64,000 bases of DNA from Schmidtea nova (taxonomy: Eukaryota). The stretch covers positions 239,754,001 to 239,818,000 of the forward strand of contig CM097882.1 in assembly GCA_044892505.1 (NCBI GenBank). Reading direction: 5' to 3'. Both the position numbers and the translations under genes were made by a program. Positions 1 through 64,000 of the stretch are shown here, piece after piece; within the stretch, counting starts at the first letter, position 1, and each line of letters opens with the position of its first letter. The notes beneath the pieces are model-generated. The model was not told where the DNA came from, did not search any database, and was given only the letters and a program-made list of their open reading frames with translations.

Positions 1-50
<50 letters not shown>
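1..50. repeat. (AT)n microsatellite
   Basis: Pure AT dinucleotide run at the window start. Confidence 0.98.
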
Positions 51-54
<4 letters not shown>

Positions 55-754
55 TCTTTACTTATTTTACACTCTGAAAATTGATTATACTATTCGTTAT
101 TATAATTTTTTTCTTTGATCATACTGTCAATTTGCTTAAATTGTTTGCTCCTTTTATAGGACTCTTTCCCTATCATTCATTTCTCAAAAAAATTATCTAT
201 GTAGTGACAAGTGTCCTGTCTACTCTATCAAACCTCCTCCTCCCACCCCTTTAAGGACAAATTTTAAGGTCAAGGACAAGTTTTACGGTCAAGGTCAAAT
301 TTTAATACCAAAATGGTGTTAAAAAACCAAAAATCTTTTTAAGATTTAAGCAATGTTAAAATACAATAAATATTCAGTAATTTCTTAAGTAATCATTATT
401 TACAAGCAGATTTTTTAATCTTTACAGAGATTAATTATCTACAAGTTGGTTTGAATAAAAATATAGTTTTGTCTCTACTACACGCATGATTATTTAGAAA
501 TATACTTATATTATTTTCTGTGTAATATAAAATTTACTACAAGAAAACTAAAATTTATTTTCCCTACATGGTTTATTTGTAAATTGCTTAAGAACAAATC
601 GCCAAATAAAAACTCCAACAGTTCATTATACTAAATAATAATAATAATAAACTAACATAATTATATTTTTGTTTCACCTTTGATATTTTTTTTATATTAA
701 TATCGATAATTTCCATAATGGTAAGACTATAGATCAAAATTTCTTTAAATAAGT

Positions 755-787
755 ACACAATATTTCGGCACAACCTTTATCAAGTGT
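755..787 (-). ncRNA. Minimal type I hammerhead ribozyme (U3-A8 core variant) in the inverted Penelope tail
   Basis: Minus strand ACAC-TTGATAA-A-GGT TGT GCC-GAA-ATAT-T-GTGT: stem I, core, stem II, palindromic stem III, AUU site. Confidence 0.7.
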
Positions 788-835
788 GTATTTCTATCGT
801 TATATTAATTTAATCCTAAATACTAATCTTAATTA

Positions 836-1062
836 CCGTATATTTCGGCGTATAAGACGACCCTTAAAGTCAAAAATCACCCTTGAAAATTGTGGGTCGT
901 CCTATACAACCGATATAAAAGAAAGTATTACAGTACAAGATGTATTTATACTACTTTTATGCATATCTAAAACCCATCAAATTCATCACCATCATCACCG
1001 TGATTGCTCTAATTTTGTACCTCGTCTTATCTAACGGTCGCCTTATACGCCGAAATATACGG
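836..1062. mobile_element. MITE, Tc1/mariner-pogo type, 227 bp
   Basis: 27-bp TIRs CCGTATATTTCGGCGTATAAG(A/G)CGACC (1 mismatch) with TA on both sides (834-835, 1063-1064). It interrupts sequence that is contiguous in the other Penelope copy. Confidence 0.95.
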
Positions 1063-1117
1063 TATTTATTTTATATTTTAAAATGATTTTATTGGATGAA
1101 AGATAAATCTTTACGGA

Positions 1118-1915
1118 TCACAAAAGGCCGAGATACACTAAATGCAAACACCGAGCTATATTCTAAAAGTTTACATAGTGGTCATATCCTCCCATGGAAA
1201 GGCCACGTTCCACTTCACCGCAAAATCGCATTACTAATAGGAGAAAGAAAAAGATCCATAAAAAACTGTTCTGACACAAACAAAATACAAGAAACATAAG
1301 AAAATATCAAAATACGATTCCTCCAAAATGGATACCCTGAAGAATTTGTAAAGAAATACTTCCTTAACGAACCATACCACAATAAACGCAACAATAAGAA
1401 GCGGCAGAAACACAATAACAATAACAAACACACAACATATCTAAGATTGCCTTTCCTAAATGACACTACAGCCAACAAAATCACCAACATTTTTAACCAA
1501 ACAGATTTGCCTATCCACATCCGTCCAACGTTCATAACCTCCACACAGTTAAAATCACAACTCCGAAAGCCACCAATTTCCAACATCTCCAAACATAAAT
1601 GTCTTTGCCGTTACACAACTAGATGCTTTTGATTTTCCAATAATATAGTATATAAACTTTCTTGTCAAAGGTGTGACGCTACTTACATAGGAAAAACACT
1701 TAGAACTTTTCGCATCCGACTTAATGAACACACTAAAAACAAAACCAGTAATTATTACGAACACTGCGAAAAATTACATAAAACAACTCCATCTATAGAA
1801 GAAACAAAATGCCAGATTTTACAAGTTGGATTCAAAAATTCATTACAAAGATTAGCTTCCGAGACTTAACAAAAAATAAAAACCGTCCATCAACTTTTAT
1901 TTCGCACAAAAAAAT
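1118..1915 (+). pseudogene. Decayed Penelope ORF (RT thumb and GIY-YIG endonuclease)
   Basis: Matches the C-terminal ~270 codons of ORF 58084-59988, with in-frame stops. Confidence 0.92.
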
Positions 1916-2033
1916 TATGTTTAAAAAGAAAAAGAAAAATAAATTTATTTTCATTCAATAAAATCATTATAAAATATAAAATAAATAATTAAAGTTAGTA
2001 TTTAGGATTAAGTTAATATAACGATTGTAATAC

Positions 2034-2066
2034 GCACTTGATAAAGGCTGTGCCGAAATATTGTGT
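2034..2066 (+). ncRNA. Minimal hammerhead ribozyme in the Penelope 3' repeat
   Basis: GCAC-TTGATAA-A-GGC TGT GCC-GAA-ATAT-T-GTGT. Confidence 0.75.
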
Positions 2067-4995
2067 ACTTATTTAAAGAAATTTTGATCTATAGTCCCAC
2101 TGGTGATTTCTGGGTGTGCGCTTGTTTTAGGTTTTATTCGCGTCTGTGTGTGCGTTGAGATTTTTGTGATTTTTTTGGTTGCTCGCGCCTGTGTGCGCTT
2201 TTTTAGTTTATCATTTACATGTCGCGCCTGTGTGCGCATTTGTGAATTATGTTGCAATATGCGTCTGTGTGCGCATGGTTATGGTTTTTTTAATGGATTG
2301 GAAATGATCCAATATCGATTGGATTTTTAATTCTCGGATTTCTGGAATTTGATTTTGTTTGATTAATCCAATTTGGTAAATTTTGATTTGAAGTTTTTTC
2401 GAATTTTGCTGATGAATCCAATTTGATCTATTTGAATGGAAAAAAATGATTGCAAGGACTTGTTATGGTTCAATGGGATGTGTTATGGTTCAATGGGAAA
2501 TGATTTATCAAATGAAACCGATATCTGGACGAATTATGACAATATGAAAAAAGCCACCGCAAGTTTCATTCGTGGATGCCATGGGAATTATTTCAATTCA
2601 AATGAATGTCCTCATTATCTTCGTGACTCAAATAAGACAATCTTGTTAATGTTTTCGCGTGTCTCTGACGATAATCCATCTGAAGATCGCTTCAAAGTCT
2701 ATCAAAATTGAAATTTCCGTAGATTATTGTCAAAAGAAAATCTACTGCAATCGCTATTTTCTCACTATCAATTTATATCGTTCTCTAATACAGTTCTGGC
2801 ATTAAGTGGTTCGTTCTCATCTTGGTGAAGAAGCATTATCTGCAACAATTTACATTGTTTGGATGGACTCATGTGACACTGCTAATAATAGGCGCTTCTT
2901 CGCATTTGATGATTGACAATTTATTCAATGGAATTATGTGGTTTTCAATGACAGTTTCTATGAATTTATTTATATATGGTTGGGTTTTTCGTCGGAAGTA
3001 GTCCGCTAATTAAATTTTCTTCATTGGGTTTTGCTTATCTTTTCTCTCAAGCCTTGATCAAATGGCCTGGATCAAACACTTACCATTATGGAAATTATCG
3101 ATATTAATAATAATAAAGTTTATAATTTTATTAAAACAACAGGTCACTAAAGTAAACATTTCACTATAAAAACTCAAGTAGATCACTATACTAAACATTG
3201 TTAAATATTAAAAAGAAAATAAATATAACAGGTCACTATAAAAAAAATAAATGATAATACTAAATTTTGATAAAATACAAAATGCAAACCGGTGAGATGA
3301 TATCCTTGGGGTATATTTTATAACCTTGAATTGATATATTTATAAACCATTGTTCATTATCCTTGAAATCTATTGATTGAAAATGAGCTTTTCGATTGTT
3401 AATAAATATTGTTTCTGCAAAATAAATATTTGTTGATTTCGATAAAACTTTACATATTCTTTATCTTGATGCCCAATTAAGTTAATTTATAATGATTTTG
3501 ATAGCTTGACCGGATAATCTGAACGGTATTTCATCTACCAAGAAATTTATTTTATTGTTAAGGTAAATTTCTTTTTCGATTTGAGGTGGCTTCGTGGATG
3601 ATTTTATGATTTTTTAGTCTTAATCGGGCTGGTTTCTTTAAATACATTCGAAAATGTTCCAAAAAAGATTTACTTGATTGCATTTTAAAGATTATAAAAA
3701 TATGTAGTTTTGTATTTATATTTATAGTCTTTAAAATGTTTGTGTAACAAATAAAATTCATACATCTGTATTGCATATATTATGAATGTTAGTGTGCGTC
3801 ATTATAAAACAATTATAAAACCTATTACTAAAAATTACTTTTTATTATTCCATCAATAAAAATTAATAGTTGAACTACTTTTGCATCAATAAATTCAATT
3901 TATAAAATATACTTTTTCACTAATAAAACCAATGACATAAAAGTCTTGAACAAATTAAAAGAACCAAATTAAATCACAAAATCTTTTTAATAAAATTTAT
4001 TTCTTTATCTACAATTGACGAAAAATGTGCTTTTCGCAGTTAGTTTTTCAACAATCATTTGTTGTATTTAAGAATTATGTATGTGCAGCAGCTTTCGCAC
4101 CAGTATGCACATATGATGTGTCTACTGTAGCTTTTCGATCATCATCTAAATTGTGTAGATGATCTATCAAGACTTTATAGAGACTGATGCCGATGATAGC
4201 TTATATTTTATATGACAGGAGCTTCAGAATGCATTAGACAAGTTCTCGCATCAGTTTCGGGTAAAAATTCTCCATCTTGGAAATGAAAACGCTCCTCAGT
4301 TTACTTAAAATGAATTGGAACGTTAAGAAATATCTATTAAATAATCTGATTTTACTATTAGATTTATTTAAAGAAATTTTTCTTTTTAATGAAAGTGACA
4401 TCGTTATATACATACAAAATATTTCAACACCTTCATCCATTCAAAATCAAGTATTTGTTACGTAATTATGTAACAAGTAATAAAAAATTCAAAATTTCTG
4501 AGTCATGAACCACCGATTTGATGTTGTTAATATTTTCGTTAACCAAAACCTGATAGTTTAATGTTTTTATACCAGATATAACTACTTTACCGCTGTTAAA
4601 TATGTTAACACATAAAGGGTTATTTCTGGTTCATAAGATTAGTGATAATTCATAAAAGTTTTACACAAGTTTCAATATCTGTAGTAACTGTAATTGATTG
4701 AATTTGAAAATCACTTATTTCATATAATAAATCCTAACCTTTAAGAGACTGTTTACATCCCATTATTATACATTTCACAGACTTGAAAAATATAATTGGA
4801 AACTTGCCGCTCCTATCTACAATTTGTTGTAGTTTACCTTTTGAAAATTTCATATGAGAAACAGAACATTTCCCTTTGTACAATATGTTGCTTAACATTA
4901 TTTGAATGATTATTTTTTTAAATAATTTTTATAAAAGTAAAACAATGAATTAAAACAAATATAAACAGTATCATTAAACAAGTATTTCTTTGAAA

Positions 4996-5574
4996 ATGGA
5001 ATTAATAAATGATGCAGTTTATGAAATTGTTGGTTCAAGTGGAAGTGGAAACTTTTATTTGTTTGAAAATTATTACAATCAAAATTGTTCAAATCAAAAT
5101 TCAACAAAATATATTGGCATAGGGGAGATGATGATGAAAATGGAATGACTCTATCAATTCTGTAAGATAAAAATGACGATAATAAAGTGATTTGATAAAA
5201 ATTGGTCGTCTAGATTACGAAGTGGTGACGTGATTATTATTGACAACTTGTATCGAGAAACAAATCAAGAAAGGAATTTTAATAATTATTTACAAAAATC
5301 GCTAAACACAAGGGTGTAACAGTTATTTTTATTTCTCAAAATTTGTTTTACCAATGTGGATCACATCTAACTCGTATCTAGTTGTTTTTAAAAATCCTAG
5401 GGATGCCACAGTTATTGATTTTCTTGCAAGACAGGCTACCTAAATAATCGTAATTTCATGATCAATGCATTTCTAAATGCAACTTAAGTCCCACATGGTT
5501 ATATTTTTCTTGATTTCATTCAACGATGTAGTGATGAATTACGAGTTAGATCTAATATTTTTAAACAAAGTTAA
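4996..5574 (+). pseudogene. Polinton/Maverick (adintovirus-like) packaging ATPase, frameshifted
   Basis: Fragments IVGSSGSG(K) (Walker A), DVIIIDNL (Walker B), KHKGVTVIFISQNLF, YLVVFKNPRD..IDFLARQ, PHGYIFLDF, DELRVRSNIF. Confidence 0.85.
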
Positions 5575-5582
5575 AATCGTGT

Positions 5583-5804
5583 TTGAAATTAATCATGAAA
5601 CTTAAAGCACGTGCTAAACATCCAAAGTTATTCAAACTTGGAAAAGTTATTAAAAATAATCGTGAAACAATAATTCCGTCTAAAACTATTTTCACACTTC
5701 CGAAAAAATTTATCACTGAAAACGTTCCAAGCATGAATATTATTTCACATAATTTGAAACCAAAAACCGCTACACCAAAGGCATCTACGAGTAGAAAATC
5801 TTAA
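5583..5804 (+). CDS. Small basic ORF between the Polinton ATPase and core-protein genes, function unknown
   Basis: 73-aa K/R-rich ORF in tight head-to-tail packing with Polinton genes. Confidence 0.35.
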   Translation: MKLIMKLKARAKHPKLFKLGKVIKNNRETIIPSKTIFTLPKKFITENVPSMNIISHNLKPKTATPKASTSRKS

Positions 5805-5824
5805 AATCATTGTAGTTTTCCATT

Positions 5825-6130
5825 ATTCAATGCATTACTCAAGGCCTCAAGCTTTAGAAAGATAAGCATTTTACAATCGTTTCCCAGTTATTTGATGTTA
5901 TAGTTAATGTTGTCAAAGGTAAAATTGATATAAGAACAACAAAAAAACGGTTTCGAACAAACACAGAAACCATTATTATCGCTCTTAAATACTAAAAATC
6001 GAAAGTAAATGTGGAAAATAATATATAAGCAACATGGAGGGTTTATTGTGGCATTGTTACCATTAGAATTATATTTATTAGATGAAGTAGGATTATTAGG
6101 AAAACCCTCAACATAAATCGGTTTTTATAA
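5825..6130 (+). pseudogene. Polinton/adintovirus small basic core-like protein (QxGGF motif), decayed
   Basis: Fragments NALLKAS..., VIVNVVKGKI, IIYKQHGGFIVALLPL resemble the conserved NxLKGNI...QxGGFLxALL Polinton protein. Confidence 0.65.
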
Positions 6131-6133
6131 ACA

Positions 6134-6392
6134 ATGGGTCAATTGCCAATTAGTCATTTACCTAATCTTAAATTGAATTTTAATTCTTCTTATTGCAATG
6201 GAGTCAAAAGACTAAACAAAAAAGTCTTAAACTTGAAAAAAGAGACTCAAAAATGATTATTGGGACAACTGGCATAAAGTCTAAACAAATTGGCTTTAAA
6301 ACGATTTCCAACAAGAGCATATAAAATACGGTATTAATGACTTGCAGCAAATGGATTTGATGAAAATTATTCCTTTTTCAAAGATTAACGAA

Positions 6393-6400
<8 letters not shown>
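6134..6400 (+). pseudogene. Polinton retroviral-type integrase N-terminus, truncated at an (AT)n run
   Basis: SSYCNGVKRL..KETQK*LLGQLA*SLNK..KRFPTRAYK / GINDLQQMDLMKIIPFSKINEGY matches the Polinton integrase start (GIDxxWQxDLxDM...NxGYKY). Confidence 0.8.
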
Positions 6401-6431
<31 letters not shown>

Positions 6432-6434
6432 TAT
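6395..6434. repeat. (AT)n microsatellite
   Basis: AT run with one G interruption. Confidence 0.95.
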
Positions 6435-8550
6435 TTTTTTGTTGACATTTATCTAAGTTTCAATCGATTCAAAATTAAATCTGCAAAAAATGACTGTTGC
6501 AATCAAAACTATGTTTGAATATGGTCGTCCAGATTTTATAAACTAATTTAATAAAGACTATATTCAAATTTATACAATGTTAATTGTAATTTAGGTATAG
6601 AATTTTACAATAATTAAGTAAAAGAATTTTTTGGTCGGGATTGATTATTACTCAGTATTCTCTCAATTCAAAGTAGCTCATTTTGAACGATTTAATAGTA
6701 CATTAACTCTTTGTGGATAAATTCAAATCACCGTGCACAGCTCTCAAATGCGAGATGTGGATAAATCCGAATCATATTTATGCACCGATGGCGTGGAGAG
6801 TTGCGGACCAAATGTCCATTCACTATCTGGACAACCAATTCAAATGAGGAAATCTGATGGCGAGGAGGTTCACATTGGCCAGTTACCATGGACCAGGAAT
6901 ATGCGGACAAATACTCAACATTGTTCGCCGCCCTCGAACATCAGAAAGGATAACCAAGAAAGACTGTTTATGTGGTGTACATTCCCAAGTGGGAATTTGA
7001 TGAACTGGATCTCGCTCCTGGTTCCACCTTGCCCGTATCGATGTATATCTCCACGACTTAATTCGAAAGTCAACAGATTATCCAACGCTCTCTTATGGAA
7101 ATCGACAATTCAAGTGCACGAAGTTTTTTCATTCAAACCAGTCATGTACCTAGACTAAGTGAGATAATTTGTCAAAATTAGTTCCAACTAGTGATTCTTT
7201 AATTAAATAAATTTGTGTGTGAATTTCTTATTTTATTCTAAGTATAATACATTTTTTGCGGGACGATATAAATCTTTTAAATTATCGAAGTAAACCCTTA
7301 AGTTCACGTATTAATGTTTTAGTCATGAATGCCAAGATTCAAACTCTATCGAAAATGTATGGCCAACGGAGTCCAGAAAAGCTAAAAGAACAGGAATTAT
7401 CTAACCTAAGGCGTAAATTAGCCCCAGAAAAGAGAAATTTTGGAACTGAAACAACGATATTTTTCACCCGATGAAATGAGAAATCAAATTCAGAGCGCCT
7501 AGTGAGTACACCGTGCCCTAGTAGATACCCAACTTGAACTTGATGCAGTATAAATATAATTAAAAAGCTGCTTAAATCATATTTCAAAGTTATTTATTGA
7601 AGACCAGTTGAAGTCCCAGATTCGCATATCACGTGCAACAACTGGGCGGGTATGGTCACCATCTCAACCAATTACGAACCAGCCGAGATTGTCACTAAAC
7701 TCATAATCTTGGTGGCAAAGGAAATCAAGGCTATGGAAACGAATAAAATTAAGCCATCTATGCCAATCAGGATGAATTGTACTGGTTCACGACGTCACCG
7801 ACAGGAGTGAGATTTTAAACAACAGCTTGCGAACCAGGTCGATCACTTAAATGGTCTCTCCTAATTAGAATTGTTAAATGAAGTCATACTTATGTAATAC
7901 CAATAAAGGTTTTGAGTAGTTAATATTAATGTTTTCATTGTCCCGACAAAATAGATAGAATACTTAAACTTCAATAAGTGACCCACGTGGTAGTAAAGAA
8001 AGCAGCGACCTTCTATCGGTTAGTGTACCCGTAGCAGATACAAAATGAGAGTAGTTTCTCTTAGAGCCGCTCACCTGCCAGTTTGATTTTCGCCGACATA
8101 TGCAGTTCCAACATGAGACAAGCTAGGGGTCTCATCGGCATATGATCGTGGAAAGGTAATTTATGAATGTGTTCCCAATAAGCTCCCTAGATAACAACCA
8201 AAAGTAAGGCACCATTTCTAGAACACCAAAACTTTCTACTACTATCAATATTATTTTGATTTTTAATATTTAGTTCTTTCATCCCATTGACAAAATAAAA
8301 ATAAATGTTTTGCATAATTTTCACAGTCTTCATATCCAGCTTCATTTAAAGTTACATATTTGTCTTTTTATTTCCTGCCTCTCCACGAACACAGGCTATT
8401 CCTCAAGTTCTTCTATTATTTCTAGCTTTATCAAATGATACGTAATCGTGGAAAGCATGTCCTTCTAATTATATAATTAGTTTCTATAAAGTTATTGTAA
8501 TATTTTTAATATTAAAATATTATATATACTTTATAAATTAAAAATATATA

Positions 8551-8910
8551 CGTGGTGCGATCAATAAATACCTAGACTAGCCCATAAAAAATATAAGTAC
8601 TTTAACAATATACTAATGAAATCATAATATATTATCTATAGTTACAAAAATATAGTTTGGCGTGGGTCAGCATATTTTCAATTTATTTGTCAAATCATGC
8701 TTCATCCTTCCTTACAATTCTGATCTTGTGCCCAAAGATTTTTATCTATTCAGGCATAGGAAGAAACATTTGCGAAGGAAAATCTATAAAAATGTTGCTG
8801 ATTTGCAACAGAATATGGAATTTCTCTTGAAAGATCAAAGCCAATTTTTTTCAAAAAGAACCCTTACATCCCTGGTGAAAGTGTATGGACCACAGTGGGT
8901 CCTATATTAA
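8551..8910 (+). mobile_element. Internally deleted mariner relic
   Basis: TA-preceded mariner-like end CGTGGTGCGATCAATAAATACC. PYNSDLVPKDFYLFRHRKKHLRRK resembles the mariner YSPDLAPxDxxLF motif. Confidence 0.7.
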
Positions 8911-10714
8911 AAATTAAAGTTTACATATTATTCTTGGTCTTATGTTAACATATATCTTCCCTGTTGGTTTCCTTTAACACATAATCCGGATATTCTTAAA
9001 CGCCCCACGCAACTATCACAAAGGATTTCCCTAGAAACATTTTTTTCTATATTTTTAAAAAAAGGATTTTATAAATGTCTTCAGACAGTCTTTAATAATA
9101 GTTTGCTAAAATTTTGTCTGCACAATTGAATAAATTTTAACAAATGAAATGAAATCTTACCTAGCAAAAATGATAATTGTTTAGACCATTTCAAATTTTT
9201 TAATAAAAATTATAAATTTAATTTTTAACGCACTTTTAGACTTAGAGCTGATACACGCTTGTAAAAATAATATTATTTAACTGTCTTAATCCAAAAATAA
9301 GTATTTTTCTATGTTAACAGCTACAATTATAAGCTATAACCAATATATAATTCAATGAATATTATCAAAGGAAATGTCAACGGTCCGCAAAAAAAGTATC
9401 AAGCTTGAAATTGCATTGTATTTTTATGCATTTATTAATTAAGTTAAATAACCTTCAATGATATTTATCAACACTACCAACCACCTTCTCATTATCTTTG
9501 ATTTGATAACTTGTTTTTAGATAATAATGTAATTAATTATAATTTTAATAATAATAAATAACAGAATACAACATGTTTAATTATATATTTTGGAATATAT
9601 TTCGACAGCTCAGCTGTTATCATTTGGCTATTAACAAATTCAATTTTTACGTTTATTAGTGATTACATAATCATATGTACACAATCCAATAAAACTGAAA
9701 ATGCATGTAGATATTTCGTTTTTGTATGTTTATTTTAGTATTAAATGATTTTTTACCAAAACCTCACGTTTCACACGTTCATAATAATTTTTAAAACCCT
9801 TAAACAATATTTTGAAATTGGAAATATAAATGTTATCCTTGTCTGTCTTATTATGCTCAAAAATATTACTCTCCATATAATACAAAAAAAGCTCAAAGTG
9901 TTTTTTATTCTTAACACAAGACAGATTTCATCCAAATAATGTTTGTATGCTAAAGATTTATTCATAACAAAAATTGTAAAATTACTTTCTTAACTTGACA
10001 TCAAAATAAAAGCCAGTTTAGGAGAAAAAGTGAATTCGTGGCAACATCATCAATACCATTTTCGTTATCAAAGATAAAATGGACATAAAAAATGGCAAAT
10101 TTCAAAAGTTTACGAAAATCAAGAACATCGATAATATTATGAAGTGACGTGTTAACACTATTGCAAATAATAACAATAACTTCCATTTCGTTGTGTAACA
10201 CACTGAGTCGAAATCTCAGTAGACATTGAAATTTTCACTTTAACATAAATTTTATCATCGCCAATGAATACCAGTGTCATGTGAAACTTATTTATACGAA
10301 TAAAATCAGTCAAAGCATCTTCAACTTCATTTAAAAATGCTTTAAAAAGGCTTTAAAAATGCTGTCTATTGTATAATTTATTCTCCAGCTTCCAATTTCT
10401 CTTTTAACATCTTCATAGAAATTGGATTTTGATCAAAAACTATCACATCAAATTTTTGAATTATACTATTATTGAGCATTGCCGTCTGTCGGTCTTTCGC
10501 CACCCATATTTAATTTTAACTAAATTCAAAAAATTACAACAGTCATTTTTCGGGATTTTTATACAGTTAGCAATATTAATAATATTAATAATAAAAATAA
10601 GTAATATATACTATATATACTTTAGTAACGATGAAATAAATTACTATAAATAAATAAATTTTATTTAAGCAAAAATGTCGGCGCGTTGAGTTTTGAATTG
10701 CTTCCTTCTTCATA

Positions 10715-10900
10715 TTTAATAAATCTTTCATCTTCGCATTTGAGTTTGCTTGGTGCTTTCTATTTAATGAAACTGTCATCTTTGCATTTGAGCTTGTTTG
10801 CTGCTTTTTATTTAATGAAACTGTCATCTTTGCATTTGAGCTTGTTTGCTGCTTTTTATTTAATGAAACTATACTTTTTTGCATTTGAATTTGTTTGCTT
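10715..10900. repeat. Tandem 48-bp repeat, about 4 degenerate units
   Basis: Unit TTAATGAAACTGTCATCTTTGCATTTGAGCTTGTTTGCTGCTTTTTAT. It produces the SLNKKQQTSSNAKMTV periodic ORF. Confidence 0.9.
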
Positions 10901-10983
10901 GCCATTTTTTTATTGTCAAAATTAAAACAACGATAAATCTTTTTGTAGATAAACTATATTTAATTTAATACTTAGATAATCTA

Positions 10984-11205
10984 GGGTAAACTCGGCTAAC
11001 TTCGTGATATTAAGGAATTCTCTTAATATTTTAAAAGAAACAATAGATATCTGACAACTATGTATGTCCCGGTATATGATTCGCCTACTAATTTATCATT
11101 TAGTATGGATAAACATTTATATAAAACCGTATGTAAACCTCAATGGTGCATTTTTACTTTGATATCACGAATTTAGCCGTGTCACGGAGAAAGCCGAGTT
11201 TACCC
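10984..11205. mobile_element. MITE with GGGTAAACTCGGCT TIRs flanked by TA
   Basis: TAGGGTAAACTCGGCT at 10982 and AGCCGAGTTTACCCTA ending 11207, plus subterminal TTCGTGATAT/ATATCACGAA. The right flank runs into a gap. Confidence 0.75.
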
Positions 11206-11456
11206 TANNNNNNNNNNNNNNNNNNNNNNNNNNNNNNNNNNNNNNNNNNNNNNNNNNNNNNNNNNNNNNNNNNNNNNNNNNNNNNNNNNNNNNNNNNNNN
11301 NNNNNNNNNNNNNNNNNNNNNNNNNNNNNNNNNNNNAAAAATAATTAGAAAAGACTTACATTTATTAAAACAATCGAAACCAATAAAAAACACTTCAGAC
11401 AAATGATTTGATATTTTAAGTTTGATTATGAGATGAATATTGTATAACCATGAAAA

Positions 11457-11596
11457 TCAGTGATTTATAACACCATTCGTGTTCTTTTGAATAGATCTGA
11501 AATATTCTTGGCAAGTTTTGCAGCAAGGAAAACTATAAATCCCCATTCTACAGTATGCTTTTTTTCTTCTACAGCTTGGATGCAAATCGACGCATT
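11457..11596 (-). CDS. ADAMTS-like gene, last coding exon (PLAC domain)
   Basis: CVDLHPSCRRKKAYCRMGIYSFPCCKTC is a PLAC cysteine pattern. TTTTAG acceptor at 11597; phase 1 joins exon 17389 (A|AA = K); stop at 11457-11459. Confidence 0.88.
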
Positions 11597-12057
11597 CTAA
11601 AATTGAAAACTGTCTAATTTCGTCAAATTTATATATTACATTAAAGGTAGTATGCAAAAGACCTGAATAATTGAAACCAATTAGAAGTGAAAATGAAAAA
11701 TACCAATTATTTCCAGTAGTTGCTGTCCATAGATTGAACTCAATTTTTCAATAATGGAGAAAAAGTGTCTTGCAATTTTCCCATGTAGTTTGTTCTGTGT
11801 AATGGTGTGTGTGCAAATTTGTGTTGTTGTTAGGACAATGTGTGTGTGTTTTTGTGCGGTTTTCTTTTTTGCATTGCAAGATATGTAGGCGAGTTTTTGG
11901 TTCGAACGAATTCCATTGGTTGACTTCAAAAGGAAAGGGTTATTAGTTTATTGAGAATGTAAAATGGTGTGTATGGTAATTCGCTTTATTTGTGGTAGAA
12001 CTTTATAATTTGAATTTTTCTTCTATTTAAATTGCAAATATAATTTTGGCTTATTTG

Positions 12058-12217
12058 TGTGCGAGAAAATATCGTGACATAATAGTGTTTGGTCCTATGA
12101 TTATGCAATTATTATTTGCTGAATATATTACGTTTCGGTTGTTTCGGCGACTACATTAACGTATGCTGTGATTAAATAAAGGGTGTGTAAATAAATTACT
12201 GATCTTAATTTAGCACA
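12058..12217 (+). repeat. 5' LTR
   Basis: Direct repeat of 13675-13833. Confidence 0.95.
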
Positions 12218-12224
12218 AGCTATC

Positions 12225-12746
12225 GTGGCAATGGAAATAATAAAGTTGATAAATCCCTATGACGGGATAGGTGAATTCTCGTCTTGGCTCAAAAAATTCA
12301 AATTGGTGGCAACTCATCTAAAAATAGTAGATGTTTCGCTCGTGCTACCACTGTTATTAGAGGGACCAGCTTTTTTGGTCTATGATCATTTGGCAGAAAA
12401 AGACAAGCGATGCTGCAACACAATCGAAAGGGCGTTACTGGACACCTTTTCAATGGATGGTTTCAAGGCCTACGATGAATTTCGAACCCGGTCATGGAGT
12501 GGGGAGCCGCTGGACGTTTTTCTCGCGGATTTAAAGCAATTGGCTACACTGGCTGGAATTGAATCAGATAATTTGCTCAAAAGAGCATTTGTTACAGGTT
12601 TGCCATCACCAGTGTCCCAAAAAATGAGAGCCTCGGCAAAAATTCAGGAAATGAGCCTTACTGAAATAGTATGTCAAGCTCGCGCTCTGTTGTCAGAACA
12701 TTCCGAGCCGGCGGGTCTGGTCATCGGAAACACCATTTCGGCTTAG
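12225..12746 (+). CDS. Gag (capsid part, C-terminally truncated)
   Basis: Open 173-aa ORF immediately after the LTR. FSSWLKKFKLVA, LPLLLEGPAFLVY, EPLDVFLADLKQLA are retrotransposon gag-like. The likely start is the ATG at 12231. Confidence 0.8.
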   Translation: MAMEIIKLINPYDGIGEFSSWLKKFKLVATHLKIVDVSLVLPLLLEGPAFLVYDHLAEKDKRCCNTIERALLDTFSMDGFKAYDEFRTRSWSGEPLDVFLADLKQLATLAGIESDNLLKRAFVTGLPSPVSQKMRASAKIQEMSLTEIVCQARALLSEHSEPAGLVIGNTISA

Positions 12747-13663
12747 AAAATCAATCTACTTCATTCAATCGGAAAATCCGGTTTACCAGTCGAGACTGTA
12801 TAAAAGAAGTCTTGAGAAACTGTACAGAATGTAGGTCAATCGACCCATCACCGATTAAATGGGAGCAAGGCACACTGGAAGTCACGGAAAACTGGAAGAG
12901 ATTGGCGGTTGACGTCACGCATCACGAGGGATCCACATTTCTGACCATGGTGGACTGTGGGCCCAGCAGATTTGCAATCTGGAGTAAAATAGATCGTGAG
13001 AACGCCCCAAACATTGTGAGAAATCTGGAGGAAGTATTTCGGGAGAGAGGCCCAGTATTAGAACTACTGATGGATAATGGGGCAAGTTTTCAATCTAATT
13101 CTTTGAGAGAGCTTTGTTGTAAATGGAATGTTAGACCGACCTATAGATGCGCTTATCGGCCAGCTGGAAATGGGATCGTAGAAAGAAACCACCGAACAAT
13201 AAAGTGTCATGCAGCCAGGAGTCATGCAGATCCCGGAAATGTCGTCTTCTGGTACAATTCCGCGCCTAGAGATGGAACTAATCAGGAAACAGCCCCATCA
13301 GAAGGGTTGTTCAAGTATCACTGGAGATTTTACCGAGGAAAAGAAGATGAACGCTCAGTATCATGTGAATATACACCTGGGCAAAGGATTGTTGTGAAGC
13401 CGGGACAAGCAAAGTGTACTACTCAATGGCCCATTGGAATCGTAACTGGAATTAATTCCGGCACCAACATTGAAGAGGATGGAATACCGCGTCACATTGC
13501 AGACATCCGGCCAGTAGTGGAAGAAGATATTGCTGACGAAAAATCAGAGACAGACCGAGCAAGTGAGGAGGAGATGGAAGTTGCAACGTATGAGGACAGG
13601 CCGAGACGACCACGGAGGAAGCCGCTTTATCTTGATCAGTATGATTTGGATGCATCATACTGA
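12730..13663 (+). CDS. Integrase (HHCC zinc finger + DDE core)
   Basis: HHFG...CTEC; LAVDVTH, DCGPSRF, LLMDNGASF, GNGIVERNHRTIK. No protease, RT or RNase H upstream. Confidence 0.9.
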
Positions 13664-13674
13664 TCACGTGGGAA

Positions 13675-13833
13675 TGTGCGAGAAAATATCGTGACATAAT
13701 AGTGTTTGGTCCTACGATTATGCAATTATTATTTGCTATATATATTACGTTGCGGTTGTTTCGGCAATACATTAACGTATGCTGTAATTAAATAAAGGGT
13801 GTGTAAATAAATTACAGATCTTAACTTAACACA
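13675..13833 (+). repeat. 3' LTR
   Basis: Direct repeat of 12058-12217, followed by the ATTTG TSD. Confidence 0.95.
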
Positions 13834-13861
13834 ATTTGTTTTTGATCTTAAAATTTAAAAA

Positions 13862-14403
13862 ATGGTAGATGAAGGGGCTTTCGCTTTAGTTTTTGACAAA
13901 TAATTCCCCAAGTGCAAAGCCGGTTTCGCTGACAATGATGATTTACGGGCTGTGTTTCTGCTTATTGTTAGTCAACTTCGTCATCGAGATGTTATTGTCG
14001 GTATATTATAGAACGATAGTTATGTCGACGATGGAGCTTAATTGAAGAGATGTATTCTTACTTTAAAATACCTAATCCAGCGCGGTATCATTACCAATTA
14101 AGACGATATGTAAAATATCTGGTATGATAATTTCTACAATGAATTGAAAATATCTCCCTAAGAACAGTGATTGTTGTTGACTGAAACTTTTAATGCTCCA
14201 GCCAAGTTTGTTGTTATTCACACTGGACTGTCTTTGTATGCTTCTGGAATACTAACTTGCATCATTATGGATTCAGGAAATGATGTAAAACATTGTATCA
14301 ATCTATGAAGGTTAATCCTTACATTATCATATTTTGCGTTTGGATTTGGCCGGTTTAAAGATTCGACAAATTACTTGAGGAAGACCTTAATTGAAAAAAA
14401 GAT
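13862..14403 (+). pseudogene. act: Actin pseudogene (5' half, intronless, many stops and deletions)
   Basis: MVDEGAFALVFD..KCKAGFADNDDLRAVF..IVSQLRH; DSYVDDGA*LKRCILTLKYLIQRGIITN*DDM*NIW..FYNELKISP; ETFNAPA; LSLYASG; IMDSG; IYEG; LRLDLAG. Confidence 0.95.
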
Positions 14404-14823
14404 ATTTGCGTTGAATCGCCAATGTGTACTGTCGTGTGTTAGCTATTACATGTTTCATTATAATAAAAAGTAATAGTAAATATGATTACCACGTAGCGAG
14501 AATTTTGAAAATGAAATTATAATAACTAAATGAGGTATTCTTCATATAAATAACAAAACACTATTTTGTAAAATATATTGCAGGAACATTTTTTTTAAAT
14601 ATAGTGCTCTATAATTTATACTCAATAAAGTTTTGTTATATTTTTCTTCCATGAATAATTTAGAAAGTACAGAAAATTGCACAAAACTTGATTTGTTTGC
14701 AGTGGATTTTTTCAATCTTAATCGAACATCAAAGTATCGAAGACAAGGAAAATGTGTCTTTCATTTCGCGTGTTAATTGTTAACAAACAATTAAAGTTTG
14801 ACAAATAAAATGCTATAAAACTA

Positions 14824-14897
14824 AAAAGTGCCAACTAGAATTTTATCCAGTTTAATATATTCTTATTAAACTGGATAAAAAACTAGTTGGCACTTTT
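14824..14897. repeat. 74-nt near-perfect palindrome/hairpin
   Basis: 32 bp paired, one 2x2 A:A internal mismatch, 6-nt loop. Confidence 0.9.
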
Positions 14898-15227
14898 GAT
14901 TTCACAGCTGATACATAAATCAGGTCTCTATTGGACATTATAAATGCCCTCTGGCAGTATTGTTTAGCATTTCTGAATTGCCGGTTTTGAGAATTCTCGA
15001 GAAAAATCAAGAATTTTTATGGAAAATATTAATGTTTTGATTGTATTTTTATTTAAAACACGTCTTAGGTTCGTATCAGTGGTTTACGAATCAACTCCAA
15101 TATCGAATTTTTTTCAGATAAATGTCGCATGTAATATAAATAAATAAGACAAAATGTTTTTACGAGTATTTATTATAAATATGAAACTTGAAATATAAAA
15201 TAGTTTAAAGGCCTAATACAAATGAAT

Positions 15228-15806
15228 GCCGGAAAAAAGCCAACGGAAAAAAAGCCAAGGAAGAAAAAGCTACGGAAATAAAATTCACAAATGTGTTAAT
15301 AAAAGCCAATAAAACTTTATAGTTTATTTGAAGAGTGCTCAATCTATTGATTGAGATAATAATAAATTTTCAAGACATTTTATCATTCATTCATGATTTT
15401 TAATATTTTAAATAATAGAATAAAATAAATAAATATATTTTTATAAAATTCTGGCGTTATATTAAGCATAATGGAATATAAAATTATTGAAAGTCAGAAA
15501 GGAAATAAGAAGTTATGTTTATATGGTTATATGTATGAACAAAGCATAATCTCAACAATTGCTGAAAAGACATCCCTTAGTTTCTCGCGGTGTCAGTCAT
15601 AACATCAGATTTGATAAACCATTTGTGTAAACAATAGTAATAAAAGTAATAGTTATGAAAATTTGTTTACTTAATTTAAATTTTCATTTGAAATATTATT
15701 TAACATTTTTATATACTTTTTTATGGTTTTGCTTAACTTAAATATTCATTAAATGAATTTATAATTGTGACATTATCTACATTGTTTTTGGCTTTTTTTT
15801 CATGGC
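15228..15806 (+). mobile_element. Deleted MULE-like relic
   Basis: Terminal inverted motifs GCC..GAAAAAAGCCA with subterminal repeats. The FLYWCH-type start MEYKIIESQKGNKKLCLYGYMY lies at 15471. Confidence 0.55.
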
Positions 15807-16685
15807 TGTCTAAAAGCGAAGTTGGTACTAAATATCACACCAGCTCCGACTAGGTGAAAAGTACTAGAATTTAGGGATATCTTATGATTTTACCGCGATC
15901 CTGGTTAACTAATATAATCGATTAACTCGTTTCTTAATATTACACTCTCAAATTTTAGACTCCAAAAATTAAAATAAAATAGTATTAAAAAATAATAATA
16001 TTCTTTTTCAAAACTGATAAATAAAAATAACCGTAATGCTAATTACTTTTTCTATCGATAATCAATATAGTTTTCAATTTTATACAAGTAGTAGACTTTT
16101 TCGAATTTTTTTCTCATCCGATTCTTTTATCATGTTTTTTACAACTCAGTATGGATATTAAGCTTATCTCATGCTGCAGCAAGGTGTCGTTTCTATTTTC
16201 TAAAAAATTGTCCTAATTTATGCTAATTAGGCTCCTTTTGACGTTTTCAGTTTCCAATATCAAAATTATACCTTCTCTAATTATGTAGTTTCTTGAAAAA
16301 CATAATTATTATTATCAATCTATAATTTAGAAATTATTTGTTTCTAAATTTTTTATCAAATTTACTATATTTAATTTAAAAACAAAAAATTCTATTTATA
16401 GTATTTATTTGTTACTATTATGACCTTCATATTTATTATTAATAATTCATTATTACAATTTATATAATACCCTAAAATTTCCAAGATCGAACCCCAGCAC
16501 AGGTAAAAAATAATGAACATCATAATCTCAATGAATATTTCATTAAAATAAAGAGGCAAAAAATCTCAATAACATCATAAAAGCTTTCTTAGTTATAAAT
16601 GATATAATATTATTTAATGATGATGTGCAAGAAAATGCTGTGACACAGTTGCATAACAGTGTTGATACTATTGTCCAATAGTTCT

Positions 16686-16820
16686 TGTATAACATATTAC
16701 GTTGCGGTAATTTAGATAGCTATAATGATGTCTGTCTTTAATTAAATAGACGCGTGTACTCGCCTTCTCGTTTCTTTTATGAATCATTTTTCAAGCTATC
16801 GCGGCAATGGAATTTCAAAA
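16686..16820 (+). mobile_element. Relic LTR + PBS + gag start related to the 12058 element
   Basis: Shares ATATTACGTTGCGGT with the 13675 LTR. Ends in CA followed by AGCTATCGCGGCAATGGAA. Confidence 0.6.
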
Positions 16821-17388
16821 GTTAAAGAGACTAAATATATTGTCGTTTCGTATTGTAATTCATCAAATTATAAACTGAAATTGTAATAAATATTTTTATT
16901 AAAAATACATATGGAATATCAGTAACATTTTTTATTTTCGTCACCTTTGACCTTTTCATTCAAATTCTTATGTTTTCATTTATAAAAAAGTCAAAAGATT
17001 TCCCTATGCAACATAAATATTTGGCACTGCTTTTATCAATTGGTAATTCGTCAACAGTTGGCGGTAAATATTTGGAAATACGGATTGCGTAAAAATTAAC
17101 CTAACAATAATCAAGAATTGAAACGTTTGGAAATTTGTGAATAAAGGCATTTTTAAGGGATCCATTTCGGTTAAATAAAAGATAAATATTTATTATGAAT
17201 AATACATTTTTAATATACTTTTGAGTATTTATTTATTGGCAATTCGATTCATTTTATTATTAGCATTTGTTAGTTGTTAATTTATTGAAAAAAAGAAAAT
17301 TAATATATATTGCGCTTGTTTTGTTTTTGTATTATCCCATTTATTATCATTGGTTAAAATTTATTTAAATAAATAAATATTCACTAAC

Positions 17389-17542
17389 TTAAGTTGCATT
17401 TGGGAGGGTTGCAGGATCTTATCACTTGAGGAATTCCGAGATTTGTTTTATAACATAATTCACCAGCAGGCAGCTTAGATTTGACCCATACGCAAATTAA
17501 GTATCTTGCCTGAATTCCGCTTTTCCCACAACTTCTTGAACA
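17389..17542 (-). CDS. ADAMTS-like gene exon (TSP1 repeat)
   Basis: CSRSCGKSGIQARYLICVWVKSKLPAGELCYKTNLGIPQVIRSCNPPKCNL. AG acceptor and GTTAGT donor; 154 bp, phase 0 to 1. Confidence 0.92.
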
Positions 17543-17586
17543 CTAATTAACATTATTCAATTTTGAGTCAAAAGAATTAATAAAAC

Positions 17587-17757
17587 CTTTGTCCATTCAC
17601 TGATTTTCCACTCTACTTGACATTCAGGATTAAAGCATTCGAAAACTGGCTTTCTTGTTGAATCGCATTTCTCAAATCCCATTGACTGGTTTCGAAACAT
17701 GCACTTTAAATCTCCTTTTGTACTTGCCTTTTCGTATCCTATGCAATGGTCAGTGCA
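17587..17757 (-). CDS. ADAMTS-like gene exon (TSP1 repeat)
   Basis: CTDHCIGYEKASTKGDLKCMFRNQSMGFEKCDSTRKPVFECFNPECQVEWKISEWTK. TTTAG acceptor, AG|GT donor, 171 bp; followed by a 44-bp intron. Confidence 0.92.
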
Positions 17758-18242
17758 CTAAATCGAATTTTAATGAAACATTAATTAAAGTTTTAATTAA
17801 ACGTTAAATTTAAGTTATGAAATTGTCGTTTAATTCAAATCATTCNNNNNNNNNNNNNNNNNNNNNNNNNNNNNNNNNNNNNNNNNNNNNNNNNNNNNNN
17901 NNNNNNNNNNNNNNNNNNNNNNNNNNNNNNNNNNNNNNNNNNNNNNNNNNNNNNNNNNNNNNNNNNNNNNNNNNNNNNNNNNNNNNNNNNNNNNNNNNNN
18001 NNNNNNNNNNNNNNNNNNNNNNNNNNNNNNNNNNNNNNNNNNNNNNNNNNNNNNNNNNNNNNNNNNNNNNNNNNNNNNNNNNNNNNNNNNNNNNNNNNNN
18101 NNNNNNNNNNNNNNNNNNNNNNNNNNNNNNNNNNNNNNNNNNNNNNNNNNNNNNNNNNNNNNNNNNNNNNNNNNNNNNNNNNNNNNNNNNNNNNNNNNNN
18201 NNNNNNNNNNNNNNNATGGCACTAATATAATTAACAACAAAC

Positions 18243-19385
18243 GCCAATCCAAATATATATTTTGCACAATATATTTCGAGAACTTAATTCTCTTCATCAG
18301 GTGCTACCCAATCTTACATCGAAATATAAATCACATAAATCGATTTATTCGAACAAATTAGTATTAATTTTTAAAATAAAATATATATTTTAAATTCTAT
18401 TATAGTCAAATTTATATCGATTAAAAATTTTTAAATTTAAATAAATCAATCTTAAAAATATAATATTCTTTTATTTTTATACAAAAAAATATTTTTTTAA
18501 GAATATATTATAAATATTTTCATATTTATAAACAACAGAATGATTGAAAACGAAATCCATAATCCCCAATTGAAAATGCTCTAAAACTCGAGTACAGAAA
18601 AGACGGTCAGTCTTGTCCAAAGTATGTGGCATTACGCCCATGACATTTGAAAAATTAAACGAGTATAGAACACAAATCAAAAGAAGAAAATAAACACCTT
18701 CAAACACCTTCATATTTTCAAACGTCATGGGTGAAATGCCACATACATTGGAAAAGACTGCCCGTCTTCTCTGTATTCGAGTTTCAGAGCGGAGTCAATT
18801 AATGGGATTTAGCGTTGTTTTCAGTCATATCGTTGTTTTTTGAATATGTGAGTGTGAGAGTTTTGAGTCCGTGTGTTTGCCTCATTTTTTGCGGTTTAAG
18901 TAAATTAACTGATGTGGTTTTTGATGGTGTTTATTTTCTTCTTTTGATTTGTGTTCTATACTAGTTTAATTTTTCAGATGTCATGGGCGTAATGCCACAT
19001 ACTTTGGACAAGACTGACCGTCTTTTCTGTACTCGAGTTTTAGAGCATTTTCAATTGGGGATTATGGATTTCGTTTTCAATCATTCTGTTGTTTATAAAT
19101 ATGAAAATATTTATAATATATTCTTAAAAAAAATATTTTTTTGTATAAAAATAAAAGAATATTATATTTTTAAGATTGATTTATTTAAATTTAAAAATTT
19201 TTAATCGATATAAATTTTTTGACTATAATAGAATTTAAAATATATATTTTATTTTAAAAATTAATACTAATTTGTTCGAATAAATCGATTTATGTGATTT
19301 ATATTTCGATGTAAGATTGGGTAGCACCTGATGAAGAGAATTAAGTTCTCGAAATATATTGTGCAAAATATATATTTGGATTGGC
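18243..19385. repeat. Large inverted duplication (~460-bp arms) with a diverged tandem copy in the spacer
   Basis: 18243-18698 is the reverse complement of 18926-19385 with a few differences. 18723-18850 is a diverged copy of 18980-19100. Both outer ends lie at or next to N gaps. Confidence 0.9.
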
Positions 19386-21448
19386 NNNNNNNNNNNNNNN
19401 NNNNNNNNNNNNNNNNNNNNNNNNNNNNNNNNNNNNNNNNNNNNNNNNNNNNNNNNNNNNNNNNNNNNNNNNNNNNNNNNNNNNNNNNNNNNNNNNNNNN
19501 NNNNNNNNNNNNNNNNNNNNNNNNNNNNNNNNNNNNNNNNNNNNNNNNNNNNNNNNNNNNNNNNNNNNNNNNNNNNNNNNNNNNNNNNNNTGCAAAGTTT
19601 CAAAATCCTTTAATTACATTTAGGGTCTTTTTTTATAAAATTGATAATTTATTATTTATTAAAACACAAAAAAATTAGGTTATTTAAAAACAGAATTATT
19701 AAATATAAAGCAAATTAAACGTAAATAATTTTAACATTTTGACTTATAGAAATATAAATTTTGTATCAGATTTGAGAATATGTATTGTTTATGATCTGGA
19801 TAGTAAATTCGATGTCCGTTTACAGGCACATGATCGTATCAAAGAACGAGTGGAGAATTTTCAACGTGAATTGAAAATGTTAATGGTTAATTGCTAAGAA
19901 TTACATAAGAACTGATTCAAGACAAGCGCTACAGGCGCTTTGAAATTTATGACAAAACAACGAAGCGGCACCAAATTTAGCAGTAAAGCAATCGAATAAT
20001 GCAGATATTCAATTCCATTGCAAACAAATGAGTTTATTAACAGAAAATGACAGCAATTATAAATTATAATTACTACATATTTTACTAGTATTTATTTTAA
20101 TGAATTAGACGAGTTATTTGAATTGATGGTCCGAGATTTTCTTTTAAAATAATTATTAATTTTGTCATTTTCAATAACATTCCTTAAGTGGAACCAGTCC
20201 ATCTATTTTGTGTTGGCTAACAGAAGTGAAATTTTTTATTTTTATAAATGCTTCGAAAATACACACACAATAGCAAAAAGTTAATTTTAAAACCACGATA
20301 ACACAAAATAACTCAAAGTAAGAACATAACGGTTAGAATCAACGAACAAGAATAATCAAAATCTTAAAATGTAAGAGGTTGCAAGCGCCAACATTGTAGG
20401 CATACAACACTGCATTTCGTAAAACTGTCAAAATGGGGAAAACTTTTCATACGAAAAATTGCAGCAAATTGATAGTGAAAGATTATATCTTTTAATATTA
20501 TACGAAAAACCATTATGAAGTCATAAAAGTAGCATTAAATTAAATGAAAAAATAAAGAAAATATCCCCATCAAAATACCTTGAAAATAACCGAAACAGGA
20601 TAAGAAATTGAAATAAATTAAATTTGGTTGTTTAAAACGACTATTTAATGCGCACTAACACCTAAAACTAAAGCGTGACGGATACATATATCATATTAAA
20701 GTGATGAATAGATATTAAAGAAAAGAAATCAAAGAAATCAAAATTAAAATGAATCGAACAATGTTTAACCAAAATCAATTAGTGTGTGGGGTAAACTGCC
20801 AATTCTGAAATTCAGTAAATTTCTCTGCACTTGACTCATAATGTCTGCGAGAGAATTTCAGAAATATTACAAATAGAAATATTACAACAGAATCTGTGGC
20901 GTCACTTGAAATTCAGTATAAATACGACGCTGAAATCATTAATTTAATTTTGTTCTCTACAGTCAAGTTTCCTTATTAGGCTGAACTCTGCAACTTTCTA
21001 TTGAATTATTGTGTCGTTATTCCGGAAGGACAAGTATTTATTTTATTGTTTTGTAATAGTAGTTAGAAGCTAATTTTAAAAATAAATATTCTTAAGTAGT
21101 TTTTATTTATTTTTGATTGATTAAAAGACTGCTCACTCCTATGAGTCCCCAGTCAGATAAAATCTCTTAGGTTAGACTAAAGATGATAAATTCTGGTGAT
21201 TGAAAGATCCAGTGGAAGTACCTGTCATGGTAGATGATTTATCTTGACGCGGTTGCAGTTACAAATCGTTCACGTTAACAAGGAAATTAAAATCGTTTAA
21301 AATCAAATAAGGACTGAATATTCATTGGCTTGAAAGAATCAAAATTAAATCTCTTTTCTGGAATTGTCATGGCTAGGAGTTTGCTTGCATCTTCGTGTCA
21401 TTTATGTATTAAAAAATAGTACAGTTCCTTTATTTATTTTAAGAAAAT

Positions 21449-21451
<3 letters not shown>

Positions 21452-21505
<54 letters not shown>
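21452..21505. repeat. (AT)n microsatellite
   Basis: Pure AT run. Confidence 0.98.
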
Positions 21506-21508
<3 letters not shown>

Positions 21509-22082
21509 GGATTTAATAAAGGTATGGAGAAGAAAAAACTTTATATATGATTTTCTAGGAATTTTTGCCATAAAATATGAGCAGATCCCTGCACAAACCA
21601 ATAATTGAATGTAGAATATTTTAAATTCGATTTCAGAAATAAGGATGAAGTGTTCCTCAAAATTTTGGAATATCGATGGGTGTAAACGCTAGACATCTAT
21701 AATGTATGTTTTAGAAGGAACTAATCAATAATTCAATATGCAAAGAAAGGTAAAGTAAACGTGTGCATAAGACCTTCTTTCGGTAGCCATGAACCAGAAA
21801 GGAGAGTGCAGTGAAGAGTACTTTTGATAACAAAGTTCATGTGCTTGTTAATTCTCGTACCACTGTAAGCATTACTAGCACAATTATCAAAATGTAAATA
21901 CGTATACACAATTGGTGAGGTGTCAGGGTTTTGTAACCATAGAAACAATGAAAAGTTAATGAACTAAATATCGACATTTGTAAAGTTAAGAATACAGTTT
22001 TTGAACGAGTTTACGTATTTTTTCTCAAAAAGCAAAGTTTGGTTCATAAATTTAATCGATAAACAATATTTATTAAAATAAC

Positions 22083-22919
22083 CTGATTTAAGTCCACGTT
22101 TTTAAAGTTCCATTCAGGACACTGGAAATTTCTGCTGCATTCTCTTTGTGATAGCGGTTTTGGAGCAACTCTTTTAATACATTCATCGTCTGACAATTGG
22201 TAGTAAAAACGTTTCTGTAAACTTTCACATCGAACCATTCTACTTTGAAGTCCAGTATTTTCACATGAGACAGAACATTGACTCCATTCTCCAATAATCC
22301 ATCTAACATGGTCTTGTGATAACATGTCCAACTGTACAAGTTCGTTGGGCATATCTTTATTAGATATAGAATTCCTTATTGCCCAATCTTTATATCCATC
22401 AGAAGGACTCTTTAACTTTATGACTACAGTGTCACTGACATTTCCAGCAATACAAAGCCATTCACCTTGATCTTGAATAAGAAATGATTTGATAATTAAC
22501 TTTCCTTTTCTTGTAACTCTTATTCTATTTTTGGATTTTCCTTTATAGAAATACTCTGTTTTTTTGTGGGCCCACAATAAATTTGAAGACAAAAAGTTTT
22601 TCACTGGACAATTCAATGTTAATCTTGTTCCAGGAAACACATAAGAAATCTGACCAACTTGAAGTTTGAGCTTTTCGACTCTTCTCATTTGAACCAGAAT
22701 TCGTTTTTCAGAGATTATTTCTGGGAGAAATTCATTTTTTTTGAAACATCTTTTGGGATCAATGTGATCAAAACACTGCCGCCAATTTGCCGGCGGAATA
22801 AGACCCTTAGCATAACATGCAGCTCTGGGAAGTTCTAAAACTTTCCCTGTATTTAATAAACTTAGACAGCTTAAATCACGCCTTTGCTGACCAGGAGAGC
22901 AGTCGCTAATTTTTACGCA
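22083..22919 (-). CDS. ADAMTS-like gene exon (TSP1 - Ig I-set - TSP1)
   Basis: TTTACAG acceptor, then open CVKISDCSPGQQRR...RRVEKLKLQVGQISYVFPGTRLTLNCP..W..DQGEWLCIAG (punctin-type Ig)...WSQCSVSCENTGLQSRMVRC...CPEWNFKNVDLNQ, then CAG|GT donor. 837 bp, phase 0-0. Confidence 0.95.
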
Positions 22920-24879
22920 CTGTAAATAAAATAATATATCAAATGCTATGTATATAAAAATTGTTTTTACACTACTGCTATATTTTATTTTAACTTCTTG
23001 AAAGATTTTAAATTACATAATTATGTAATTTTTCACATGTGTAAAAGTTCTAGTTTCTTTTGATTTAATTTTAATATAGAAATACCCTTTGAAAGGCAAA
23101 TTTTAATTAAAATTAAAGATTGTAAAAAATCATTGGGTATGAGGGCTTTTTGAACGATATCCTATGATGAAGGTTTTTTCCTGAGTTCATTTCATATATT
23201 TATTTTATGTACTTTTTTCTGGCTTTTCCCTATTGTATATGGTGCTTGAGAAAACAGAGCATTTCTAACTTAATCTTTAACTCGAAACCAAATGATACCA
23301 ATGGATCATATTCCTTGATTCTTCTCATCTTTTTGCATTTTCCCGTTCACAATTTTTGAAATCTTTCGCAAAATCATGAATCCTTTTCATACTCTTAACT
23401 TTCCACAAACATTTTTAAGGACGATGAATTTATGTTACAAAGAAATCATTTTAACTCAGTACAATGAAAAAGAAATTAATTTTCTCGTTTGTGACTTATT
23501 TTGGTTTTAAATAATGCAAAATGACAAAAATGACAAAATCATTATTTTTAGCTCATATAAACAACTTTGCAATATCATACATTTTAAAATTATATTAGCA
23601 TAAACTTTTCTTTATACAACCTTTTTTTAAGTTATTTTTAACTTAAACCTATATTTTGTCCTGAAAATTTTTAAAAATCTCTTAACAATAGCGCATATAA
23701 GTTTCAATTAGAAATGCTCTGGCTTTTCTTGAAACACCATATAAACTCTCAATGAATTTTCTAAGTTATTATAGAAAATATTATAGAATATATCTGTGTT
23801 TATGCTGTTTAAAGGACTAAAGAAAAAATTATTTATATTTAGATAGTATTCTAGATTCTTATGATTAGAATAGATAATACTCAAATATAATGCATTGATG
23901 AGTTGGTAAAGCTAAGCAAGGAGTCTTAGGAACCCAGAAAAAAATCAATGGTTCTCAAATATGACATTAAACGAGACCCTACTGTAATATCTAAATGGAA
24001 AATGAAATTTAAATTATCTATTTACATAATAGTTTACTTTTAATATATTTATATTAAAAAATTTCTTTTGTCTGAGTAACCAAATTATGTACAAATTGTA
24101 CAAATTAAAATATAACTCACCATGACCTTATTCAAAAACAGCAAGACAAAAAACAATTAACTTACATTTTCAACAAGATAGCTTTTTAATAATTTACTTG
24201 ACTAATCAACAACACCATGTAATTCAATGATTTATTTGTTCACCTCGATAAACAATAATATAAATTGATAATTGATGCAATGAAAAGCTATGTTTATCAT
24301 TGAGAATATGAACTCAATGTGAATATAAAACTTTTTCTCGAACAAAATATTGCAAATTAAAAACATAAATATCTGAGTTGATACACCATCTACAGATATA
24401 AATTGAATATTTTGATTCAATTTTATTTTAATTCAATATTATTTATTATAATAATAAATTATTTTATAAAAATTTTATATTACTTATAATAATTAGTAGA
24501 TAATCATACAGCTTCAATAACGTCGATCACGTAATGATTTTAGATCGATCGGCAATAAATATTCATATTTCAGATATTTATTTCCTTTCAAATTGCCATT
24601 TTAATTTCAAGAATCAAAATCTAATTGTACTAAATACGTACATAAAATCAAAATAAGAAACTATTAAATAGAGATGGCTCTACTAAATCTTTTTCATTTT
24701 GTATGATTGAATATTGGCTAAGTAGATTTGGAATGGATTTGAAAATATTTCATATTTTTGAATTTTTTTGAATTGTTTGAATCTAGTTATCATTAAGTAT
24801 AAACTCATTCGTTTATTACGCATAGTAGTAATCAAATTGAAATTATTTTAAATTTTGATGCCGTGAATAATTCTAAAAA

Positions 24880-26460
24880 GATTAAAACTTATCACTATCG
24901 TGAAGAATGGGAGCACGATTATTTCTTTATTATAAAAAAAAATTAACACTGCGGCTTATTTTTTAATAATAGTGTTTCATTACTATAAAAAGGAAATTTG
25001 GAACGACATTTCAAAAGAAAGCATGAAATTAATTATCCGCCGAAAAGTGATTTACGAAAAGCTAAAATTAATTTTCACTAAAGAAACAATAAAATCAAAA
25101 TCGGCTACAATTGCTTCTTTACGAGTATGCTATGTTCTTGGTAAAAATAAGAAACCATTTAGTGATGGTGCTATTTAAAAAAATGTATTATTAGAAGCCG
25201 CTGACTCTTTATTGTGACTATAAAAATAAGTCAGAAATAGTTTTTGCGATCAACGATTTACAGTTGGATGAGTCTACTGATGCAGTAGAGATTATTTCTC
25301 AAATGATTATTTTCATTCGAATGGTTTTTAAAGACATTTAGAGTAAAGAAGAAATACTTACAATCATTCCATTAAAAGAAAAAATTCGAGGTGAAGATAT
25401 ATTTATCAGTTTTAAAAACTTATATAAAATTGCTAAATTGACACTCTAAAATTGTTTCAATTACGATGGACGAAGCACCAGCTATGACAGGTTGTCGAAA
25501 TGGTTTAATCGCTCTATGTCGAAATGATGAAGATTTTCCCGATTTCTTGCAATATCATTGTATGATACAACAGCAAGTGCTGTGTGCTTAAGTTTTAAAT
25601 ATGCAAGAAATGATGGATATAGCTTTCAAAATTTCTAATTCAATTCAAGCATAAAGTCTCCAAAGGCGCCTTTTTAAATTACAAATGGAAGAAACTGATG
25701 ACGGTTGACCATCCGAACTGCTCATGCATACTGATGTTAAGTAGTTAAGTCGAGGGAAATTTCTCCAGCGATCTTATCAATGAAATTAAGCAATTTCTTA
25801 GCAAAAGAGGCGATGATTACAACCAATTAAATGACGATATTTGGTTATTAGATTTATCATTTTTAACTGATATAAGAGCTAAATTAAAAGATTTAAATTT
25901 AGAACTGCAGGGTTCTAATAAAACGATTTTTCATATGATCAGTGCTGTAAATGCTTTCAGAGAAAAACTAAATCTGCTTGTATCAAAGATGTAAAATAAA
26001 AATTTATCTAATTTTCCAAACATGTTGGCGCAATTAAAAAGTTCTGTTTCTAATAATAAAGATGAAAATAAATATATCAAAGAAATTTATAACGTTATTG
26101 AAGAATTTGGTAACCGTTTATGAGTTTTCCATTTGATGGCAATATTAAAGGAGAAACAATTGCAGAAAACCTTTCAACTATTTTTGATATGAATAACATT
26201 ACACTTGAAGCAGAAATTATTACTTTACAAAATGATCTTTATATTAAAACAAGAGCTTCCGAAGATAAATTCTGGAAATATTTAGCAGAAGATAAATATG
26301 CGAATCTAAAAAAATGTGCTGAAAATTTATACGCCTGATTTGGTTTGACATATTGGTGCGAATGAGCATTTTAACAAATGAAAATAATAAAGTCGAAATA
26401 CACAACTAATTTAGCAGACGAACATTTAGAATCCTGCTTGAGAAATGGTCTGAGTAACCA
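24880..26460 (+). pseudogene. Decayed hAT transposase (GTF2IRD2/Buster-Spin type)
   Basis: Fragments EEWEHDYFF, KGNLERHF, KKPFSDG, LQLDESTD, QMIIFIRMV, SITMDEAPAMTG, YHCMIQQQ, LSRGKFLQR, FGLTYWCE*AF*QMKIIKSKY, with many stops and frameshifts. Confidence 0.92.
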
Positions 26461-27402
26461 AATTATGTACAAATTATAAACACGATGCAATGTAGAATAG
26501 GTAATTCAAAATTGTACCGTCAGGAAGTTCAAAATGATTTTTTGCTTATTCTTATGTAAGTTACTTAGTTTTAAAAATAAAATAATTGTATTTTTGTATT
26601 TTTCAGTTTCCTTCTCAATAGACGACATTATCATAATCAATAAAAGTAAAAATATATTTTTTTTTAAATATGTAAAGTTTGTGAATGTTTTTAATTATTA
26701 ATATTAATAAATATTATCGATATATGATTTTTATTTTGATTTAATTCAAATAAGTATGTTAGAAATTTAAAAAATTTTGAAATTTGGATCCCTAAATATT
26801 GCCTTCTCCTCTCACTCTTAATTTTAAAAAAAGTAAATGACAGAAGATTTTTACTGCGCGATCTTATAGGAAAATTAGTTGACGCTCATCCGTTTTTTAT
26901 TTTCAATGANNNNNNNNNNNNNNNNNNNNNNNNNNNNNNNNNNNNNNNNNNNNNNNNNNNNNNNNNNNNNNNNNNNNNNNNNNNNNNNNNNNNNNNNNNN
27001 NNNNNNNNNNNNNNNNNNNNNNNNNNNNNNNNNNNNNNNNNNNNNNNNNNNNNNNNNNNAATATTGGGAATTTTATTATTTGTTTTTTTTGTGCATCTCC
27101 TAATGTGACTATTGGAAAATTTAGAAATTTTCATGCTTTTAAACAAAGACTAGATCTTTAAAGAAAAATATTCTGATCTATATTTTTTATGAAAGAATAA
27201 ATGAAAATTTCAGTAATAGAAAATAAGATATCAAAGGTGAACAAAATAAAAGGATACTAATGATATTTGAAAATGCGGCTAAATCCTAGCACTAAATAAA
27301 GGAGAGAATGCGCATGTGTTATTTCCTATACAAATTTATCCCTTCTAAAAAAACAAATTTTTCAACTCTAATTATTTTAACATTTCAAGAAATGCAACTT
27401 GC

Positions 27403-27791
27403 TTTCTTTTTCCATTCTTTGGGAAGGAAATTAGGAGGACAATTATACCTGTTACATCCTCTTAAAGGTTTTGGCTTTTTATTCTCGTCGCACATTTCTT
27501 GATCAACCACTTGCTCACTGGAATGATAGCATTCTACTTCCCTTAACTGAATCCCTTCATAACCACAAGTATAGCTACATTTACTCCAATCTGTGAATTT
27601 CCAGACGTAGCCATTGTCACAATTACCATAATTGCACATTCTCGTTGTCGTTTTTATTTTCGAAAGGTTTTCACATTTTTCCATCGGAATATTTTCAATT
27701 AAATAAACTGTCTTTTTAAAGCAGGCCTGCAATTTCTCCTGGATTCCTTCGCCGCAACTTGTTGAGCATTTGCTCCAAATGTCAATTTCCT
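27403..27791 (-). CDS. ADAMTS-like gene exon (two TSP1 repeats)
   Basis: TTTCTAG acceptor; IWSKCSTSCGEGIQEK...WKFTDWSKCSYTCGYEGIQLREVEC...CNRYNCPP..EWKKK. The 3' boundary assumes a GC donor (AA|GCAAGT) and is uncertain. Confidence 0.88.
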
Positions 27792-29100
27792 CTAGAAATA
27801 CTTTTCCAATTGGACTTCGGAGAAAATTTATTAAATCTCTATCAAAACTTTAATAACAAAATTACCGGTTTCTTATTGACTGACCATTGAGTGCGCACTT
27901 AAAGGTCAAGTAAATTGGCTGGAATTCATAAGTATTACTTACTATAAAAGAAAAGACGATAACGAATGAAATCCCGCCAAATGAAAACATTTAAGATCAA
28001 AATAATTGATCCAGTTGAAGCCTTGAAATGATATTAGAATTTTGATCAGATTTATCAACAAAATAATTACAAAATTACATAAGCTAATCTTTTATACTCA
28101 TCTATTAAATCAAAGCTGAAAATCTGTCAAGCACGCAGATTGTGCTGCACTTTTTTCTATTAAGATTATCACACAAAATTAATGTCAGTTGAAATATCAG
28201 TTAACAAGTTATATGAATGGATTAAATTATTAAATTATTATTTTATTTATATGATTATGTTGAGACAACTTCGTGTGGATAACGAAGTATCAAAATGTCT
28301 TCGTCCAAGGACTTAGATCAAGTCATGATTAAATGATCCAATCAAAGACGAGCAGAAAGAGTAACGGTAAGATATTCAATAGGTAAGGAATATAAGTTGT
28401 TTTACTTGAATCGCCAGATTAAACAACGACGTGGTGTTTGAGAACTTATAATACATGGGTAACACGTTAGAGAATATGTTGAAGGTCTGATAAATTCGGT
28501 AACAAATTTTAAAAATATTTCTGATTAGAAAAAAGGCAAGTTTATACTGCTAGGGCTTGAGAAAGTAACTGTGCCAGGACCGAGCCAATACCCATTGTGT
28601 GTATTATGTAATCATTCTTGTTTACAGATGGAACCATATGGCTTCATTATCACGCAATTGAGGTCAATGTCATTTGTAGTAACTTTCCAATTCAAGGTAA
28701 TATGAAGTCAAAGGTCATTTGAGGTCAAGGGTCATTGCAAAATTGAGATAAAAAGTCAATGTCATTTTTGTTTTAATTTTATTGCTTTAATTTACATTTT
28801 TTACTGTCGTTTTGAATTTTGTTTTAATAAAATAAATATTTTAAATTTTAAGTGATATTTTTAACGTTTTAACACCATTCTGTGTTTTGTTTAGATAAAC
28901 TAAATATTTATACAAACTTAAAGCGATATTGTTGAATTTTAAGATAAATTTCCGCCATTAAAAAATAAAAGTTTTATTAATATTTATTTTTTTATTTATT
29001 TTTTATTATTATTAAGTAGTATTATTTTTAACTATTATTATTATTTATGATTACTATAATTATTTTATAATTTATTAAACTTTTACAATAACAATTTCTT

Positions 29101-30046
29101 TGAAGAAAAAAGACACAAGACTAAGTTCATGTAATTATTTATTAACATAGACAATGAGTGGTGAGAAAAGCTCGCGTTTGTTTTTTTGAAGTGGATACAC
29201 AGTATGCAGATATCGCGCAAGAAGTTTATATAAAATTGTTGGGTATTTGCGATGTTTAGTCGGTGCTGTTAGTCTGACTCCTCGGTGTTCTTTAAATTTG
29301 ATTCAATAAAATAACCCAACACAGAAGAATTTATTTGTAACAATCACACTTTTGACACACTAAGTCTCTTTAAAATTTCACAATAACTTTTATCACTGCT
29401 TCTCCGACTTCGCGTAGGGATAAGTCTCCCCAAGGAAGATCTCCCTTTCTGGTACACTGGAATAATAAATTTGGTTTGGAACTTTTCAAATATCGCTCTT
29501 AACTCCTCACTTGCTGAATTCACTCACTTTTTCTTCGACCATTCTGGCAAACTTTAGTATTTGTCGTTCCCTTTTATACTGTTTCTGGTGATTGGTTTCC
29601 CACTTCGCTGCAACTGTCAAATGGTACTTTACGATTTGACGTTTTAATTTTCCATCTGTCGGTTACTCTCCGGGTCTCCTCCAAAGTTATTTTTCTCAGG
29701 AATTATTACCTGTCATATTGCTTGTCCGGGTTTCCCACACTCTCCGGGTTCTCCATTGTCTCGGGTTTCCCATTTGCTCGGGCTTTCCCTTAGCCAATTA
29801 ATTATTAATTAATATTTTAATATTTTAATTATTTCTTTCTGGGGACCCCCCATTGACTTTGTTTTATTATTTTTGGATTCGTTTCAATATTCGGCATCCA
29901 CCCATACCAATTTCCCCCGCTAATTCTCGGTTTTCGAATTTTACCTAAATTTTAATTAATTTTGAAAATTTTATACTTTATTGATTGTTACTAAGTTTTT
30001 ATGATTTTTATTTTTGTATTTTTCTAATTTTTACCAAACCCCAACA
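29101..30046 (-). repeat. 3' LTR, ~946 bp (TGTTGGGG...CTTCA)
   Basis: Begins TG directly after a PPT. Contains TATATAAA (29225-29232) and AATAAA (29138-29143) and ends CA. The first 62 bp recur at 46852-46913. The left boundary is inferred. Confidence 0.8.
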
Positions 30047-30062
30047 TACCTCTCCCCTTTAA
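30047..30062 (-). other. Polypurine tract
   Basis: Minus strand TTAAAGGGGAGAGGTA immediately before the TG of the LTR. Confidence 0.85.
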
Positions 30063-30149
30063 TTTAGATTCGACCTCGAATCTATGTGTTTATGTACATG
30101 TATAAGTATTATTTGTCCATTTTTTTTTGCAATGCTAATAATAACTCTA

Positions 30150-30169
30150 AAATTAATAATAATAATATC

Positions 30170-30230
<61 letters not shown>

Positions 30231-30357
30231 TAATAATAATATTAATACTAATAATAATACCCTTAACAATATTAACAATAATATCAATAACAATACTAAC
30301 AATACTATCACTAATAATACCGATAATATTAATAACATTAATAATCCTAATAATAAT

Positions 30358-30407
<50 letters not shown>

Positions 30408-30460
30408 CACTAACAATAATGATATTAGAGTATTACCGACGATAATGATAATGATAACTA
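30150..30460. repeat. (AAT)n microsatellite, partly degenerate
   Basis: Long AAT/ACT triplet tract. Confidence 0.95.
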
Positions 30461-30744
30461 TCATCTTATATTTTATATATATAAGTATTTTCTATGTATT
30501 TATTCTGGTATGTAATCTTACAACTGTAACATTGTAGCATGTAACTATAAGTAAATAAAATTTAACCAAAAAAATGTTTTTAATAAACCTCAACCAATTG
30601 CAAAATTTTCATTAATGCCAAAATACATCAAATGAAATATTTCATTACGAATTTCTAAAAATCTTATAAATTTATCTATATAATTATTACTGGGAATATC
30701 CGATACATATTACGGGACCCGGTGAGTTGCCAATTATTTCATGT

Positions 30745-30762
30745 TAATAATAATTAATAATA

Positions 30763-30841
<79 letters not shown>

Positions 30842-30860
30842 TTGATAATAATGATGATAG
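30745..30860. repeat. (AAT)n microsatellite
   Basis: Near-pure AAT tract. Confidence 0.95.
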
Positions 30861-31462
30861 TGGCAATGATAAATGATTTCCCAATTTTATGTCGTGAATT
30901 TATGAAAATAATACTGATGAATTATCAGTGTACTTTATTACGTTACACGCCAGAAGTTGTTTTGACACATCAGTTTGCCACTATTAAATTCCTGATCATT
31001 AATTCACTTCATGCTGATCATAAACAACAAAGTTATAAGCTTGTATGTTTATGAAAATAATAATCAAAATAATAATGATAAATTACGGGTATAATTTATA
31101 TATTATTTTCTTTTTTAAATTCACTGATTTTCGTCATGCTTTTACAGTTTTGATGCCACTGTTTCGGAGCTTACTTTTCACTTGGAACGATTTTATCTCG
31201 AGGGATTAATTTCCTCCTCGGTGAACAACACTCACTCTCCGCGAGACTATTTGAATCAGAACTAGCCATTTATCAAAGCTGTCAAATTTTCTTTATCGAG
31301 AATTAAAGAATATTTATGATAGTTACATATTCCACCTACTAAAAGAAAACTTATTCGGGACTCAGAACTGCTTTCTCTGTGAGGGTATGCCTATTGGAAA
31401 ATTGGCGTTTGTTTTTCTCTCATTCGTCAGCCAGTTTGCCTATATTACCAGGTTCATCATAT

Positions 31463-32061
31463 CATTTCATTATCTTGGTTTTCGAGCAAATCGAACCGGT
31501 GTTTTCATTATTAAACAGAATTTGGATCTATTCTTAAGTAAGATTTTAATACTTTCTTTTTATTATTGCATTTATTATTTTTTTTTTGATTTATAACTTT
31601 AAATTTATTATAATTAATTTTTTTTTGAATTTATAAATTTGAATTTCTTAATAATATGTTTATGTGATCATCTAATTCATTATTTTTCAGTGGCTACTGT
31701 GCTCCAATGTTTCAATGACAATCATACCATTTCATTATCTTGGGTTTCGAGCAAATCGAACCGGTGTTTTCATTATTCAATTAAACAGAATTTGGATCTA
31801 TTCTTAAGTAAGATTTTAATACTTTCTTTTTATTATTGCATTTATTATTTTTTTTTTGATTTATGACTTTTCTTAAGTAAGATTTTAATACTTTCTTTTT
31901 ATTATTGTATTTATTATTTTTTTTTTGATTTATAACTTTAAATTTATTATAATTAATTTTTTTTTGAATTTATAAATTTGAATCTCTTAATAATATGTTT
32001 ATGTGATCATCTAATTCATTATTTTTCAGTGGCTACTGTGCTCCAATGTTTCAATGACAAT
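31463..32061. repeat. Tandem duplication (units 31463-31722 and 31728-32061) with an internal ~65-bp re-duplication
   Basis: Near-identical CATTTCATTATCTTGG...CAATGACAAT blocks. Confidence 0.92.
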
Positions 32062-32245
32062 GTTTCAAAATTCATACAATTGTGTACACAGTCGCTAACT
32101 ACTGTCGCTACGCATCTGACTCGTAAAAGCATAAAACGAATTATTCTTTATTATTACAATAATAATGAATCGGTATGAAATATACGTTGTCAACAATTCT
32201 TTTTGTTTTATTATTATTAAAATAAATTTTAATAGTTGGAATTAC

Positions 32246-34346
32246 GGTGACCGGACAAAACAGAACAAGACAAAACAGAACATGACAAAACAGAACATGA
32301 CAAAACAGAACAAGACAAAACAGAACAAGACAAAACAGAACAAGACAAAACAGAACAATGACAAAACAGAACATGACAAAACAGAACATGACAAAACAGA
32401 ACATGTGGAAAAAAAGTTATATATTATATTACATTATTTTTATTTTACATTATTATTGTACATATTATTAAATTATTATTTTACAACTGGAGGTTGGCCA
32501 TTTTACATTTGCAGCGATTTGAATTACAATCGAATTTACAATTACAGTATTCCCCAATTTTTATAAAAACACTTTTGGAAATATTTAACTTTAAATAATT
32601 TCTATAAATTCTTTATTCTTTCCTAGTGCGATTTTTTCTATAAAATTTAACTGACTTTTATACTTTTTTCTACCTTGTCAGAAAGGAATTGATCCTATAA
32701 GTATCTCTATTGCAGTATAATATTATCATTATAGATTTGTATTTCAAGTGATACAGTTAAATTAAAGCTTTAAAATAAATAATAAAATCATGGAATATTC
32801 AATCACAAATAAAGAAAATAAATGTCTATTGTACCAAGGCTATGAATATACAAAGTATAGGGAAAACCAAGACTGAGTCGTCACCTGGAGATGCAGAATC
32901 TACTTTTCCACGAAATGCTGAGCATTGTTGAAAACACAAGGAGAAAACATCGTTGGAGAGGTCCCTCAACACTGCCATCAATCAAATCCTCAAAAAGCAC
33001 AGGCAAATATTTTAAAGGCTAAGATTAAGAAGGACATAAAAGCAATTGGTGCAACTCCAAGAAATATTCTGGGAAATGCCTTAGCATTAGTAAATAGCGA
33101 TGTTTTGGAACATTTACCAAAGCAATCCTCACTCACAAGAAATCTTGGTAGACATAAGGAAACTTTTTCTTTGCCGAATCCAGCTACAACTGATTTTATT
33201 ATACCAGAGAAATTTCTTGATCTCATTTTATATGATACAGGAACTGATGATCCAGAAAGAATATTGGCAATCGGGAATAATGATATTGCCTCAGAGCTAC
33301 ACAAGGATGTCATTTATGGAGACGGAACATTTGATAAAGCACCTAACATGTTCTATCAGCTGCATACATGGCATGCTAAGATTGGAAATTCATATCCTCC
33401 ATGTATATATTTTCTTTTACAAAAAAAGAATATGAGTACATACAACAGGATGTTTGTAATACTAAAGGAATTGGTGCCCAATATGACACCTCAAAAAATT
33501 CTACTGGATTTTGAAAAAGCATGTATGTCTGCTGCTCAAGCTGCTTTTCCACAAGCAGAAATAAAAGGATGCTACTTTCATCTCAGCCAAAGCTTAATTA
33601 GGAAGATCAACAGTGTTGGATTGAAAGCACTATATGAGTCCGATATTGACATAAAGTTGAAACTGAAGTCGTTAGCTGCACTCTCCTTTGTTCCAATCTT
33701 AGATTTAAAAACTGTCTTTGACGAACTAGCTGCAACATTTCCAGATGAGGATGCCTACAATCAAATATTAGCATATTTCTGCTCAACCTACATTGAAGGA
33801 GTTGCTGGAAGATCACCACTCTTTCCAATAAGAATATGGAACCATTTCGAGGCTGCTGCTGAGCGATCTCCCAAGACAACAAATTGTTGTGAAGGTTTTC
33901 ACAACGCATTAAATTCAATATTTCATTGTAGTCACCCAAGCATATGGAATTTATTAGATGGACTAAGACGAGATATGGCTTGTCAGCGATTAATACTAGC
34001 CAATGCCCAGACAGGTCGCCAAGAAGTGATAAAAAAGAAGTACGAAGCCATTGCTCTCCAAGTGTCAATAGTTGTGCAGGAATACCACGCTCACGAAGAC
34101 AAATTGAGGTATTTACGCAGAATGGCCAACCTCCAGTAATACTTACAACATCAAGATTAGATGTAAAATAATATGTACAATAATAATTTAAAATAAAAAT
34201 AATGTAATATAATATATAACTTTTTTTCCACATGTTCTGTTTTGTCACTGTTCTGTTTTGTCACTGTTCTGTTGTGTCTTGTTCTGTTTTGTCATGTTCT
34301 GTTTTGTCATGTTCTGTTTTGTCTTGTTCTGTTTTGTCATGGAACC
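32246..34346 (+). mobile_element. MULE/Mutator DNA transposon, 2101 bp, with TIRs built of 15-bp tandem repeats
   Basis: GGT...ACC termini; 8-bp TSD GGAATTAC (32238-32245, 34347-34354); ~230-255 bp TIRs with (ACAAAACAGAACATG)n arrays. Confidence 0.95.
32790..34139 (+). pseudogene. MULE transposase (FLYWCH + DDE) with two in-frame stops near the N-terminus
   Basis: The ATG at 32790 is in frame with ORF 32925-34139. LLYQGYEY...TWRC...C...H.H; YGDGTF, ILLDFEKA, KGCYFHLSQ, TTNCCEGFH. TGA codons interrupt the FLYWCH part. Confidence 0.92.
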
Positions 34347-34789
34347 GGAATTACAGTCTACTTCTTTTTAATAGAAGGCATTTTTTTTTAAAATGTATAG
34401 TTTATACAAACGGTATTTATGATGACAAGTGGGTAAAGTAGTGATCTGCTTTCAATATCACAGTGTTGATAAAAGTTAAATGGCAACTACAATTTTTTTG
34501 CTTTGTATGTCAGTGTTTCAATTTAGCAATTGAGCATCAATATTCTCCTGTAGTGTTTTCGATCATCTCATTTATAATTTGTTTCTTTTGGGAAATGAGA
34601 AGTAAAGAGGTATGAACTTAATATTGTATTCCCAATGATAAACACAGTGTGACGGGAACTACAGAACGTAAATGTTTTACTTTATTTATTCAATTATATG
34701 TTTAATGTAAGTTCGATTTAATATTTATTTTACTTAACACTATGCGAAATTTGAAATTTAATAATAATTCGAATGATTGTGTGACGTCG

Positions 34790-34814
34790 TCAACAATAAT
34801 AATAATATTAATAA

Positions 34815-34846
<32 letters not shown>

Positions 34847-34900
34847 CTAACGGCGATAACAACAATAACAATAACAATATTAATAATATAATGACAATAA
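34790..34900. repeat. (AAT/AAC)n degenerate microsatellite
   Basis: Triplet tract. Confidence 0.9.
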
Positions 34901-35279
34901 CAATAGCAATTATTATTATTGCTTCTAACACTATAAAGTATAGTGACTATAGTAATTTATATAATGATGACGTTAATAATACTAATTTCTATAATTAGGA
35001 TGATAATGACACTGATAGTATTTACCTCTAACAACAGACCCTTCCCACTCGTCGTCCAGGGTAGCCAAGCCCCGGCGATTGGGATTGTTTTGTTTGTTAG
35101 TTATTTATTTTATTTTTATCTCTCTTTATAACAATTACTTATTTGCTTTATAAGTTGACTGAAAGTTAAAGCTACTGGGTCTAATTGGTGGGTTGCCATA
35201 AATAAACGAATCCACAATATTTTACGATTATTTATTTTATAAATAAATCATATACAATTTAATAAATTTCAGTTAATCA

Positions 35280-36743
35280 TCAATCCATTCTTATCTCGAT
35301 TCGATTAGATCCATGCTTGTAACGAACAATTGTTTCTTCTCGTTCATAGATAACACCGCTGTATAATATGGTTTTGCTGACTTCAATTGTCGAATCTGCT
35401 TTCCTTCTCAACTCGTTTACTTCTCTAGGCATTGGGCCATATCCTAACGTGGGTTGGAGTTTCACAATGTTCCAGTTTGGTATTGTTTCCAGACTCTCTT
35501 CAACTGGATCTATCAATGTTTCCACTGGATAACTTAGATCAATAATAGGAACTTCGCTCTCTTCCATTACTATGTCTTCATTTGTTAGATCTATTGCTTC
35601 CATAGCCATGTTCTCCGGGATTTGTGCTAACTTTTGCCTATCGGTTCCTTGAGTTAATTTGGATGTGTTGGCATATAAAATTTTGTATTCCTTTAGAGAA
35701 TACTTTCTTGATGGTTGTTTTCTGGGAATCACTATATCGTCAATCCATTGATTCTCTACCCGTTGGTATATCTTCCGTATCGTTTTGACATCCTCCAGCG
35801 CAGAGTGTATCCCAACCTGCGTTTCTTCTCCGCATATTTCCCGTGCTACCGTCTGCAGCTTGAACCACTCTCCTCTTCTGGTTACGTTCATTCTTTGTAG
35901 TATTTGTGCAGCTGCAAGATCCCGTATCCCATACAGTTGATCTACCCATATTCCAAGATACTGTAGTTCGGCGTGTAAATCGTGGCCTATTAATATTTTT
36001 CCCACTGTTAGCCTCTGAATATCCTTCATTTCCGAATATTGATCATGCTGATTTCTGCTGGCTACCTCTGTAATTCCATGGATCTTGGAATTGAAATGGC
36101 CAATTTTTCCTCTTGGGGTCAAATACACGTCTTTAATTATTTTTCCATGGTAATTTATCATCGCAACTGATAAAGGGATCATTCTTTTCGTTTCCGATGT
36201 GGCATATTCCGCGTCCACAAATATTGTTCTGTTCCGAATTTCTTCCATATCCATTTTTTTCCTAATGAATGAGAGTTTCCTTTTTAACATTTCTGCTGAT
36301 ATTTTCATCAACGTTGAATCCTGTTCCTCTGATGGCTGTGCGCTTGGCCTCTCATTTGGCTCGTTTTCTATTCTTGTTTCTAAAACAATGATTGTTTCCT
36401 CATTCGCTGCGCGTATAGGTTTCGCCATGATTTCATTTTGGATCTTCCAGGACGAAAATTTCTTCAATTCCATCCACGGCTGATTCCCGTCCATTATTTC
36501 TACTGTTCCTTTGATAACATGTAGGTAATATTGTTCTTTATTGGATATTCGAACTTCGTCCGCTAACTTCATTCCCATCTTTCGGTGTATTCTGAGTATT
36601 TTAATTTTCATTTTTCGGTCGTCGATTCTGAAATAATTTGGGATTTGTAAGTTGTCTGTAATCTGGAATTTTTGCCCTGCATGGCGTCTTTGCAGCTTTG
36701 CATAGCTGTCTAATGTGGATCTTGTCCATTGAATTTGTTCCAT
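35280..36743 (-). CDS. Retroelement accessory ORF, 487 aa, with REX4/ISG20-like DEDDh 3'-5' exonuclease
   Basis: ExoI FVDAEY (36207-36218), YLTPRGKIGHFNSKIHGIT, ExoII ILIGHDLHAE, IRDLA, ExoIII HSALEDV (35790-35807). Intronless, same strand, ~410 bp downstream of the polyprotein stop. Confidence 0.88.
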   Translation of the reverse strand: MEQIQWTRSTLDSYAKLQRRHAGQKFQITDNLQIPNYFRIDDRKMKIKILRIHRKMGMKLADEVRISNKEQYYLHVIKGTVEIMDGNQPWMELKKFSSWKIQNEIMAKPIRAANEETIIVLETRIENEPNERPSAQPSEEQDSTLMKISAEMLKRKLSFIRKKMDMEEIRNRTIFVDAEYATSETKRMIPLSVAMINYHGKIIKDVYLTPRGKIGHFNSKIHGITEVASRNQHDQYSEMKDIQRLTVGKILIGHDLHAELQYLGIWVDQLYGIRDLAAAQILQRMNVTRRGEWFKLQTVAREICGEETQVGIHSALEDVKTIRKIYQRVENQWIDDIVIPRKQPSRKYSLKEYKILYANTSKLTQGTDRQKLAQIPENMAMEAIDLTNEDIVMEESEVPIIDLSYPVETLIDPVEESLETIPNWNIVKLQPTLGYGPMPREVNELRRKADSTIEVSKTILYSGVIYEREETIVRYKHGSNRIEIRMD

Positions 36744-36748
36744 TCTTA

Positions 36749-36831
36749 CTGAAATATTTATAATTAAAGGTTTATCAATATAAAATTTGAAGCTAGGGTT
36801 AAGATGAAGTGCCCAAAGGGTACTGTCTTAC
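36749..36831 (-). other. Putative 83-nt 5'-UTR intron / splice acceptor for the exonuclease ORF
   Basis: Donor CAG|GTAAG at 36831 and acceptor TATTTCAG ending 5 nt before the ATG. Confidence 0.45.
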
Positions 36832-37151
36832 CTGTAGCTGTATATATATAAATATTAATAAAAAAATTACCAATTTAAAATTTTGAAATCGGATTTATTT
36901 AAAAAATTTTAAGTTTAAAGGATAAGCGCTTCCTTATATGCCCCTTTCAAATTTTCTATAACCTATTTCCTACTTTCCTACTCCCCCTTGTCTTTTAGTG
37001 TTAGCCAATCAAATTTATTCTTCCTTTCTTTCGTCGGAAAAGCAGTTTTACATAAACATTGATGATACTATCACTGAAAACACTGAATAACATGTAAAAA
37101 ATAATACTACTACTACGTTATCAAAATTGCATGCAAATTAATCATGTCTTA

Positions 37152-40100
37152 CTACACAATTGTTTCTTCATAGATCATCCAAGGTCTCGAAGGCTCGGAT
37201 TGAATCGTAGAAGGTCTGTATATTTTTATCGATTCGCAAAAGACAATAGCGCCAAATGTGATGAGAAAGATTGTTAGGATAATGATGGTTATAAATAATA
37301 TCACGCACGCGATTTCTTTGTCATTGTTTATTAATGATATAGTTTTATTATTTACAATTGATTTATTGGTGATGTCATTGAAAGGCGTTGTCATCTGATT
37401 TTGGTACAGTGCATTTGAATCGCTGTCATCTATTTTGTCGTAAAAGATTTGGACGAACTTGTCCTCGACTAAAGTTACTCGCCATAGATTAGAATACGAG
37501 GTGCGACGCTGATATTTGATTTTCATAAAGACAAATTTTGACCTTGACTTTGATCGTAGTTGTTGAAATGTTAATATTTGAGATTTATTGCTGCTGTCTA
37601 AGATTGCCTGAACTTTTCCACAATAGTATATAATAGCTTTTTGATTTGGGTCTGCTCTCCAAGTAACATTTATTAACTGATTGTAGATATAAAACTGAAC
37701 TCGGTTCGTTTCGTTGATCAATTTTATCGCTTGTTGACTAGACTGAATTTCAATCCATAGATTATCGCTGACGGTTACATTATCATATAAGGATTTTTCA
37801 TAATAACGGAACAAGATATTATATGTCTGAAATAATTTCAAATTAACATAGTTTATAAAGGGTTTTCTGCTGTTCAGCGTGTCTATAGCATAATTCTGGA
37901 AGACAGTTTTCACTTGTTGGGTTTCTTGTGGTTCCCAATGTACATTAATTCCATTAACAACGGGTTCAATAGAAACAAGATGCTCTAACCTTTTCGTCCA
38001 AACATCGAGATGTACCATATTATATATTTTTGTAGTATTCCCTTTAGAGCTTAATTGTGTTATTAGCCACTGATATTTATAATTCATCGTTAATTGCCGT
38101 GCCACGTGAGTGTTTTTATTATAATTCAATCTAACTGGGGGTTCAAAATAATCTAGTAAATTATTTACTTCAATTTCCTCTTCCCTTTCACCGTGAAAAA
38201 ACCATACGATCTGGGTACATGTTGCATATATGTGAATTTTATCCATCAATGGGATTCTTTTTGTTGCATACGAGGGAAAAACTCGTATTGCACTTATACA
38301 CAAGACATTTGCCATCATTATTGTTGAAATCAACAAGACTTTGTTGATATAGTTTAGTGGAGCTGAGTTTTTTGTAAATTTTTGTTTTACTGCTCCTTCT
38401 CCGTCTTTAATTAGTTTTGATCTCAATGGATATCGTGTTATTTCCTCCGACGGAACTTTCTTGCACCGGTTTACATGAACAATTATTGTTCCAGCTTTTT
38501 TATTATTCTGTGGGCGTAATTTCAAATTAGTTTCTGTAGTATCACATACGATATATGGTCCTTTAAACGGTCGCTGCAATTTTGGGGATAATCCCTTTGT
38601 TGGCTCTGGTTTATTCACATAGACTAAATCACCAATTTTAATATCATGTGCATGAGTGCGCTTGTCGTAGCACTCCTTATATGCTTCTTGCTGATGTTTT
38701 ATTTTAAGTCCGGCTTGAATCCAAACTGTCTGGAGTCTTTCTTGCATAATCACTTTATAATCTGATACATCCATATATCGGGAAATAGGCGACTGAAATT
38801 TCAGATCGATAGGCATATTGTTTCTTCGTAAGTACATGAGATAGAAAGGTGTTTCACCGGTACTTTCGTTCACTGCATTTCTGTATGCATACAAACATGG
38901 TTTAATGAATAAATCCCAATCTTTTTGTTTTCTATTTACGTATGACGATATCATATTAATTAGTGTTTCATTGAATCTTTCCACTAATCCATCTGTCTGT
39001 GGGTGATATGGTGATGTACTGATTTTCATTATTCCAAATAATTCTGTAATTGATTTGAACAATTCGCTTTGAAAATTTGTTCCTTGGTCAGTAAGCATTT
39101 TCTTTGGTGCCCCATATCGAAATATTATGTTTTCCACATACATCTTTGCAACTGTCTCAGCTTTCTGGTTTTGCATGCGGTAGGCTTCTGGCCATTTGGT
39201 TAAATAATCACAGAAGACAATAATGTATTTATTGCCGTTTGTCGTTTCTGGTAATGGACCGACAATATCCATTGCCGTCATTTCCATTGGTGCCACCGGT
39301 ACAGACATTGGTTTTAAAGGAACTCTAATTTTTCGTCCTGTGTTTCGTCTAGTTAAGCATATTTCGCAAGTATGACACCATTGTCTGACATCTTGTTCTA
39401 TAGTGTCCCAATAGTATTTTTGTTTTAATCTTGACAATGTTTTTCGAGCTGATAAATGCCCTCCTAATGCTCCGTCATGATACAACAATAATAATGATTT
39501 TCTATGTTTTGTTGGAACTATAATTAATAAATTTTCATTTCTTACGCATTTTAGCAAACCATCATGTATAATGTATTTATGTCTTTCCTCAACAATGTGC
39601 TTCCAGTCGCTTTCTTTTCTAATTGTAACAGCCTGTTGCCGTAGCTGATTCAATTCATCATCCTTTTCTTGATCACTTTGCAATTCCTTCATATTATTTG
39701 CCGTTTTCATTGCCATAAATATAGTGTTTTCATACTTTGTTTCATATTGAACAACGTCCTCCTCCTCTGAAATTCTCGACAGCGCGTCTGCATTTGCGTT
39801 CGACTTTCCTGTACGATATTTGATCTCAAAATCATATTCCTGCAACGCAATTGACCATCTTATCAGCTTACTTGCCGAGTCTCTGTGCTTCATTAGCCAT
39901 TGTAATGGGTTATGATCAGTGAAAACAACAAATTTCCTACCGATTAAGTATTGCCTGAACGTAGTTATCCCATATACTAATGCTAACGTTTCTTTTTCAA
40001 TCGTAGAATAATTCTTTTCATGCGGTCTTAACGTTCGACTGGCATAAGCGATAACGTGATCTTTCTCACCTTCTACTTGTTGACCTAGTATCGCCCCTAA

Positions 40101-43100
40101 TGCAAAATTACTAGCATCTGTCATCAATAAGAATGGCCTTTTAAAATCAGGGCATCTTAATATAGGTTGTTTCATTAAGCTTTCTTTGAGTGCATCGAAT
40201 GCTTCTTGTTGAGCCGTTGCCCATTTAAATTTTGCTTGCTTTTTTAACAGCACATTTAAAGGTTGTGCGACATGCGAAAAATTTCTTATAAATTTTCTGT
40301 AATAACTAGCTAGTCCTAGAAATTGTCGGACTTGGTCTATATCTTTGGGAATCGGATATTTCTTAATCTTTTGTACATTTTCCGGATTCGGCTGCAATCC
40401 TCGCCGGGAAATAATATGACCTACGTAAACAACTTCAGATTTTCCCCATTCACATTTTGACGGTTTTATCTTTAGGTTTGCCTTTAACAATCGTTTAAAT
40501 ACTGTTTCCACATCCCTCAGATGTTCCTGAAAATTGTTTGAAAATATTATCATATCATCAATATACACTAGTGCATGTGGGATGTCCCGTAATACGAAAT
40601 TCATACCTCTTTGAAAGGTAGCCGGTGCTCCCGTTAAACCAAACGGTAAGACATTAAACTCGTACAGACCTTTACCGTCTGAAAACGCAGTTTTTCTTCT
40701 GTCCTCTTCTTTGACCTTAAACTGATTATACCCTTTGTTAAGATCAATAACAGTAAAGAATTGCACCTCCCCCATTTGATCGAACATTTCTTGGGGAACT
40801 GGAATAGGGTATGTATCTTTTCTTGTGACTTGGTTTAACTTTCGATAATCTACACAGAATCGTAGATCACCATCTTTCTTTTTCACTACCACGATTGAAG
40901 CTGAAAATGGTGATGAGCTATCTCTTATTATTTTGAATTCTTTCATTGCTTTGATTTGCCTATCACTTTCTTCTTGATGAATGTATGGAATCCTATATGG
41001 CCTCAATTTTATAGGGGTTTCGTCCAACAATGGTATCTCATGTTCAATCACTTGAGTGAGTCCCAAATCATATTCATGTTTCGCGAACACATTCCTATAT
41101 CTCTTTAGTAGTGCCGTAAATTCTTGTTTTTGCTCATCTGTCAAATCATTACTTGTAATTTGAGGTCCTTTGTAAATCTTTATATTTCTGGGCAACCTTT
41201 GTACTTCTTCTTGTTTTATTTTTGTCAGTTTCCCCAGCTTTGTTTTGGGTTTCATCTGAATAGATTTTGTGCTACAATTTGCTAATCTTACTGGTACGGT
41301 TTTGTCTTTAACTTTTACTACTTCATCGCACATTGGTACGTCGTACTTCTCTATCAATTTTTGATTTGGTTCAAATATACATTCTTCTTCGGAGACATTC
41401 ATTACATTGGCATAGTATATAACTTCGCTTTTTGGTGGTATTTCCAAAGTTTGATTTAAAAAAACTTGTCCCGCTTCGTGCACAACTTCACCAGATAGTC
41501 CTTTCATCAATTTTCCCATTCTTAAATCAAGAGAAATTCCTTGTAATTGTTCCATAACGTCCATTCCAATCAAGCATTTGACAGGGCTTTTTCTCATTAC
41601 AGATACCCAATGAGTTACTTCTTGATTTCCAATATTCAGCTTAACTTCCAATTTTCCAACGATATTCAATACATTATGCGTCATTGATTTAATAATTTTC
41701 GTAGTTGGCTTCATTCTTGCCTTCTCCTGACTCGTCAAGAGATTCTCAGATACTATGCTGTGACTTGAGCCTGAATCCAATAACGCTTCAACTTTTCGTC
41801 TATTAAATTGTATGTCAATTCGAGGTTGTTTTCCTCCCAATTCTATGGTCATCAATGCATAACTACAAGGTAAACCAAGCATATTCTTTCTTTCAATTTC
41901 GGCGCTTGATGGTTCAATCTTTTCTAATTCGACTTTAATCTTATCAACTGGTTTCATTTCTCTCAACTTCTCACTTGGATATACAGGAGCTGTTGGCATA
42001 AATGTCGGTGTGTACCATTTAGAGAGAGTGTCAATTCCAGTTAGTTTTGGTATTGGTTCCATCAAGAATCTGGATTCGGGGTCTATTCTACTTTTTATTA
42101 TACCCCGTCGAAACGATTTTGGCTCTGATCTGCCGCCATTGCTATCATTGTTGTGACCCTTATTTTTATCTTCAAATTCGCATAGTGATTCTTCACTTTT
42201 CAGATCATTTTTCAATTGTGCTCTAACACTTGCCATTTCCTCATATTGATGATTTGTAATGAAGAATCTAGCCAAAAACGGAATACAACCAATAATCATT
42301 TTCCATGACCATCCGGAAATTGCATATATTCGATGAGCGGACAATATTTGTGATATTATTACTTTTATTGTTACTGCAACTACATAAATGCCAATTAAGC
42401 CTGCACAAGCTTGTCCTAAAAACATAAATCTTCCCCAAATTTTTTCCATTGTTTTAAATGTAGCTCGTTTAAAATGATCAGGTGTCAGCAAATATTCGTA
42501 ATTAACTTTTCCTTCTCCATTTGGCAGTATTGTATCAATCATCTCAGAAATCACTCGTTCCTTTTTTGATGGGAATAATAAATTTCTTTGGGCTTCTTCT
42601 ATATCTTCGCTTGCGTATAGACCCATTTGTGCCATCTTATTCATTGATGTGAAATTTACCAAGTACTCTAAATTTATTAATTCCAATTTATCTGGAGTTC
42701 TAACTCCCCGGTAGTCTGGTAACGCTATCCATGAATCTTGTGCTAAACGATATAGTGGAGCTAATAATCGATTACATTGTAGAATTTTCGGTTTGACTTG
42801 TTCTTCCAACAATATTCGAGTTATCGGTTCCATGAATCGTAATTTCCCGCCAACATTTACCGGTAATTCATTTGTACATTTCTCATATTTCGCGATTTTC
42901 ACTATACTTTCTTTGCACCTGTAACTGTATAATGCTTCTCCAAAGATCCTAGCGAATACACCATTTTCTGATATTAGCATGGGTGCTACTAAATTTGGAT
43001 TAGTAATTGCCATTGCCATTCGATTTCTAAGTATTTCCTTGTTCAACTTACAGTCGTTTAGAATCATTTCTCTATATACGTTTTCCATGATGTTTTGACT

Positions 43101-46100
43101 AAAATGAAACAAATAGTCAATTTTATTATTGAAGTAATGAGTTAATTTGATATCATCCCGGTGAATTCTTGTTTTAGCCTCATATACGATTGTTTTAGAT
43201 ACATAAACTCCTTTGTAATTTGTTGCATATACAGTTTGACCACATTTACTCGTTATGTCCTTTTTTATGAAACGCATGCCGTCTGTTGGCAATGTTGACA
43301 TTAACACTGTTGCCGTTTGTCTCGTCCAAACTGGGGTTGATCTAACTGTATTGTTCGGTTTATAATTCACATTAAAATTGTCCGGTCTTTCCCTAAATTG
43401 CTCTCCGCTCAATTCTTTGAAATTAATAGTTTTTAAATGGGATAAGTTGCATATATTAGTCTTGACATCATAGACAAGAATCGATTCCCCAGTGTGACAA
43501 CTAGTTTGTTTCATATTACAGAATGGATGAGTTTGTAACTTTCCTGTATCGTCATCAAACGACCCTTCGAATACTCTCAATTCTGTTAGATATTCCTCTA
43601 TTACTACTGCTTGTTTTATCACTTGATCATTTATTTTATACGGTTCTCCCTCACAATCGCCGTCTGATTTCATTACTCCTTTCACAATTAATGTTTCTCT
43701 GATTTGATGGTTTACTCGAGCTTTCAATCGAATTTCAGGACTAATTTTTAATTCCCCTGTTTGAAATGCCGTTAAACAGTTTTCTGGTAACACGTCCGCC
43801 GGTCGTGGAATAGCATGCATTTTTATCATCGAAGTATGGCTCCATTTGCCACAAAAGAATACGAACGTGGTTCGTTTAACGATACATTCCCTAACTTGAG
43901 AACGCCGTAAATCGGATTCTTGGTAAACATGATACTTTGCTTCATTTTCAATTTTTAATTTTCTTGGGTATGCATCTGGGCATTCTGTCATATCGACCAC
44001 AGAATAAATTTTCCCCATTTCTGTTTGTGAGCAATCGTATGCCACCAATGAAGTAGCTTGTGCAATTATTGTGCATAAAATAACCATCATGAACAGCACC
44101 CAAGGGAATATCGTAGTTTTTCTTAGTTTTGGGTCTACTTTTTCGTTCAACTTTCTTTGAGGTGGATTCTCATCTTCTTGTTTCTTTCTTTTCTTTGTTA
44201 TAGATGAATTTAATGCTTTCCACCCTCCAAGCTCTTTTATCCCTTTCATCAAACATTCATTTAATAGTCGAGCCGCAGTGTCAATCAAATTCTCAATCTG
44301 ATCTGGCCTAGTAAATGCACGAATACCAATTTCGGAAACCACATGTGTTAAACTTGTTAACACTGTTTTTCTATCGATTCCATTTTCGATCAATTTTTCA
44401 ATCCTTTCTCTTTTACAGAAATCACCCTTTTTTTCAAATTCATGCTCAATTTTTGGAAGTCTCTCTTTCACTTCCTCAACCATCCCTTTCAATTCCTCCT
44501 CAGCTTCTGGTTTTATTTTTAGAATTGGGTAAACAGTTTTAACTAGGTTTCTTATTATTCCTTTAGTTTCATCAACTTCCCGCTCTATATTTAATAAATA
44601 TTTCTTCATCTCATATAAAGTTCTAGGTTTAGTACTCCAATTATTCATTTCCACTTTCTCGACATTTGTCTCTCTGCTAATTGTAGTTTCTGCTACCTGA
44701 ATATTGACTTCTTTCTGATCATCACCTTCATCGTTAGCTATTGCGGTTTCATTTTCTCCTATTTCATCTCTCTTTTCTTCTGTGTGGGAGGATTCCCCGT
44801 TGCCAAGCATTCTCGGGTTAAATTCTTTATTTGCTATTATACGGTTAATTAAATATCCCTGACTTCCATCAGTACTTAAATATCCATATTCATCTAATTC
44901 TTGTGGCATGCATCCACAGTCGTATAAATATTCATCGTCATCCAGTGCTTCACCTTTATGTTTCAATACTATAATTCCATCTTGTCCTAACATCTCCGTA
45001 GCTCTTCTACGTATTTTCCGCACTTTCGTACACCAATGCTCTTCTACATACTCAGTTTTTCCAATATCTTCGTATTCTATTGCAATTACTAATAAATTCA
45101 ATTCTGCTCTATCTTCTCTAAGCTCTTTGCCCAATTTTCTCAGTAATCTCTTTAAATTTCTACTATATCTGGTTCTTTTAAACAGATGCGGTCGTATTAC
45201 GTTGATAATTTCTATTTTATCCTTTTGCTCAAATTCAGATTTCTCAATTAATTTCACTATTTCATTTATTTCGCTTTCATCGCCAATATATAAAACATCA
45301 GATAGCTCCATTAACACTTCCCTCGGATCACTTTTCACCATTTCACAACTACTCCTCATATTGACTATTTGTAACTCATTTTTATCTCCTGGTATAAACC
45401 CACAGTCTACCAAATATTCCTCGTTATCTAATTCTCTATTTTTAAATTTTAATTCTACTACCCATCCTTCGCATTTTTCTCTTAGTCTCCTTTTTAAATC
45501 TTTAACACAATCATAGGCTTCACATCGACAAGTAATCAGACTTTTATCACATTCATTAACAACATCAATAAAAATAAAATCTAACCATCCATTTTCTCGG
45601 AATGCTTTTCCAAATGTTTTCATCAACTCTTTGATTTCATCTCTATCTGCTAAATTTATTTGATAATAGTTTGCACACAAATTAATCACGCATTTTAGTT
45701 TTCTCATACTCAGTGACATTTGACTCAACTTTTTAATTGACATTAATATTTTGGATGACTCTTTTGCGCTAGCTTCTAGCAATTTCTCAAGTCTCTTCAT
45801 CATTATTGTAACTTTTTCGCTTTCCAAATCGTCCTTTGTACATACTCCTTTCGCTTCCGTTTCAGTCATATCCGACCCATACATCATGTGATTATCTAAT
45901 TCCTCATCAGATTCAAACTTAGACATTAAACGATCCAAGCGTCGACCCATTTCTTTCACTTGACTTTCAATTCTATCATTAAATTCGTCTGATTGAACAA
46001 AAGCAACATTTTCTGCTGGCATTCTATCATTTTGAAAACGAATTGATTTTTTTAATATTGGTTTCTGAAATTTATCGACATTTCTCGGGCATGATCTAGC

Positions 46101-46496
46101 CATATGTCCATAGCCTCGACATGAATGACATTGAATTTGGCCTTGAAGGTTCACTCTATCTCGTTGTGGTGATGGCGAAGTGGATGGAGATCTCGATCTA
46201 GCAAAACAATTACGTGAAACATGTCCTTTCCTTCCACAATTGTAGCATTGTATATTATCATTAGTTCGTTGATCTTTAATGCTAAATTTATTTAAGCTTT
46301 TTTCATTATTACCCTTCATCCAATCTGGCCACATTCGTTTTGGGCTTCGTTGTACATTATTTTTAGACCAGCATTGATTGCTATTGTGACCAATCTTTTG
46401 ACAGTGATCACATTGAATTGGAGTTGGGCTTTTTGCGATCGGTTCTTGAACCAACATTGATCGGCATGATGTCCCATCCGTTGACAATAACTGCAT
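37152..46496 (-). CDS. 3114-aa polyprotein: gag C-terminus - accessory domains - class III glycoprotein - PR - RT - RNase H - IN - second membrane protein
   Basis: CCHC knuckles; LVAYDC (44031-44048); LLDSGS (41769-41777); LRFCVDYRKLN; YIDD (40554-40565); TDAS (~40115); H..H/C..C, MDIVGP, LTDQG, GLVER; FKGPY. The true start is upstream, in the gag frame. Confidence 0.97.
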   Translation of the reverse strand: MQLLSTDGTSCRSMLVQEPIAKSPTPIQCDHCQKIGHNSNQCWSKNNVQRSPKRMWPDWMKGNNEKSLNKFSIKDQRTNDNIQCYNCGRKGHVSRNCFARSRSPSTSPSPQRDRVNLQGQIQCHSCRGYGHMARSCPRNVDKFQKPILKKSIRFQNDRMPAENVAFVQSDEFNDRIESQVKEMGRRLDRLMSKFESDEELDNHMMYGSDMTETEAKGVCTKDDLESEKVTIMMKRLEKLLEASAKESSKILMSIKKLSQMSLSMRKLKCVINLCANYYQINLADRDEIKELMKTFGKAFRENGWLDFIFIDVVNECDKSLITCRCEAYDCVKDLKRRLREKCEGWVVELKFKNRELDNEEYLVDCGFIPGDKNELQIVNMRSSCEMVKSDPREVLMELSDVLYIGDESEINEIVKLIEKSEFEQKDKIEIINVIRPHLFKRTRYSRNLKRLLRKLGKELREDRAELNLLVIAIEYEDIGKTEYVEEHWCTKVRKIRRRATEMLGQDGIIVLKHKGEALDDDEYLYDCGCMPQELDEYGYLSTDGSQGYLINRIIANKEFNPRMLGNGESSHTEEKRDEIGENETAIANDEGDDQKEVNIQVAETTISRETNVEKVEMNNWSTKPRTLYEMKKYLLNIEREVDETKGIIRNLVKTVYPILKIKPEAEEELKGMVEEVKERLPKIEHEFEKKGDFCKRERIEKLIENGIDRKTVLTSLTHVVSEIGIRAFTRPDQIENLIDTAARLLNECLMKGIKELGGWKALNSSITKKRKKQEDENPPQRKLNEKVDPKLRKTTIFPWVLFMMVILCTIIAQATSLVAYDCSQTEMGKIYSVVDMTECPDAYPRKLKIENEAKYHVYQESDLRRSQVRECIVKRTTFVFFCGKWSHTSMIKMHAIPRPADVLPENCLTAFQTGELKISPEIRLKARVNHQIRETLIVKGVMKSDGDCEGEPYKINDQVIKQAVVIEEYLTELRVFEGSFDDDTGKLQTHPFCNMKQTSCHTGESILVYDVKTNICNLSHLKTINFKELSGEQFRERPDNFNVNYKPNNTVRSTPVWTRQTATVLMSTLPTDGMRFIKKDITSKCGQTVYATNYKGVYVSKTIVYEAKTRIHRDDIKLTHYFNNKIDYLFHFSQNIMENVYREMILNDCKLNKEILRNRMAMAITNPNLVAPMLISENGVFARIFGEALYSYRCKESIVKIAKYEKCTNELPVNVGGKLRFMEPITRILLEEQVKPKILQCNRLLAPLYRLAQDSWIALPDYRGVRTPDKLELINLEYLVNFTSMNKMAQMGLYASEDIEEAQRNLLFPSKKERVISEMIDTILPNGEGKVNYEYLLTPDHFKRATFKTMEKIWGRFMFLGQACAGLIGIYVVAVTIKVIISQILSAHRIYAISGWSWKMIIGCIPFLARFFITNHQYEEMASVRAQLKNDLKSEESLCEFEDKNKGHNNDSNGGRSEPKSFRRGIIKSRIDPESRFLMEPIPKLTGIDTLSKWYTPTFMPTAPVYPSEKLREMKPVDKIKVELEKIEPSSAEIERKNMLGLPCSYALMTIELGGKQPRIDIQFNRRKVEALLDSGSSHSIVSENLLTSQEKARMKPTTKIIKSMTHNVLNIVGKLEVKLNIGNQEVTHWVSVMRKSPVKCLIGMDVMEQLQGISLDLRMGKLMKGLSGEVVHEAGQVFLNQTLEIPPKSEVIYYANVMNVSEEECIFEPNQKLIEKYDVPMCDEVVKVKDKTVPVRLANCSTKSIQMKPKTKLGKLTKIKQEEVQRLPRNIKIYKGPQITSNDLTDEQKQEFTALLKRYRNVFAKHEYDLGLTQVIEHEIPLLDETPIKLRPYRIPYIHQEESDRQIKAMKEFKIIRDSSSPFSASIVVVKKKDGDLRFCVDYRKLNQVTRKDTYPIPVPQEMFDQMGEVQFFTVIDLNKGYNQFKVKEEDRRKTAFSDGKGLYEFNVLPFGLTGAPATFQRGMNFVLRDIPHALVYIDDMIIFSNNFQEHLRDVETVFKRLLKANLKIKPSKCEWGKSEVVYVGHIISRRGLQPNPENVQKIKKYPIPKDIDQVRQFLGLASYYRKFIRNFSHVAQPLNVLLKKQAKFKWATAQQEAFDALKESLMKQPILRCPDFKRPFLLMTDASNFALGAILGQQVEGEKDHVIAYASRTLRPHEKNYSTIEKETLALVYGITTFRQYLIGRKFVVFTDHNPLQWLMKHRDSASKLIRWSIALQEYDFEIKYRTGKSNANADALSRISEEEDVVQYETKYENTIFMAMKTANNMKELQSDQEKDDELNQLRQQAVTIRKESDWKHIVEERHKYIIHDGLLKCVRNENLLIIVPTKHRKSLLLLYHDGALGGHLSARKTLSRLKQKYYWDTIEQDVRQWCHTCEICLTRRNTGRKIRVPLKPMSVPVAPMEMTAMDIVGPLPETTNGNKYIIVFCDYLTKWPEAYRMQNQKAETVAKMYVENIIFRYGAPKKMLTDQGTNFQSELFKSITELFGIMKISTSPYHPQTDGLVERFNETLINMISSYVNRKQKDWDLFIKPCLYAYRNAVNESTGETPFYLMYLRRNNMPIDLKFQSPISRYMDVSDYKVIMQERLQTVWIQAGLKIKHQQEAYKECYDKRTHAHDIKIGDLVYVNKPEPTKGLSPKLQRPFKGPYIVCDTTETNLKLRPQNNKKAGTIIVHVNRCKKVPSEEITRYPLRSKLIKDGEGAVKQKFTKNSAPLNYINKVLLISTIMMANVLCISAIRVFPSYATKRIPLMDKIHIYATCTQIVWFFHGEREEEIEVNNLLDYFEPPVRLNYNKNTHVARQLTMNYKYQWLITQLSSKGNTTKIYNMVHLDVWTKRLEHLVSIEPVVNGINVHWEPQETQQVKTVFQNYAIDTLNSRKPFINYVNLKLFQTYNILFRYYEKSLYDNVTVSDNLWIEIQSSQQAIKLINETNRVQFYIYNQLINVTWRADPNQKAIIYYCGKVQAILDSSNKSQILTFQQLRSKSRSKFVFMKIKYQRRTSYSNLWRVTLVEDKFVQIFYDKIDDSDSNALYQNQMTTPFNDITNKSIVNNKTISLINNDKEIACVILFITIIILTIFLITFGAIVFCESIKIYRPSTIQSEPSRPWMIYEETIV

Positions 46497-46860
46497 TGAA
46501 TTGGTTGTTCTTTTTCGTCGATTTGAACACGTGTTGATTTATTCATCTCAAAATTTGGTCTAAATTTTGGTGATGGACTACTTGATTGCTGGAGCCGATT
46601 GTTTCTGGCTGGAGAATTGGATCTTTCTCTTGATTCATTGATAATGGCGAAGGATTCTGATTTCGGCTTTGCACTTTTTAAATTTAATTCAATTTTCATA
46701 GCCTTTTTGATTAACTCATCGAAGTTATTGAAATCTACATAACATAAGGCTTTTTTGATTTCCCCTTTTACTCCCGCTAAGAACTGATCTTGTAATAGTT
46801 CCTTTACCTGCTTTGCCACTTCAATCTGTTCCGGTTTTACTTCGAAGGCCTTTGTTACTA
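46430..46860 (-). CDS. Upstream gag segment (capsid end + first Zn knuckle), offset by one base from the polyprotein at an A5 run
   Basis: LQDQFLAGVKGEIKKAL...FDELIKKAMKIE and CSYCQRMGHHADQC. Restoring one A at 46430-46434 fuses it to SPTPIQCDHC. Confidence 0.88.
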
Positions 46861-46913
46861 AGTTTTTATGATTTTTATTTTTGTATTTTTCTAATTTTTA
46901 CTAAACCCCAACA
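46852..46913 (-). repeat. 62-bp stub of the 5' LTR fused directly to mid-gag
   Basis: Matches 29985-30046 with one mismatch. The junction falls in TTAGTAACAA, which reads LVT in the gag frame. Confidence 0.9.
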
Positions 46914-47360
46914 AAATCTATCATGAGAAACATCAGTTAAACAAATTAATAACAGAACACATGGAAATAAATTAAATAAAACATGTTAATAATTTAAACT
47001 GAACAAAAGCGCATCAAGTATACACGTTGAAAACACAATTATAACATAAAAACATCAATTGCAGAATAAAATTACAAATTTGGAAAAATTCACATATTTT
47101 CGGAAAGAATATTTCTATTTTTATCTTAAAAACTTGTAAATTATAAAATAAAATTGATTTAAATAAAAATTTAGTAAATCTAACTAAATTAGTAAAAACT
47201 TTAATTCAAAATAAAAATTTTGGATTAAAATAAATTAACTAAATTTTTTATAAAACTTTACACAAAATAATAATTTAATTTTCCCTAAAATCGTTAAAAT
47301 AAATTTTGAAAAAATCGAAAATTCAACCTAGTATATTTGTTTTAAACACACCCCAGAATA

Positions 47361-50300
47361 ATGAAGAGTCCGAAAAAAATTTTTTATGATACACCCGCCG
47401 TTAACCAGTGCTTAGTTGAATGTCTTCACATAGACATTCCTAGCACTGGTCAGAAAGAAGATCCCGATCAAGCTATTATTTCATATAAAAACAATAACTT
47501 AATTTTTCCTTCTAGAACATCATCCTTACAACCTCTCGAAACTATGAAGAAATATAACAAAACCCAGAATTTTTCCATCAACATTAAACTATCCATCTCA
47601 AACCCTATTCCCAATTCTACTTATGTAAATACCACCGATGGAACTCTCAACCCAAATGATAATAAAATAATATCTCAAAAATCAGAGAATTTGAAATCCA
47701 ATAAAATTACAGAATCTCTAACTAAGTCTGAAGAATTCAATTCTAATTTAGAAATTTTTACTAATAAAAATTTCAAAAAGAAAAATAATGAAAATCATTA
47801 CTACTTTAATAATAAAAATTACCATTCGAATCAAGAAACGTATAATAAATCCTATAGAAAAGAATATCATAATAAAAATTTAAAAAATAAAAATTTCAAT
47901 TTCGAAAACTATGAAAAATATGATAATAACACCAATTATTATAAAAATACTGAAGAACCTAATAAAAAATATCAACTTAAAAACTATGAAAATAATAAAA
48001 ATAAAATACCAAAATTTGAAAATAAAGAAGAATATTATAACACCAATGAAATGAATACAGAAGATTATATAAAAATTAAAAAATTTAACTTTTTAAATGA
48101 TTATTATCAAAAAAAACCGAAAATATTTTAAAAAACTCGAAAAAATTCCTATAAATAGAATTATTTTCGAAATTTTAAAATCAAAAGCATTTTTTGAAAA
48201 TAGGGAAAATTTGTTTAAATTAAAAGCAAATTTCAGAGTTCCCGATAATGAAGAGTCCGAAAAAAATTTTTTGCCCCCCGCAGGGGGGCAAAAAACTCGT
48301 CCGCCTACGGCGGAAAATCAGAATGTAAATATCCCAGCAACTGAAAAAAAAGAACTATTCGGTTTTGAGAAAAACCCAAGATATCGTAACATCAGAAAAA
48401 TTAAAACTAATAAATCAATTACTCCGACAACATCAACAACAACATCAATTATCCCATCTACTTCAATTGTCCCACTCACATAAATTGTCCTACCAACATC
48501 AAGTGTCATACCAAAATCAATTGTCCCATCAATATCACTTGTCCCTTCAACATCAAAAGATCCTTCAACATCTAATGCTTTCCCTACATCTAATGCTCCT
48601 TCAACACCAAATGCTTCTTCAACACCAAAGGTTCATCCAACATCCAAAACTCCTTCAACATCAACTACCCCTTCAAAAACAACAGATCTTCCATCATCAA
48701 CTGGCCCTACTGCCACTACTCCTTCAACATCTACTGTACCTTCAACATCAACTGCTCCGTCTACTTCAACTGCTCCTTCAACATCAACTGCTCCTTCAAC
48801 ATCAACTGCTCCTTCAACATCAACTGCTCCTTCAACATCAACTGCTCCTTCAACATCAACTGCTCCTTCAACATCAACTGCTCCTTCAACATCAACTGCT
48901 CCTTCAACATCAACTGCTCCTTCAACATCAACTGCTCCTTCAACATCAACTGCTCCTTCAACATCAACTGCTCCTTCAACATCAACTGCTCCTTCAACAT
49001 CAACTGCTCCTTCAACATCAACTGCTCCTTCAACATCAACTGCTCCTTCAACATCAACTGCTCCTTCAACATCAACTGTTCCTTCAACATCAACTGTTCC
49101 TTCAACATCAACTGTTCCTTCAACATCAACTGTTCCTTCAACATCAACTGCTCCCTCAACATCAACTGCTCCTTCAACATCAACTGCTCCTTCAACATCA
49201 ACTGCATCTTCAACCCCAACTGCTCCTCATAAATCCCTCCCAAACATAAATACCACACAAATTGCTACCCACACTGTCCCGAATGATATTGCCATAGCAA
49301 ATCTGTATTACTCATTTTATAAACCCTCTATACAGATCAAAGGAAAACCTGATGAAATATTCCGTATCATTGAAAAAACTCCAGTAAACTGGGATATCTT
49401 TAATCAGGAAAGGTTAATAAAAACTGAAGATATCAAAAATTTAAACAATTCACAAATTCGAGTATTAGTGAAAGAATATGCCTCGCTCCTCTACTCACTG
49501 AACAACATTAAACAAGAAAATTTGAAACTACTTCAAGCTGCAAATGAAAACTTTATTGCATGGCAACCAATACTCGAAAAAATAGGAGGAATCACAGATT
49601 TCATTAAAATTAAGAACTTACAGAAAGAAGTCATTGAAGATTTATTTAAAAAATATCACAATATCCACACCACTCCATCAACTACTCCATCAACATCTAC
49701 TATTCCCCCAACGGCAACCACTAGTTCAACATCTACGGGTCCTTCAACATCTACTGCTCTCTCAACATCTACTACTCTTTCAACATCTACTACTCCTTCA
49801 ACATCTACTACTCCTTCAACATCTACTACTCCCTTGACCTCTACTGCTCCTTCAACAGCGACTGACCCTTCAACATCTACTGCTCCCTCAACCTCTACTG
49901 TTACTCCAACAGCCACTGATCCCTCAACATCTACTAATCCATCAACTTCTAAACAATCAAACAATATCTTCATCTTCGGTTCTACACCCTCAAATCCTAC
50001 AAATATTTCATGTAACACTAATATCCACAAATACAATACCAGATTGAATACTAAAATTATCTCTCTCCCAGATAAAGAACAGACTGCTTCCTATTACACA
50101 ACTTATAATCCAACACCCTCCGAAAAAAGAAAACCACTTGAAATATTTAAAATCATCCATAAAACTCCAATTTTTTGGGCCATCTTTAACAAAAATAAAA
50201 AACTCACCACTAAGGATATTCACTCGATGAATGAGCCAACAATTGAAGACCTGATAAATCACTATATCGTTTTCTTCTCTTCCCCTCCACTTCATCTGGA

Positions 50301-50817
50301 TAAATCAATAACATTCCAAGTAATTCATAATGATATATACAACTGGCTCCCTGCCTTGGAAATTTATGGAATCACAGACTACCTTACCCTATGCAACTTA
50401 TCAGCAAACGACATGAATAAACTTAACTTTGAATACAACAATGAAAGTACTCAATCACAAAAAGACCTCATTGAATTTGCAGGAGAATCCATGTTCAATA
50501 CTACCCAAAGACCTATTGAGAAAATTTATGCATCAGTTAGCATTATCGACCTGATGTATGACATCTCCAAATTAAAAAATAAAATGATTAATAATGAAGA
50601 AAAGAGAATTTCAATATCACACTGCAAACCCCCAACTTGGTTCCCTCTCTTATGCATCCTAGGTGAGGACGCCATCGATTATCTAGAAATATCAAAATCT
50701 GAATTCATTAAAATGTTGATTAAAGCCCAAACATTTCATAAAGAAAGTCACTTTGTATCAATTGACCTTCCTGAAGATGACCTGGATAAAATGATGTGTG
50801 AATATTTACACATATAA
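47361..50817 (+). pseudogene. Unassigned ~1150-codon ORF (one frameshift, one stop): N/K-rich N-terminus, mucin-like S/T/P arrays, duplicated unknown domain
   Basis: 47361-48131 overlaps the frame of 48097, which is open to 50817 except for TAA at 48481 (probably TCA>TAA). No recognisable family motif. Confidence 0.6.
48720..49215 (+). repeat. 18-bp tandem array (CCTTCAACATCAACTGCT, encoding PSTSTA), roughly 25 units
   Basis: Near-perfect minisatellite, with a block of GTT variant units. Confidence 0.97.
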
Positions 50818-50850
50818 AAAATCTCTATCTCCCAATCAATCCTATCTTCC

Positions 50851-51300
50851 TGAATCCAATCTCCTGCTCTTAGATTCACACCTGCTCAACATTTTCAATC
50901 TTCCAATCAATTGTTGATCCTACTCACACCATTCCACAACATGTTCACCGAAACAAACTACTACCTCCTGCTCTAAGATTCGCACCTGCTCAATATTCTC
51001 AATCTCTCAATCAATATTCACTCCTATTCACACCGATCCTCAACTTGTATACCGAAACAAACTGCTCATTATTCTTGATCTCCCAATCAATACTCGCCTC
51101 TTGAATCCAATCTCTTGCTCTAAGATTCACACCTGCTCAATATTCTCAATTTCCCAATCAATAGTCAATCCTACCCACACCATTCAACAACATGTTCTCC
51201 GAAAAATACTACTACCTCCTGCTCTAAGATTCACACCTGCTCAATATTCTCAATCTCTCAATCAATACTCTCCTCCTGATCCAACAATCCAGTGTCCCTA
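50851..51300. repeat. Two ~250-bp tandem units, each with two copies of a ~45-bp core
   Basis: TGAATCCAATCTC at 50851 and 51102. The core CTCCTGCTCTAAGATTCACACCTGCTCAATATTCTCAAT occurs four times. Confidence 0.85.
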
Positions 51301-51676
51301 AACCAGACATTGGCTAGAAGTTTATGAAAATGCTAAAATAAGCTGGAATTAATGTCTCTGCCCTCAGGGGTGGGACTCGTTAGCCTGTCTCCTCGGAGCA
51401 GAAGTTTTTTTAAATAAAATTTGTAGGCCCACTTATCAGGGTGGGTCGCCTTATACAAAAACAAAAAAAAAAAAAAAAAAAAAAGTACTTCCCAGGAGTG
51501 TCACAGAAAACTCACCACTCTCGGATTTTTGAGAAATCAGGCGATCCTCACGGGAAGTTAGGGATCCACAGAAAGAAACTGAACTAAATTGTCACTGAGA
51601 AAAAATCATAAATATAATGTAAGGATGTCTTCATAAATAGGTAACGAATAATTCGGTTCATGCCACGATTATCCCA

Positions 51677-51939
51677 TGTCAGGTATTTCATTTTATTCGT
51701 ATCATTCGTATATTGTTATTATTTCATTCTTATTCAAATGGGTAGACTTATGTCAATTTTTTATAACTCATTATATTTTATTTTATTTATTATTTTATGA
51801 TTACGTTTTATCATTAGCGCGTATAATTATTTTGTGTGATAATAAGATAATTCAAATATTTATTCATCCAATAAATCTTCTTATTTAATCAATTTTTTTT
51901 CTTTAATAATCATTATTTTATATTATTCTTCTTTATACA
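51677..51939 (-). repeat. Candidate 3' LTR of the decayed Gypsy element (left end 51677 or 51422)
   Basis: Starts TGTATA directly after the PPT GGGGAGA (51940-51946). No partner LTR was found. Confidence 0.45.
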
Positions 51940-54900
51940 TCTCCCCGAGATTCTGGCAAATCTTCATTCCTGTGTCTTGGGTCAGCTACGTGATGTGGCG
52001 TTGCCACGGTTACATAATCGACGATTGCTTCATGCGGAGACAGCAGCTTCATGATTTTTCTTCTCATCCAGGAAGATGTACATGGTTGATTTTGCGCGGG
52101 TTTCACCCACACCTTGCGTTAATCTGAAAGCCATTGTCTATTTGTTGAGCCGTTTTGTTTGTTTCATTAAATCGAGGTCTTAGGTCATAAGCGTAAATGC
52201 TTTTTACTGGGGGTCAGAAAGAACCATTTACTGGTGTATTATTGTACCAGTAAATTGCTTCTTGCACTGAGCATTCCAATCGCGTGACTGCTGCTTTTAT
52301 TGTTTTATGGTTCCTCTCAATAATGCCGTTACCTGCTGGTCTATTAGCGGATCTGAATTCAGTTCTAATTCTCCACTTTTTCATTAGAGAAGGGAAAGTT
52401 TCTGACCTAAACGATAAGTAATTGTTCAAAAGAAGCTCGTCAGGAGGTCCTCTTTCAAAAATTACCTGTTCCAACTGCTTGTAAATCTCGTCTGCGCTTT
52501 TGTTTAGTATTTCTCCCCAAATTGCAAATCGAGAAGGACCGCAATCTATGATTGTTAAAAATTTTCTTTGATTGACATTTTTCACACTTCTCGGCAATCT
52601 CTTTGTATTCATTTGAGAAAGATTAATTCCTGCATCTCGGTCAAGAACCCAAACCGGTCTCCTCCAAAATGGCTTAATATGTGTATTTCAACTGCGTTCT
52701 TGATGGTATCTTCACCCAGGTCTAATAACGCCGTGTTACACGTATGCTTCGTTATCAATTTGCAGGAATTCTGGTTAATATGTCGGATTAATTTTGTCTG
52801 TTAGAACGTATTCTATTTCAGCCTTTATCTCATATTCAATAATAAGCTTTTTAATAATGTTGAGCCTTTTTTTTACTAACATTTCTGAGTAAGCTTTCCT
52901 TGAAACCTTTCTCTCGGATGTCAAGACATTATTCACCCAACCTTCCACGGATTTGTTATCCGACATGATTTTTACGGTCTTTAAAATCTATTTGATGCAT
53001 AAATTGATGCCTTTGACGATCGCATCAAGTTTGCACAGGTTTATGTGCCTAACGTCCTTCTCCTTTCTCAACCAGCATGCGTTTTCCATGATATTTCCGT
53101 CGATTTCTAGCGCTGCTCCTATGGCGATAGAGCTGGCTTCACACCATAAAATTTGTCATCTGTCCATTGGTGCTTTCCATATACCATGAGCCGATCATTC
53201 TTTTCAACATCCTTTATTAACCATTTAACTTTGTCTAGTAATTGTACGTCGATTAGTCTGTCCCATTCTCCTTCGCTTTATCGTTTGAGATAAGAGCACG
53301 CGGGTCGAACCCAACCTGAAACTGGAAGAATTCCGGTTAATTGACCACATAATGAATACAGTTCTCTTCAGTTCATTCTTTTTTCTTCAAATTCGTACCA
53401 GATGACATTGGCTCGGTTCCATTTTAATATTTTATCCTCAGTATGAACTGATAATCCGAGTATTCTTAGAGCTTTAGTTGACGAAGGGCGTTCAATCTCT
53501 TTTGTCATGAAGTTAAATTTACCTAGCCGGGCTTTTACTTCTTCAGCTGGGACAACTTCTTTGTCGATAAAAATATCATTTATGTACGCACTGGCTCCTT
53601 GTTTTATTTTGTCATTTAAATCCAACGCGTTAATAACGATCTCTGTCATAATATCTGGAGCGATATTGATTCCGAAGCCTAGTCTTGTCAATTCATATCG
53701 CCTTCCGTTTACAATGCATGACTAGTACTTCCACATACTCTCATCAACCCGGATTTGCATGTACGCATAAGATAAATTCAAAATCACTATTTTGTTTCCC
53801 TTCTTTCTCCAGTCCCTTATTGTTTCATTGAAAACTAGTGCTTATTCACTATATACGTCTAAATAATGAACACTGGACGTAATTTGCTCTTGTTCTTTTG
53901 CATAACCGGAAATAAAGTTACTGCTCCAACAAGCTCGCCGAACCGGTTTTCGTCATGTTTGACTAACCATCCGTTTTTGACCCACTGCTTGATGACTTTG
54001 AGTGTCTTGCCTGCTTTGGGCTTATCTGGATCTAACTTGGAGTATTGATCTGATATTGATACTTGGAGTTCTGTGTTCCAATTTCAGGATACCATCCATT
54101 CTTCGTTGAACTTTGGTTAGAAGTTATTCCTTTGAATTATCAAAACTCCGAGGTTCGTTTCCGTTTACGGCCATCAAACATTTCGATTCACATCTGAATC
54201 TGACATCTTCACTGATTGTCACGCATCCTAGTGCTATCATGGCGTTCAAACCTAAGATGACGTCATATCCCGCTATCATTTTTCTAGAAATGAAACAGTC
54301 AATGATAAAGTACTTTCCTTCTAATTTGATTTCTGCCTTGCTCTGACTCACCGGAAGTATCGATCCATCTGCTAGAAACACTTGAGAATTGGGTGATGTG
54401 ATGACTTCTCCGCGTATAATTGTTGTCGAGCAGCCGGAATCTATAAGGCATAGTTGTTTTGATCCATTTATGGAAAGGAGTCTTTCTTTTAACATATTTT
54501 TGGGATTGGAGAGACTCCTGAATATTCTTGATCCCATTGTCTTTTACCGATTTACAATTGGTGTCCAAGCATTTCACACCTGGAACATTGAATTTTTTTC
54601 TTGTTCGGACAGTTACGGGAAAAATGGTTTTCGTTACAAATGAAACATTGTACCTTCTTTATCTTCGCTGCAAAGGCAGACTGATTTCCATGAGTTAGAT
54701 TCAGTCGTAAAACGATGTCACCAATTGCGTCGATCGTCGTTGATCCTTGTCGTCTCACCTCAGCTGCAATTTCTACTAACAAGGAGTTGATTACAATGTT
54801 TATTAATAGATCTCCAGCGTAAAAAGCCTCGATTTGGAATCTCTTGTTTAACAACTTGAAGAAACATGCTTCTGAGGAGTAGGAGGATATGTCAGGTCTG

Positions 54901-54940
54901 GATCCGTATGAGTTATCGCTCGTTTTTTGGCGCCATTTTG
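51940..54940 (-). mobile_element. Decayed Gypsy-like element of the same clade as the 12058 element (gag-PR-RT-RH-IN, many frameshifts)
   Basis: PBS-like TGGCGCC (~54929-54935); CFICNENH and CSRCEMLGH knuckles; LIDSGCS; TRLGFGINIAP; YIND (mutated YIDD); HINL..LDAIVKGINL; DCGPSRFAIW; NGIIERNHKTIK. Confidence 0.92.
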
Positions 54941-57651
54941 AATTTGTGTTTTGTTTTACTTTTGGATTTTTTGTTTATTTATTAATTAATTAAATTATTA
55001 TTTATTTATTTATAATTTATTTATTATTTATTTATTTATTTATTAATTTTTTTTAATCAGTTATTTATTTATTTTTATATTATTAATTTACTTTTTTTAG
55101 TATAATTTATTATTGATATTATTATTTTTGAACACCTTCAATGATAAATGTTCAATAAAAACACTCATAAAAATATTATAAACATTCAACAAAATGAGAC
55201 AATTCTGCACAACATAAAATCACATGGTCAAATACGATAAATAATAAACTAAACATTTATTACTTATTTTATTTATTATTTTAATAATTTCATTATTAAT
55301 ATTATTATAATTTTGTTGGGCAAAAACTGAGATTTGTTTAAATGGCGCGGTATTACAGCATGTAGATAGCGCGCAAGAAGTAGATTTGAAATTCTATGAA
55401 CCAAAAACACTAAGTATAACCCAATAACAGCAGAACATATGAAATAATCGATCAAAAAAAGTTGAAAAATGGAAATGAACAAAAGCGCATTGAGTGTATA
55501 CGTGAAAAACCCATGTATAACGTGAGAACATCAATTGTGTAATAGAATAAAACATTAGAAAAAATTAACATCTTTTCGGGAGGAAATTTTCAAATTTTAG
55601 TGTAGAAATTCAAAAAATATGAAAGAAATTTGTTTTAGTTAGAAATTATGATATATATTGTCTTAGTTGATACCTTTATTATTATCTTACATTAATATTC
55701 ATGTTATTTTATCAGGTGTATTTTAAATTTTGAAAAATTTAATATTTTATATGCTTTTTCGTTTTATTTCTATTTGATTATTTTATATTTCATGAAATTA
55801 ATGTTGGACAATTTAGTCCCATTTTGAAAACCTGCAGATTTCGCCCCTTAATACAATTAACCTATATTTGATTTATTCTAATTATTGATATAATGTATTA
55901 CCATATATTTTTTATTAATGCATTTTCCATACGTCTGATGATGGTCCACCTAGCCGTTGTACCGTCATTAGTCGCTTTGGTGAATCATTAGTTCGCTGGA
56001 GTCCTTTCAGCGTTCTGATCCATTTTTTTCATCGAAGTGAGTGCATACATCCAAAAACGCTTCATCTTATACCTGGCTATATGAAGAGTAGTGAATTGGC
56101 CAAGCGCAAGGTTTTGTTCAAAGTAAATTTATTTTTATTATAATATTGTATCTATTCTTATTTATACACAAAAATCTAACTCATGAGTATACACAATGTA
56201 AAAAATGGTAAAATATGCTAGTAAATATGCAATTCTCGTAATTTCACTTTCGTCCTACTAAATGCCTTTTCGTCTCACTCCAAATGAATTCTCAAATTAT
56301 CTGAAAATCACATTTGAAAAATCGTATATTCAACAGTTATAAAAGAAAAGAATTGCTCAGATACATTAGATGATATGAAGAAAACTTAATTTTTCAGTTG
56401 AACCTCATTTCATCTGAAAGTATTTAAAAGAAAAAATTAGATTTTATTTCTGAACCTAATTTCGGGTATTCGAAGCCTTCAAGCGAAGTATTCCGAAAAA
56501 TTCGTGTCTACTTTGCTTGGAGAATTCGCATACGAACGAAATTTAGCTTGTAAAGAATCTATTTTCTAAAATATTACTACACAAAAAGTGTTGAAATTGG
56601 ATTATATTTTGATAAAAGAAAATTTACTATATAGAAAATTTTATTATTTTATAAATTTTATTGAATTATTCTTATTTCAGAATTTTATTATAAATTTTAT
56701 ATCATGAATTTATTATTAAAAATTTTTTATTATAGAATTTAGAAGTTAAAATGTAAAAAACGAAATCTAAAATATTAAATATTATATAAATTTTCTAAAA
56801 ATCGAAAATTAATTTTATATTAAATTACAAAAGTTCATAAAAATTCTAAACATATATTTGTATATTTATTTAACCATAAAATCCCTAATTCATCTCATGA
56901 AAATAACCCAAATTAACCCATAAAATCTTTTTTGCAAAATACAACATCCATTCCACTCATTAGTACCATCTTTATATAATACTATACAAAAATCCATTCA
57001 TTTATCAACACACACAAAGTAATTTCACTCAATAATGCTCATCTGCATCATACATCCATGAAATTCCCACAAGCATTTATACTATCACATCCATTATTCA
57101 TATTGCCTATTGTATTAATTGTATCCTACATACATTCACATACAATTATCACAACGAAAACTCATAATAATCTCATGAAAGTATATGTACGTACCAAATT
57201 GCTATTATTACATCGTACACAGTGATGAGCTGTAGCCGGTTCACACCGGTTCTATAGAACCGGTTGTTAATTTTTTTGTAGTTTATAGAACCGTTTGTTA
57301 AATAAGAATCAACAAATTAATTTTGTTGATACCTAATTAATAGGTGACACTATATTTAAAAACAACAAATAAATTTAAAATTTAAATATTTTCATTGCAA
57401 AGTTGGCGTTGAGATTTCTATCACTAAAAAAGTTATTATGTGTGTATTAGCAAACATTATTTTCTTTTTTTTATTAAAGTTTAGAAGTGATAATTTTGTG
57501 CTGCTTAAAAAACTATTTTTTACAAAAAATAAAATAAATTTTAACAGAAAAACAAGAATCCATTTATCTTATTTATAAACAATTATTAATATTATTATTA
57601 TCAATAATTCTCATAATGACTATAGATCAAAATTTTTTTTTATAAACAATA

Positions 57652-57684
57652 ACACAATATTTCGGCACAGCCTTTATCAAGTGT
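57652..57684 (-). ncRNA. Minimal hammerhead ribozyme (inverted copy)
   Basis: Reverse complement of 60083-60115. Confidence 0.75.
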
Positions 57685-58132
57685 GTATTTCTATCGTTAT
57701 ATTTACTTAATACTAAATAGTAGCCTTAATTATTTTTTTAATATTTTATAATGATTTTATTGGATGAAAAAATTTATTTTAATTTTTTTGTGCGAATTGA
57801 ATGTTGATGGACGGTTTGTATTTTTTTATGAAAAAAGTCTCGGAAGCTAATCTTTGTAATGAATTTTTGAATCCCTCTTGTAGAATCTGACATTTTGTTT
57901 CTTCTATAGATGGAGTTGTTTTATGTACTTTCTCCCAGTGTTCGTAATAATTACTGGTTTTGTTTTTAGTGTGTTCATTAAGTCGGGTGCGAAAAGTTCT
58001 ATGTGTTTCTCCTATGTAAGTAGCGTCACATTTTTGACAAGAAAGTTTATATACTATATTTTTGGAAAAGCAAAAGCATCGGGTTGTGGAACGGCAAAGA
58101 CATTTGTGTTTGGAAATGTTGGAAATTGGTGG

Positions 58133-59988
58133 AAATGTTAGAAATCAGCTGTTTAGAAACTAAAGTCAAAACTTTAGTCAGAGAACAAATTATCTTTCTT
58201 GAAAAACATTGCTCAACACAAAATTCTTTCACTTCAAACATAAAGAAAATTAAGAATTCCAAAGACTTCACAATTCTTCCATCAGATAAAACAAATCGAC
58301 TAATTGCCCTTGACACAGAACAATACAATACTCTATTTGAAGAACATCTCTCGAACTATGAACCGATAAACAAAATAATCTTACCTGCATCGACTCAGAT
58401 TTTATACAATAAGAAACTGTCAACACTTGCAAATAAACAAATCAACCTTCAAATCAAAGATTTACTTTTAAAATGCAACTGTAGTGAGCCCTTACCTAGT
58501 AATATGACTATGTTACCTAAAGACCACAAAAGTCCTTTAAAAGGCAGACCTCTTGTATCCGCAGTTGACACTCCTTCCACAACACTTTCTAAAGTTCTTT
58601 CAGAAATCCTAAAAACACTTTTGCCTTTGGTTCCTTCTCATCTTAAAAACACAACTGAATTCGTCTCCGAAATTACAAATACGTCTCTTCCGCTAAACGC
58701 AGGACAACAGTACTTCTGGGGATCTCTTGATGTTTCCAATCTTTACGGATCTATTCCTCTTCACGGAGAGAATAAAATTTTCGATATCGCAGCTTCTTTC
58801 TTTGAAACTCATAAAGCCAACACTGACCTCGCAGACTTAACTAAACAAGACTTTATAGAACTTCTAAAATTAGCAATAAATTCAGATACTGTCATAATTA
58901 AAGAAAAACCATTCAAACAAATTCATGGATTAGCCATGGGTAATAACCTTTCTCCCATCTTAGCCATCTTCTACATGAACTTTATAGAATCTAAGATCAT
59001 ATCTTTTTTTGGGGACAGAATACTTTTCTGGAAACGATACATCGACGACATCTTCATAGTCTCCACAATCCCTCTCAATCACATCCTATCACACGCAAAT
59101 TCTACTAACACCAACATACAATTCACTTTTGAAACACCGAACACAGAAGGTAAAATACCGTTTTTAGATACCATAGTAAGTTTCACAAAAGGCCAAGATA
59201 CACTAAATGCAAACACCGAGCTATATTCTAAAAGTTTACATAGTGGTCATATCCTCCCATGGAAAAGCTACGTTCCACTTCAACGCAAAATCGCATTACT
59301 AATAGGAGAAAGAAAAAGAGCCATAAGAAACTGTTCAGTCTCAAACAAAATACAAGAAACATTAGAAAACTTCAAAATACTATTCCTCCAAAATGGATAC
59401 CCTGAAGAATTTGTAAAGAAACACTTCCTTAACGAACCATACCACAATAAACGCAACAATAGTAAACGCCAGAAACACAATAACAAAAACAAACACACAA
59501 CATATCTAAGATTACCTTTCCTAAATGACACTACAGCCAACAAAATCACCAACATTTTTAATCAAACAGATTTGCCTATCCACATCCGTCCAACGTTCAT
59601 AACCTCCGCACCGTTAAAATCACAACTCCGAAAGCCACCAATTTCCAACATTTCCAAACACAAATGTCTTTGCCGTTCCACAACCCGATGCTTTTGCTTT
59701 TCCAAAAATATAGTATATAAACTTTCTTGTCAAAAATGTGACGCTACTTACATAGGAGAAACACATAGAACTTTTCGCACCCGACTTAATGAACACACTA
59801 AAAACAAAACCAGTAATTATTACGAACACTGGGAGAAAGTACATAAAACAACTCCATCTATAGAAGAAACAAAATGTCAGATTCTACAAGAGGGATTCAA
59901 AAATTCATTACAAAGATTAGCTTCCGAGACTTTTTTCATAAAAAAATACAAACCGTCCATCAACATTCAATTCGCACAAAAAAATTAA
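58133..59988 (+). CDS. Penelope RT + GIY-YIG endonuclease, 5'-truncated but open
   Basis: ILPSDKTN, LPKDHK..LKGRPLVS, SLDVSNLYGSIP, QIHGLAMGNNLSPILA, WKRYIDDIF, IPFLD, IVYKLSCQKCDATYIGETHRTFRTRLNEH. Confidence 0.95.
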
Positions 59989-60082
59989 AATAAATTTTTT
60001 CATCCAATAAAATCATTATAAAATATTAAAAAAATAATTAAGGCTACTATTTAGGATTAAGTAAATATAACGATAGAAATAC

Positions 60083-60115
60083 ACACTTGATAAAGGCTGT
60101 GCCGAAATATTGTGT
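60083..60115 (+). ncRNA. Minimal type I hammerhead ribozyme in the Penelope 3' repeat
   Basis: ACAC-TTGATAA-A-GGC TGT GCC-GAA-ATAT-T-GTGT; predicted cleavage after 60111. Confidence 0.78.
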
Positions 60116-60294
60116 TATTGTTTATAAAAAAAAAATTTTGATCTATAGTCATTATGAGAATTATTGATAATAATAATAAAAAAAGATCAAAGGTGAAAAA
60201 AGATAATTATGATAATTATTAATATATTGTTAGTATATTTATATTTTCTACTTTATATCCTAAATAAGACCATTCTTTTAGGAAATAAAATTTA

Positions 60295-62190
60295 ATGAAA
60301 CGCAAAACTAATATTCGTGATTATTTTAATAATAATAAAAAAAACTATGAAGAAGAAGAGGAAAATATTTCAAATACTGTAACTCTAAGCGTAAGCCAGG
60401 AATCAGCAACAGTATCTTGCTCTAAAATTCTACCAGCCAATATCGAAAAAGAGAATAATTTTCCAGATTGCTGGAATGATGACCAATTAAAGCTATTTCA
60501 AGCTAAATATAATGGCTTGGAGGTCAAAAATAAAATATGGCTAGTACTAAAATATGGCTAGTACTAATAAAATATTCAATGTTGTTTACAGCTTAATAAA
60601 AAGAAATAGACCGCTTTCAGATATGGAAGCAGAAGTTGAACTTCAGGTTAGAAATAGGGAAGATCTTGGAATTTCGCTTCATTCTAGGTTTAGTGCAATT
60701 AGGATAGCAGAACACATAGCAAAACAAATGGAAAAAAATTGTTGAAAAAATAATTGCTTCCAATTCAAAAATTTGCGTAATCAAAGATGAAGCCTCAACT
60801 ATATTAAACAGATCGGTGCAAGTCATTTTTTTGAAGTTTGAAATGGAAAAAGAAAATCCAATATTTTTTTTTGGACTTAGTTTATTTAGAATCTCAAACC
60901 GCTGAGCATATTTTTAATATTCTAATGCAAACACTAAACTCAAAAAGCTTTTCCACGGATTCTTTGAAAGAAAATCTGATTGGTTTTTGTTCTGATGGTG
61001 CAAGTACAATGCTTGGTCAAAAGTCAGATGTTTCTACAAGATTAATAAAAGAATTTCCTTATGTAATAGTTTGGCATTGCTTAAACCATCGTCTTCAGCT
61101 GGTTTTGGATGACGCAATAGACGAAATAAAGCAAGTGAATCATTTTAAATCATTTATCGATAAAATTTATGTAATCTTTCTTCAATCAAATAAAAATCAA
61201 TTGCGCTTACAAAATATATCATGAGATTTGGAAGTGGAAATAATTAAAATAGGTCGAGTCTTAGGCCCAAGATGGGCAGCATGCAGCTTAAGATCTGCTA
61301 TGGCTGTTTGGCGGGCTTATGTACCACTTTACAAATTTTTTAAGGATGATTCCAAATATCTTGGTATGGCAAACCGACTTGCGAATAAATATTTTATAAA
61401 GGATTTAGCGCTTATGATCGATATTCTTCAAGAGATGTCCTATTTGTCAATAGGATTACAAGATAGGTTTGTTACCCTTCAAAAGGCAACGAAACTGATA
61501 AAAAGAACTATAAATATTATGATAAATTTGAAAGAAAATTTAGGAACATTTGAAAAAAAGTTGAAGAAATGTTGTCGTCACCTGCATTTGCAGATATTCC
61601 TTTTGTGGAAAAGAAAGAATTTGAAAGTCTCCCAAGAAAAAAAGTTATTGAAACAATAATTGATAAAATGAATTCCCAAATGTTAAATTGTAGACATATA
61701 AGAATGACAAAATGTGAAAAAAATAACGACATTGCCGAATTATTTAATTTACTTGAAGCTGATTGGAATTTGGAAGAAATTACTTGTCCGCGGATTTTGG
61801 GAGAAGAAAAATTGAAAAGTTTAAATGAAATAATTAGATACGAAATTCCCATTAATGATTTCAGAGATTATGTTCAAAATGTAATTGAAGGAAAAATCTC
61901 TGAAATAGAAACAATTCAAAAAGCTAAAAATAAAATTAACACCATTGCTATAAGTTCATCAGAGGCCGAACGAGGATTCTCATTAATGAATATTATTTGT
62001 GAAAAAAGAAGAGCTAATCTTTCATTAGAACATATTTCTAGTTAAGAGAGTATTAATATGATTGGACCACCACTTGAATCATGGAATGCTGGAGAATATG
62101 TCAAAACTTGGTTGAGGAATCATAATTCAGCTGATGATACCAGGATTCGAAATGCGCCAAAAAAAATATTAATGAAAATAATGAAATCAT
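60295..62190 (+). pseudogene. hAT transposase (ZNF862/KIAA1586-like), frameshifted
   Basis: KDEASTI, GFCSDGASTMLG, WHCLNHRLQL, PRWAACS, LALMIDILQE, IAISSSEAERGFSLMNII, split across several frames. Confidence 0.93.
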
Positions 62191-64000
62191 TTGGAAATTA
62201 TTATAATAATTTTTAAAAAAATTTAAAAAAATCTATTCAAATAAAATGATATTTTATTAAAATAAAACGATTTTTAGTTTTTGGTTTTATAGAACCGGTT
62301 GTAAAATGTTTGGCAGCTTATCACTGATCTTACATCACACCTGAAATTCCTATATCCTTATAATTTACCTCAACTCATTCATTCAACCCCACACACAGTA
62401 TACTACATCCAGACATTTTATCTAAAATTCCATTCATCCACACTCATTATCGTTAATGTACATATATTTATATTTTCAAAACCAGAAAACAATTATTAGC
62501 ATACAACTTAGAACCAAGCACAACCTAAAAATCTACTGCATAAGAGGTTACTCCGAAATATTAACCGAAAAGAACCCTGTGGTCGTTCGACTATCTAGTT
62601 CAACACTTCAAATATTCACAACATTGCATAATTTGTCGATATATACACACCCGTTGGGAAAGCATGAACTTACCTAGTTAAGATCAGGTCGATCACAAAC
62701 TACACATTACCTTATTATTTTATTTTAAGAAAAAAAATTTTTTACCATGTTTTACAGACTCCCTCACACTATCAAGAAAACAACAAAAGAAAGATAGTTA
62801 ATAATTTTATTAAACCAAAACCGAATCGAAAGATTCATCGTAAAAAAACGTTACAGAACGATAATGTTCAATTTGTTCAATGAGAATCCAATCATCTGAT
62901 TTGAGAATTTCGTCGGATGATTCTACTACATTGTGACCAAATCATTGATAAAAATAGAGAGAATTAGAAAATCCAAAGTTACATCATATGGTAAAATTAA
63001 TGCGAAGGTAAAATTGGATCCAATTGCTCAATTGTTGATATAGTTGTGATATCTAAAAGGGAATATAAATCATAAACCGAATAAATTACCACGCATACTC
63101 AATTATTATAAAATTAAAAACTCCACTGTAGAAATCTCAACTTAGACAAACTGAAAAATTTAATGCCACAAAATCGATTGCAATAATAAAAACTAACCAA
63201 TGACAATCATTTATTTTTGAATTGCCTTTATATAGTTATTTTAAAAATTGAAATTTACTATCTTAAGGAGTAAGTGAGCAGGGAAAGAAACTAATTTTGT
63301 AGTTTAAAAATTAATACCCTAACAGTTAGGGCCTAACTCCTTGCTTTTATCTACATGAAAATTTTAAGGTTTAAACACCCAAGTTTTCCCTTTTAGTAAT
63401 AGCTATAACCGTTGCCGTTGTCAATGACGCGGCAAGAATTTAAAAGCTGTAATGTTAAATTTTTAATAAAAATTATCTTTAATATAAGCAAGATAGACAT
63501 TAGGTATAGGTGATAAATAGAGTTTAGTTAAATTTACTAACACAAAAATATAGAAATTTAAAGAATCAGGAAAATAATAGTAGTTTAGTCAAAATCAACA
63601 GAAATCAAATACCCCGAAAAATATAGGTTTTTGGTTGAGATTTAGATCTCTGAATTGAGATTGTGATAATATGTTTGACTATGATCTTGTGAATGAAATA
63701 AATGTGCGAAATGCTTGCGTCTTTGGATAATATAATGTATAGTGATTGATTGAAATAATTGACTTTGTGATGTTTAGATTTTGATCGGAACAATCAAGAA
63801 TTTGGTGACAGTAGGTTACGAAAACATCTCGAAAAGCCCGAAGGACTTTAAGATTCTTTGAGCGAATGATTTTGATGATTTTATTATGTTTATTGTTGTG
63901 TTATGTGTACCTGAAATGGATCATTGCGTGAATTATTGATGTTTTGATGTTGGAAAATGTTTTGATGTTGGAAAATGTTTTATTTTGATGCAATAATAAA

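What the first reader, a model, noticed from the sequence alone, without database searches (positions are those of the whole stretch)
29101..46913. Giant Ty3/Gypsy element organised like an enveloped-virus polyprotein with host-control cargo
One reading frame (~3300 codons after repairing one base) runs gag with four Zn knuckles, two helical+ubiquitin-like modules, a Bcl-2-like domain, TM1, a ~600-aa class III glycoprotein, TM2, PR-RT-RH-IN, TM3, a ~390-aa ectodomain and TM4. A separate DEDDh exonuclease ORF follows. The hydrophobic segments alternate so that Gag and Pol stay cytosolic and both glycoproteins are luminal, which argues for a designed polyprotein rather than a chance fusion. In errantiviruses and retroviruses env is a separate ORF after pol; here it lies between gag and protease. 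Partial precedents, recalled from memory and needing verification: planarian Burro giants (single long ORFs with extra apoptosis-related domains), chuvirus-like glycoproteins in Bel/Pao elements, and exonuclease ORFs in bdelloid rotifer LTR elements. I know of no element combining all of these.
Basis: partly seen in the sequence, partly recalled or inferred. Interest (0 to 1): 0.95.

Follow-up and report, generated by a model that had tools for sequence, protein, structure and literature searches.

The report
Giant retroelement with in-frame envelope gene
This is a real but damaged copy of a giant Ty3/Gypsy virus-like retroelement that carries a viral fusion glycoprotein inside its Gag-Pol polyprotein; that layout is already described in flatworm "Burro" elements, and only a second membrane-bound module after integrase and an ISG20-like exonuclease gene look new.

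Summary
The observation largely holds. On the minus strand a 167-codon frame overlaps a 3114-codon frame. Together they encode four CCHC knuckles, a roughly 640-residue cargo region, a full-length Monjiviricetes-type fusion glycoprotein (Pfam PF24664, E 5e-84) between two hydrophobic segments, PR-RT-RH-IN, and two more hydrophobic segments enclosing a roughly 320-residue beta-rich domain. A separate 487-codon ISG20-like DEDDh exonuclease ORF follows. Seven diverged relatives (39-51% identity in Pol) carry the glycoprotein in the same in-frame position, and six of them also have the two post-integrase hydrophobic segments. It is therefore a family design, not locus-specific nesting.

It is not unprecedented. 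In-frame env between gag and protease, with ubiquitin-like and BCL2-like motifs upstream, was described for planarian Burro elements in 2019. GAG-ENV-POL elements with class III env were reported in flatworms, nematodes and bryozoans.

The ubiquitin-like and Bcl-2-like calls could not be confirmed here. This copy is defective: one 5' deletion (most of the 5' LTR, the primer-binding region and the N-terminal Gag), one frameshift in gag, and one nested MULE transposon in the 3' non-coding part.

Verdict: new variant of a known kind, moderate interest.

The parts
29101..46913 (-). Whole element as far as it can be bounded. The 5' end at 46913 is firm. The 3' end at 29101 is a plausible but unverified LTR end.
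   Evidence: 62-nt terminal direct repeat. Purine tract next to the 3' copy. Coding-like composition continues to about 29200. No target-site duplication found.
46852..46913 (-). 5' copy of the terminal repeat: 62 nt, one mismatch to the 3' copy, starts with TG. It is all that is left of the 5' LTR.
29101..30046 (-). Candidate 3' LTR. Its first 62 nt are the repeat. The rest contains a TATA-like box and AATAAA signals and ends in CA. The extent is inferred.
30049..30060 (-). Polypurine tract two bases upstream of the 3' LTR.
   Evidence: read directly
37152..46819 (-). Polyprotein gene (gag remnant, cargo, env, pol, tail), listed as one broken gene. Breaks: one frameshift, one 5' deletion that removed the N-terminal Gag, and no internal stop within either frame.
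46089..46495 (-). Nucleocapsid region with four CCHC zinc knuckles. The relative P0005 also has four.
44157..46019 (-). Cargo region with no family assignment. It holds two copies of one module (45375-45761 and 44889-45281).
   Evidence: Internal repeat E 7e-9, and the same module occurs in P0001, P0002, P0003, P0005 and P0035. No Pfam or PDB hit.
44157..44624 (-). Helical segment just upstream of the first hydrophobic segment.
   Evidence: No Bcl-2 hit. Model too poor to use. 27% identical to P0005. Positional analogy to Burro.
44034..44108 (-). Hydrophobic segment 1, inferred to be an internal signal/anchor for the glycoprotein.
   Evidence: KD 2.34. N-flank has 5 K/R and C-flank has 1. A small-x-small motif follows the hydrophobic core.
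42150..44096 (-). Fusion glycoprotein, PF24664 Monjiviricetes_fusion. The match includes its own membrane anchor and tail.
   Evidence: 14 of 18 Cys are invariant in 8 sequences at 34-39% identity.
42327..42410 (-). Hydrophobic segment 2, the glycoprotein's membrane anchor. A weaker hydrophobic stretch (KD 1.28) follows it.
41538..41831 (-). Aspartic protease (DSG).
40410..40886 (-). Reverse transcriptase (YIDD).
39834..40223 (-). Ty3/Gypsy-type RNase H (PF17917/PF17919).
39000..39518 (-). Integrase: H2C2 zinc domain and catalytic core.
38274..38348 (-). Hydrophobic segment 3, after integrase.
   Evidence: Helix in the model. A counterpart exists in 6 of 7 relatives.
37320..38273 (-). Second putative ectodomain: about 318 residues, 7 N-x-S/T sequons, predicted all-beta. 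The FN3/Ig-like sandwich fold is a low-confidence lead.
   Evidence: Four distant homologues, P0036-P0039.
37236..37319 (-). Hydrophobic segment 4 (KD 3.13), followed by a 27-residue tail and the stop codon.
35280..36743 (-). Intact 487-codon ORF with an ISG20-like DEDDh 3'-5' exonuclease domain at 35712-36248.
   Evidence: Same composition as the polyprotein gene. No terminal repeats of its own.
32237..34355 (+). Nested MULE-type DNA transposon in the 3' non-coding part. It has a transposase ORF at 32925-34139 and inverted ends built of 15-nt arrays.
30136..30852 (.). (TAA)n simple-repeat arrays in the 3' non-coding part, with a further array at 34795-34905.

Best explanation
This is a young but defective copy of an env-bearing Ty3/Gypsy (Metaviridae-type) endogenous retrovirus-like element. 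It belongs to the Burro-like / GAG-ENV-POL kind known from flatworms.

Shown:
- One long frame encodes NC, cargo, a Monjiviricetes-type fusion glycoprotein, PR-RT-RH-IN and a C-terminal membrane-bounded beta-rich domain.
- A separate ISG20-like exonuclease ORF follows.
- Diverged relatives share the same order of parts and the same four hydrophobic segments.

Inferred mechanism:
- The polyprotein is made as one chain and threaded through the ER membrane, as in a flavivirus-type polyprotein.
- Hydrophobic segment 1 acts as an internal signal, which leaves NC and the cargo in the cytosol.
- The glycoprotein ectodomain enters the lumen. Its own anchor (segment 2) stops transfer, so PR-RT-RH-IN stay cytosolic.
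- Segment 3 restarts translocation of the second ectodomain, and segment 4 anchors it.
- Host signal peptidase would cut on the luminal side and the element's protease on the cytosolic side. This yields equimolar Gag, Env and Pol without any frameshift control.
- The glycoprotein would act as the fusogen. The second domain would act as an accessory surface protein. The exonuclease would be an accessory RNA 3'-5' nuclease expressed from its own message.

This particular copy cannot work. It lacks most of its 5' LTR, the primer-binding region and the capsid part of Gag (one deletion). It has one frameshift in gag and a MULE transposon nested in its 3' non-coding part.
For: - ORFs and translation. 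Chance of the long ORF is about 1e-112.
- Domains: (PF24664 E 4.9e-84; PR, RVT_1, RT_RNaseH, Integrase_H2C2, rve).
- Hydrophobic segments and charge flanks.
- Relatives: seven giant proteins of 2694-3865 aa, each with PF24664 plus Pol in one chain.
- Colinearity, and the presence of hydrophobic segments 3 and 4 in 6 of 7 relatives. One continuous alignment to P0005 runs from the second module to integrase (39% identity over 2284 columns).
- 14 of 18 glycoprotein cysteines are invariant.
- The Pfam profile covers the anchor and tail up to profile position 635 of 653, so what follows the anchor is the natural cytosolic side.
- Sequons: 7 in the 331-residue window covering the tail ectodomain, against 7 in 1201 residues of Pol.
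- The tail is predicted all-beta between two helices.
- Exonuclease.
- 5' deletion: the upstream frame aligns to the relatives only from their residue ~130-160 onward. Their conserved N-terminal Gag, which includes Retrotrans_gag, has no counterpart in the window.
- LTR and PPT.
- Precedent: PMC6431247 and PMC13524379.
Against: - No dedicated topology or signal-peptide predictor was available. A weaker hydrophobic stretch (KD 1.28) right after segment 2 could change the topology if it spans the membrane.
- The tail domain has no detectable sequence similarity to the tails of the seven relatives, so only the architecture is shared there.
- The exonuclease ORF has no detectable homologue of similar length and none inside the relatives' polyproteins. 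It may be a lineage-specific capture.
- No target-site duplication or primer-binding site was found, and the 3' LTR boundary is unverified.
- The class III fold was not tested. There is no PDB sequence hit for the glycoprotein.
- The host species is not identified, and no Burro sequence was at hand for direct comparison.
Confidence: 0.78

Rival explanations
1. Locus-specific chimera: an endogenous RNA-virus glycoprotein fragment, or another element, landed by chance inside an ordinary Gypsy element and happens to be in frame.
For: Nesting does occur in this very element (a MULE in the 3' part). Chuvirus-like glycoprotein fossils are common in invertebrate genomes (PMC7642597).
Against: Seven relatives at only 39-51% Pol identity carry the glycoprotein at the same in-frame place with the same flanking hydrophobic segments. 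Fourteen of 18 cysteines are invariant. The layout is published for Burro.
Confidence: 0.03
2. The core gag-cargo-env-pol is the functional element. The post-integrase module and/or the exonuclease ORF are dispensable, lineage-specific acquisitions with no role in the element's cycle, for example a captured host exonuclease gene and a fast-drifting C-terminal extension.
For: The tail is not alignable to the relatives' tails and has only four distant homologues among 1.84 billion representatives. The exonuclease has no homologue found. Cargo clearly turns over in this family: a phosphomevalonate kinase domain in P0035, extra protease copies and weak C2H2-finger hits (below Pfam's cut-off) in P0001 and P0003.
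Against: Both are intact in an AT-rich genome where stop codons are frequent (about 1e-18 for 487 codons). Six of seven relatives keep two hydrophobic segments after integrase. The exonuclease ORF shares strand and composition with the polyprotein gene, and its DEDDh motifs are in place.
Confidence: 0.25
3. The glycoprotein is not used as an envelope for cell-to-cell or host-to-host spread. It serves an intracellular role, such as tethering the polyprotein to membranes for assembly, or it is on its way to host co-option.
For: No particle or expression evidence exists here. The review notes that the role of Burro env is a hypothesis. Chary and Hayashi state that infectivity of such env genes remains unclear.
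Against: Full-length conservation of the ectodomain, cysteines, anchor and tail across the family is what is expected of a working fusogen.
Confidence: 0.15

Closest known systems
Burro (GYPSM1, Burro1-4) giant gypsy-like LTR retrotransposons of dugesiid planarians (Grohme et al. 2018; Arkhipova and Yushenova 2019, PMC6431247)
   Same: One huge ORF runs Gag with 2-3 CCHC knuckles, cargo, then env related to mononegavirus fusion glycoproteins in frame between gag and PR-RT-RH-IN. Ubi2/SUMO-like and BCL2-like motifs are reported just upstream of env. Tandem repeats occur in the non-coding part.
   Different: This element is about 17 kb with roughly 3300 codons, against more than 30 kb and 4873-5140 codons. 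There are no Pfam hits to MATH, BIR, ankyrin, SMC or dUTPase. A post-integrase membrane-bounded domain and a DEDDh exonuclease ORF are not mentioned for Burro in the text I could read. No direct sequence comparison with Burro was possible.
GAG-ENV-POL 'errantiviruses' with HSV/gB-type (class III) env in Platyhelminthes, Nematoda and Bryozoa (Chary and Hayashi 2026, PMC13524379; Sacco et al. 2022 as cited there)
   Same: The order is gag, env, pol. The env ectodomain is flanked by a signal peptide plus a TM, or by two TMs. The backbone is Ty3/Gypsy.
   Different: That work treats gag, env and pol as ORFs. It reports neither cargo domains, nor a second post-integrase module, nor an exonuclease gene. 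Whether any of its flatworm elements is this family was not testable because no supplement is held.
Anakin: mosquito Pao (BEL/Pao) elements with a chuvirus-derived glycoprotein (Dezordi et al. 2020, PMC7642597)
   Same: A retroelement carrying a Jingchuvirales/Monjiviricetes-type glycoprotein as its presumed envelope.
   Different: It has a BEL/Pao backbone, not Ty3/Gypsy. By my reading, that paper's introduction places the glycoprotein of other env-carrying BEL/Pao elements downstream of the polyprotein, not between gag and protease; for Anakin it says only that the glycoprotein lies inside LTR-flanked Pao elements, or fused to them.
Vesta/Juno LTR retrotransposons of bdelloid rotifers with an exonuclease ORF3 (Rodriguez, Kenefick and Arkhipova 2017, PMC5408684)
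   Same: A separate 3' accessory ORF encoding a DEDD-superfamily 3'-5' exonuclease in an LTR element.
   Different: Those are RNase D-like DEDDy enzymes in elements described as lacking bona fide env. This one is an ISG20-like DEDDh enzyme in an env-bearing element.
Membrane-threaded polyproteins of flavivirus-type RNA viruses (established knowledge, used only as a working analogy)
   Same: Alternating signal and stop-transfer segments put glycoproteins in the lumen and enzymes in the cytosol of one chain.
   Different: There is no homology. Here the enzymes are retroviral PR-RT-RH-IN, and processing is inferred, not shown.

Membership tests
Ty3/Gypsy (Metaviridae) LTR retrotransposon | Pol domain order PR-RT-RNase H-IN, with Ty3/Gypsy-type RT_RNaseH and Integrase_H2C2 domains | tested here: met
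   There are no BEL/Pao-type families (Peptidase_A17, DUF1759) among the hits.
Ty3/Gypsy (Metaviridae) LTR retrotransposon | Gag with capsid plus CCHC nucleocapsid | tested here: inconclusive
   Four CCHC knuckles are present. The capsid part is missing from this copy but present in relatives (Retrotrans_gag in P0007).
Ty3/Gypsy (Metaviridae) LTR retrotransposon | Two LTRs with TG..CA ends, PBS, PPT and a target-site duplication | tested here: inconclusive
   A 62-nt terminal repeat and a PPT were found. No PBS or TSD was found, and the 5' LTR is cut down.
Ty3/Gypsy (Metaviridae) LTR retrotransposon | RT groups inside the Ty3/Gypsy clade in a phylogeny with reference elements | not testable with these tools
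   No reference set could be brought in. The nearest non-family hits are metazoan Gypsy-type polyproteins at 30-35% identity.
Burro-like giant planarian elements | env in frame between gag and protease within one giant ORF | tested here: met
   Described for Burro.
Burro-like giant planarian elements | Ubi2/SUMO-like and BCL2-like motifs upstream of env | tested here: inconclusive
   No hit here and the model was unusable. The only support is a weak UBX hit in relative P0005 (E 0.006, below cut-off).
Burro-like giant planarian elements | MATH/TRAF, BIR, ankyrin, AIR1/SMC motifs, and a dUTPase between PR and RT | tested here: not met
   None among the Pfam hits of the long frame or of the PR-RT interval.
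Burro-like giant planarian elements | Size above 30 kb with long LTRs and a 4873-5140-codon ORF1 | tested here: not met
   About 17.8 kb and about 3300 codons.
Burro-like giant planarian elements | Sequence relatedness to Burro1-4, and a dugesiid host | not testable with these tools
   No Burro sequence or host identification was obtained. One look-up with a neighbouring non-viral ORF found nothing.
PF24664 Monjiviricetes fusion glycoprotein | Full-length profile match above the gathering score | tested here: met
   283-288 bits against a cut-off of 27, profile positions 5-635 of 653.
Class III viral fusion proteins (rhabdovirus G, herpesvirus gB, baculovirus GP64) | Five-domain fold with internal bipartite fusion loops, trimeric | not tested
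The class is inferred from the literature, which treats these retroelement glycoproteins as gB-like class III.
DEDDh 3'-5' exonucleases (ISG20/REXO group) | Exo I (D, E), Exo II (D) and Exo III (H, D) motifs in order | tested here: met
   Alignment to ISG20 covers Exo II and Exo III, and Exo I is visible in the translation. Pfam RNase_T scores exactly at its cut-off, 24.0 bits.
Bcl-2 family | Match to the Bcl-2 profile, or a Bcl-2 helical-bundle fold | tested here: not met
   No Pfam or PDB hit even at E 10. The fold is undecided because the model had pLDDT 32.
Ubiquitin-like beta-grasp domains | Match to a ubiquitin/SUMO/UBX profile, or a beta-grasp fold | tested here: inconclusive
   No hit with the window's modules, singly or as a two-row profile. 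There is a weak UBX hit in P0005. A strand-strand-helix-strand pattern appears in a low-confidence model.

The most novel reading that the evidence does not exclude
The family makes a two-protein envelope from a single membrane-threaded Gag-Env-Pol chain: a rhabdovirus/chuvirus-type fusogen before protease and a second, non-fusogenic Ig/FN3-like surface glycoprotein after integrase. It adds an ISG20-like exonuclease as an accessory gene. That would be a retroelement lineage combining a retroviral replication core, a negative-strand-RNA-virus fusogen, flavivirus-style polyprotein topology and an interferon-effector-like nuclease. The post-integrase module and the nuclease are undescribed parts of the Burro-like kind.
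Probability: 0.3. Interest if true: 0.7.

Novelty: new variant of a known kind. Interest (0 to 1): 0.45.

Why it matters
These elements show how far a retroelement polyprotein can be extended. One chain carries structural, regulatory, envelope and enzymatic parts sorted to both sides of a membrane.

If the post-integrase surface module and the ISG20-like nuclease prove to be regular parts of the family, two points follow. First, they add to the known repertoire of genes that retroelements capture. Second, they give a compact (17 kb rather than 30 kb) and more tractable representative for describing how Burro-like elements are built and how their env was acquired from negative-strand RNA viruses.

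For genome annotation, it is a reminder that a Monjiviricetes-type glycoprotein in an invertebrate genome may belong to a retroelement rather than being an RNA-virus fossil.

Tried and rejected
- **Sequence searches of the cargo region, the Bcl-2-like candidate, the two-module profile, the glycoprotein and the tail against PDB chains.** Only chance-level hits.
- **Pfam at E up to 10 on the cargo region and the tail.** Nothing. Pfam on the tail's four homologues also gave nothing.
- **AlphaFold2 of the cargo region with a 4-row alignment.** Mean pLDDT 32, unusable, so no fold search was run on it.
- **AlphaFold2 of the tail with a 5-row alignment.** Mean pLDDT 48. Foldseek gives generic tandem FN3/Ig-like sandwiches with low TM-scores (0.13-0.31). 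I treat this as a lead only.
- **Search for homologues of the exonuclease ORF.** None.
- **Search for longer LTRs, a TSD and a PBS.** Only 62 nt are shared. No TSD at either candidate boundary.
- **Search of the whole window for the missing N-terminal Gag.** Absent.
- **Rfam scan of 28000-48000.** No hit.
- **Host identification by exact look-up of a neighbouring Penelope-like ORF.** Not on record.
- **Rejected idea: the frame change in gag is a programmed frameshift.** Relatives encode the knuckles and everything downstream in one frame.
- **Rejected idea: the exonuclease ORF is a separate nested element.** It has no terminal repeats of its own and the same composition as the polyprotein gene.

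Full report
**1. What is there**

The feature lies on the minus strand. The ORF listing gives a 167-codon frame, an overlapping 3114-codon frame and, about 400 nt downstream, a separate 487-codon ORF (translations). The window has about 28-35% G+C, so stop codons are frequent. From local composition, the chance of 3114 stop-free codons is about 1e-112, and of 487 about 1e-18. The next longest ORF in the window has 634 codons.

**2. Domains**

Pfam on the long frame gives, in order:
- a zinc knuckle;
- PF24664 Monjiviricetes_fusion, 'Viral fusion glycoprotein' (E 4.9e-84, 283 bits against a cut-off of 27, profile positions 5-635 of 653);
- retroviral aspartic protease;
- RVT_1;
- RT_RNaseH and RT_RNaseH_2;
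- Integrase_H2C2 and rve.

DSG and YIDD are present. A pattern scan finds three CCHC knuckles in the long frame and one in the upstream frame. The order PR-RT-RH-IN, the Gypsy-type RNase H and integrase zinc domains, and the absence of BEL/Pao families place the backbone in Ty3/Gypsy.

**3. Hydrophobic segments**

A Kyte-Doolittle scan (19-residue window) finds exactly four strong segments (2.0-3.1):
- one immediately before the glycoprotein;
- one at the glycoprotein's C-terminal anchor;
- one about 20 residues after the integrase region;
- one 27 residues before the stop.

Segment 1 has 5 K/R on its N-flank against 1 on its C-flank. A small-x-small motif follows its hydrophobic core. The Pfam profile covers the anchor and the tail beyond it, so the natural cytosolic side of the glycoprotein faces protease. 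The 331-residue window covering the domain between segments 3 and 4 has 7 N-x-S/T sequons, against 7 in 1201 residues of Pol.

No dedicated predictor was available. A weaker hydrophobic stretch (KD 1.28) just after segment 2 is a caveat.

**4. Is it a family design or an accident of this locus?**

A search with the whole long frame returned seven giant proteins from ENA metagenome assemblies (P0001-P0007, 2694-3865 aa). Each has PF24664 together with PR, RT, RH and IN in one chain.
- BLAST shows the glycoprotein before protease in all seven, flanked by two hydrophobic segments. Six of the seven have two further hydrophobic segments after integrase.
- P0005 aligns in a single stretch from the second cargo module to integrase (39% identity over 2284 columns).
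- Identity to P0005 is 58-64% in RT, RH and IN, 41% in the glycoprotein ectodomain, and 21-28% in the cargo region and the tail.
- In an eight-sequence alignment of the glycoproteins (34-39% identity to the window's), 14 of the window's 18 cysteines are invariant.

**5. The cargo region**

It contains two copies of one module (24% identity over 132 residues, E 7e-9). The same module is found in P0001, P0002, P0003, P0005 and the fragment P0035.

I could not confirm the ubiquitin-like or Bcl-2-like folds:
- No Pfam or PDB hit at permissive thresholds.
- The AlphaFold2 model (4-row alignment) had mean pLDDT 32.
- The only hints are a sub-threshold UBX hit at the homologous place in P0005 (E 0.006), a helical prediction ending in a GGW just before segment 1, and the published Ubi2/SUMO-like and BCL2-like motifs at the same position in Burro.

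Cargo clearly turns over in the family. P0035 carries a phosphomevalonate kinase domain (E 1.5e-34). P0001 and P0003 carry three protease-like stretches, and weak C2H2-finger hits, all below Pfam's cut-off. Several relatives have a protease-like domain after integrase.

**6. The tail**

It has no BLAST similarity to the relatives' tails. It has four distant homologues among 1.84 billion representatives (E 5e-11 to 1e-6), and none has a Pfam family. The model (5-row alignment, mean pLDDT 48, best blocks 65-81) is all-beta between two long helices. Foldseek returns tandem FN3/Ig-like sandwiches in PDB and BFVD (E about 1e-6, but TM-scores of 0.13-0.31). This is a lead, not a finding. It does not look like a fusion protein.

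**7. The exonuclease ORF**

It matches ISG20 and ISG20L2 (E 3e-7) and an SDN1-type nuclease. The Exo II and Exo III motifs align, and Exo I is visible in the translation. Pfam RNase_T scores at its cut-off. The ORF has the strand and composition of the polyprotein gene, no terminal repeats of its own, and lies inside the terminal repeats. No homologue of comparable length was found. Its membership in the family, as opposed to this lineage only, is open.

**8. Ends and state of this copy**

- Only 62 nt are repeated at the two ends, with one mismatch.
- A polypurine tract sits two bases before the 3' copy.
- Downstream of the 3' copy the sequence keeps element-like composition and carries a TATA-like box and AATAAA signals as far as a CA at 29101.
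- At the 5' end the 62 nt are followed almost at once by coding sequence with no start codon.
- That upstream frame aligns to the relatives only from their residue ~130-160 onward.
- Their N-terminal Gag is mutually conserved at 30-70% identity and includes Retrotrans_gag in P0007. It has no counterpart anywhere in the window.

Break count:
- Polyprotein gene: one deletion (the N-terminal Gag, lost together with the rest of the 5' LTR and the primer-binding region), one frameshift, no stop within either frame, and no insertion.
- Exonuclease ORF: none.
- 3' non-coding part: one nested MULE-type DNA transposon and simple repeats.

No target-site duplication was found. Relatives encode the knuckles and the rest in one frame, so the frame change is a lesion and not a programmed shift.

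**9. Comparison with what is known**

- Arkhipova and Yushenova 2019 (PMC6431247) describe planarian Burro elements. These have a 4873-5140-codon ORF1 with Gag and 2-3 CCHC knuckles, Ubi2/SUMO-like and BCL2-like motifs, an env region with hits to mononegavirus fusion glycoproteins 'in-frame between gag and pol', and then PR-dUTPase-RT-RH-IN.
- Chary and Hayashi 2026 (PMC13524379) report GAG-ENV-POL Ty3/Gypsy elements with gB-type class III env in Platyhelminthes, Nematoda and Bryozoa, with ectodomains flanked by a signal peptide plus a TM or by two TMs.
- Dezordi et al. 2020 (PMC7642597) describe chuvirus glycoproteins in mosquito Pao elements.
- Rodriguez et al. 2017 (PMC5408684) describe DEDDy exonuclease ORF3s in rotifer LTR elements.

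The headline feature is therefore known. What I did not find described is the post-integrase membrane-bounded domain and an ISG20-like DEDDh ORF. The element also differs from Burro in size and in lacking MATH, BIR, ankyrin and dUTPase domains.

The host is a metazoan: there is a TSP1/Ig exon-like ORF, plus Penelope-like and MULE elements. A planarian host is suspected from these parallels and from the AT-rich composition. That link rests on my own knowledge of planarian genomes and was not shown.

**11. Slips**

- One search used an off-frame coordinate and was corrected.
- While judging the Bcl-2-like and ubiquitin-like claims, I recalled short textbook motif strings from memory in my working. 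One three-letter pattern (GGW) went into the script, alongside textbook patterns for CCHC, D-S/T-G and Y-x-DD. Nothing in the verdict rests on the GGW match, which is marked as a lead only, and nothing was deleted.

**12. Verdict**

The finding is real and well observed in outline. It is a conserved design and not a chance fusion, but its main architectural claim is already published. It is a new, compact variant of the Burro-like / GAG-ENV-POL kind, with two possibly new accessory parts, seen here in a defective copy.

Noticed in passing
window 12058-13834: Two 161-nt direct repeats (12058-12218 and 13675-13834, 94% identical) flank ORFs that retain only an integrase core (rve, E 1e-10). This looks like a heavily deleted small LTR element unrelated to the finding.
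   Followed up: partly
window 57590-60178, and 1118-2096: A Penelope-like ORF (RT plus GIY-YIG; 58084-59988, + strand). Its two ends lie in 544-nt inverted repeats that are 99.6% identical (57590-58132 and 59635-60178). A 90.6% identical partial copy lies at 1118-2096. An exact look-up of the ORF found no record.
   Followed up: partly
window 48371-49951: Long arrays of an 18-nt tandem unit (about 38 and 15 copies) with strong C-over-G skew lie inside long plus-strand ORFs (48365-49249 and 49468-50817). No Pfam family was found. They could be a repetitive host exon or a satellite.
   Followed up: no
window 22044-22688 (-): An ORF with thrombospondin type 1 and immunoglobulin domain hits, probably an exon of a host gene. 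It shows the window is metazoan.
   Followed up: partly
window 18243-19385: A 470-nt inverted repeat, 98% identical (18243-18708 and 18916-19385), sits between two N runs (17846-18215 and 19386-19590).
   Followed up: no
P0035 residues 338-453; P0001 and P0003: Relatives carry different cargo. P0035 has a phosphomevalonate kinase domain after the knuckles and module (E 1.5e-34). P0001 and P0003 have three protease-like stretches, and weak C2H2-finger hits below Pfam's cut-off between the glycoprotein and protease. This suggests repeated capture and duplication in this family.
   Followed up: partly
window 32237-34355 (+): The nested MULE-type transposon has inverted ends built from 7-10 tandem copies of a 15-nt unit, which is an unusual terminal structure.
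   Followed up: partly

Follow-up and report, generated by a model that had tools for sequence, protein, structure and literature searches.

Retroelements with a gB-class envelope in GAG-ENV-POL order are present in flatworms, and the mechanism by which they enter cells is described as unknown, whereas HSV needs gD, gH and gL (Chary and Hayashi, PMC13524379). Smed_errantivirus_1-6 (Ty3/gypsy, HSV/gB-type env) share gene order and envelope type with the Schmidtea nova element studied here, and the gB row of Smed_errantivirus_1 in the supplement is closely similar by eye to our gB; the text consulted mentions no post-integrase membrane protein, and the main text contains no match to 'fibronectin', 'exonuclease' or 'Bcl' (PMC13524379). 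Burro (GYPSM1), a giant planarian Gypsy element, likewise encodes a single polyprotein with Gag, CCHC knuckles, Ubi/SUMO-like and BCL2-like regions (these two putative in our element, by eye) and an in-frame mononegavirus-like env before the protease, and the available text of that report describes nothing after integrase (PMC6431247). However, Burro exceeds 30 kb, has multi-kb LTRs and encodes 4873 aa (PMC6431247), against 16-17 kb, LTRs of 0.76-0.86 kb and a single ORF of 3345-3442 codons (3345-3442 aa) in complete copies of our element elsewhere in the same genome, and the BIR, MATH and ankyrin domains of Burro have no Pfam match here. The bdelloid Vesta/Juno LTR elements with extra ORF3s have also captured genes downstream of pol, among them DEDD exonucleases and small TM ORFs, but that cargo lies in separate ORFs, is DEDDy-type and not FN3, and is not additional to a gB (PMC5408684).

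The backbone of the element is already known, being that of the Burro-like, Schmidtea GAG-ENV-POL errantiviruses. The accessory glycoprotein that follows its integrase is real and under selection, and apparently undescribed so far. Literature searches, mostly of main texts, so that prior annotation is possible, returned no description of a post-integrase membrane protein, and no paper joining 'Burro' and 'fibronectin' was found.

The element and its post-integrase protein

The window (the whole stretch of 64,000 nucleotides of S. nova DNA that was analysed) carries on its minus strand a Ty3/Gypsy polyprotein with gag, gB-type env, PR, RT, RNase H and IN in one frame (37152-46538, 3128 codons in this copy; Table 1). 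Pfam matches follow the order CCHC knuckles, Monjiviricetes (chuvirus-like, gB-type) fusion glycoprotein, protease, RT, RNase H and integrase, and the fusion glycoprotein match (PF24664, aa 815-1463) lies in frame before the protease, as defines the GAG-ENV-POL gB-type errantiviruses. The hallmarks of a Ty3/Gypsy LTR element are present, namely PR-RT-RH-IN order, LTRs beginning TG and ending CA, a primer site, a purine tract and a target-site duplication, the last being 4 bp in all four fetched copies and in the window copy. LTR pairs reach 99-100% identity in five copies. The copy in the window (46913-29237) is defective, with a 1.44-kb 5' deletion, a frameshift in gag and a MULE insertion.

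The last 396 codons of the frame (minus strand 38342-37155, stop at 37154-37152), within which Pfam finds no match, encode the protein of interest, KVLLISTIMMANVLCISA beginning at 38342. The sequence-only reading had placed it at 37152..38340; the location stands and the true start is 38342. The anatomy that it had described, a signal-like stretch, an ectodomain of ~330 aa, a strong TM and a short tail, is confirmed, the ectodomain measuring 325 aa (from I19 to the TM), the single TM having a hydropathy of 2.9-3.1 and the tail 27 aa. The signal-like segment, signal 2, has a hydropathy of 1.7-2.0 in families A, B, D and E, and small residues at -3/-1 are seen by eye in the alignment of all six families, P0005 and P0006 (families and homologues are introduced below).

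Table 1. Features of the element, in positions of the window
Feature	Position	Strand	Basis or remark
Remnant (62 nt) of 5' LTR, then ~1.44-kb deletion (rest of LTR, primer site, gag start)	46852..46913	-	
Remaining gag with CCHC knuckles, frameshifted in window copy	46100..46853	-	
Accessory region: two ubiquitin-like-looking repeats and Bcl-2-like-looking helical domain	44151..45600	-	by eye, analogy to Burro (PMC6431247)
Signal 1 (internal) and gB-type env (chuvirus-like, class III) with its TM, in frame after gag and before protease	42150..44120	-	PF24664 E=5e-84; hydrophobic segments
Aspartyl protease, reverse transcriptase, RNase H	39834..41831	-	Pfam
Integrase (H2C2, rve, GPY/F region)	38517..39518	-	Pfam
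Basic linker from integrase end (VNRCK..YPLRSK) to signal 2; no Met in window copy	38343..38474	-	in frame in six families and P0006, whole-codon indels
Internal signal sequence 2, h-region VLLISTIMMANVLC, putative cleavage ISA/IRV (ISA before, IRV after)	38289..38342	-	hydropathy and by eye
Predicted FN3 domain 1	37992..38252	-	pLDDT about 85-94
Predicted FN3 domain 2, with most conserved sequon (N188)	37713..37991	-	pLDDT about 86-93
Predicted FN3-like domain 3	37440..37712	-	pLDDT 75-93; aligned only inside three-domain matches
Variable Ser/Thr/Asn-rich stalk, two sequons, predicted disordered	37314..37439	-	pLDDT below 50; length differs between families
Transmembrane helix	37236..37313	-	hydropathy 2.8-3.5 in families A, B, D, E; helix in both models
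Tail of 27 aa, end E-T-I-V-stop, class I PDZ-binding-type motif	37152..37235	-	
Separate ORF2, DEDDh exonuclease (ISG20-like)	35280..36743	-	PF00929 at its cut-off; ISG20 1wlj E=3e-7
Unrelated MULE DNA transposon inside 3' non-coding region	32237..34355	+	inverted repeats; PF10551
3' LTR	29237..30046	-	4-bp target-site duplication flanks element

Other parts of the element carry features of their own. The ubiquitin-like and Bcl-2-like regions gave no Pfam, PDB-sequence or Atlas match. At 44049-44663 (minus strand) the Bcl-2-like-looking domain lies shortly before signal 1, which, once cleaved, would act as its C-terminal membrane anchor; cellular Bcl-2 proteins have a C-terminal membrane anchor. 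The separate exonuclease ORF is found in families A, B, C and E and is absent from the family D copy examined. Upstream of it (35280-37150, minus strand), boxes that we take to be CCAAT-, TATA- and octamer-like are kept between families A and B, which suggests that the ORF may have its own internal promoter. A Y-x-L-R-S motif at the integrase end (38410-38440, minus strand) recurs near the Gag start (locus L022) and presumably recalls the chromatin-binding motif of foamy viruses.

Elsewhere in the window, a separate region at 46928-55647 is bounded by a 245-nt direct repeat (72% identical). Its minus strand carries decayed fragments of protease, RT and integrase, and its plus strand a 777-aa frame with abundant PSTSTA repeats. 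By eye, a 654-aa frame at 57590-60178 resembles a Penelope-type RT with a GIY-YIG-like end; it is overlapped by a 544-nt near-perfect inverted repeat and has a related copy at 1118-2096. A palindrome with 470-nt arms (98%) at 18243-19385 adjoins runs of N, and fragments at 4756-6704 of the window and at the loci L036 and L095 look Polinton/Maverick-like (similarity between window and L036; identity guessed from ORF motifs).

Conservation, predicted fold and tail motif

Searching the genome with the post-integrase protein gave 107 matches, from 105 scored of 2150 candidates under a scoring that favours intact copies; in this sample 98 of the 107 have no internal stop, so stops do not interrupt most copies, and 28 sit in unbroken frames of 3300 codons or more. 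Searches with distant homologues recovered further families. The six families found in this genome (A-F) differ in the ectodomain, at 32-66% identity, and in all of them it follows integrase without a change of frame. Of 70 distinct places, 53 read through from the integrase end to the end of the ectodomain in a single frame (74 loci matched and 59 were flagged; four duplicate places and two broken copies flagged in error were removed). Outside this genome there are four homologues (P0003-P0006), at 23-48% identity over matched stretches. P0005, whose annotation is that of a separate protein of 410 aa, has signal, ectodomain and TM complete, and P0006 (~22% identity) starts with an integrase end and continues in frame into a signal. 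These proteins have no genomic context, because neither metagenome contigs (query P0005) nor viral contigs (query P0002) gave a confirmed locus.

By a rough counting method, dN/dS is 0.12-0.21 in seven of 15 family pairs, the remaining eight being saturated, and lies above that of gB and pol. The sequence-only reading, that a type I membrane glycoprotein is joined in frame to the end of integrase, is supported, and the protein is conserved and under purifying selection. Ectodomain identity is 61% between A and B, where gB is 91% identical, and 38% between A and D, where gB is 70% identical; by these comparisons the post-integrase protein evolves far faster than gB, as would be expected of a host-facing surface. 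It occurs together with gB in A, B, D and E, the families read to full length, and in C.

The seven sequons of the window copy are all as first read (NTT 38039, NVT 37781, NET 37715, NVT 37670, NKS 37589, NKS 37367, NKT 37349). Their number does not exceed chance (7 against 4.65 expected from composition, P=0.19), and the count was rejected as evidence. One sequon, N188, is kept in all six families and P0003 and is absent from P0005, and N210 is kept in five of six families and P0005. Judged from the alignment, the weight of the sequon evidence lies in conserved positions and not in number.

The protein was initially taken as unrecognised and unlike any env; it is not a known env, but it can now be assigned, the prediction being three FN3 domains and a PDZ-type tail. 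An AlphaFold model built from 19 sequences is confident (mean pLDDT 80.3, pTM 0.67) and shows three tandem beta-sandwiches, a disordered stalk and a TM helix, so that a stable fold is predicted with the deeper alignment; a first model from nine sequences (pLDDT 48) was poor past domain 1, which already matched FN3 (Z 9.5, rmsd 2.1 over 79 residues). The best Foldseek matches were FN3 arrays, and the PDB matches listed were all FN3-containing proteins (best E=9e-11). Whole-model TM-scores are only 0.18-0.28, which we attribute to domain angles that probably differ. An Atlas match, taken as a lead only, also points toward FN3 (0.85-0.87). In the 19-sequence model, single-domain superpositions of domains 1 and 2 gave Z 8-8.8 and rmsd 2.4-3.2, domain 1 matching fibronectin ED-B (5n48_B; Z 8.8, rmsd 3.0 over 83 residues) and domain 2 the second FN3 domain of CD148 (7u01_A; Z 8.0, rmsd 2.4 over 79 residues). 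Both domains show the FN3 pattern, a sandwich of ~90 aa with Trp in strand B and Leu..Tyr in E-F, and these residues are invariant in the six families (W47, L84 and Y90 in domain 1; W136, L168 and Y174 in domain 2). Domain 3 was matched only within arrays, and its profile matches domain 2 (E=0.001; score 23.4, with 14.4 the highest value among 40 shuffles), while D1-D2 and D1-D3 scored no better than shuffles in the same internal-repeat test.

On these models the fold is predicted to be FN3-like though outside the Pfam fn3 sequence family: none of nine members matches PF00041, and a PDB sequence search gave no match to the protein. Searches of the 90% protein set gave no match or only P0005 at near length; at longer length they gave none, and this last negative is weak evidence. 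Like the FN3-array surface proteins of animals (fibronectin FN7-12, CD148, CD45, Tie2, neogenin, contactin, Dscam), the protein is predicted to have tandem FN3 sandwiches, and the receptors among them are likewise type I; it differs in its 5-23% identity in structural alignments, in the lack of a Pfam fn3 match and in having no enzymatic tail. The host genome has 92 fn3 matches, the longest frame being 1592 aa. The viral proteins named among the fold matches share 6-13% identity with it and are of general FN3 or Ig-like type, none being named as env. The fold by itself shows no function, because FN3 occurs in receptors, matrix proteins and phage tails. A class I retroviral or F-type env (furin site, fusion peptide, heptad helices) was considered and rejected, the ectodomain model being all-beta with no internal hydrophobic peak, and the protein is not a fusogen. 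A class I cytokine receptor was rejected as well, since the WSxWS motif and conserved cysteine pairs are absent from the alignment, in which no ectodomain cysteine is invariant. No RGD motif is visible.

The tail ends in E-T-x-V followed by a stop in five of six families, each with the class I PDZ ligand consensus (S/T-x-hydrophobic at a free C-terminus); family D lacks the motif yet has intact copies. Among the homologues, P0003 ends in T-Q-V and P0005 in T-L-V, at 22-29% identity and as protein sequences without a genomic locus; P0004 and P0006 are partial, and their ends differ from T-x-V. In natural copies the x position varies, V is sometimes replaced by L, and the motif codons vary synonymously. 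When the ORFs of the fetched DNA were grouped into 33 clusters, only two had an [ST]x[VIL] end, namely the post-integrase family and one ORF of a pol-less BIR-carrying element. From its sequence the tail is likely a class I PDZ-binding motif, for which S/T-x-hydrophobic is the consensus (PMC4810129). HTLV-1 Env, likewise a retroelement surface glycoprotein with an S/T-x-hydrophobic end (PMC4810129, PMC3395148), binds DLG1 through a class I motif at virological synapses (PMC4810129); there the motif lies on the fusogen itself, whereas here it lies on a separate, non-fusogenic protein, and no homology is implied.

The pol-less element just mentioned (L092-L094, L097-L099, L101-L104) is a high-copy LTR element of ~25 kb with LTRs of 4.1-4.4 kb and no RT or integrase, and is likely a non-autonomous Burro-like element. 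Its four large ORFs are protease-like, unknown, BIR-containing and coiled-coil; the genome has 1295 BIR candidates. The element has no gB or FN3 match and no match to the ectodomain profile, and its coiled-coil ORF ends in the same EETFV. The motif can therefore serve purposes other than entry.

Topology and candidate roles

Family A shows four hydrophobic peaks and no more, which read as signal, TM, signal and TM in turn. If each is used, the polyprotein would cross the ER membrane four times, at signal 1, the gB TM, signal 2 and the TM of the FN3 protein, and from this order Gag and PR-RT-IN would be cytosolic and gB and the FN3 protein lumenal. The four-crossing model is not certain, because a fifth hydrophobic peak is present in families B and D, within the Bcl-2-like region, and in family E, directly following the gB TM. 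Signal peptidase would free a membrane-anchored Gag, a gB-Pol piece and the FN3 protein, which would be glycosylated and delivered to the plasma membrane. There its tail may dock on a host PDZ scaffold at cell contacts and its ectodomain may grip the neighbouring cell, where gB would then fuse; direct binding of the FN3 protein to gB would not be required. The role that fits best is that of an accessory for adhesion or attachment in gB-driven spread from cell to cell, because the protein is predicted to be an FN3 rod on a stalk, evolves fast, would be made together with the fusogen and ends in a likely scaffold-binding motif. We judge this role, which fits the anatomy, about as probable as all other roles combined. 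A fuller version is more tentative: a two-glycoprotein entry system in one polyprotein, in which a captured FN3 receptor or adhesion ectodomain would attach and trigger (the role of gD/gH/gL) and would cluster at PDZ-scaffolded junctions, leading to a virological synapse, with Pol packaged on the gB tail and not as Gag-Pol.

The protein might instead manipulate the cell that produces it and have no part in entry: a receptor ectodomain, once captured, could serve as a decoy for ligands or as a dominant-negative, could block superinfection or, through the PDZ-type tail, could remodel junctions. We regard this, the main rival, as possible though doubtful. In its favour, the element has further cargo that is likely aimed at host control (the Bcl-2-like and ubiquitin-like regions seen by eye and the ISG20-like exonuclease), the fold matches include receptor FN3 arrays (Tie2, CD148, CD45, IFNAR1, IL-22R), no signalling domain is present in the tail, the EETFV end recurs on a gB-less element, and fast evolution would fit an arms race. 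Against it, the FN3 protein would be translated with Gag and gB in a one-to-one ratio, in the manner of structural proteins, whereas the exonuclease is encoded in a separate ORF, and the WSxWS motif and invariant ectodomain cysteines are missing. Fixed stoichiometry, and co-occurrence with gB in all families examined, would suit a direct partner of gB, either a gH/gL- or gD-like trigger or a folding chaperone that binds gB and controls its activation. This gB lacks an R-x-K/R-R furin site, and another trigger may therefore be needed. Yet the two proteins change at very different rates, no gH, gL or gD is among the fold matches listed, and the tree of the FN3 protein pairs D with E, as pol does, where gB pairs D with C (support 66), a comparison of five families and so of weak resolution; we consider direct partnership quite improbable.

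Two further readings concern what is retained and how it is expressed. If only the signal segment mattered, as a membrane anchor for integrase, the ectodomain would be a decaying passenger. The dN/dS above that of gB and pol leans that way, but values of 0.12-0.21, together with the persistence of the fold-core residues, of sequon positions and of the T-x-V end in homologues of 22-29% identity, largely refute this reading and leave it a very slight probability. Expression from a spliced subgenomic RNA, as for classical env, would make the link to integrase incidental and is compatible with any of the functions above. The classical env position and the stand-alone annotation of P0005 speak for such a route, which we nevertheless think unlikely: no family has a stop between integrase and the FN3 protein, linker indels are whole codons, and families A, B, C and F have no Met from the integrase end to the h-region. 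In four contig sets of unspecified kind, coding and intergenic parts are covered alike, and no GT-AG ends occur among the joints listed, a pattern that carries no information on expression.

How gB mediates entry is left without an explanation in a 2026 survey of Ty3/gypsy elements with envelopes, since equivalents of gD, gH or gL are not known (PMC13524379). The FN3 protein is a concrete candidate for an accessory glycoprotein, on recently active, multi-copy elements and in a host group in which RNAi and in situ work are routine. A multi-crossing polyprotein layout is familiar from RNA viruses such as flaviviruses and alphaviruses; in this element, four crossings of the ER membrane by the polyprotein would keep Gag and Pol apart, raising the question of how Pol is packaged.

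Follow-up and report, generated by a model that had tools for sequence, protein, structure and literature searches.

A Ty3/gypsy retroelement family in Schmidtea nova has, in frame between gag and pol, an env gene predicted to encode a class III (gB/chuvirus-type) fusogen

We analyzed a window of 64,000 nucleotides from a Schmidtea nova contig (CM097882.1). The window probably carries a Ty3/gypsy retroelement of the GAG-ENV-POL type whose env gene, placed in frame between the other two genes, is predicted to encode a working membrane fusogen of class III (herpesvirus gB/chuvirus G-type). The family to which the element belongs is young and multi-copy and comprises three subfamilies.

Results

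The env gene and its reading frame

The first-pass annotation of this DNA had placed a chuvirus/gB-like glycoprotein in frame upstream of pol. The same frame does run on from env into protease (PR), reverse transcriptase (RT), RNase H (RH) and integrase (IN), and the PR-RT-RH-IN order with gypsy-type domains was confirmed. The parts of this frame that concern env and pol are as follows.

37152..46538, minus strand: stop-free frame of 3,128 codons, in the order zinc knuckles, accessory domains, env, PR, RT, RH, IN, second membrane protein
42255-44111, minus strand: env region, aa 810-1428 of this frame
44028..44126, minus strand: internal signal/transmembrane segment 1 (aa 805-837, KD 2.34)
42438..44048, minus strand: class III (gB/chuvirus-type) fusogen ectodomain with 14 cysteines, 3 N-glycosylation sequons and no R-x-[KR]-R site
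42255..42437, minus strand: env membrane anchor (42333-42434, aa 1369-1402, KD 2.33), then a weaker, likely amphipathic segment (KD 1.28)
41538..41831, minus strand: aspartic protease (LLDSG; RVP E 4e-7)
39834..40886, minus strand: reverse transcriptase (YIDD) and RNase H (RVT_1 E 1e-31, RT_RNaseH E 1e-38)
38517..39518, minus strand: integrase (H2C2, rve and C-terminal domain; Pfam matches)

The long frame matched none of the Pfam families that we take to mark BEL elements; it matched instead the gypsy-type RT_RNaseH, Integrase_H2C2 and gag-asp protease families.

All of the env motifs listed in the annotation were found, in the same order and in a single minus-strand frame: LVAYDC at aa 831 (44048), ECIV at 884, FFCG at 894, DGDCEG at 959, HPFC at 1004, SCHTG at 1013, NDCKLN at 1161, YSYRC at 1204, CTNELPV at 1221, FMEPITRIL at 1235, WGRFMFLG at 1368 and GWSW at 1409. 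The signal-like segment and the C-terminal membrane region that it described are the hydrophobic stretches before the motifs and after the ectodomain. Among 10 relatives the env anchor has KD values of 1.79-2.43 vs 1.01-1.71 for the second C-terminal segment.

The assignment to class III is borne out by the agreement of sequence profile, modelled fold and conserved cysteines. In an HMM search env matched PF24664 (Pfam Monjiviricetes_fusion) with an E of 6e-84 and 283 bits vs a cut-off of 27. Compared with the PDB as a lone sequence, env returned nothing beyond chance matches; as a profile it gave 38 matches, 33 of which were gB (best E 0.007). An AF2 model of the single env chain (pLDDT 90.1) has a gB-like fold with a long central helix (H302-349) and matches herpes gB and chu-like G. 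When this model was searched with Foldseek against the PDB, all of the matches listed were herpes gB (best E 2.6e-15), with TM-scores to solved gB of just 0.37-0.45 and an rmsd of 11-14 A for most matches; in a viral library the best matches were chu-like G proteins (E 1e-41, TM up to 0.68). Each of the 14 ectodomain cysteines is kept in at least 90% of 114 aligned relatives, and the set is retained in 47 of 50 genomic copies.

A word-index search yielded 3 relatives, and a search with the full HMMER library 1,408 (E<=0.001). Ten of the 18 relatives that were scanned have env ahead of the protease in one protein. Capture of the glycoprotein from a chuvirus is an unproven proposal; Chary & Hayashi (PMC13524379) argue that the association of env with pol is ancient.

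The closest named structures for the env model are chu-like virus G proteins. This match would fit the view that env is a functionless passenger, i.e. a fragment of a chuvirus glycoprotein recently inserted into a retrotransposon as an endogenous viral element. However, env is only 14-21% identical to the top chu-like structural matches vs 28-42% to polyproteins with env before the protease. It is also under purifying selection, with dN/dS values of 0.033 and 0.054 that are close to those of RT and IN (0.012-0.04), and its position is kept in the three subfamilies and in distant relatives. A passenger is extremely improbable and in our view already refuted, because the dN/dS of env is far below 1.

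Env could also have been retained for a non-infectious role, such as the fusion of host cells or the anchoring of Gag and Pol to a membrane where particles assemble inside the cell, with no extracellular particle. Several points are consistent with this: env has no furin-type site, Gag and Pol would both be held at a membrane through their fusion to it, and the extent of infectivity mediated by such ENVs is called unclear in the available text of the eLife paper (PMC13524379). A mere anchor, however, would have no need of a 540-aa, 14-cysteine ectodomain held at a dN/dS of 0.03-0.05, and we consider a non-infectious role unlikely.

The element and the copy in the window

The element is a Ty3/gypsy retroelement of ~17 kb (16.8-17.4 kb). 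Its LTRs measure 0.8 kb, its primer site matches tRNA-Trp and its target duplications are 4 bp long. Both LTRs, the primer site, a polypurine tract and the target duplication are present in 4/4 other copies, and the LTR pairs are 99.3-99.9% identical in all four copies examined. A single frame of 3,381-3,402 codons, with env free of stops, occurs in 25 of the 71 scored copies. The borders and defects of the window copy are:

46914..46917, no strand: 5' member of the 4-bp target-site duplication (3' member at 29233-29236; identical bases); the other copies likewise have 4-bp duplications
46852..46913, minus strand: 62-nt remnant of the 5' LTR, fused straight into gag (61/62 positions agree with the beginning of the 3' LTR)
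46316..46853, minus strand: C-terminal remnant of Gag, out of frame with the long ORF (the break lies in the zinc-knuckle region)
32237..34355, plus strand: MULE DNA transposon inside the 3' non-coding part of the element and not part of it (terminal inverted repeats, MULE E 4e-10)
29237..30060, minus strand: polypurine tract (~30047-30060) and complete 3' LTR (29237-30046, TG...CA), from comparison with other copies

The window copy is 5'-deleted and non-autonomous. It is ~1.4 kb shorter here than other copies, in which the corresponding part of gag matched Retrotrans_gag. The LTR promoter, the primer site and the gag start are gone with the rest of the 5' LTR. Production of the full polyprotein from the LTR of this copy is not possible. 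The MULE insertion is missing from the copy that was compared base by base over that part.

Additional domains

Besides env and pol, the element encodes these features:

44892..45566, minus strand: two related repeats (45339-45566 and ~44892-45119; 33% identity, E 4e-8), likely ubiquitin-like domains, with a helical spacer
44169..44651, minus strand: likely Bcl-2-like domain directly upstream of the env signal segment (PF00452, sub-cut-off in sister subfamilies)
37152..38351, minus strand: in frame with pol, a second membrane protein, predicted to be of type I, with a signal-like segment, ~320 aa bearing 7 sequons, a strong transmembrane segment and a short tail ending in E-T-x-V
35280..36743, minus strand: DEDD-type exonuclease domain, encoded downstream in an ORF of its own (RNase_T E 7e-5, 23.9 bits vs a cut-off of 24)

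The two repeats had no match in Pfam; in a profile search their best match was polyubiquitin (E 0.007), and 7 of 15 PDB matches bear ubiquitin or ubiquitin-like names. PF00452 was matched in two sister subfamilies at E 1e-4 and 9e-4, under the curated cut-off, and had no match in the window copy; a profile of the region gave Bax as its top match (E 0.012). A CARD-like reading of aa 398-482 was dropped after domain searches found no match. The exonuclease ORF is retained in all three subfamilies, and in another copy it reaches 24.8 bits with RNase_T.

The post-integrase protein is fast-evolving, with ~60% identity and a dN/dS of 0.17-0.22 between subfamilies. It has no match in Pfam or the PDB and no relative among database proteins of 217-699 or 700-2000 aa, and its AF2 model has no usable fold (pLDDT 34). 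Some motifs had pointed to fibronectin-III in this protein and in its counterparts in P0009 and P0006; this reading was rejected, with a best E of 0.064 and 0.1% in profile comparison. We found no published description of a type I membrane protein fused behind integrase.

Output of Gag, Env and Pol

The annotation had Gag, Env and Pol made 1:1, controlled by neither frameshift nor splicing. Such an output is ill suited to capsid building, and some unseen control is therefore likely. Drosophila copia makes gag from a spliced RNA and S. pombe Tf1 degrades Pol selectively. The chances seem about even that the same protein is made here with an output other than 1:1, i.e. with Gag in excess and little Env and Pol, by splicing, early 3'-end formation or recoding, each in the vicinity of codons 311-350, or by degradation of selected products.

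45489..45608, minus strand: codons 311-350, between gag and env, where synonymous sites are unusually conserved among the three subfamilies (5/24 variable vs 13.5 expected), a possible, weak RNA-level signal

This block has the strongest synonymous constraint among 142 overlapping windows (p 2e-4; p 0.004 among 29 windows under a local null), and the constraint recurs whichever two of the three subfamilies are compared (5/33, 4/27 and 4/25). It contains a near-invariant U-rich stretch of 31 nt and the sole slippery heptamer upstream of env that is common to the three subfamilies. However, the constraint is derived from just three independent lineages and is marginal once multiple testing is counted (about 0.03 for the whole frame, 0.1 under the local null). 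There is no stable structure downstream of the heptamer (z 0.2-1.2), and a -1 frameshift at codon 348 was rejected on this ground. Taken together, the block is a weak hint of RNA-level control. In three sequencing runs available as contigs the coding and non-coding parts were covered equally, an observation with no bearing on splicing.

Discussion

Predicted working of intact copies

Intact members of the family would produce one polyprotein with four membrane segments; hydropathy, the sole basis of this topology, has four strong segments in the long frame and suggests the following arrangement. The cytosolic part would comprise Gag, both ubiquitin-like repeats and the Bcl-2-like domain. Segment 1 would be an internal signal; cleavage by host signal peptidase would thus give env a free N-terminus on the lumenal side of the ER, and the Bcl-2-like domain would be left with a tail anchor. 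Co-translational insertion, as the annotation had proposed, is reasonable to expect from this segment. Segment 2 would anchor env and send the chain back into the cytosol, where PR, RT-RH and IN would be cut free by the protease of the element. The second surface protein would arise from segments 3 and 4. The second C-terminal env segment reaches KD 1.5-1.7 in 3 of 10 relatives; were it to cross the membrane, Pol would end up on the lumenal side. Env would trimerise, and budded particles would fuse with other cells and thus spread the element from cell to cell.

A more elaborate scheme is a tentative and rather doubtful possibility. In this scheme one flavivirus-like polyprotein, processed by signal peptidase, would supply a two-glycoprotein entry system: a strongly conserved gB-type fusogen before pol and a fast-evolving attachment protein after integrase, comparable to herpes gB and its receptor-binding partner. 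Pol would be packaged as the cytoplasmic tail of the fusogen, and the Bcl-2-like domain would be anchored by the env signal.

Comparison with known systems

GAG-ENV-POL 'ancient errantiviruses' with an HSV/gB-type ENV have been published for flatworms (Chary & Hayashi, eLife 2026, PMC13524379). As far as the available portions of that source describe it, Smed_errantivirus_1 of Schmidtea mediterranea shares gene order, env class, Ty3/gypsy pol and multi-copy state with the element here; it is a different family member in a different genome. The two env proteins are identical at 197 of 251 positions (78%) in domains I-II, counted by eye against a row of the supplement. The LTR and primer of the Smed elements are not listed in the available part of the paper; the element here has clear LTRs and a clear primer site (tRNA-Trp). 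The main text of the paper does not mention polyprotein, single ORF, in-frame, splicing or fibronectin, and we therefore found no discussion there of the single-frame topology or of a post-integrase protein.

Since env class and gene order are already in print, the finding is a good new example and not a new arrangement or concept. As an example it is clean: the family is young, has a high copy number and is divided into three subfamilies, and its env is under purifying selection at the level of Pol. It supports the view that the gB-type env proteins of invertebrate Ty3/gypsy elements, whose activity is putative, are functional. The single-frame layout with four membrane segments also raises testable questions on the Gag:Pol ratio and the packaging of Pol.

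An in-frame env was already noted in 2019 for Burro (Arkhipova & Yushenova, PMC6431247). The planarian giant gypsy elements Burro1/GYPSM1 are larger (>30 kb, with an ORF of ~4,900 aa, 4,873 aa as described) than the element here (16.8-17.4 kb, 3,401-3,402 codons). Their MATH, BIR, ankyrin and dUTPase domains had no Pfam match here at E<=1; the ubiquitin-like and BCL2-like motifs that precede their in-frame env have sub-threshold but consistent matches. The Burro env, compared with ours by description only, is described as gypsy-Env-like with mononegavirus matches (PMC6431247).

Anakin, a group of mosquito BEL/Pao elements, reportedly carries the same glycoprotein class in an LTR element (Dezordi 2020, as cited by later papers); its pol is of BEL/Pao type and ours of Ty3/gypsy type. 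In the hookworm Atlas virus, as described in the available text of PMC9094657, env is made together with Gag and Pol in one polyprotein uninterrupted by stops, as here; in contrast, Atlas virus is a belpaovirus with a class II, phlebovirus-like env sited after pol. The rotifer elements Juno and Vesta have an extra 3' exonuclease ORF after pol, as here, but in the available account (PMC5408684) this DEDDy ORF3 stands in place of env, whereas the exonuclease ORF here, likened by description only, occurs alongside env. Finally, env shares its fold, long central helix and cysteine skeleton with herpesvirus gB and chuvirus G, at 8-13% identity to gB; unlike in these proteins, where the signal is N-terminal, the signal here is internal and the cytoplasmic tail runs into Pol.

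A stop-free reading frame with a predicted class III fusogen

Env is contained, as aa 810-1428, in one long frame of the element. The features are as follows (aa numbering is along the long frame):

37152-46538 (-): stop-free frame; Pfam domain order zinc knuckles, Monjiviricetes_fusion, protease, RT, RNase H, integrase
42255-44111 (-): env
37152-38351 (-): post-integrase part, same frame
46913 to 29237 (-): the window copy of the element, with its own 4-bp target duplication

The first-pass annotation had described env as a chuvirus/gB-like class III glycoprotein with a series of motifs. All of these motifs were found in the env translation, in the correct order and in one frame, and hydropathy indicates hydrophobic segments on both sides of them (aa 805-837 before, aa 1369-1402 after). 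Residues 815-1463 match Monjiviricetes_fusion (PF24664, E ~5e-84) in Pfam. Among 1.84 billion representatives searched, 1,408 were related to env at E≤0.001; the top ones are polyproteins with 28-42% identity, and in 10 of 18 relatives scanned env stands ahead of a retroviral protease within one protein. An AYDC-like motif occurs within the first 80 residues of 73 of the 91 stored matches of 600-760 aa, and all 14 ectodomain cysteines reach at least 90% conservation in an alignment of 114 sequences.

Herpes gB accounted for 33 of the 38 PDB matches of the env profile; these were weak (best E 0.007) and lay on the central helix. When the AlphaFold2 model of env (pLDDT 90.1; alignment of 113 sequences) was compared by Foldseek, herpes gB ranked first in the PDB (E 2.6e-15, TM about 0.43), and of the viral models chu-like G proteins came out on top (E 1e-41, TM up to 0.68). 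The first-pass annotation had named a lack of profile or structural similarity to class III fusogens as what would refute the assignment; similarity was found in both types of search, so the predicted class III identity stands.

The dN/dS values of env between subfamilies were 0.033 and 0.054, in a comparison where several dS values are near saturation. The other parts gave 0.012-0.04 (RT and IN), 0.06-0.07 (protease), 0.09-0.40 (accessory domains) and 0.17-0.22 (post-integrase part). All 14 env cysteines are retained in 47 of 50 genomic copies. Together with the low dN/dS this indicates that env is maintained by selection and is not a passenger.

The element family and the window copy

A search of the S. 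nova genome, in which 71 matches were scored among 4,165 candidates, revealed identity groups of 97-100% and 91-92%; a third group, at about 83%, came from a family search. A frame of 3,381-3,402 codons without a stop in env is present in 25 of the 71 scored copies. The four copies examined are 16.8-17.4 kb long and have LTR pairs of 0.81-0.87 kb (99.3-99.9% identical). They are flanked by 4-bp target duplications and contain both a polypurine tract and a primer site. The primer site is complementary to tRNA-Trp; genes for this tRNA, tRNA-Trp(CCA), form a tandem array (~282-bp period) on G000:C3 from about 128.02 Mb (loci L079-L082). The exact tRNA-Trp(CCA) pattern has 1,984 matches genome-wide, and the first 100 listed all fall within this array.

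The window copy retains 62 nt of its 5' LTR; the primer site and gag start are missing, the frame is broken among the zinc knuckles and a MULE is inserted inside the element. It is a defective member of a recently active family.

Other features were observed in the window:

1118-2096: partial copy, 90% identical, of the Penelope-like element at 57590-60178
12058-13834: small LTR-element remnant, gag-like and integrase frames between 161-bp direct repeats
22044-27849 (-): host gene exons encoding Ig and ADAMTS-type thrombospondin-1 domains; roughly 1.4 kb separate their end from the 3' LTR of the element
47346-51270 (+): open frames without a Pfam match; an 18-nt tandem repeat encodes (PSTSTA)n within a 777-codon frame
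52214-54599 (-): decayed frames resembling pol, from a different retroelement; a stretch of locus L027 matches at 86%
57590-60178: Penelope-like element, RT plus GIY-YIG ORF (58024-59988), ~500-bp perfect inverted repeats

Accessory domains and the post-integrase part

Env is preceded by two mutually related repeats, weakly similar to ubiquitin, and by a Bcl-2-like domain, also a weak match, which stops just ahead of the env signal segment; a matching Bcl-2-like piece occurs at the same place in distant relatives. An antisense frame of 217 codons (44863-45516, +) overlies the ubiquitin-like repeats. This frame is present in both same-subfamily copies and absent from the frames listed for two second-subfamily copies; it is probably incidental.

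Past integrase, the long frame goes on to encode a second protein, predicted to be a type I membrane protein, with about 60% identity between subfamilies. In 6/6 copies checked it ends in E-T-x-V/L, which resembles a class I PDZ-binding motif. Searches of Pfam, PDB and database relatives and an AF2 model revealed no family or fold for this part. Three env-related database proteins, P0009, P0006 and P0017, have at least two hydrophobic segments after integrase, in regions with no detectable sequence similarity to it. A separate ORF with a DEDD exonuclease domain lies downstream of the long frame.

Some database entries were unusual. P0009 (HBK71150.1), a 2,627-aa env-PR-RT-RH-IN polyprotein filed under a Flavobacteriaceae MAG, is probably retroelement DNA of an animal that was assigned to a bacterial bin. 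P0002 and P0003, in which a piece of this env is joined to FAD-oxidase or mitochondrial L47 domains, are likely chimeric assemblies or read-through.

Proposed topology and output ratio

The analysis shows one uninterrupted frame, the order of its domains, a predicted fold, selection on env and the hydropathy pattern; the mechanism and topology described next are inferred. Four membrane segments would leave Gag and the accessory domains in the cytosol and env in the lumen; Pol would again be cytosolic and the second, post-integrase ectodomain luminal. Signal peptidase and the element's own protease may cut the chain, after which env would form trimers and drive membrane fusion. A weaker segment follows the env anchor (KD 1.28; 1.01-1.71 across 10 relatives), and this topology holds only if that segment does not span the membrane.

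The observations of the first-pass annotation were confirmed, and its interpretation is partly supported. Production of env 1:1 with Gag and Pol, free of control, would follow only if no message other than the full-length RNA is made and the products do not differ in stability. The strongest synonymous constraint in the frame is at codons 311-350, which hints marginally at control at the RNA level. No stimulatory structure was found for a -1 frameshift at these codons.

Comparison with published systems

According to Chary & Hayashi (PMC13524379), errantiviruses of Nematoda, Bryozoa and Platyhelminthes have only HSV/gB-type ENV, in the order GAG-ENV-POL; Smed_errantivirus_1 from that paper shares 197 of 251 env residues (78%, counted by eye) with the element, a match that points to a planarian as the likely host. 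In planarian Burro, env is in frame between BCL2 and protease (Arkhipova & Yushenova, PMC6431247). Atlas virus (PMC9094657) is a precedent for env inside a single polyprotein and rotifer elements (PMC5408684) for the exonuclease ORF; PMC8532177 and PMC12440569 provide context only. Literature searches and text passages of PMC6431247 and PMC13524379 revealed no discussion of a post-integrase membrane protein or four-segment topology. The env class and the GAG-ENV-POL order are already known, and the element adds a new member; a possible two-glycoprotein polyprotein would be the more novel part.

Follow-up and report, generated by a model that had tools for sequence, protein, structure and literature searches.

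Planarian Burro elements encode, in one polyprotein, gag, a Ubi2/SUMO-like segment ahead of BCL-2, an in-frame env and the protease, reverse transcriptase, RNase H and integrase; the Burro review relates their env, which lies between gag and pol, to mononegavirus fusion proteins, and records several apoptosis and ubiquitination domains in these elements (PMC6431247). One of them, Burro1, is described in a second-hand account as shielding stem cells from caspase-mediated death via its RING/BIR part (PMC13465017). A further comparison is offered by TFIIS N-terminal domains (TNDs). They lack enzymatic activity and use a basic patch and two pockets to recognise short acidic motifs in transcription regulators; lentiviral integrases hijack the TNDs of LEDGF and HRP2 (PMC9987994), and LEDGF also carries AT-hooks (PMC10570030). 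Searches of an open-access library, at the level of listings, gave no account of such a domain in a Burro-type element, although the primary Burro papers or their supplements may annotate one.

A Burro-like element and its copy in the window

By domain order, the element in our window (the whole 64,000-nt stretch of Schmidtea nova DNA analysed) is a Burro-like, env-bearing Ty3/Gypsy element (Table 1). Set beside Burro/GYPSM1 by description, it has the same succession of gag (CCHC), Ubi2/SUMO-like, BCL-2, mononegavirus-like env, protease, reverse transcriptase, RNase H and integrase. This architecture and the base composition make a planarian host likely. The element is smaller, however, at 17 kb with LTRs of 0.81–0.86 kb and a polyprotein of 3401/3402 aa, against more than 30 kb and 4873–5140 aa in Burro, and its polyprotein has no BIR, MATH or ankyrin Pfam match, whereas giant Burro elements have these domains. 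It also differs in its exonuclease-like ORF2 and in its two modules with a ubiquitin-like domain (UBL), each UBL following a helical domain that the Burro review does not describe.

The window copy occupies 29237–46913, flanked by 4-bp target duplications, and is defective: some 1.4 kb, comprising the gag start and most of the LTR, is missing from its 5' end, gag is broken across two frames, and a MULE transposon with terminal inverted repeats sits in the 3' region at ~32243–34347. Our argument concerns the family, of which unbroken copies have a polyprotein frame of 3401/3402 aa; the frame in the window measures 3128 aa from stop to stop and holds the modules as residues 237–553. The 3' LTR is 99.5% identical to the LTRs of two other copies. 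Three other copies are 17.0 kb each, and their LTRs (0.81–0.86 kb) are 99.6–100% identical within a copy, so that insertion was recent. ORF2, found in all three other copies examined, falls just below the PF00929 cut-off (23.9 bits against 24); Gypsy elements do not usually carry an RNase T/DEDDh-like frame as an accessory gene. Beyond the integrase the polyprotein runs on for ~430 aa (37152–38470, minus strand) with no Pfam match and a dN/dS of 0.15–0.19; with a signal-like segment at residues 2731–2749 and a last membrane segment at 3076–3094, this part is possibly a second surface protein.

Table 1. Features of the element in the window, in polyprotein order, with the motifs that mark the modules.
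Feature	Position	Strand	Basis
5' LTR remnant, 62 nt	46852..46913	-	sequence repeat; copy comparison
Upstream gag remnant, other frame; gag start missing	46316..46897	-	open frames and copy comparison
Whole polyprotein frame	37152..46538	-	open frame
gag nucleocapsid zinc knuckles, three CCHC in main frame	46089..46412	-	Pfam
Module 1 helical half, predicted TND/HEAT-like four-helix bundle by homology to the modelled half of module 2	45585..45824	-	alignment
LMKTFGKAF	45626-45600	-	motif position
Module 1 ubiquitin-like domain, without terminal GG	45354..45584	-	profile against PDB; Pfam in relatives
IFIDVV	45575-45558	-	motif position
LQIV	45374-45363	-	motif position
Module 2 helical half, four predicted helices	45105..45338	-	AlphaFold2 model; fold searches
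DPREVL	45329-45312	-	motif position
LLRKLGKEL	45146-45120	-	motif position
Module 2 ubiquitin-like domain	44862..45104	-	profile against PDB; dN/dS
TKVRKIRR	45029-45006	-	motif position
CGCMP	44918-44904	-	motif position
Bcl-2-like domain; BH1 degenerate, BH2-like GGW kept	44202..44651	-	10-row profile against Bcl-xL, E 1.1e-7
Hydrophobic segment, Bcl-2-type tail anchor	44043..44099	-	hydropathy 2.34, immediately 5' of env start
env: in-frame fusion glycoprotein of Monjiviricetes type, lying between gag and pol	42150..44042	-	PF24664, E 4.9e-84
pol: aspartic protease, reverse transcriptase, RNase H, integrase; Ty3/Gypsy order	39000..41831	-	Pfam
ORF2, exonuclease-like (RNase_T/DEDDh)	35280..36827	-	PF00929, E 6.7e-5
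3' LTR, ~0.81 kb	29237..30046	-	TG...CA ends; 4-bp target duplication

The tandem modules and their two halves

The motifs quoted in the earlier note were all recovered in place, on the minus strand and in a single frame, and its observation of two tandem, mutually similar modules was borne out. Modules 1 and 2 align over ~150 aa at 20–24% identity with a score of 97, which none of 2000 shuffles reached (mean 33, maximum 62); no third copy was found in the flanks. The last strand of the second UBL may follow a short insertion and reach to about 44820. When a two-module query was run against the host's own 1.25-Gb, A+T-rich genome, 124 of the 2210 candidates scored, 28 matching at 82–100% identity and 96 at 74–79%, and 22 of these matches fall within frames of 3401 or 3402 aa. 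More element groups came to light when the genome was searched with Pfam and with proteins. At 85% identity the 244 module hits fell into 26 clusters, of which three (one mis-registered duplicate and two of true ubiquitin or polyubiquitin) were left out before alignment; the remaining 23 consist of modules, of which ten two-module groups supplied 20 and one-module groups with unbroken frames of 2992–3082 aa supplied three, all of these counts being lower bounds. The module was present in all 13 element groups sampled, and thus in at least 13 groups.

A representative-protein search yielded nine proteins at E≤0.001: one carries both modules, another has a module plus the tail of a second, two are single-module gag polyproteins, and the rest are fragments. 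In one database protein a phosphomevalonate kinase domain is joined to module 1 and a piece of the element's gag; this is likely a gene-prediction chimera. Word-based homologue searches returned 0 of 5740 and 0 of 8000 candidates, weak evidence by the method's own account, and the window modules alone gave no useful match against Pfam or PDB. A 29-module tree unites the six second modules from the window's lineage with support of 96/93 and, in a group of their own, the six first modules with 86/90, which places the duplication before the split of these six groups.

Selection was assessed as dN/dS of the window lineage against two other subfamilies, values with saturated synonymous sites being ignored. 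The first helical half gave 0.11 and 0.27, the first UBL 0.16 and 0.30, the second helical half 0.48 and 0.19, and the second UBL 0.07 against subfamily A' (the second comparison was saturated). Elsewhere the linker gave 0.47, the Bcl-2-like domain 0.39 and 0.16, and env and pol 0.01–0.07. The module is under purifying selection, but looser than that on the enzymes.

That each module ends in a UBL of beta-grasp pattern was confirmed with a 24-row profile, which matched 202 PDB sequences at E≤0.01, the best 60 of the 202 all being ubiquitin or UBL chains; among them were ISG15 (3e-6), IQUB (1e-5) and NEDD8 (3e-5). The likeness spans beta1 to alpha2, and 55 of the 59 hits of a further search were ubiquitin or UBLs. 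At E≤1, 8 of 24 relatives matched Pfam ubiquitin and 6 of 24 Rad60-SLD, and the ESM Atlas placed ubiquitin-family clusters at 0.78–0.82 for both modules, which we treat as a lead only. On these profile comparisons, the C-terminal halves of both modules are identified as ubiquitin-like. As claimed earlier, neither window module has a C-terminal Gly-Gly, and one of the 29 modules has any GG, an internal one, in the C-terminal stretch checked. In UBLs of Rad23/Dsk2-type proteasome shuttles the hydrophobic patch around Ile44 is conserved. Here, in the register of the profile alignment, both window UBLs have Lys at the Ile44-aligned position, and of the 29 modules 2 have Ile there and 11 have any of Ile, Leu, Val or Met, which argues against a Rad23-type shuttle and weakens the proposal that these UBLs recruit the proteasome. 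The surface that is conserved consists of an acidic run, D-D-D-E, and then L.D.G..P (Glu in 27/29 modules, Gly in 28/29). A likeness to the tethering motif plus UBL of HOIL-1L/SHARPIN was considered and found no support among the matches listed (in one search, the best 60 of 307).

Structure prediction was confident for the helical half of module 2, with an AlphaFold2 pLDDT of 90.8 and pTM of 0.79, whereas a single-sequence fold of module 2 including the UBL reached a pLDDT of only 49. The modelled half comprises two helical hairpins, with helices at residues 5–18, 21–33, 38–51 and 59–77 (13–19 residues each), and in fold searches it matched TND/LW/IBD domains over the whole domain, tied with HEAT fragments. 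Like the TND family (TFIIS LW, MED26, Elongin A, PPP1R10, LEDGF/HRP2 IBD), the predicted bundle is right-handed, resembles a HEAT-repeat pair and has ~80 aa. It differs, however, in having four helices in the model rather than five, one of them corresponding to TND helices 3 and 4, in the absence of a Trp at the family's Trp position, in its fusion to a UBL and in being encoded by a mobile element. The helical profile scored P 7e-4 against a TFIIS-type set, but the reversed control was high, and an IWS1-type set gave no signal; helix 4 is net basic in 24/29 modules. We therefore describe this half as a predicted four-helix bundle with TND likeness, for which homology to the TND family is suggested but not proven. 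Against PDB sequences the helical profile gave 32 matches (E 0.027–9.2) that formed no coherent family, and the model had no match in a viral structure library at E≤0.001. Two other candidates were rejected: an MIT/ESCRT likeness, ranked first by Foldseek, on an rmsd of 10.4, and the sigma-70 non-essential region, scored 0.96 by the ESM Atlas for one relative's helical half, on recognition below threshold and on disagreement of both structure and context.

The earlier note had read the helical segments as death-fold-like, the second of them as DED-like, with BH3-like endings, and neither assignment held. Death folds, including DEDs, are six-helix bundles; the model has four helices. Host Death and CARD profiles performed at shuffle level (P 0.25 with 15/40 shuffles as good, and P 0.27 with 32/40), and DED, CARD and Death were absent among the best 25 of 39 Pfam families for 23 module members. 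The best 50 matches of each of three PDB fold searches list no death-fold chain, though such chains may rank lower. Among the 23 members, one each matched PYRIN (E 0.08) and a poxvirus Bcl-2-like family (E 0.004). In a BH3 motif, L-x-x-h-G-D, an Asp follows the small residue; the helix 4 pattern L-x-x-L-G retains its Gly in 27/29 modules, and the Asp is present in 1/29, with Lys in 10/29 and in both window modules. No death-pathway motif was thus seen in the modules by Pfam, motif counts or the Death and CARD profiles. The host genome, searched exon by exon with Pfam, has 16 Death and 5 CARD matches and no DED above cut-off (the sole weak match lay below it), so that a target of the vFLIP type is not evident.

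The Bcl-2 domain said to adjoin the modules is present (Table 1), with BH1–BH2 core homology and a hydrophobic tail as in the Bcl-2 family. BH1 of that family carries NWGR; here DRKT stands where it is expected, and NWGR occurs in 0/10 aligned relatives, while the Bcl-2-like domains of sister groups pass the Pfam Bcl-2 cut-off. The hydrophobic segment (residues 814–832), the first in the polyprotein and kept in all 11 relatives listed, likely doubles as tail anchor and env signal sequence. With the first membrane segment placed after the Bcl-2-like domain, gag, both modules and that domain would face the cytosol or particle interior. An AT-hook-like RGRP motif (Pfam AT_hook E 0.14, below cut-off) lies between UBL and Bcl-2 in 9 of the 23 relatives scanned; the window's lineage lacks it.

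Readings of the module's role

Our preferred reading, tentative and with a probability of roughly 0.4, is that the module is a protein-docking adaptor, through which Gag or the integration complex of the element would be connected with transcription and chromatin factors of the host. The TND-like bundle with its basic last helix, the GG-less UBL, the AT-hook in many lineages and the position next to the nucleocapsid make a captured adaptor for the host's nuclear machinery the simplest interpretation. Preceding the first membrane segment, the modules would be delivered to the cytosol or particle interior one-to-one with Gag, and the element's protease would have to free them. The basic fourth helix and the pocket would read acidic, TIM-like host motifs; alternatively, this helix may pack against the adjoining UBL, on its conserved acidic patch. 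That UBL would act as a non-conjugated interaction surface, not as an Ile44-type proteasome shuttle. What is new is an old, defined unit of predicted four-helix bundle and UBL, common to at least 13 element groups and expanded in a large genome. Were the bundle a true TND, it would be a mobile-element version of the fold, an organiser of transcription elongation, that lentiviruses borrow from LEDGF, and the module offers a small, soluble, 150-aa target for questions of integration-site choice or stem-cell coexistence.

The best surviving alternative, which we consider doubtful, is that the module serves as a scaffold, without any DED, for the Bcl-2-like domain, staying membrane-anchored and recruiting or blocking cell-death regulators or their ubiquitin ligases so that host cells survive. 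The module stands directly before that domain in all 11 relatives listed, and such a role would fit the richness of Burro elements in apoptosis and ubiquitination domains (PMC6431247) and the guarding of stem cells by Burro1 (PMC13465017, second-hand). However, the modules are devoid of death-pathway motifs, a poorly conserved linker of 60–80 aa separates them from the Bcl-2-like domain, and this lineage's version of the latter has lost NWGR and, at a dN/dS of 0.39, evolves faster than three of the four module halves. If there is an anti-death activity, the simpler assumption is that it resides in the separate Bcl-2-like domain.

We regard as unlikely that the module is a decoy or adaptor of the ubiquitin/UBL system (ligases, proteases or SUMO-type readers) that shields element proteins from degradation or dampens antiviral signalling. 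In its favour are the GG-less UBL that is integral to the module, the strong conservation of its acidic surface and the Rad60-SLD hits among relatives, but the poor conservation of the Ile44 equivalent and the lack of support for a HOIL-1L/SHARPIN likeness among the matches listed speak against it, and the equally persistent helical half is left unexplained. Distinctly unlikely is a stronger form of the docking-adaptor reading, in which the module is an element-encoded, LEDGF-like tether: a captured TND/IBD-type domain, accompanied by an AT-hook in many lineages, would travel with the integration complex and dock on integrase and factors of the elongating polymerase. The likeness to the LEDGF/p75 tether of lentiviruses resides in the predicted IBD-like fold and the nearby AT-hook-like motif of some relatives, but the element has no PWWP, unlike LEDGF/p75, and LEDGF belongs to the host and is hijacked by integrase, whereas here the element itself encodes the domain. 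If true, this would be a retroelement lineage carrying, rather than hijacking, an integration cofactor fold.

It is improbable, in our judgement, that the module has a structural role in the particle or in the handling of the polyprotein, where it would have no nuclear partner in the host and would serve as a spacer or a late-domain-like unit placed between the nucleocapsid and the membrane anchor. Its place directly after the zinc knuckles, its presence in all 13 groups sampled and the distinctness of first and second copies across six groups would suit such a part, but copy number varies between one and two among groups with unbroken frames, and both halves look like host regulatory domains and not like capsid parts. 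The cassette of the earlier note, DEDs with BH3-like ends that block FADD/caspase-8 in the manner of viral FLIP and viral Bcl-2, is already largely refuted and scarcely tenable: the tandem layout and ~75-aa length are superficially vFLIP-like, and a divergent, tail-anchored Bcl-2-like domain in a virus-like element is shared, but the death effector fold is missing, the UBL lies between the two helical halves and everything is in one polyprotein. The idea of an anti-death cassette is in any case not new, its UBL and Bcl-2 parts being known from Burro, and the version with DED and BH3 fails.

Other features of the window and the genome

Several further elements and genes were recorded. At 57629–60138 a frame encoding a Penelope-like reverse transcriptase and GIY-YIG (58024–59988) lies between perfect 504-nt inverted repeats, and at 12058–13834 there is an integrase core in a very small element whose direct terminal repeats measure ~160 nt. 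Just outside the Burro-like element (47346–50817, plus strand) are two open frames of 261 and 777 aa without a Pfam match, in which an 18-nt repeat encodes PSTSTA, and a host-like exon with Ig and thrombospondin-1 domains occupies 22044–23012 on the minus strand. In the genome, a tandem array of ~28 TND-encoding units at ~1.2-kb spacing lies at ~216.19–216.25 Mb of one contig, with smaller IWS1-like clusters elsewhere. At least 150 near-identical ubiquitin/Rad60-SLD matches, most in long frames whose length varies and reaches 2290 aa, apparently belong to another repeated element that carries ubiquitin. At least 150 BIR matches, mostly in frames of 399–406 aa, represent a multi-copy BIR gene that is perhaps an accessory part of a Burro1-like family.
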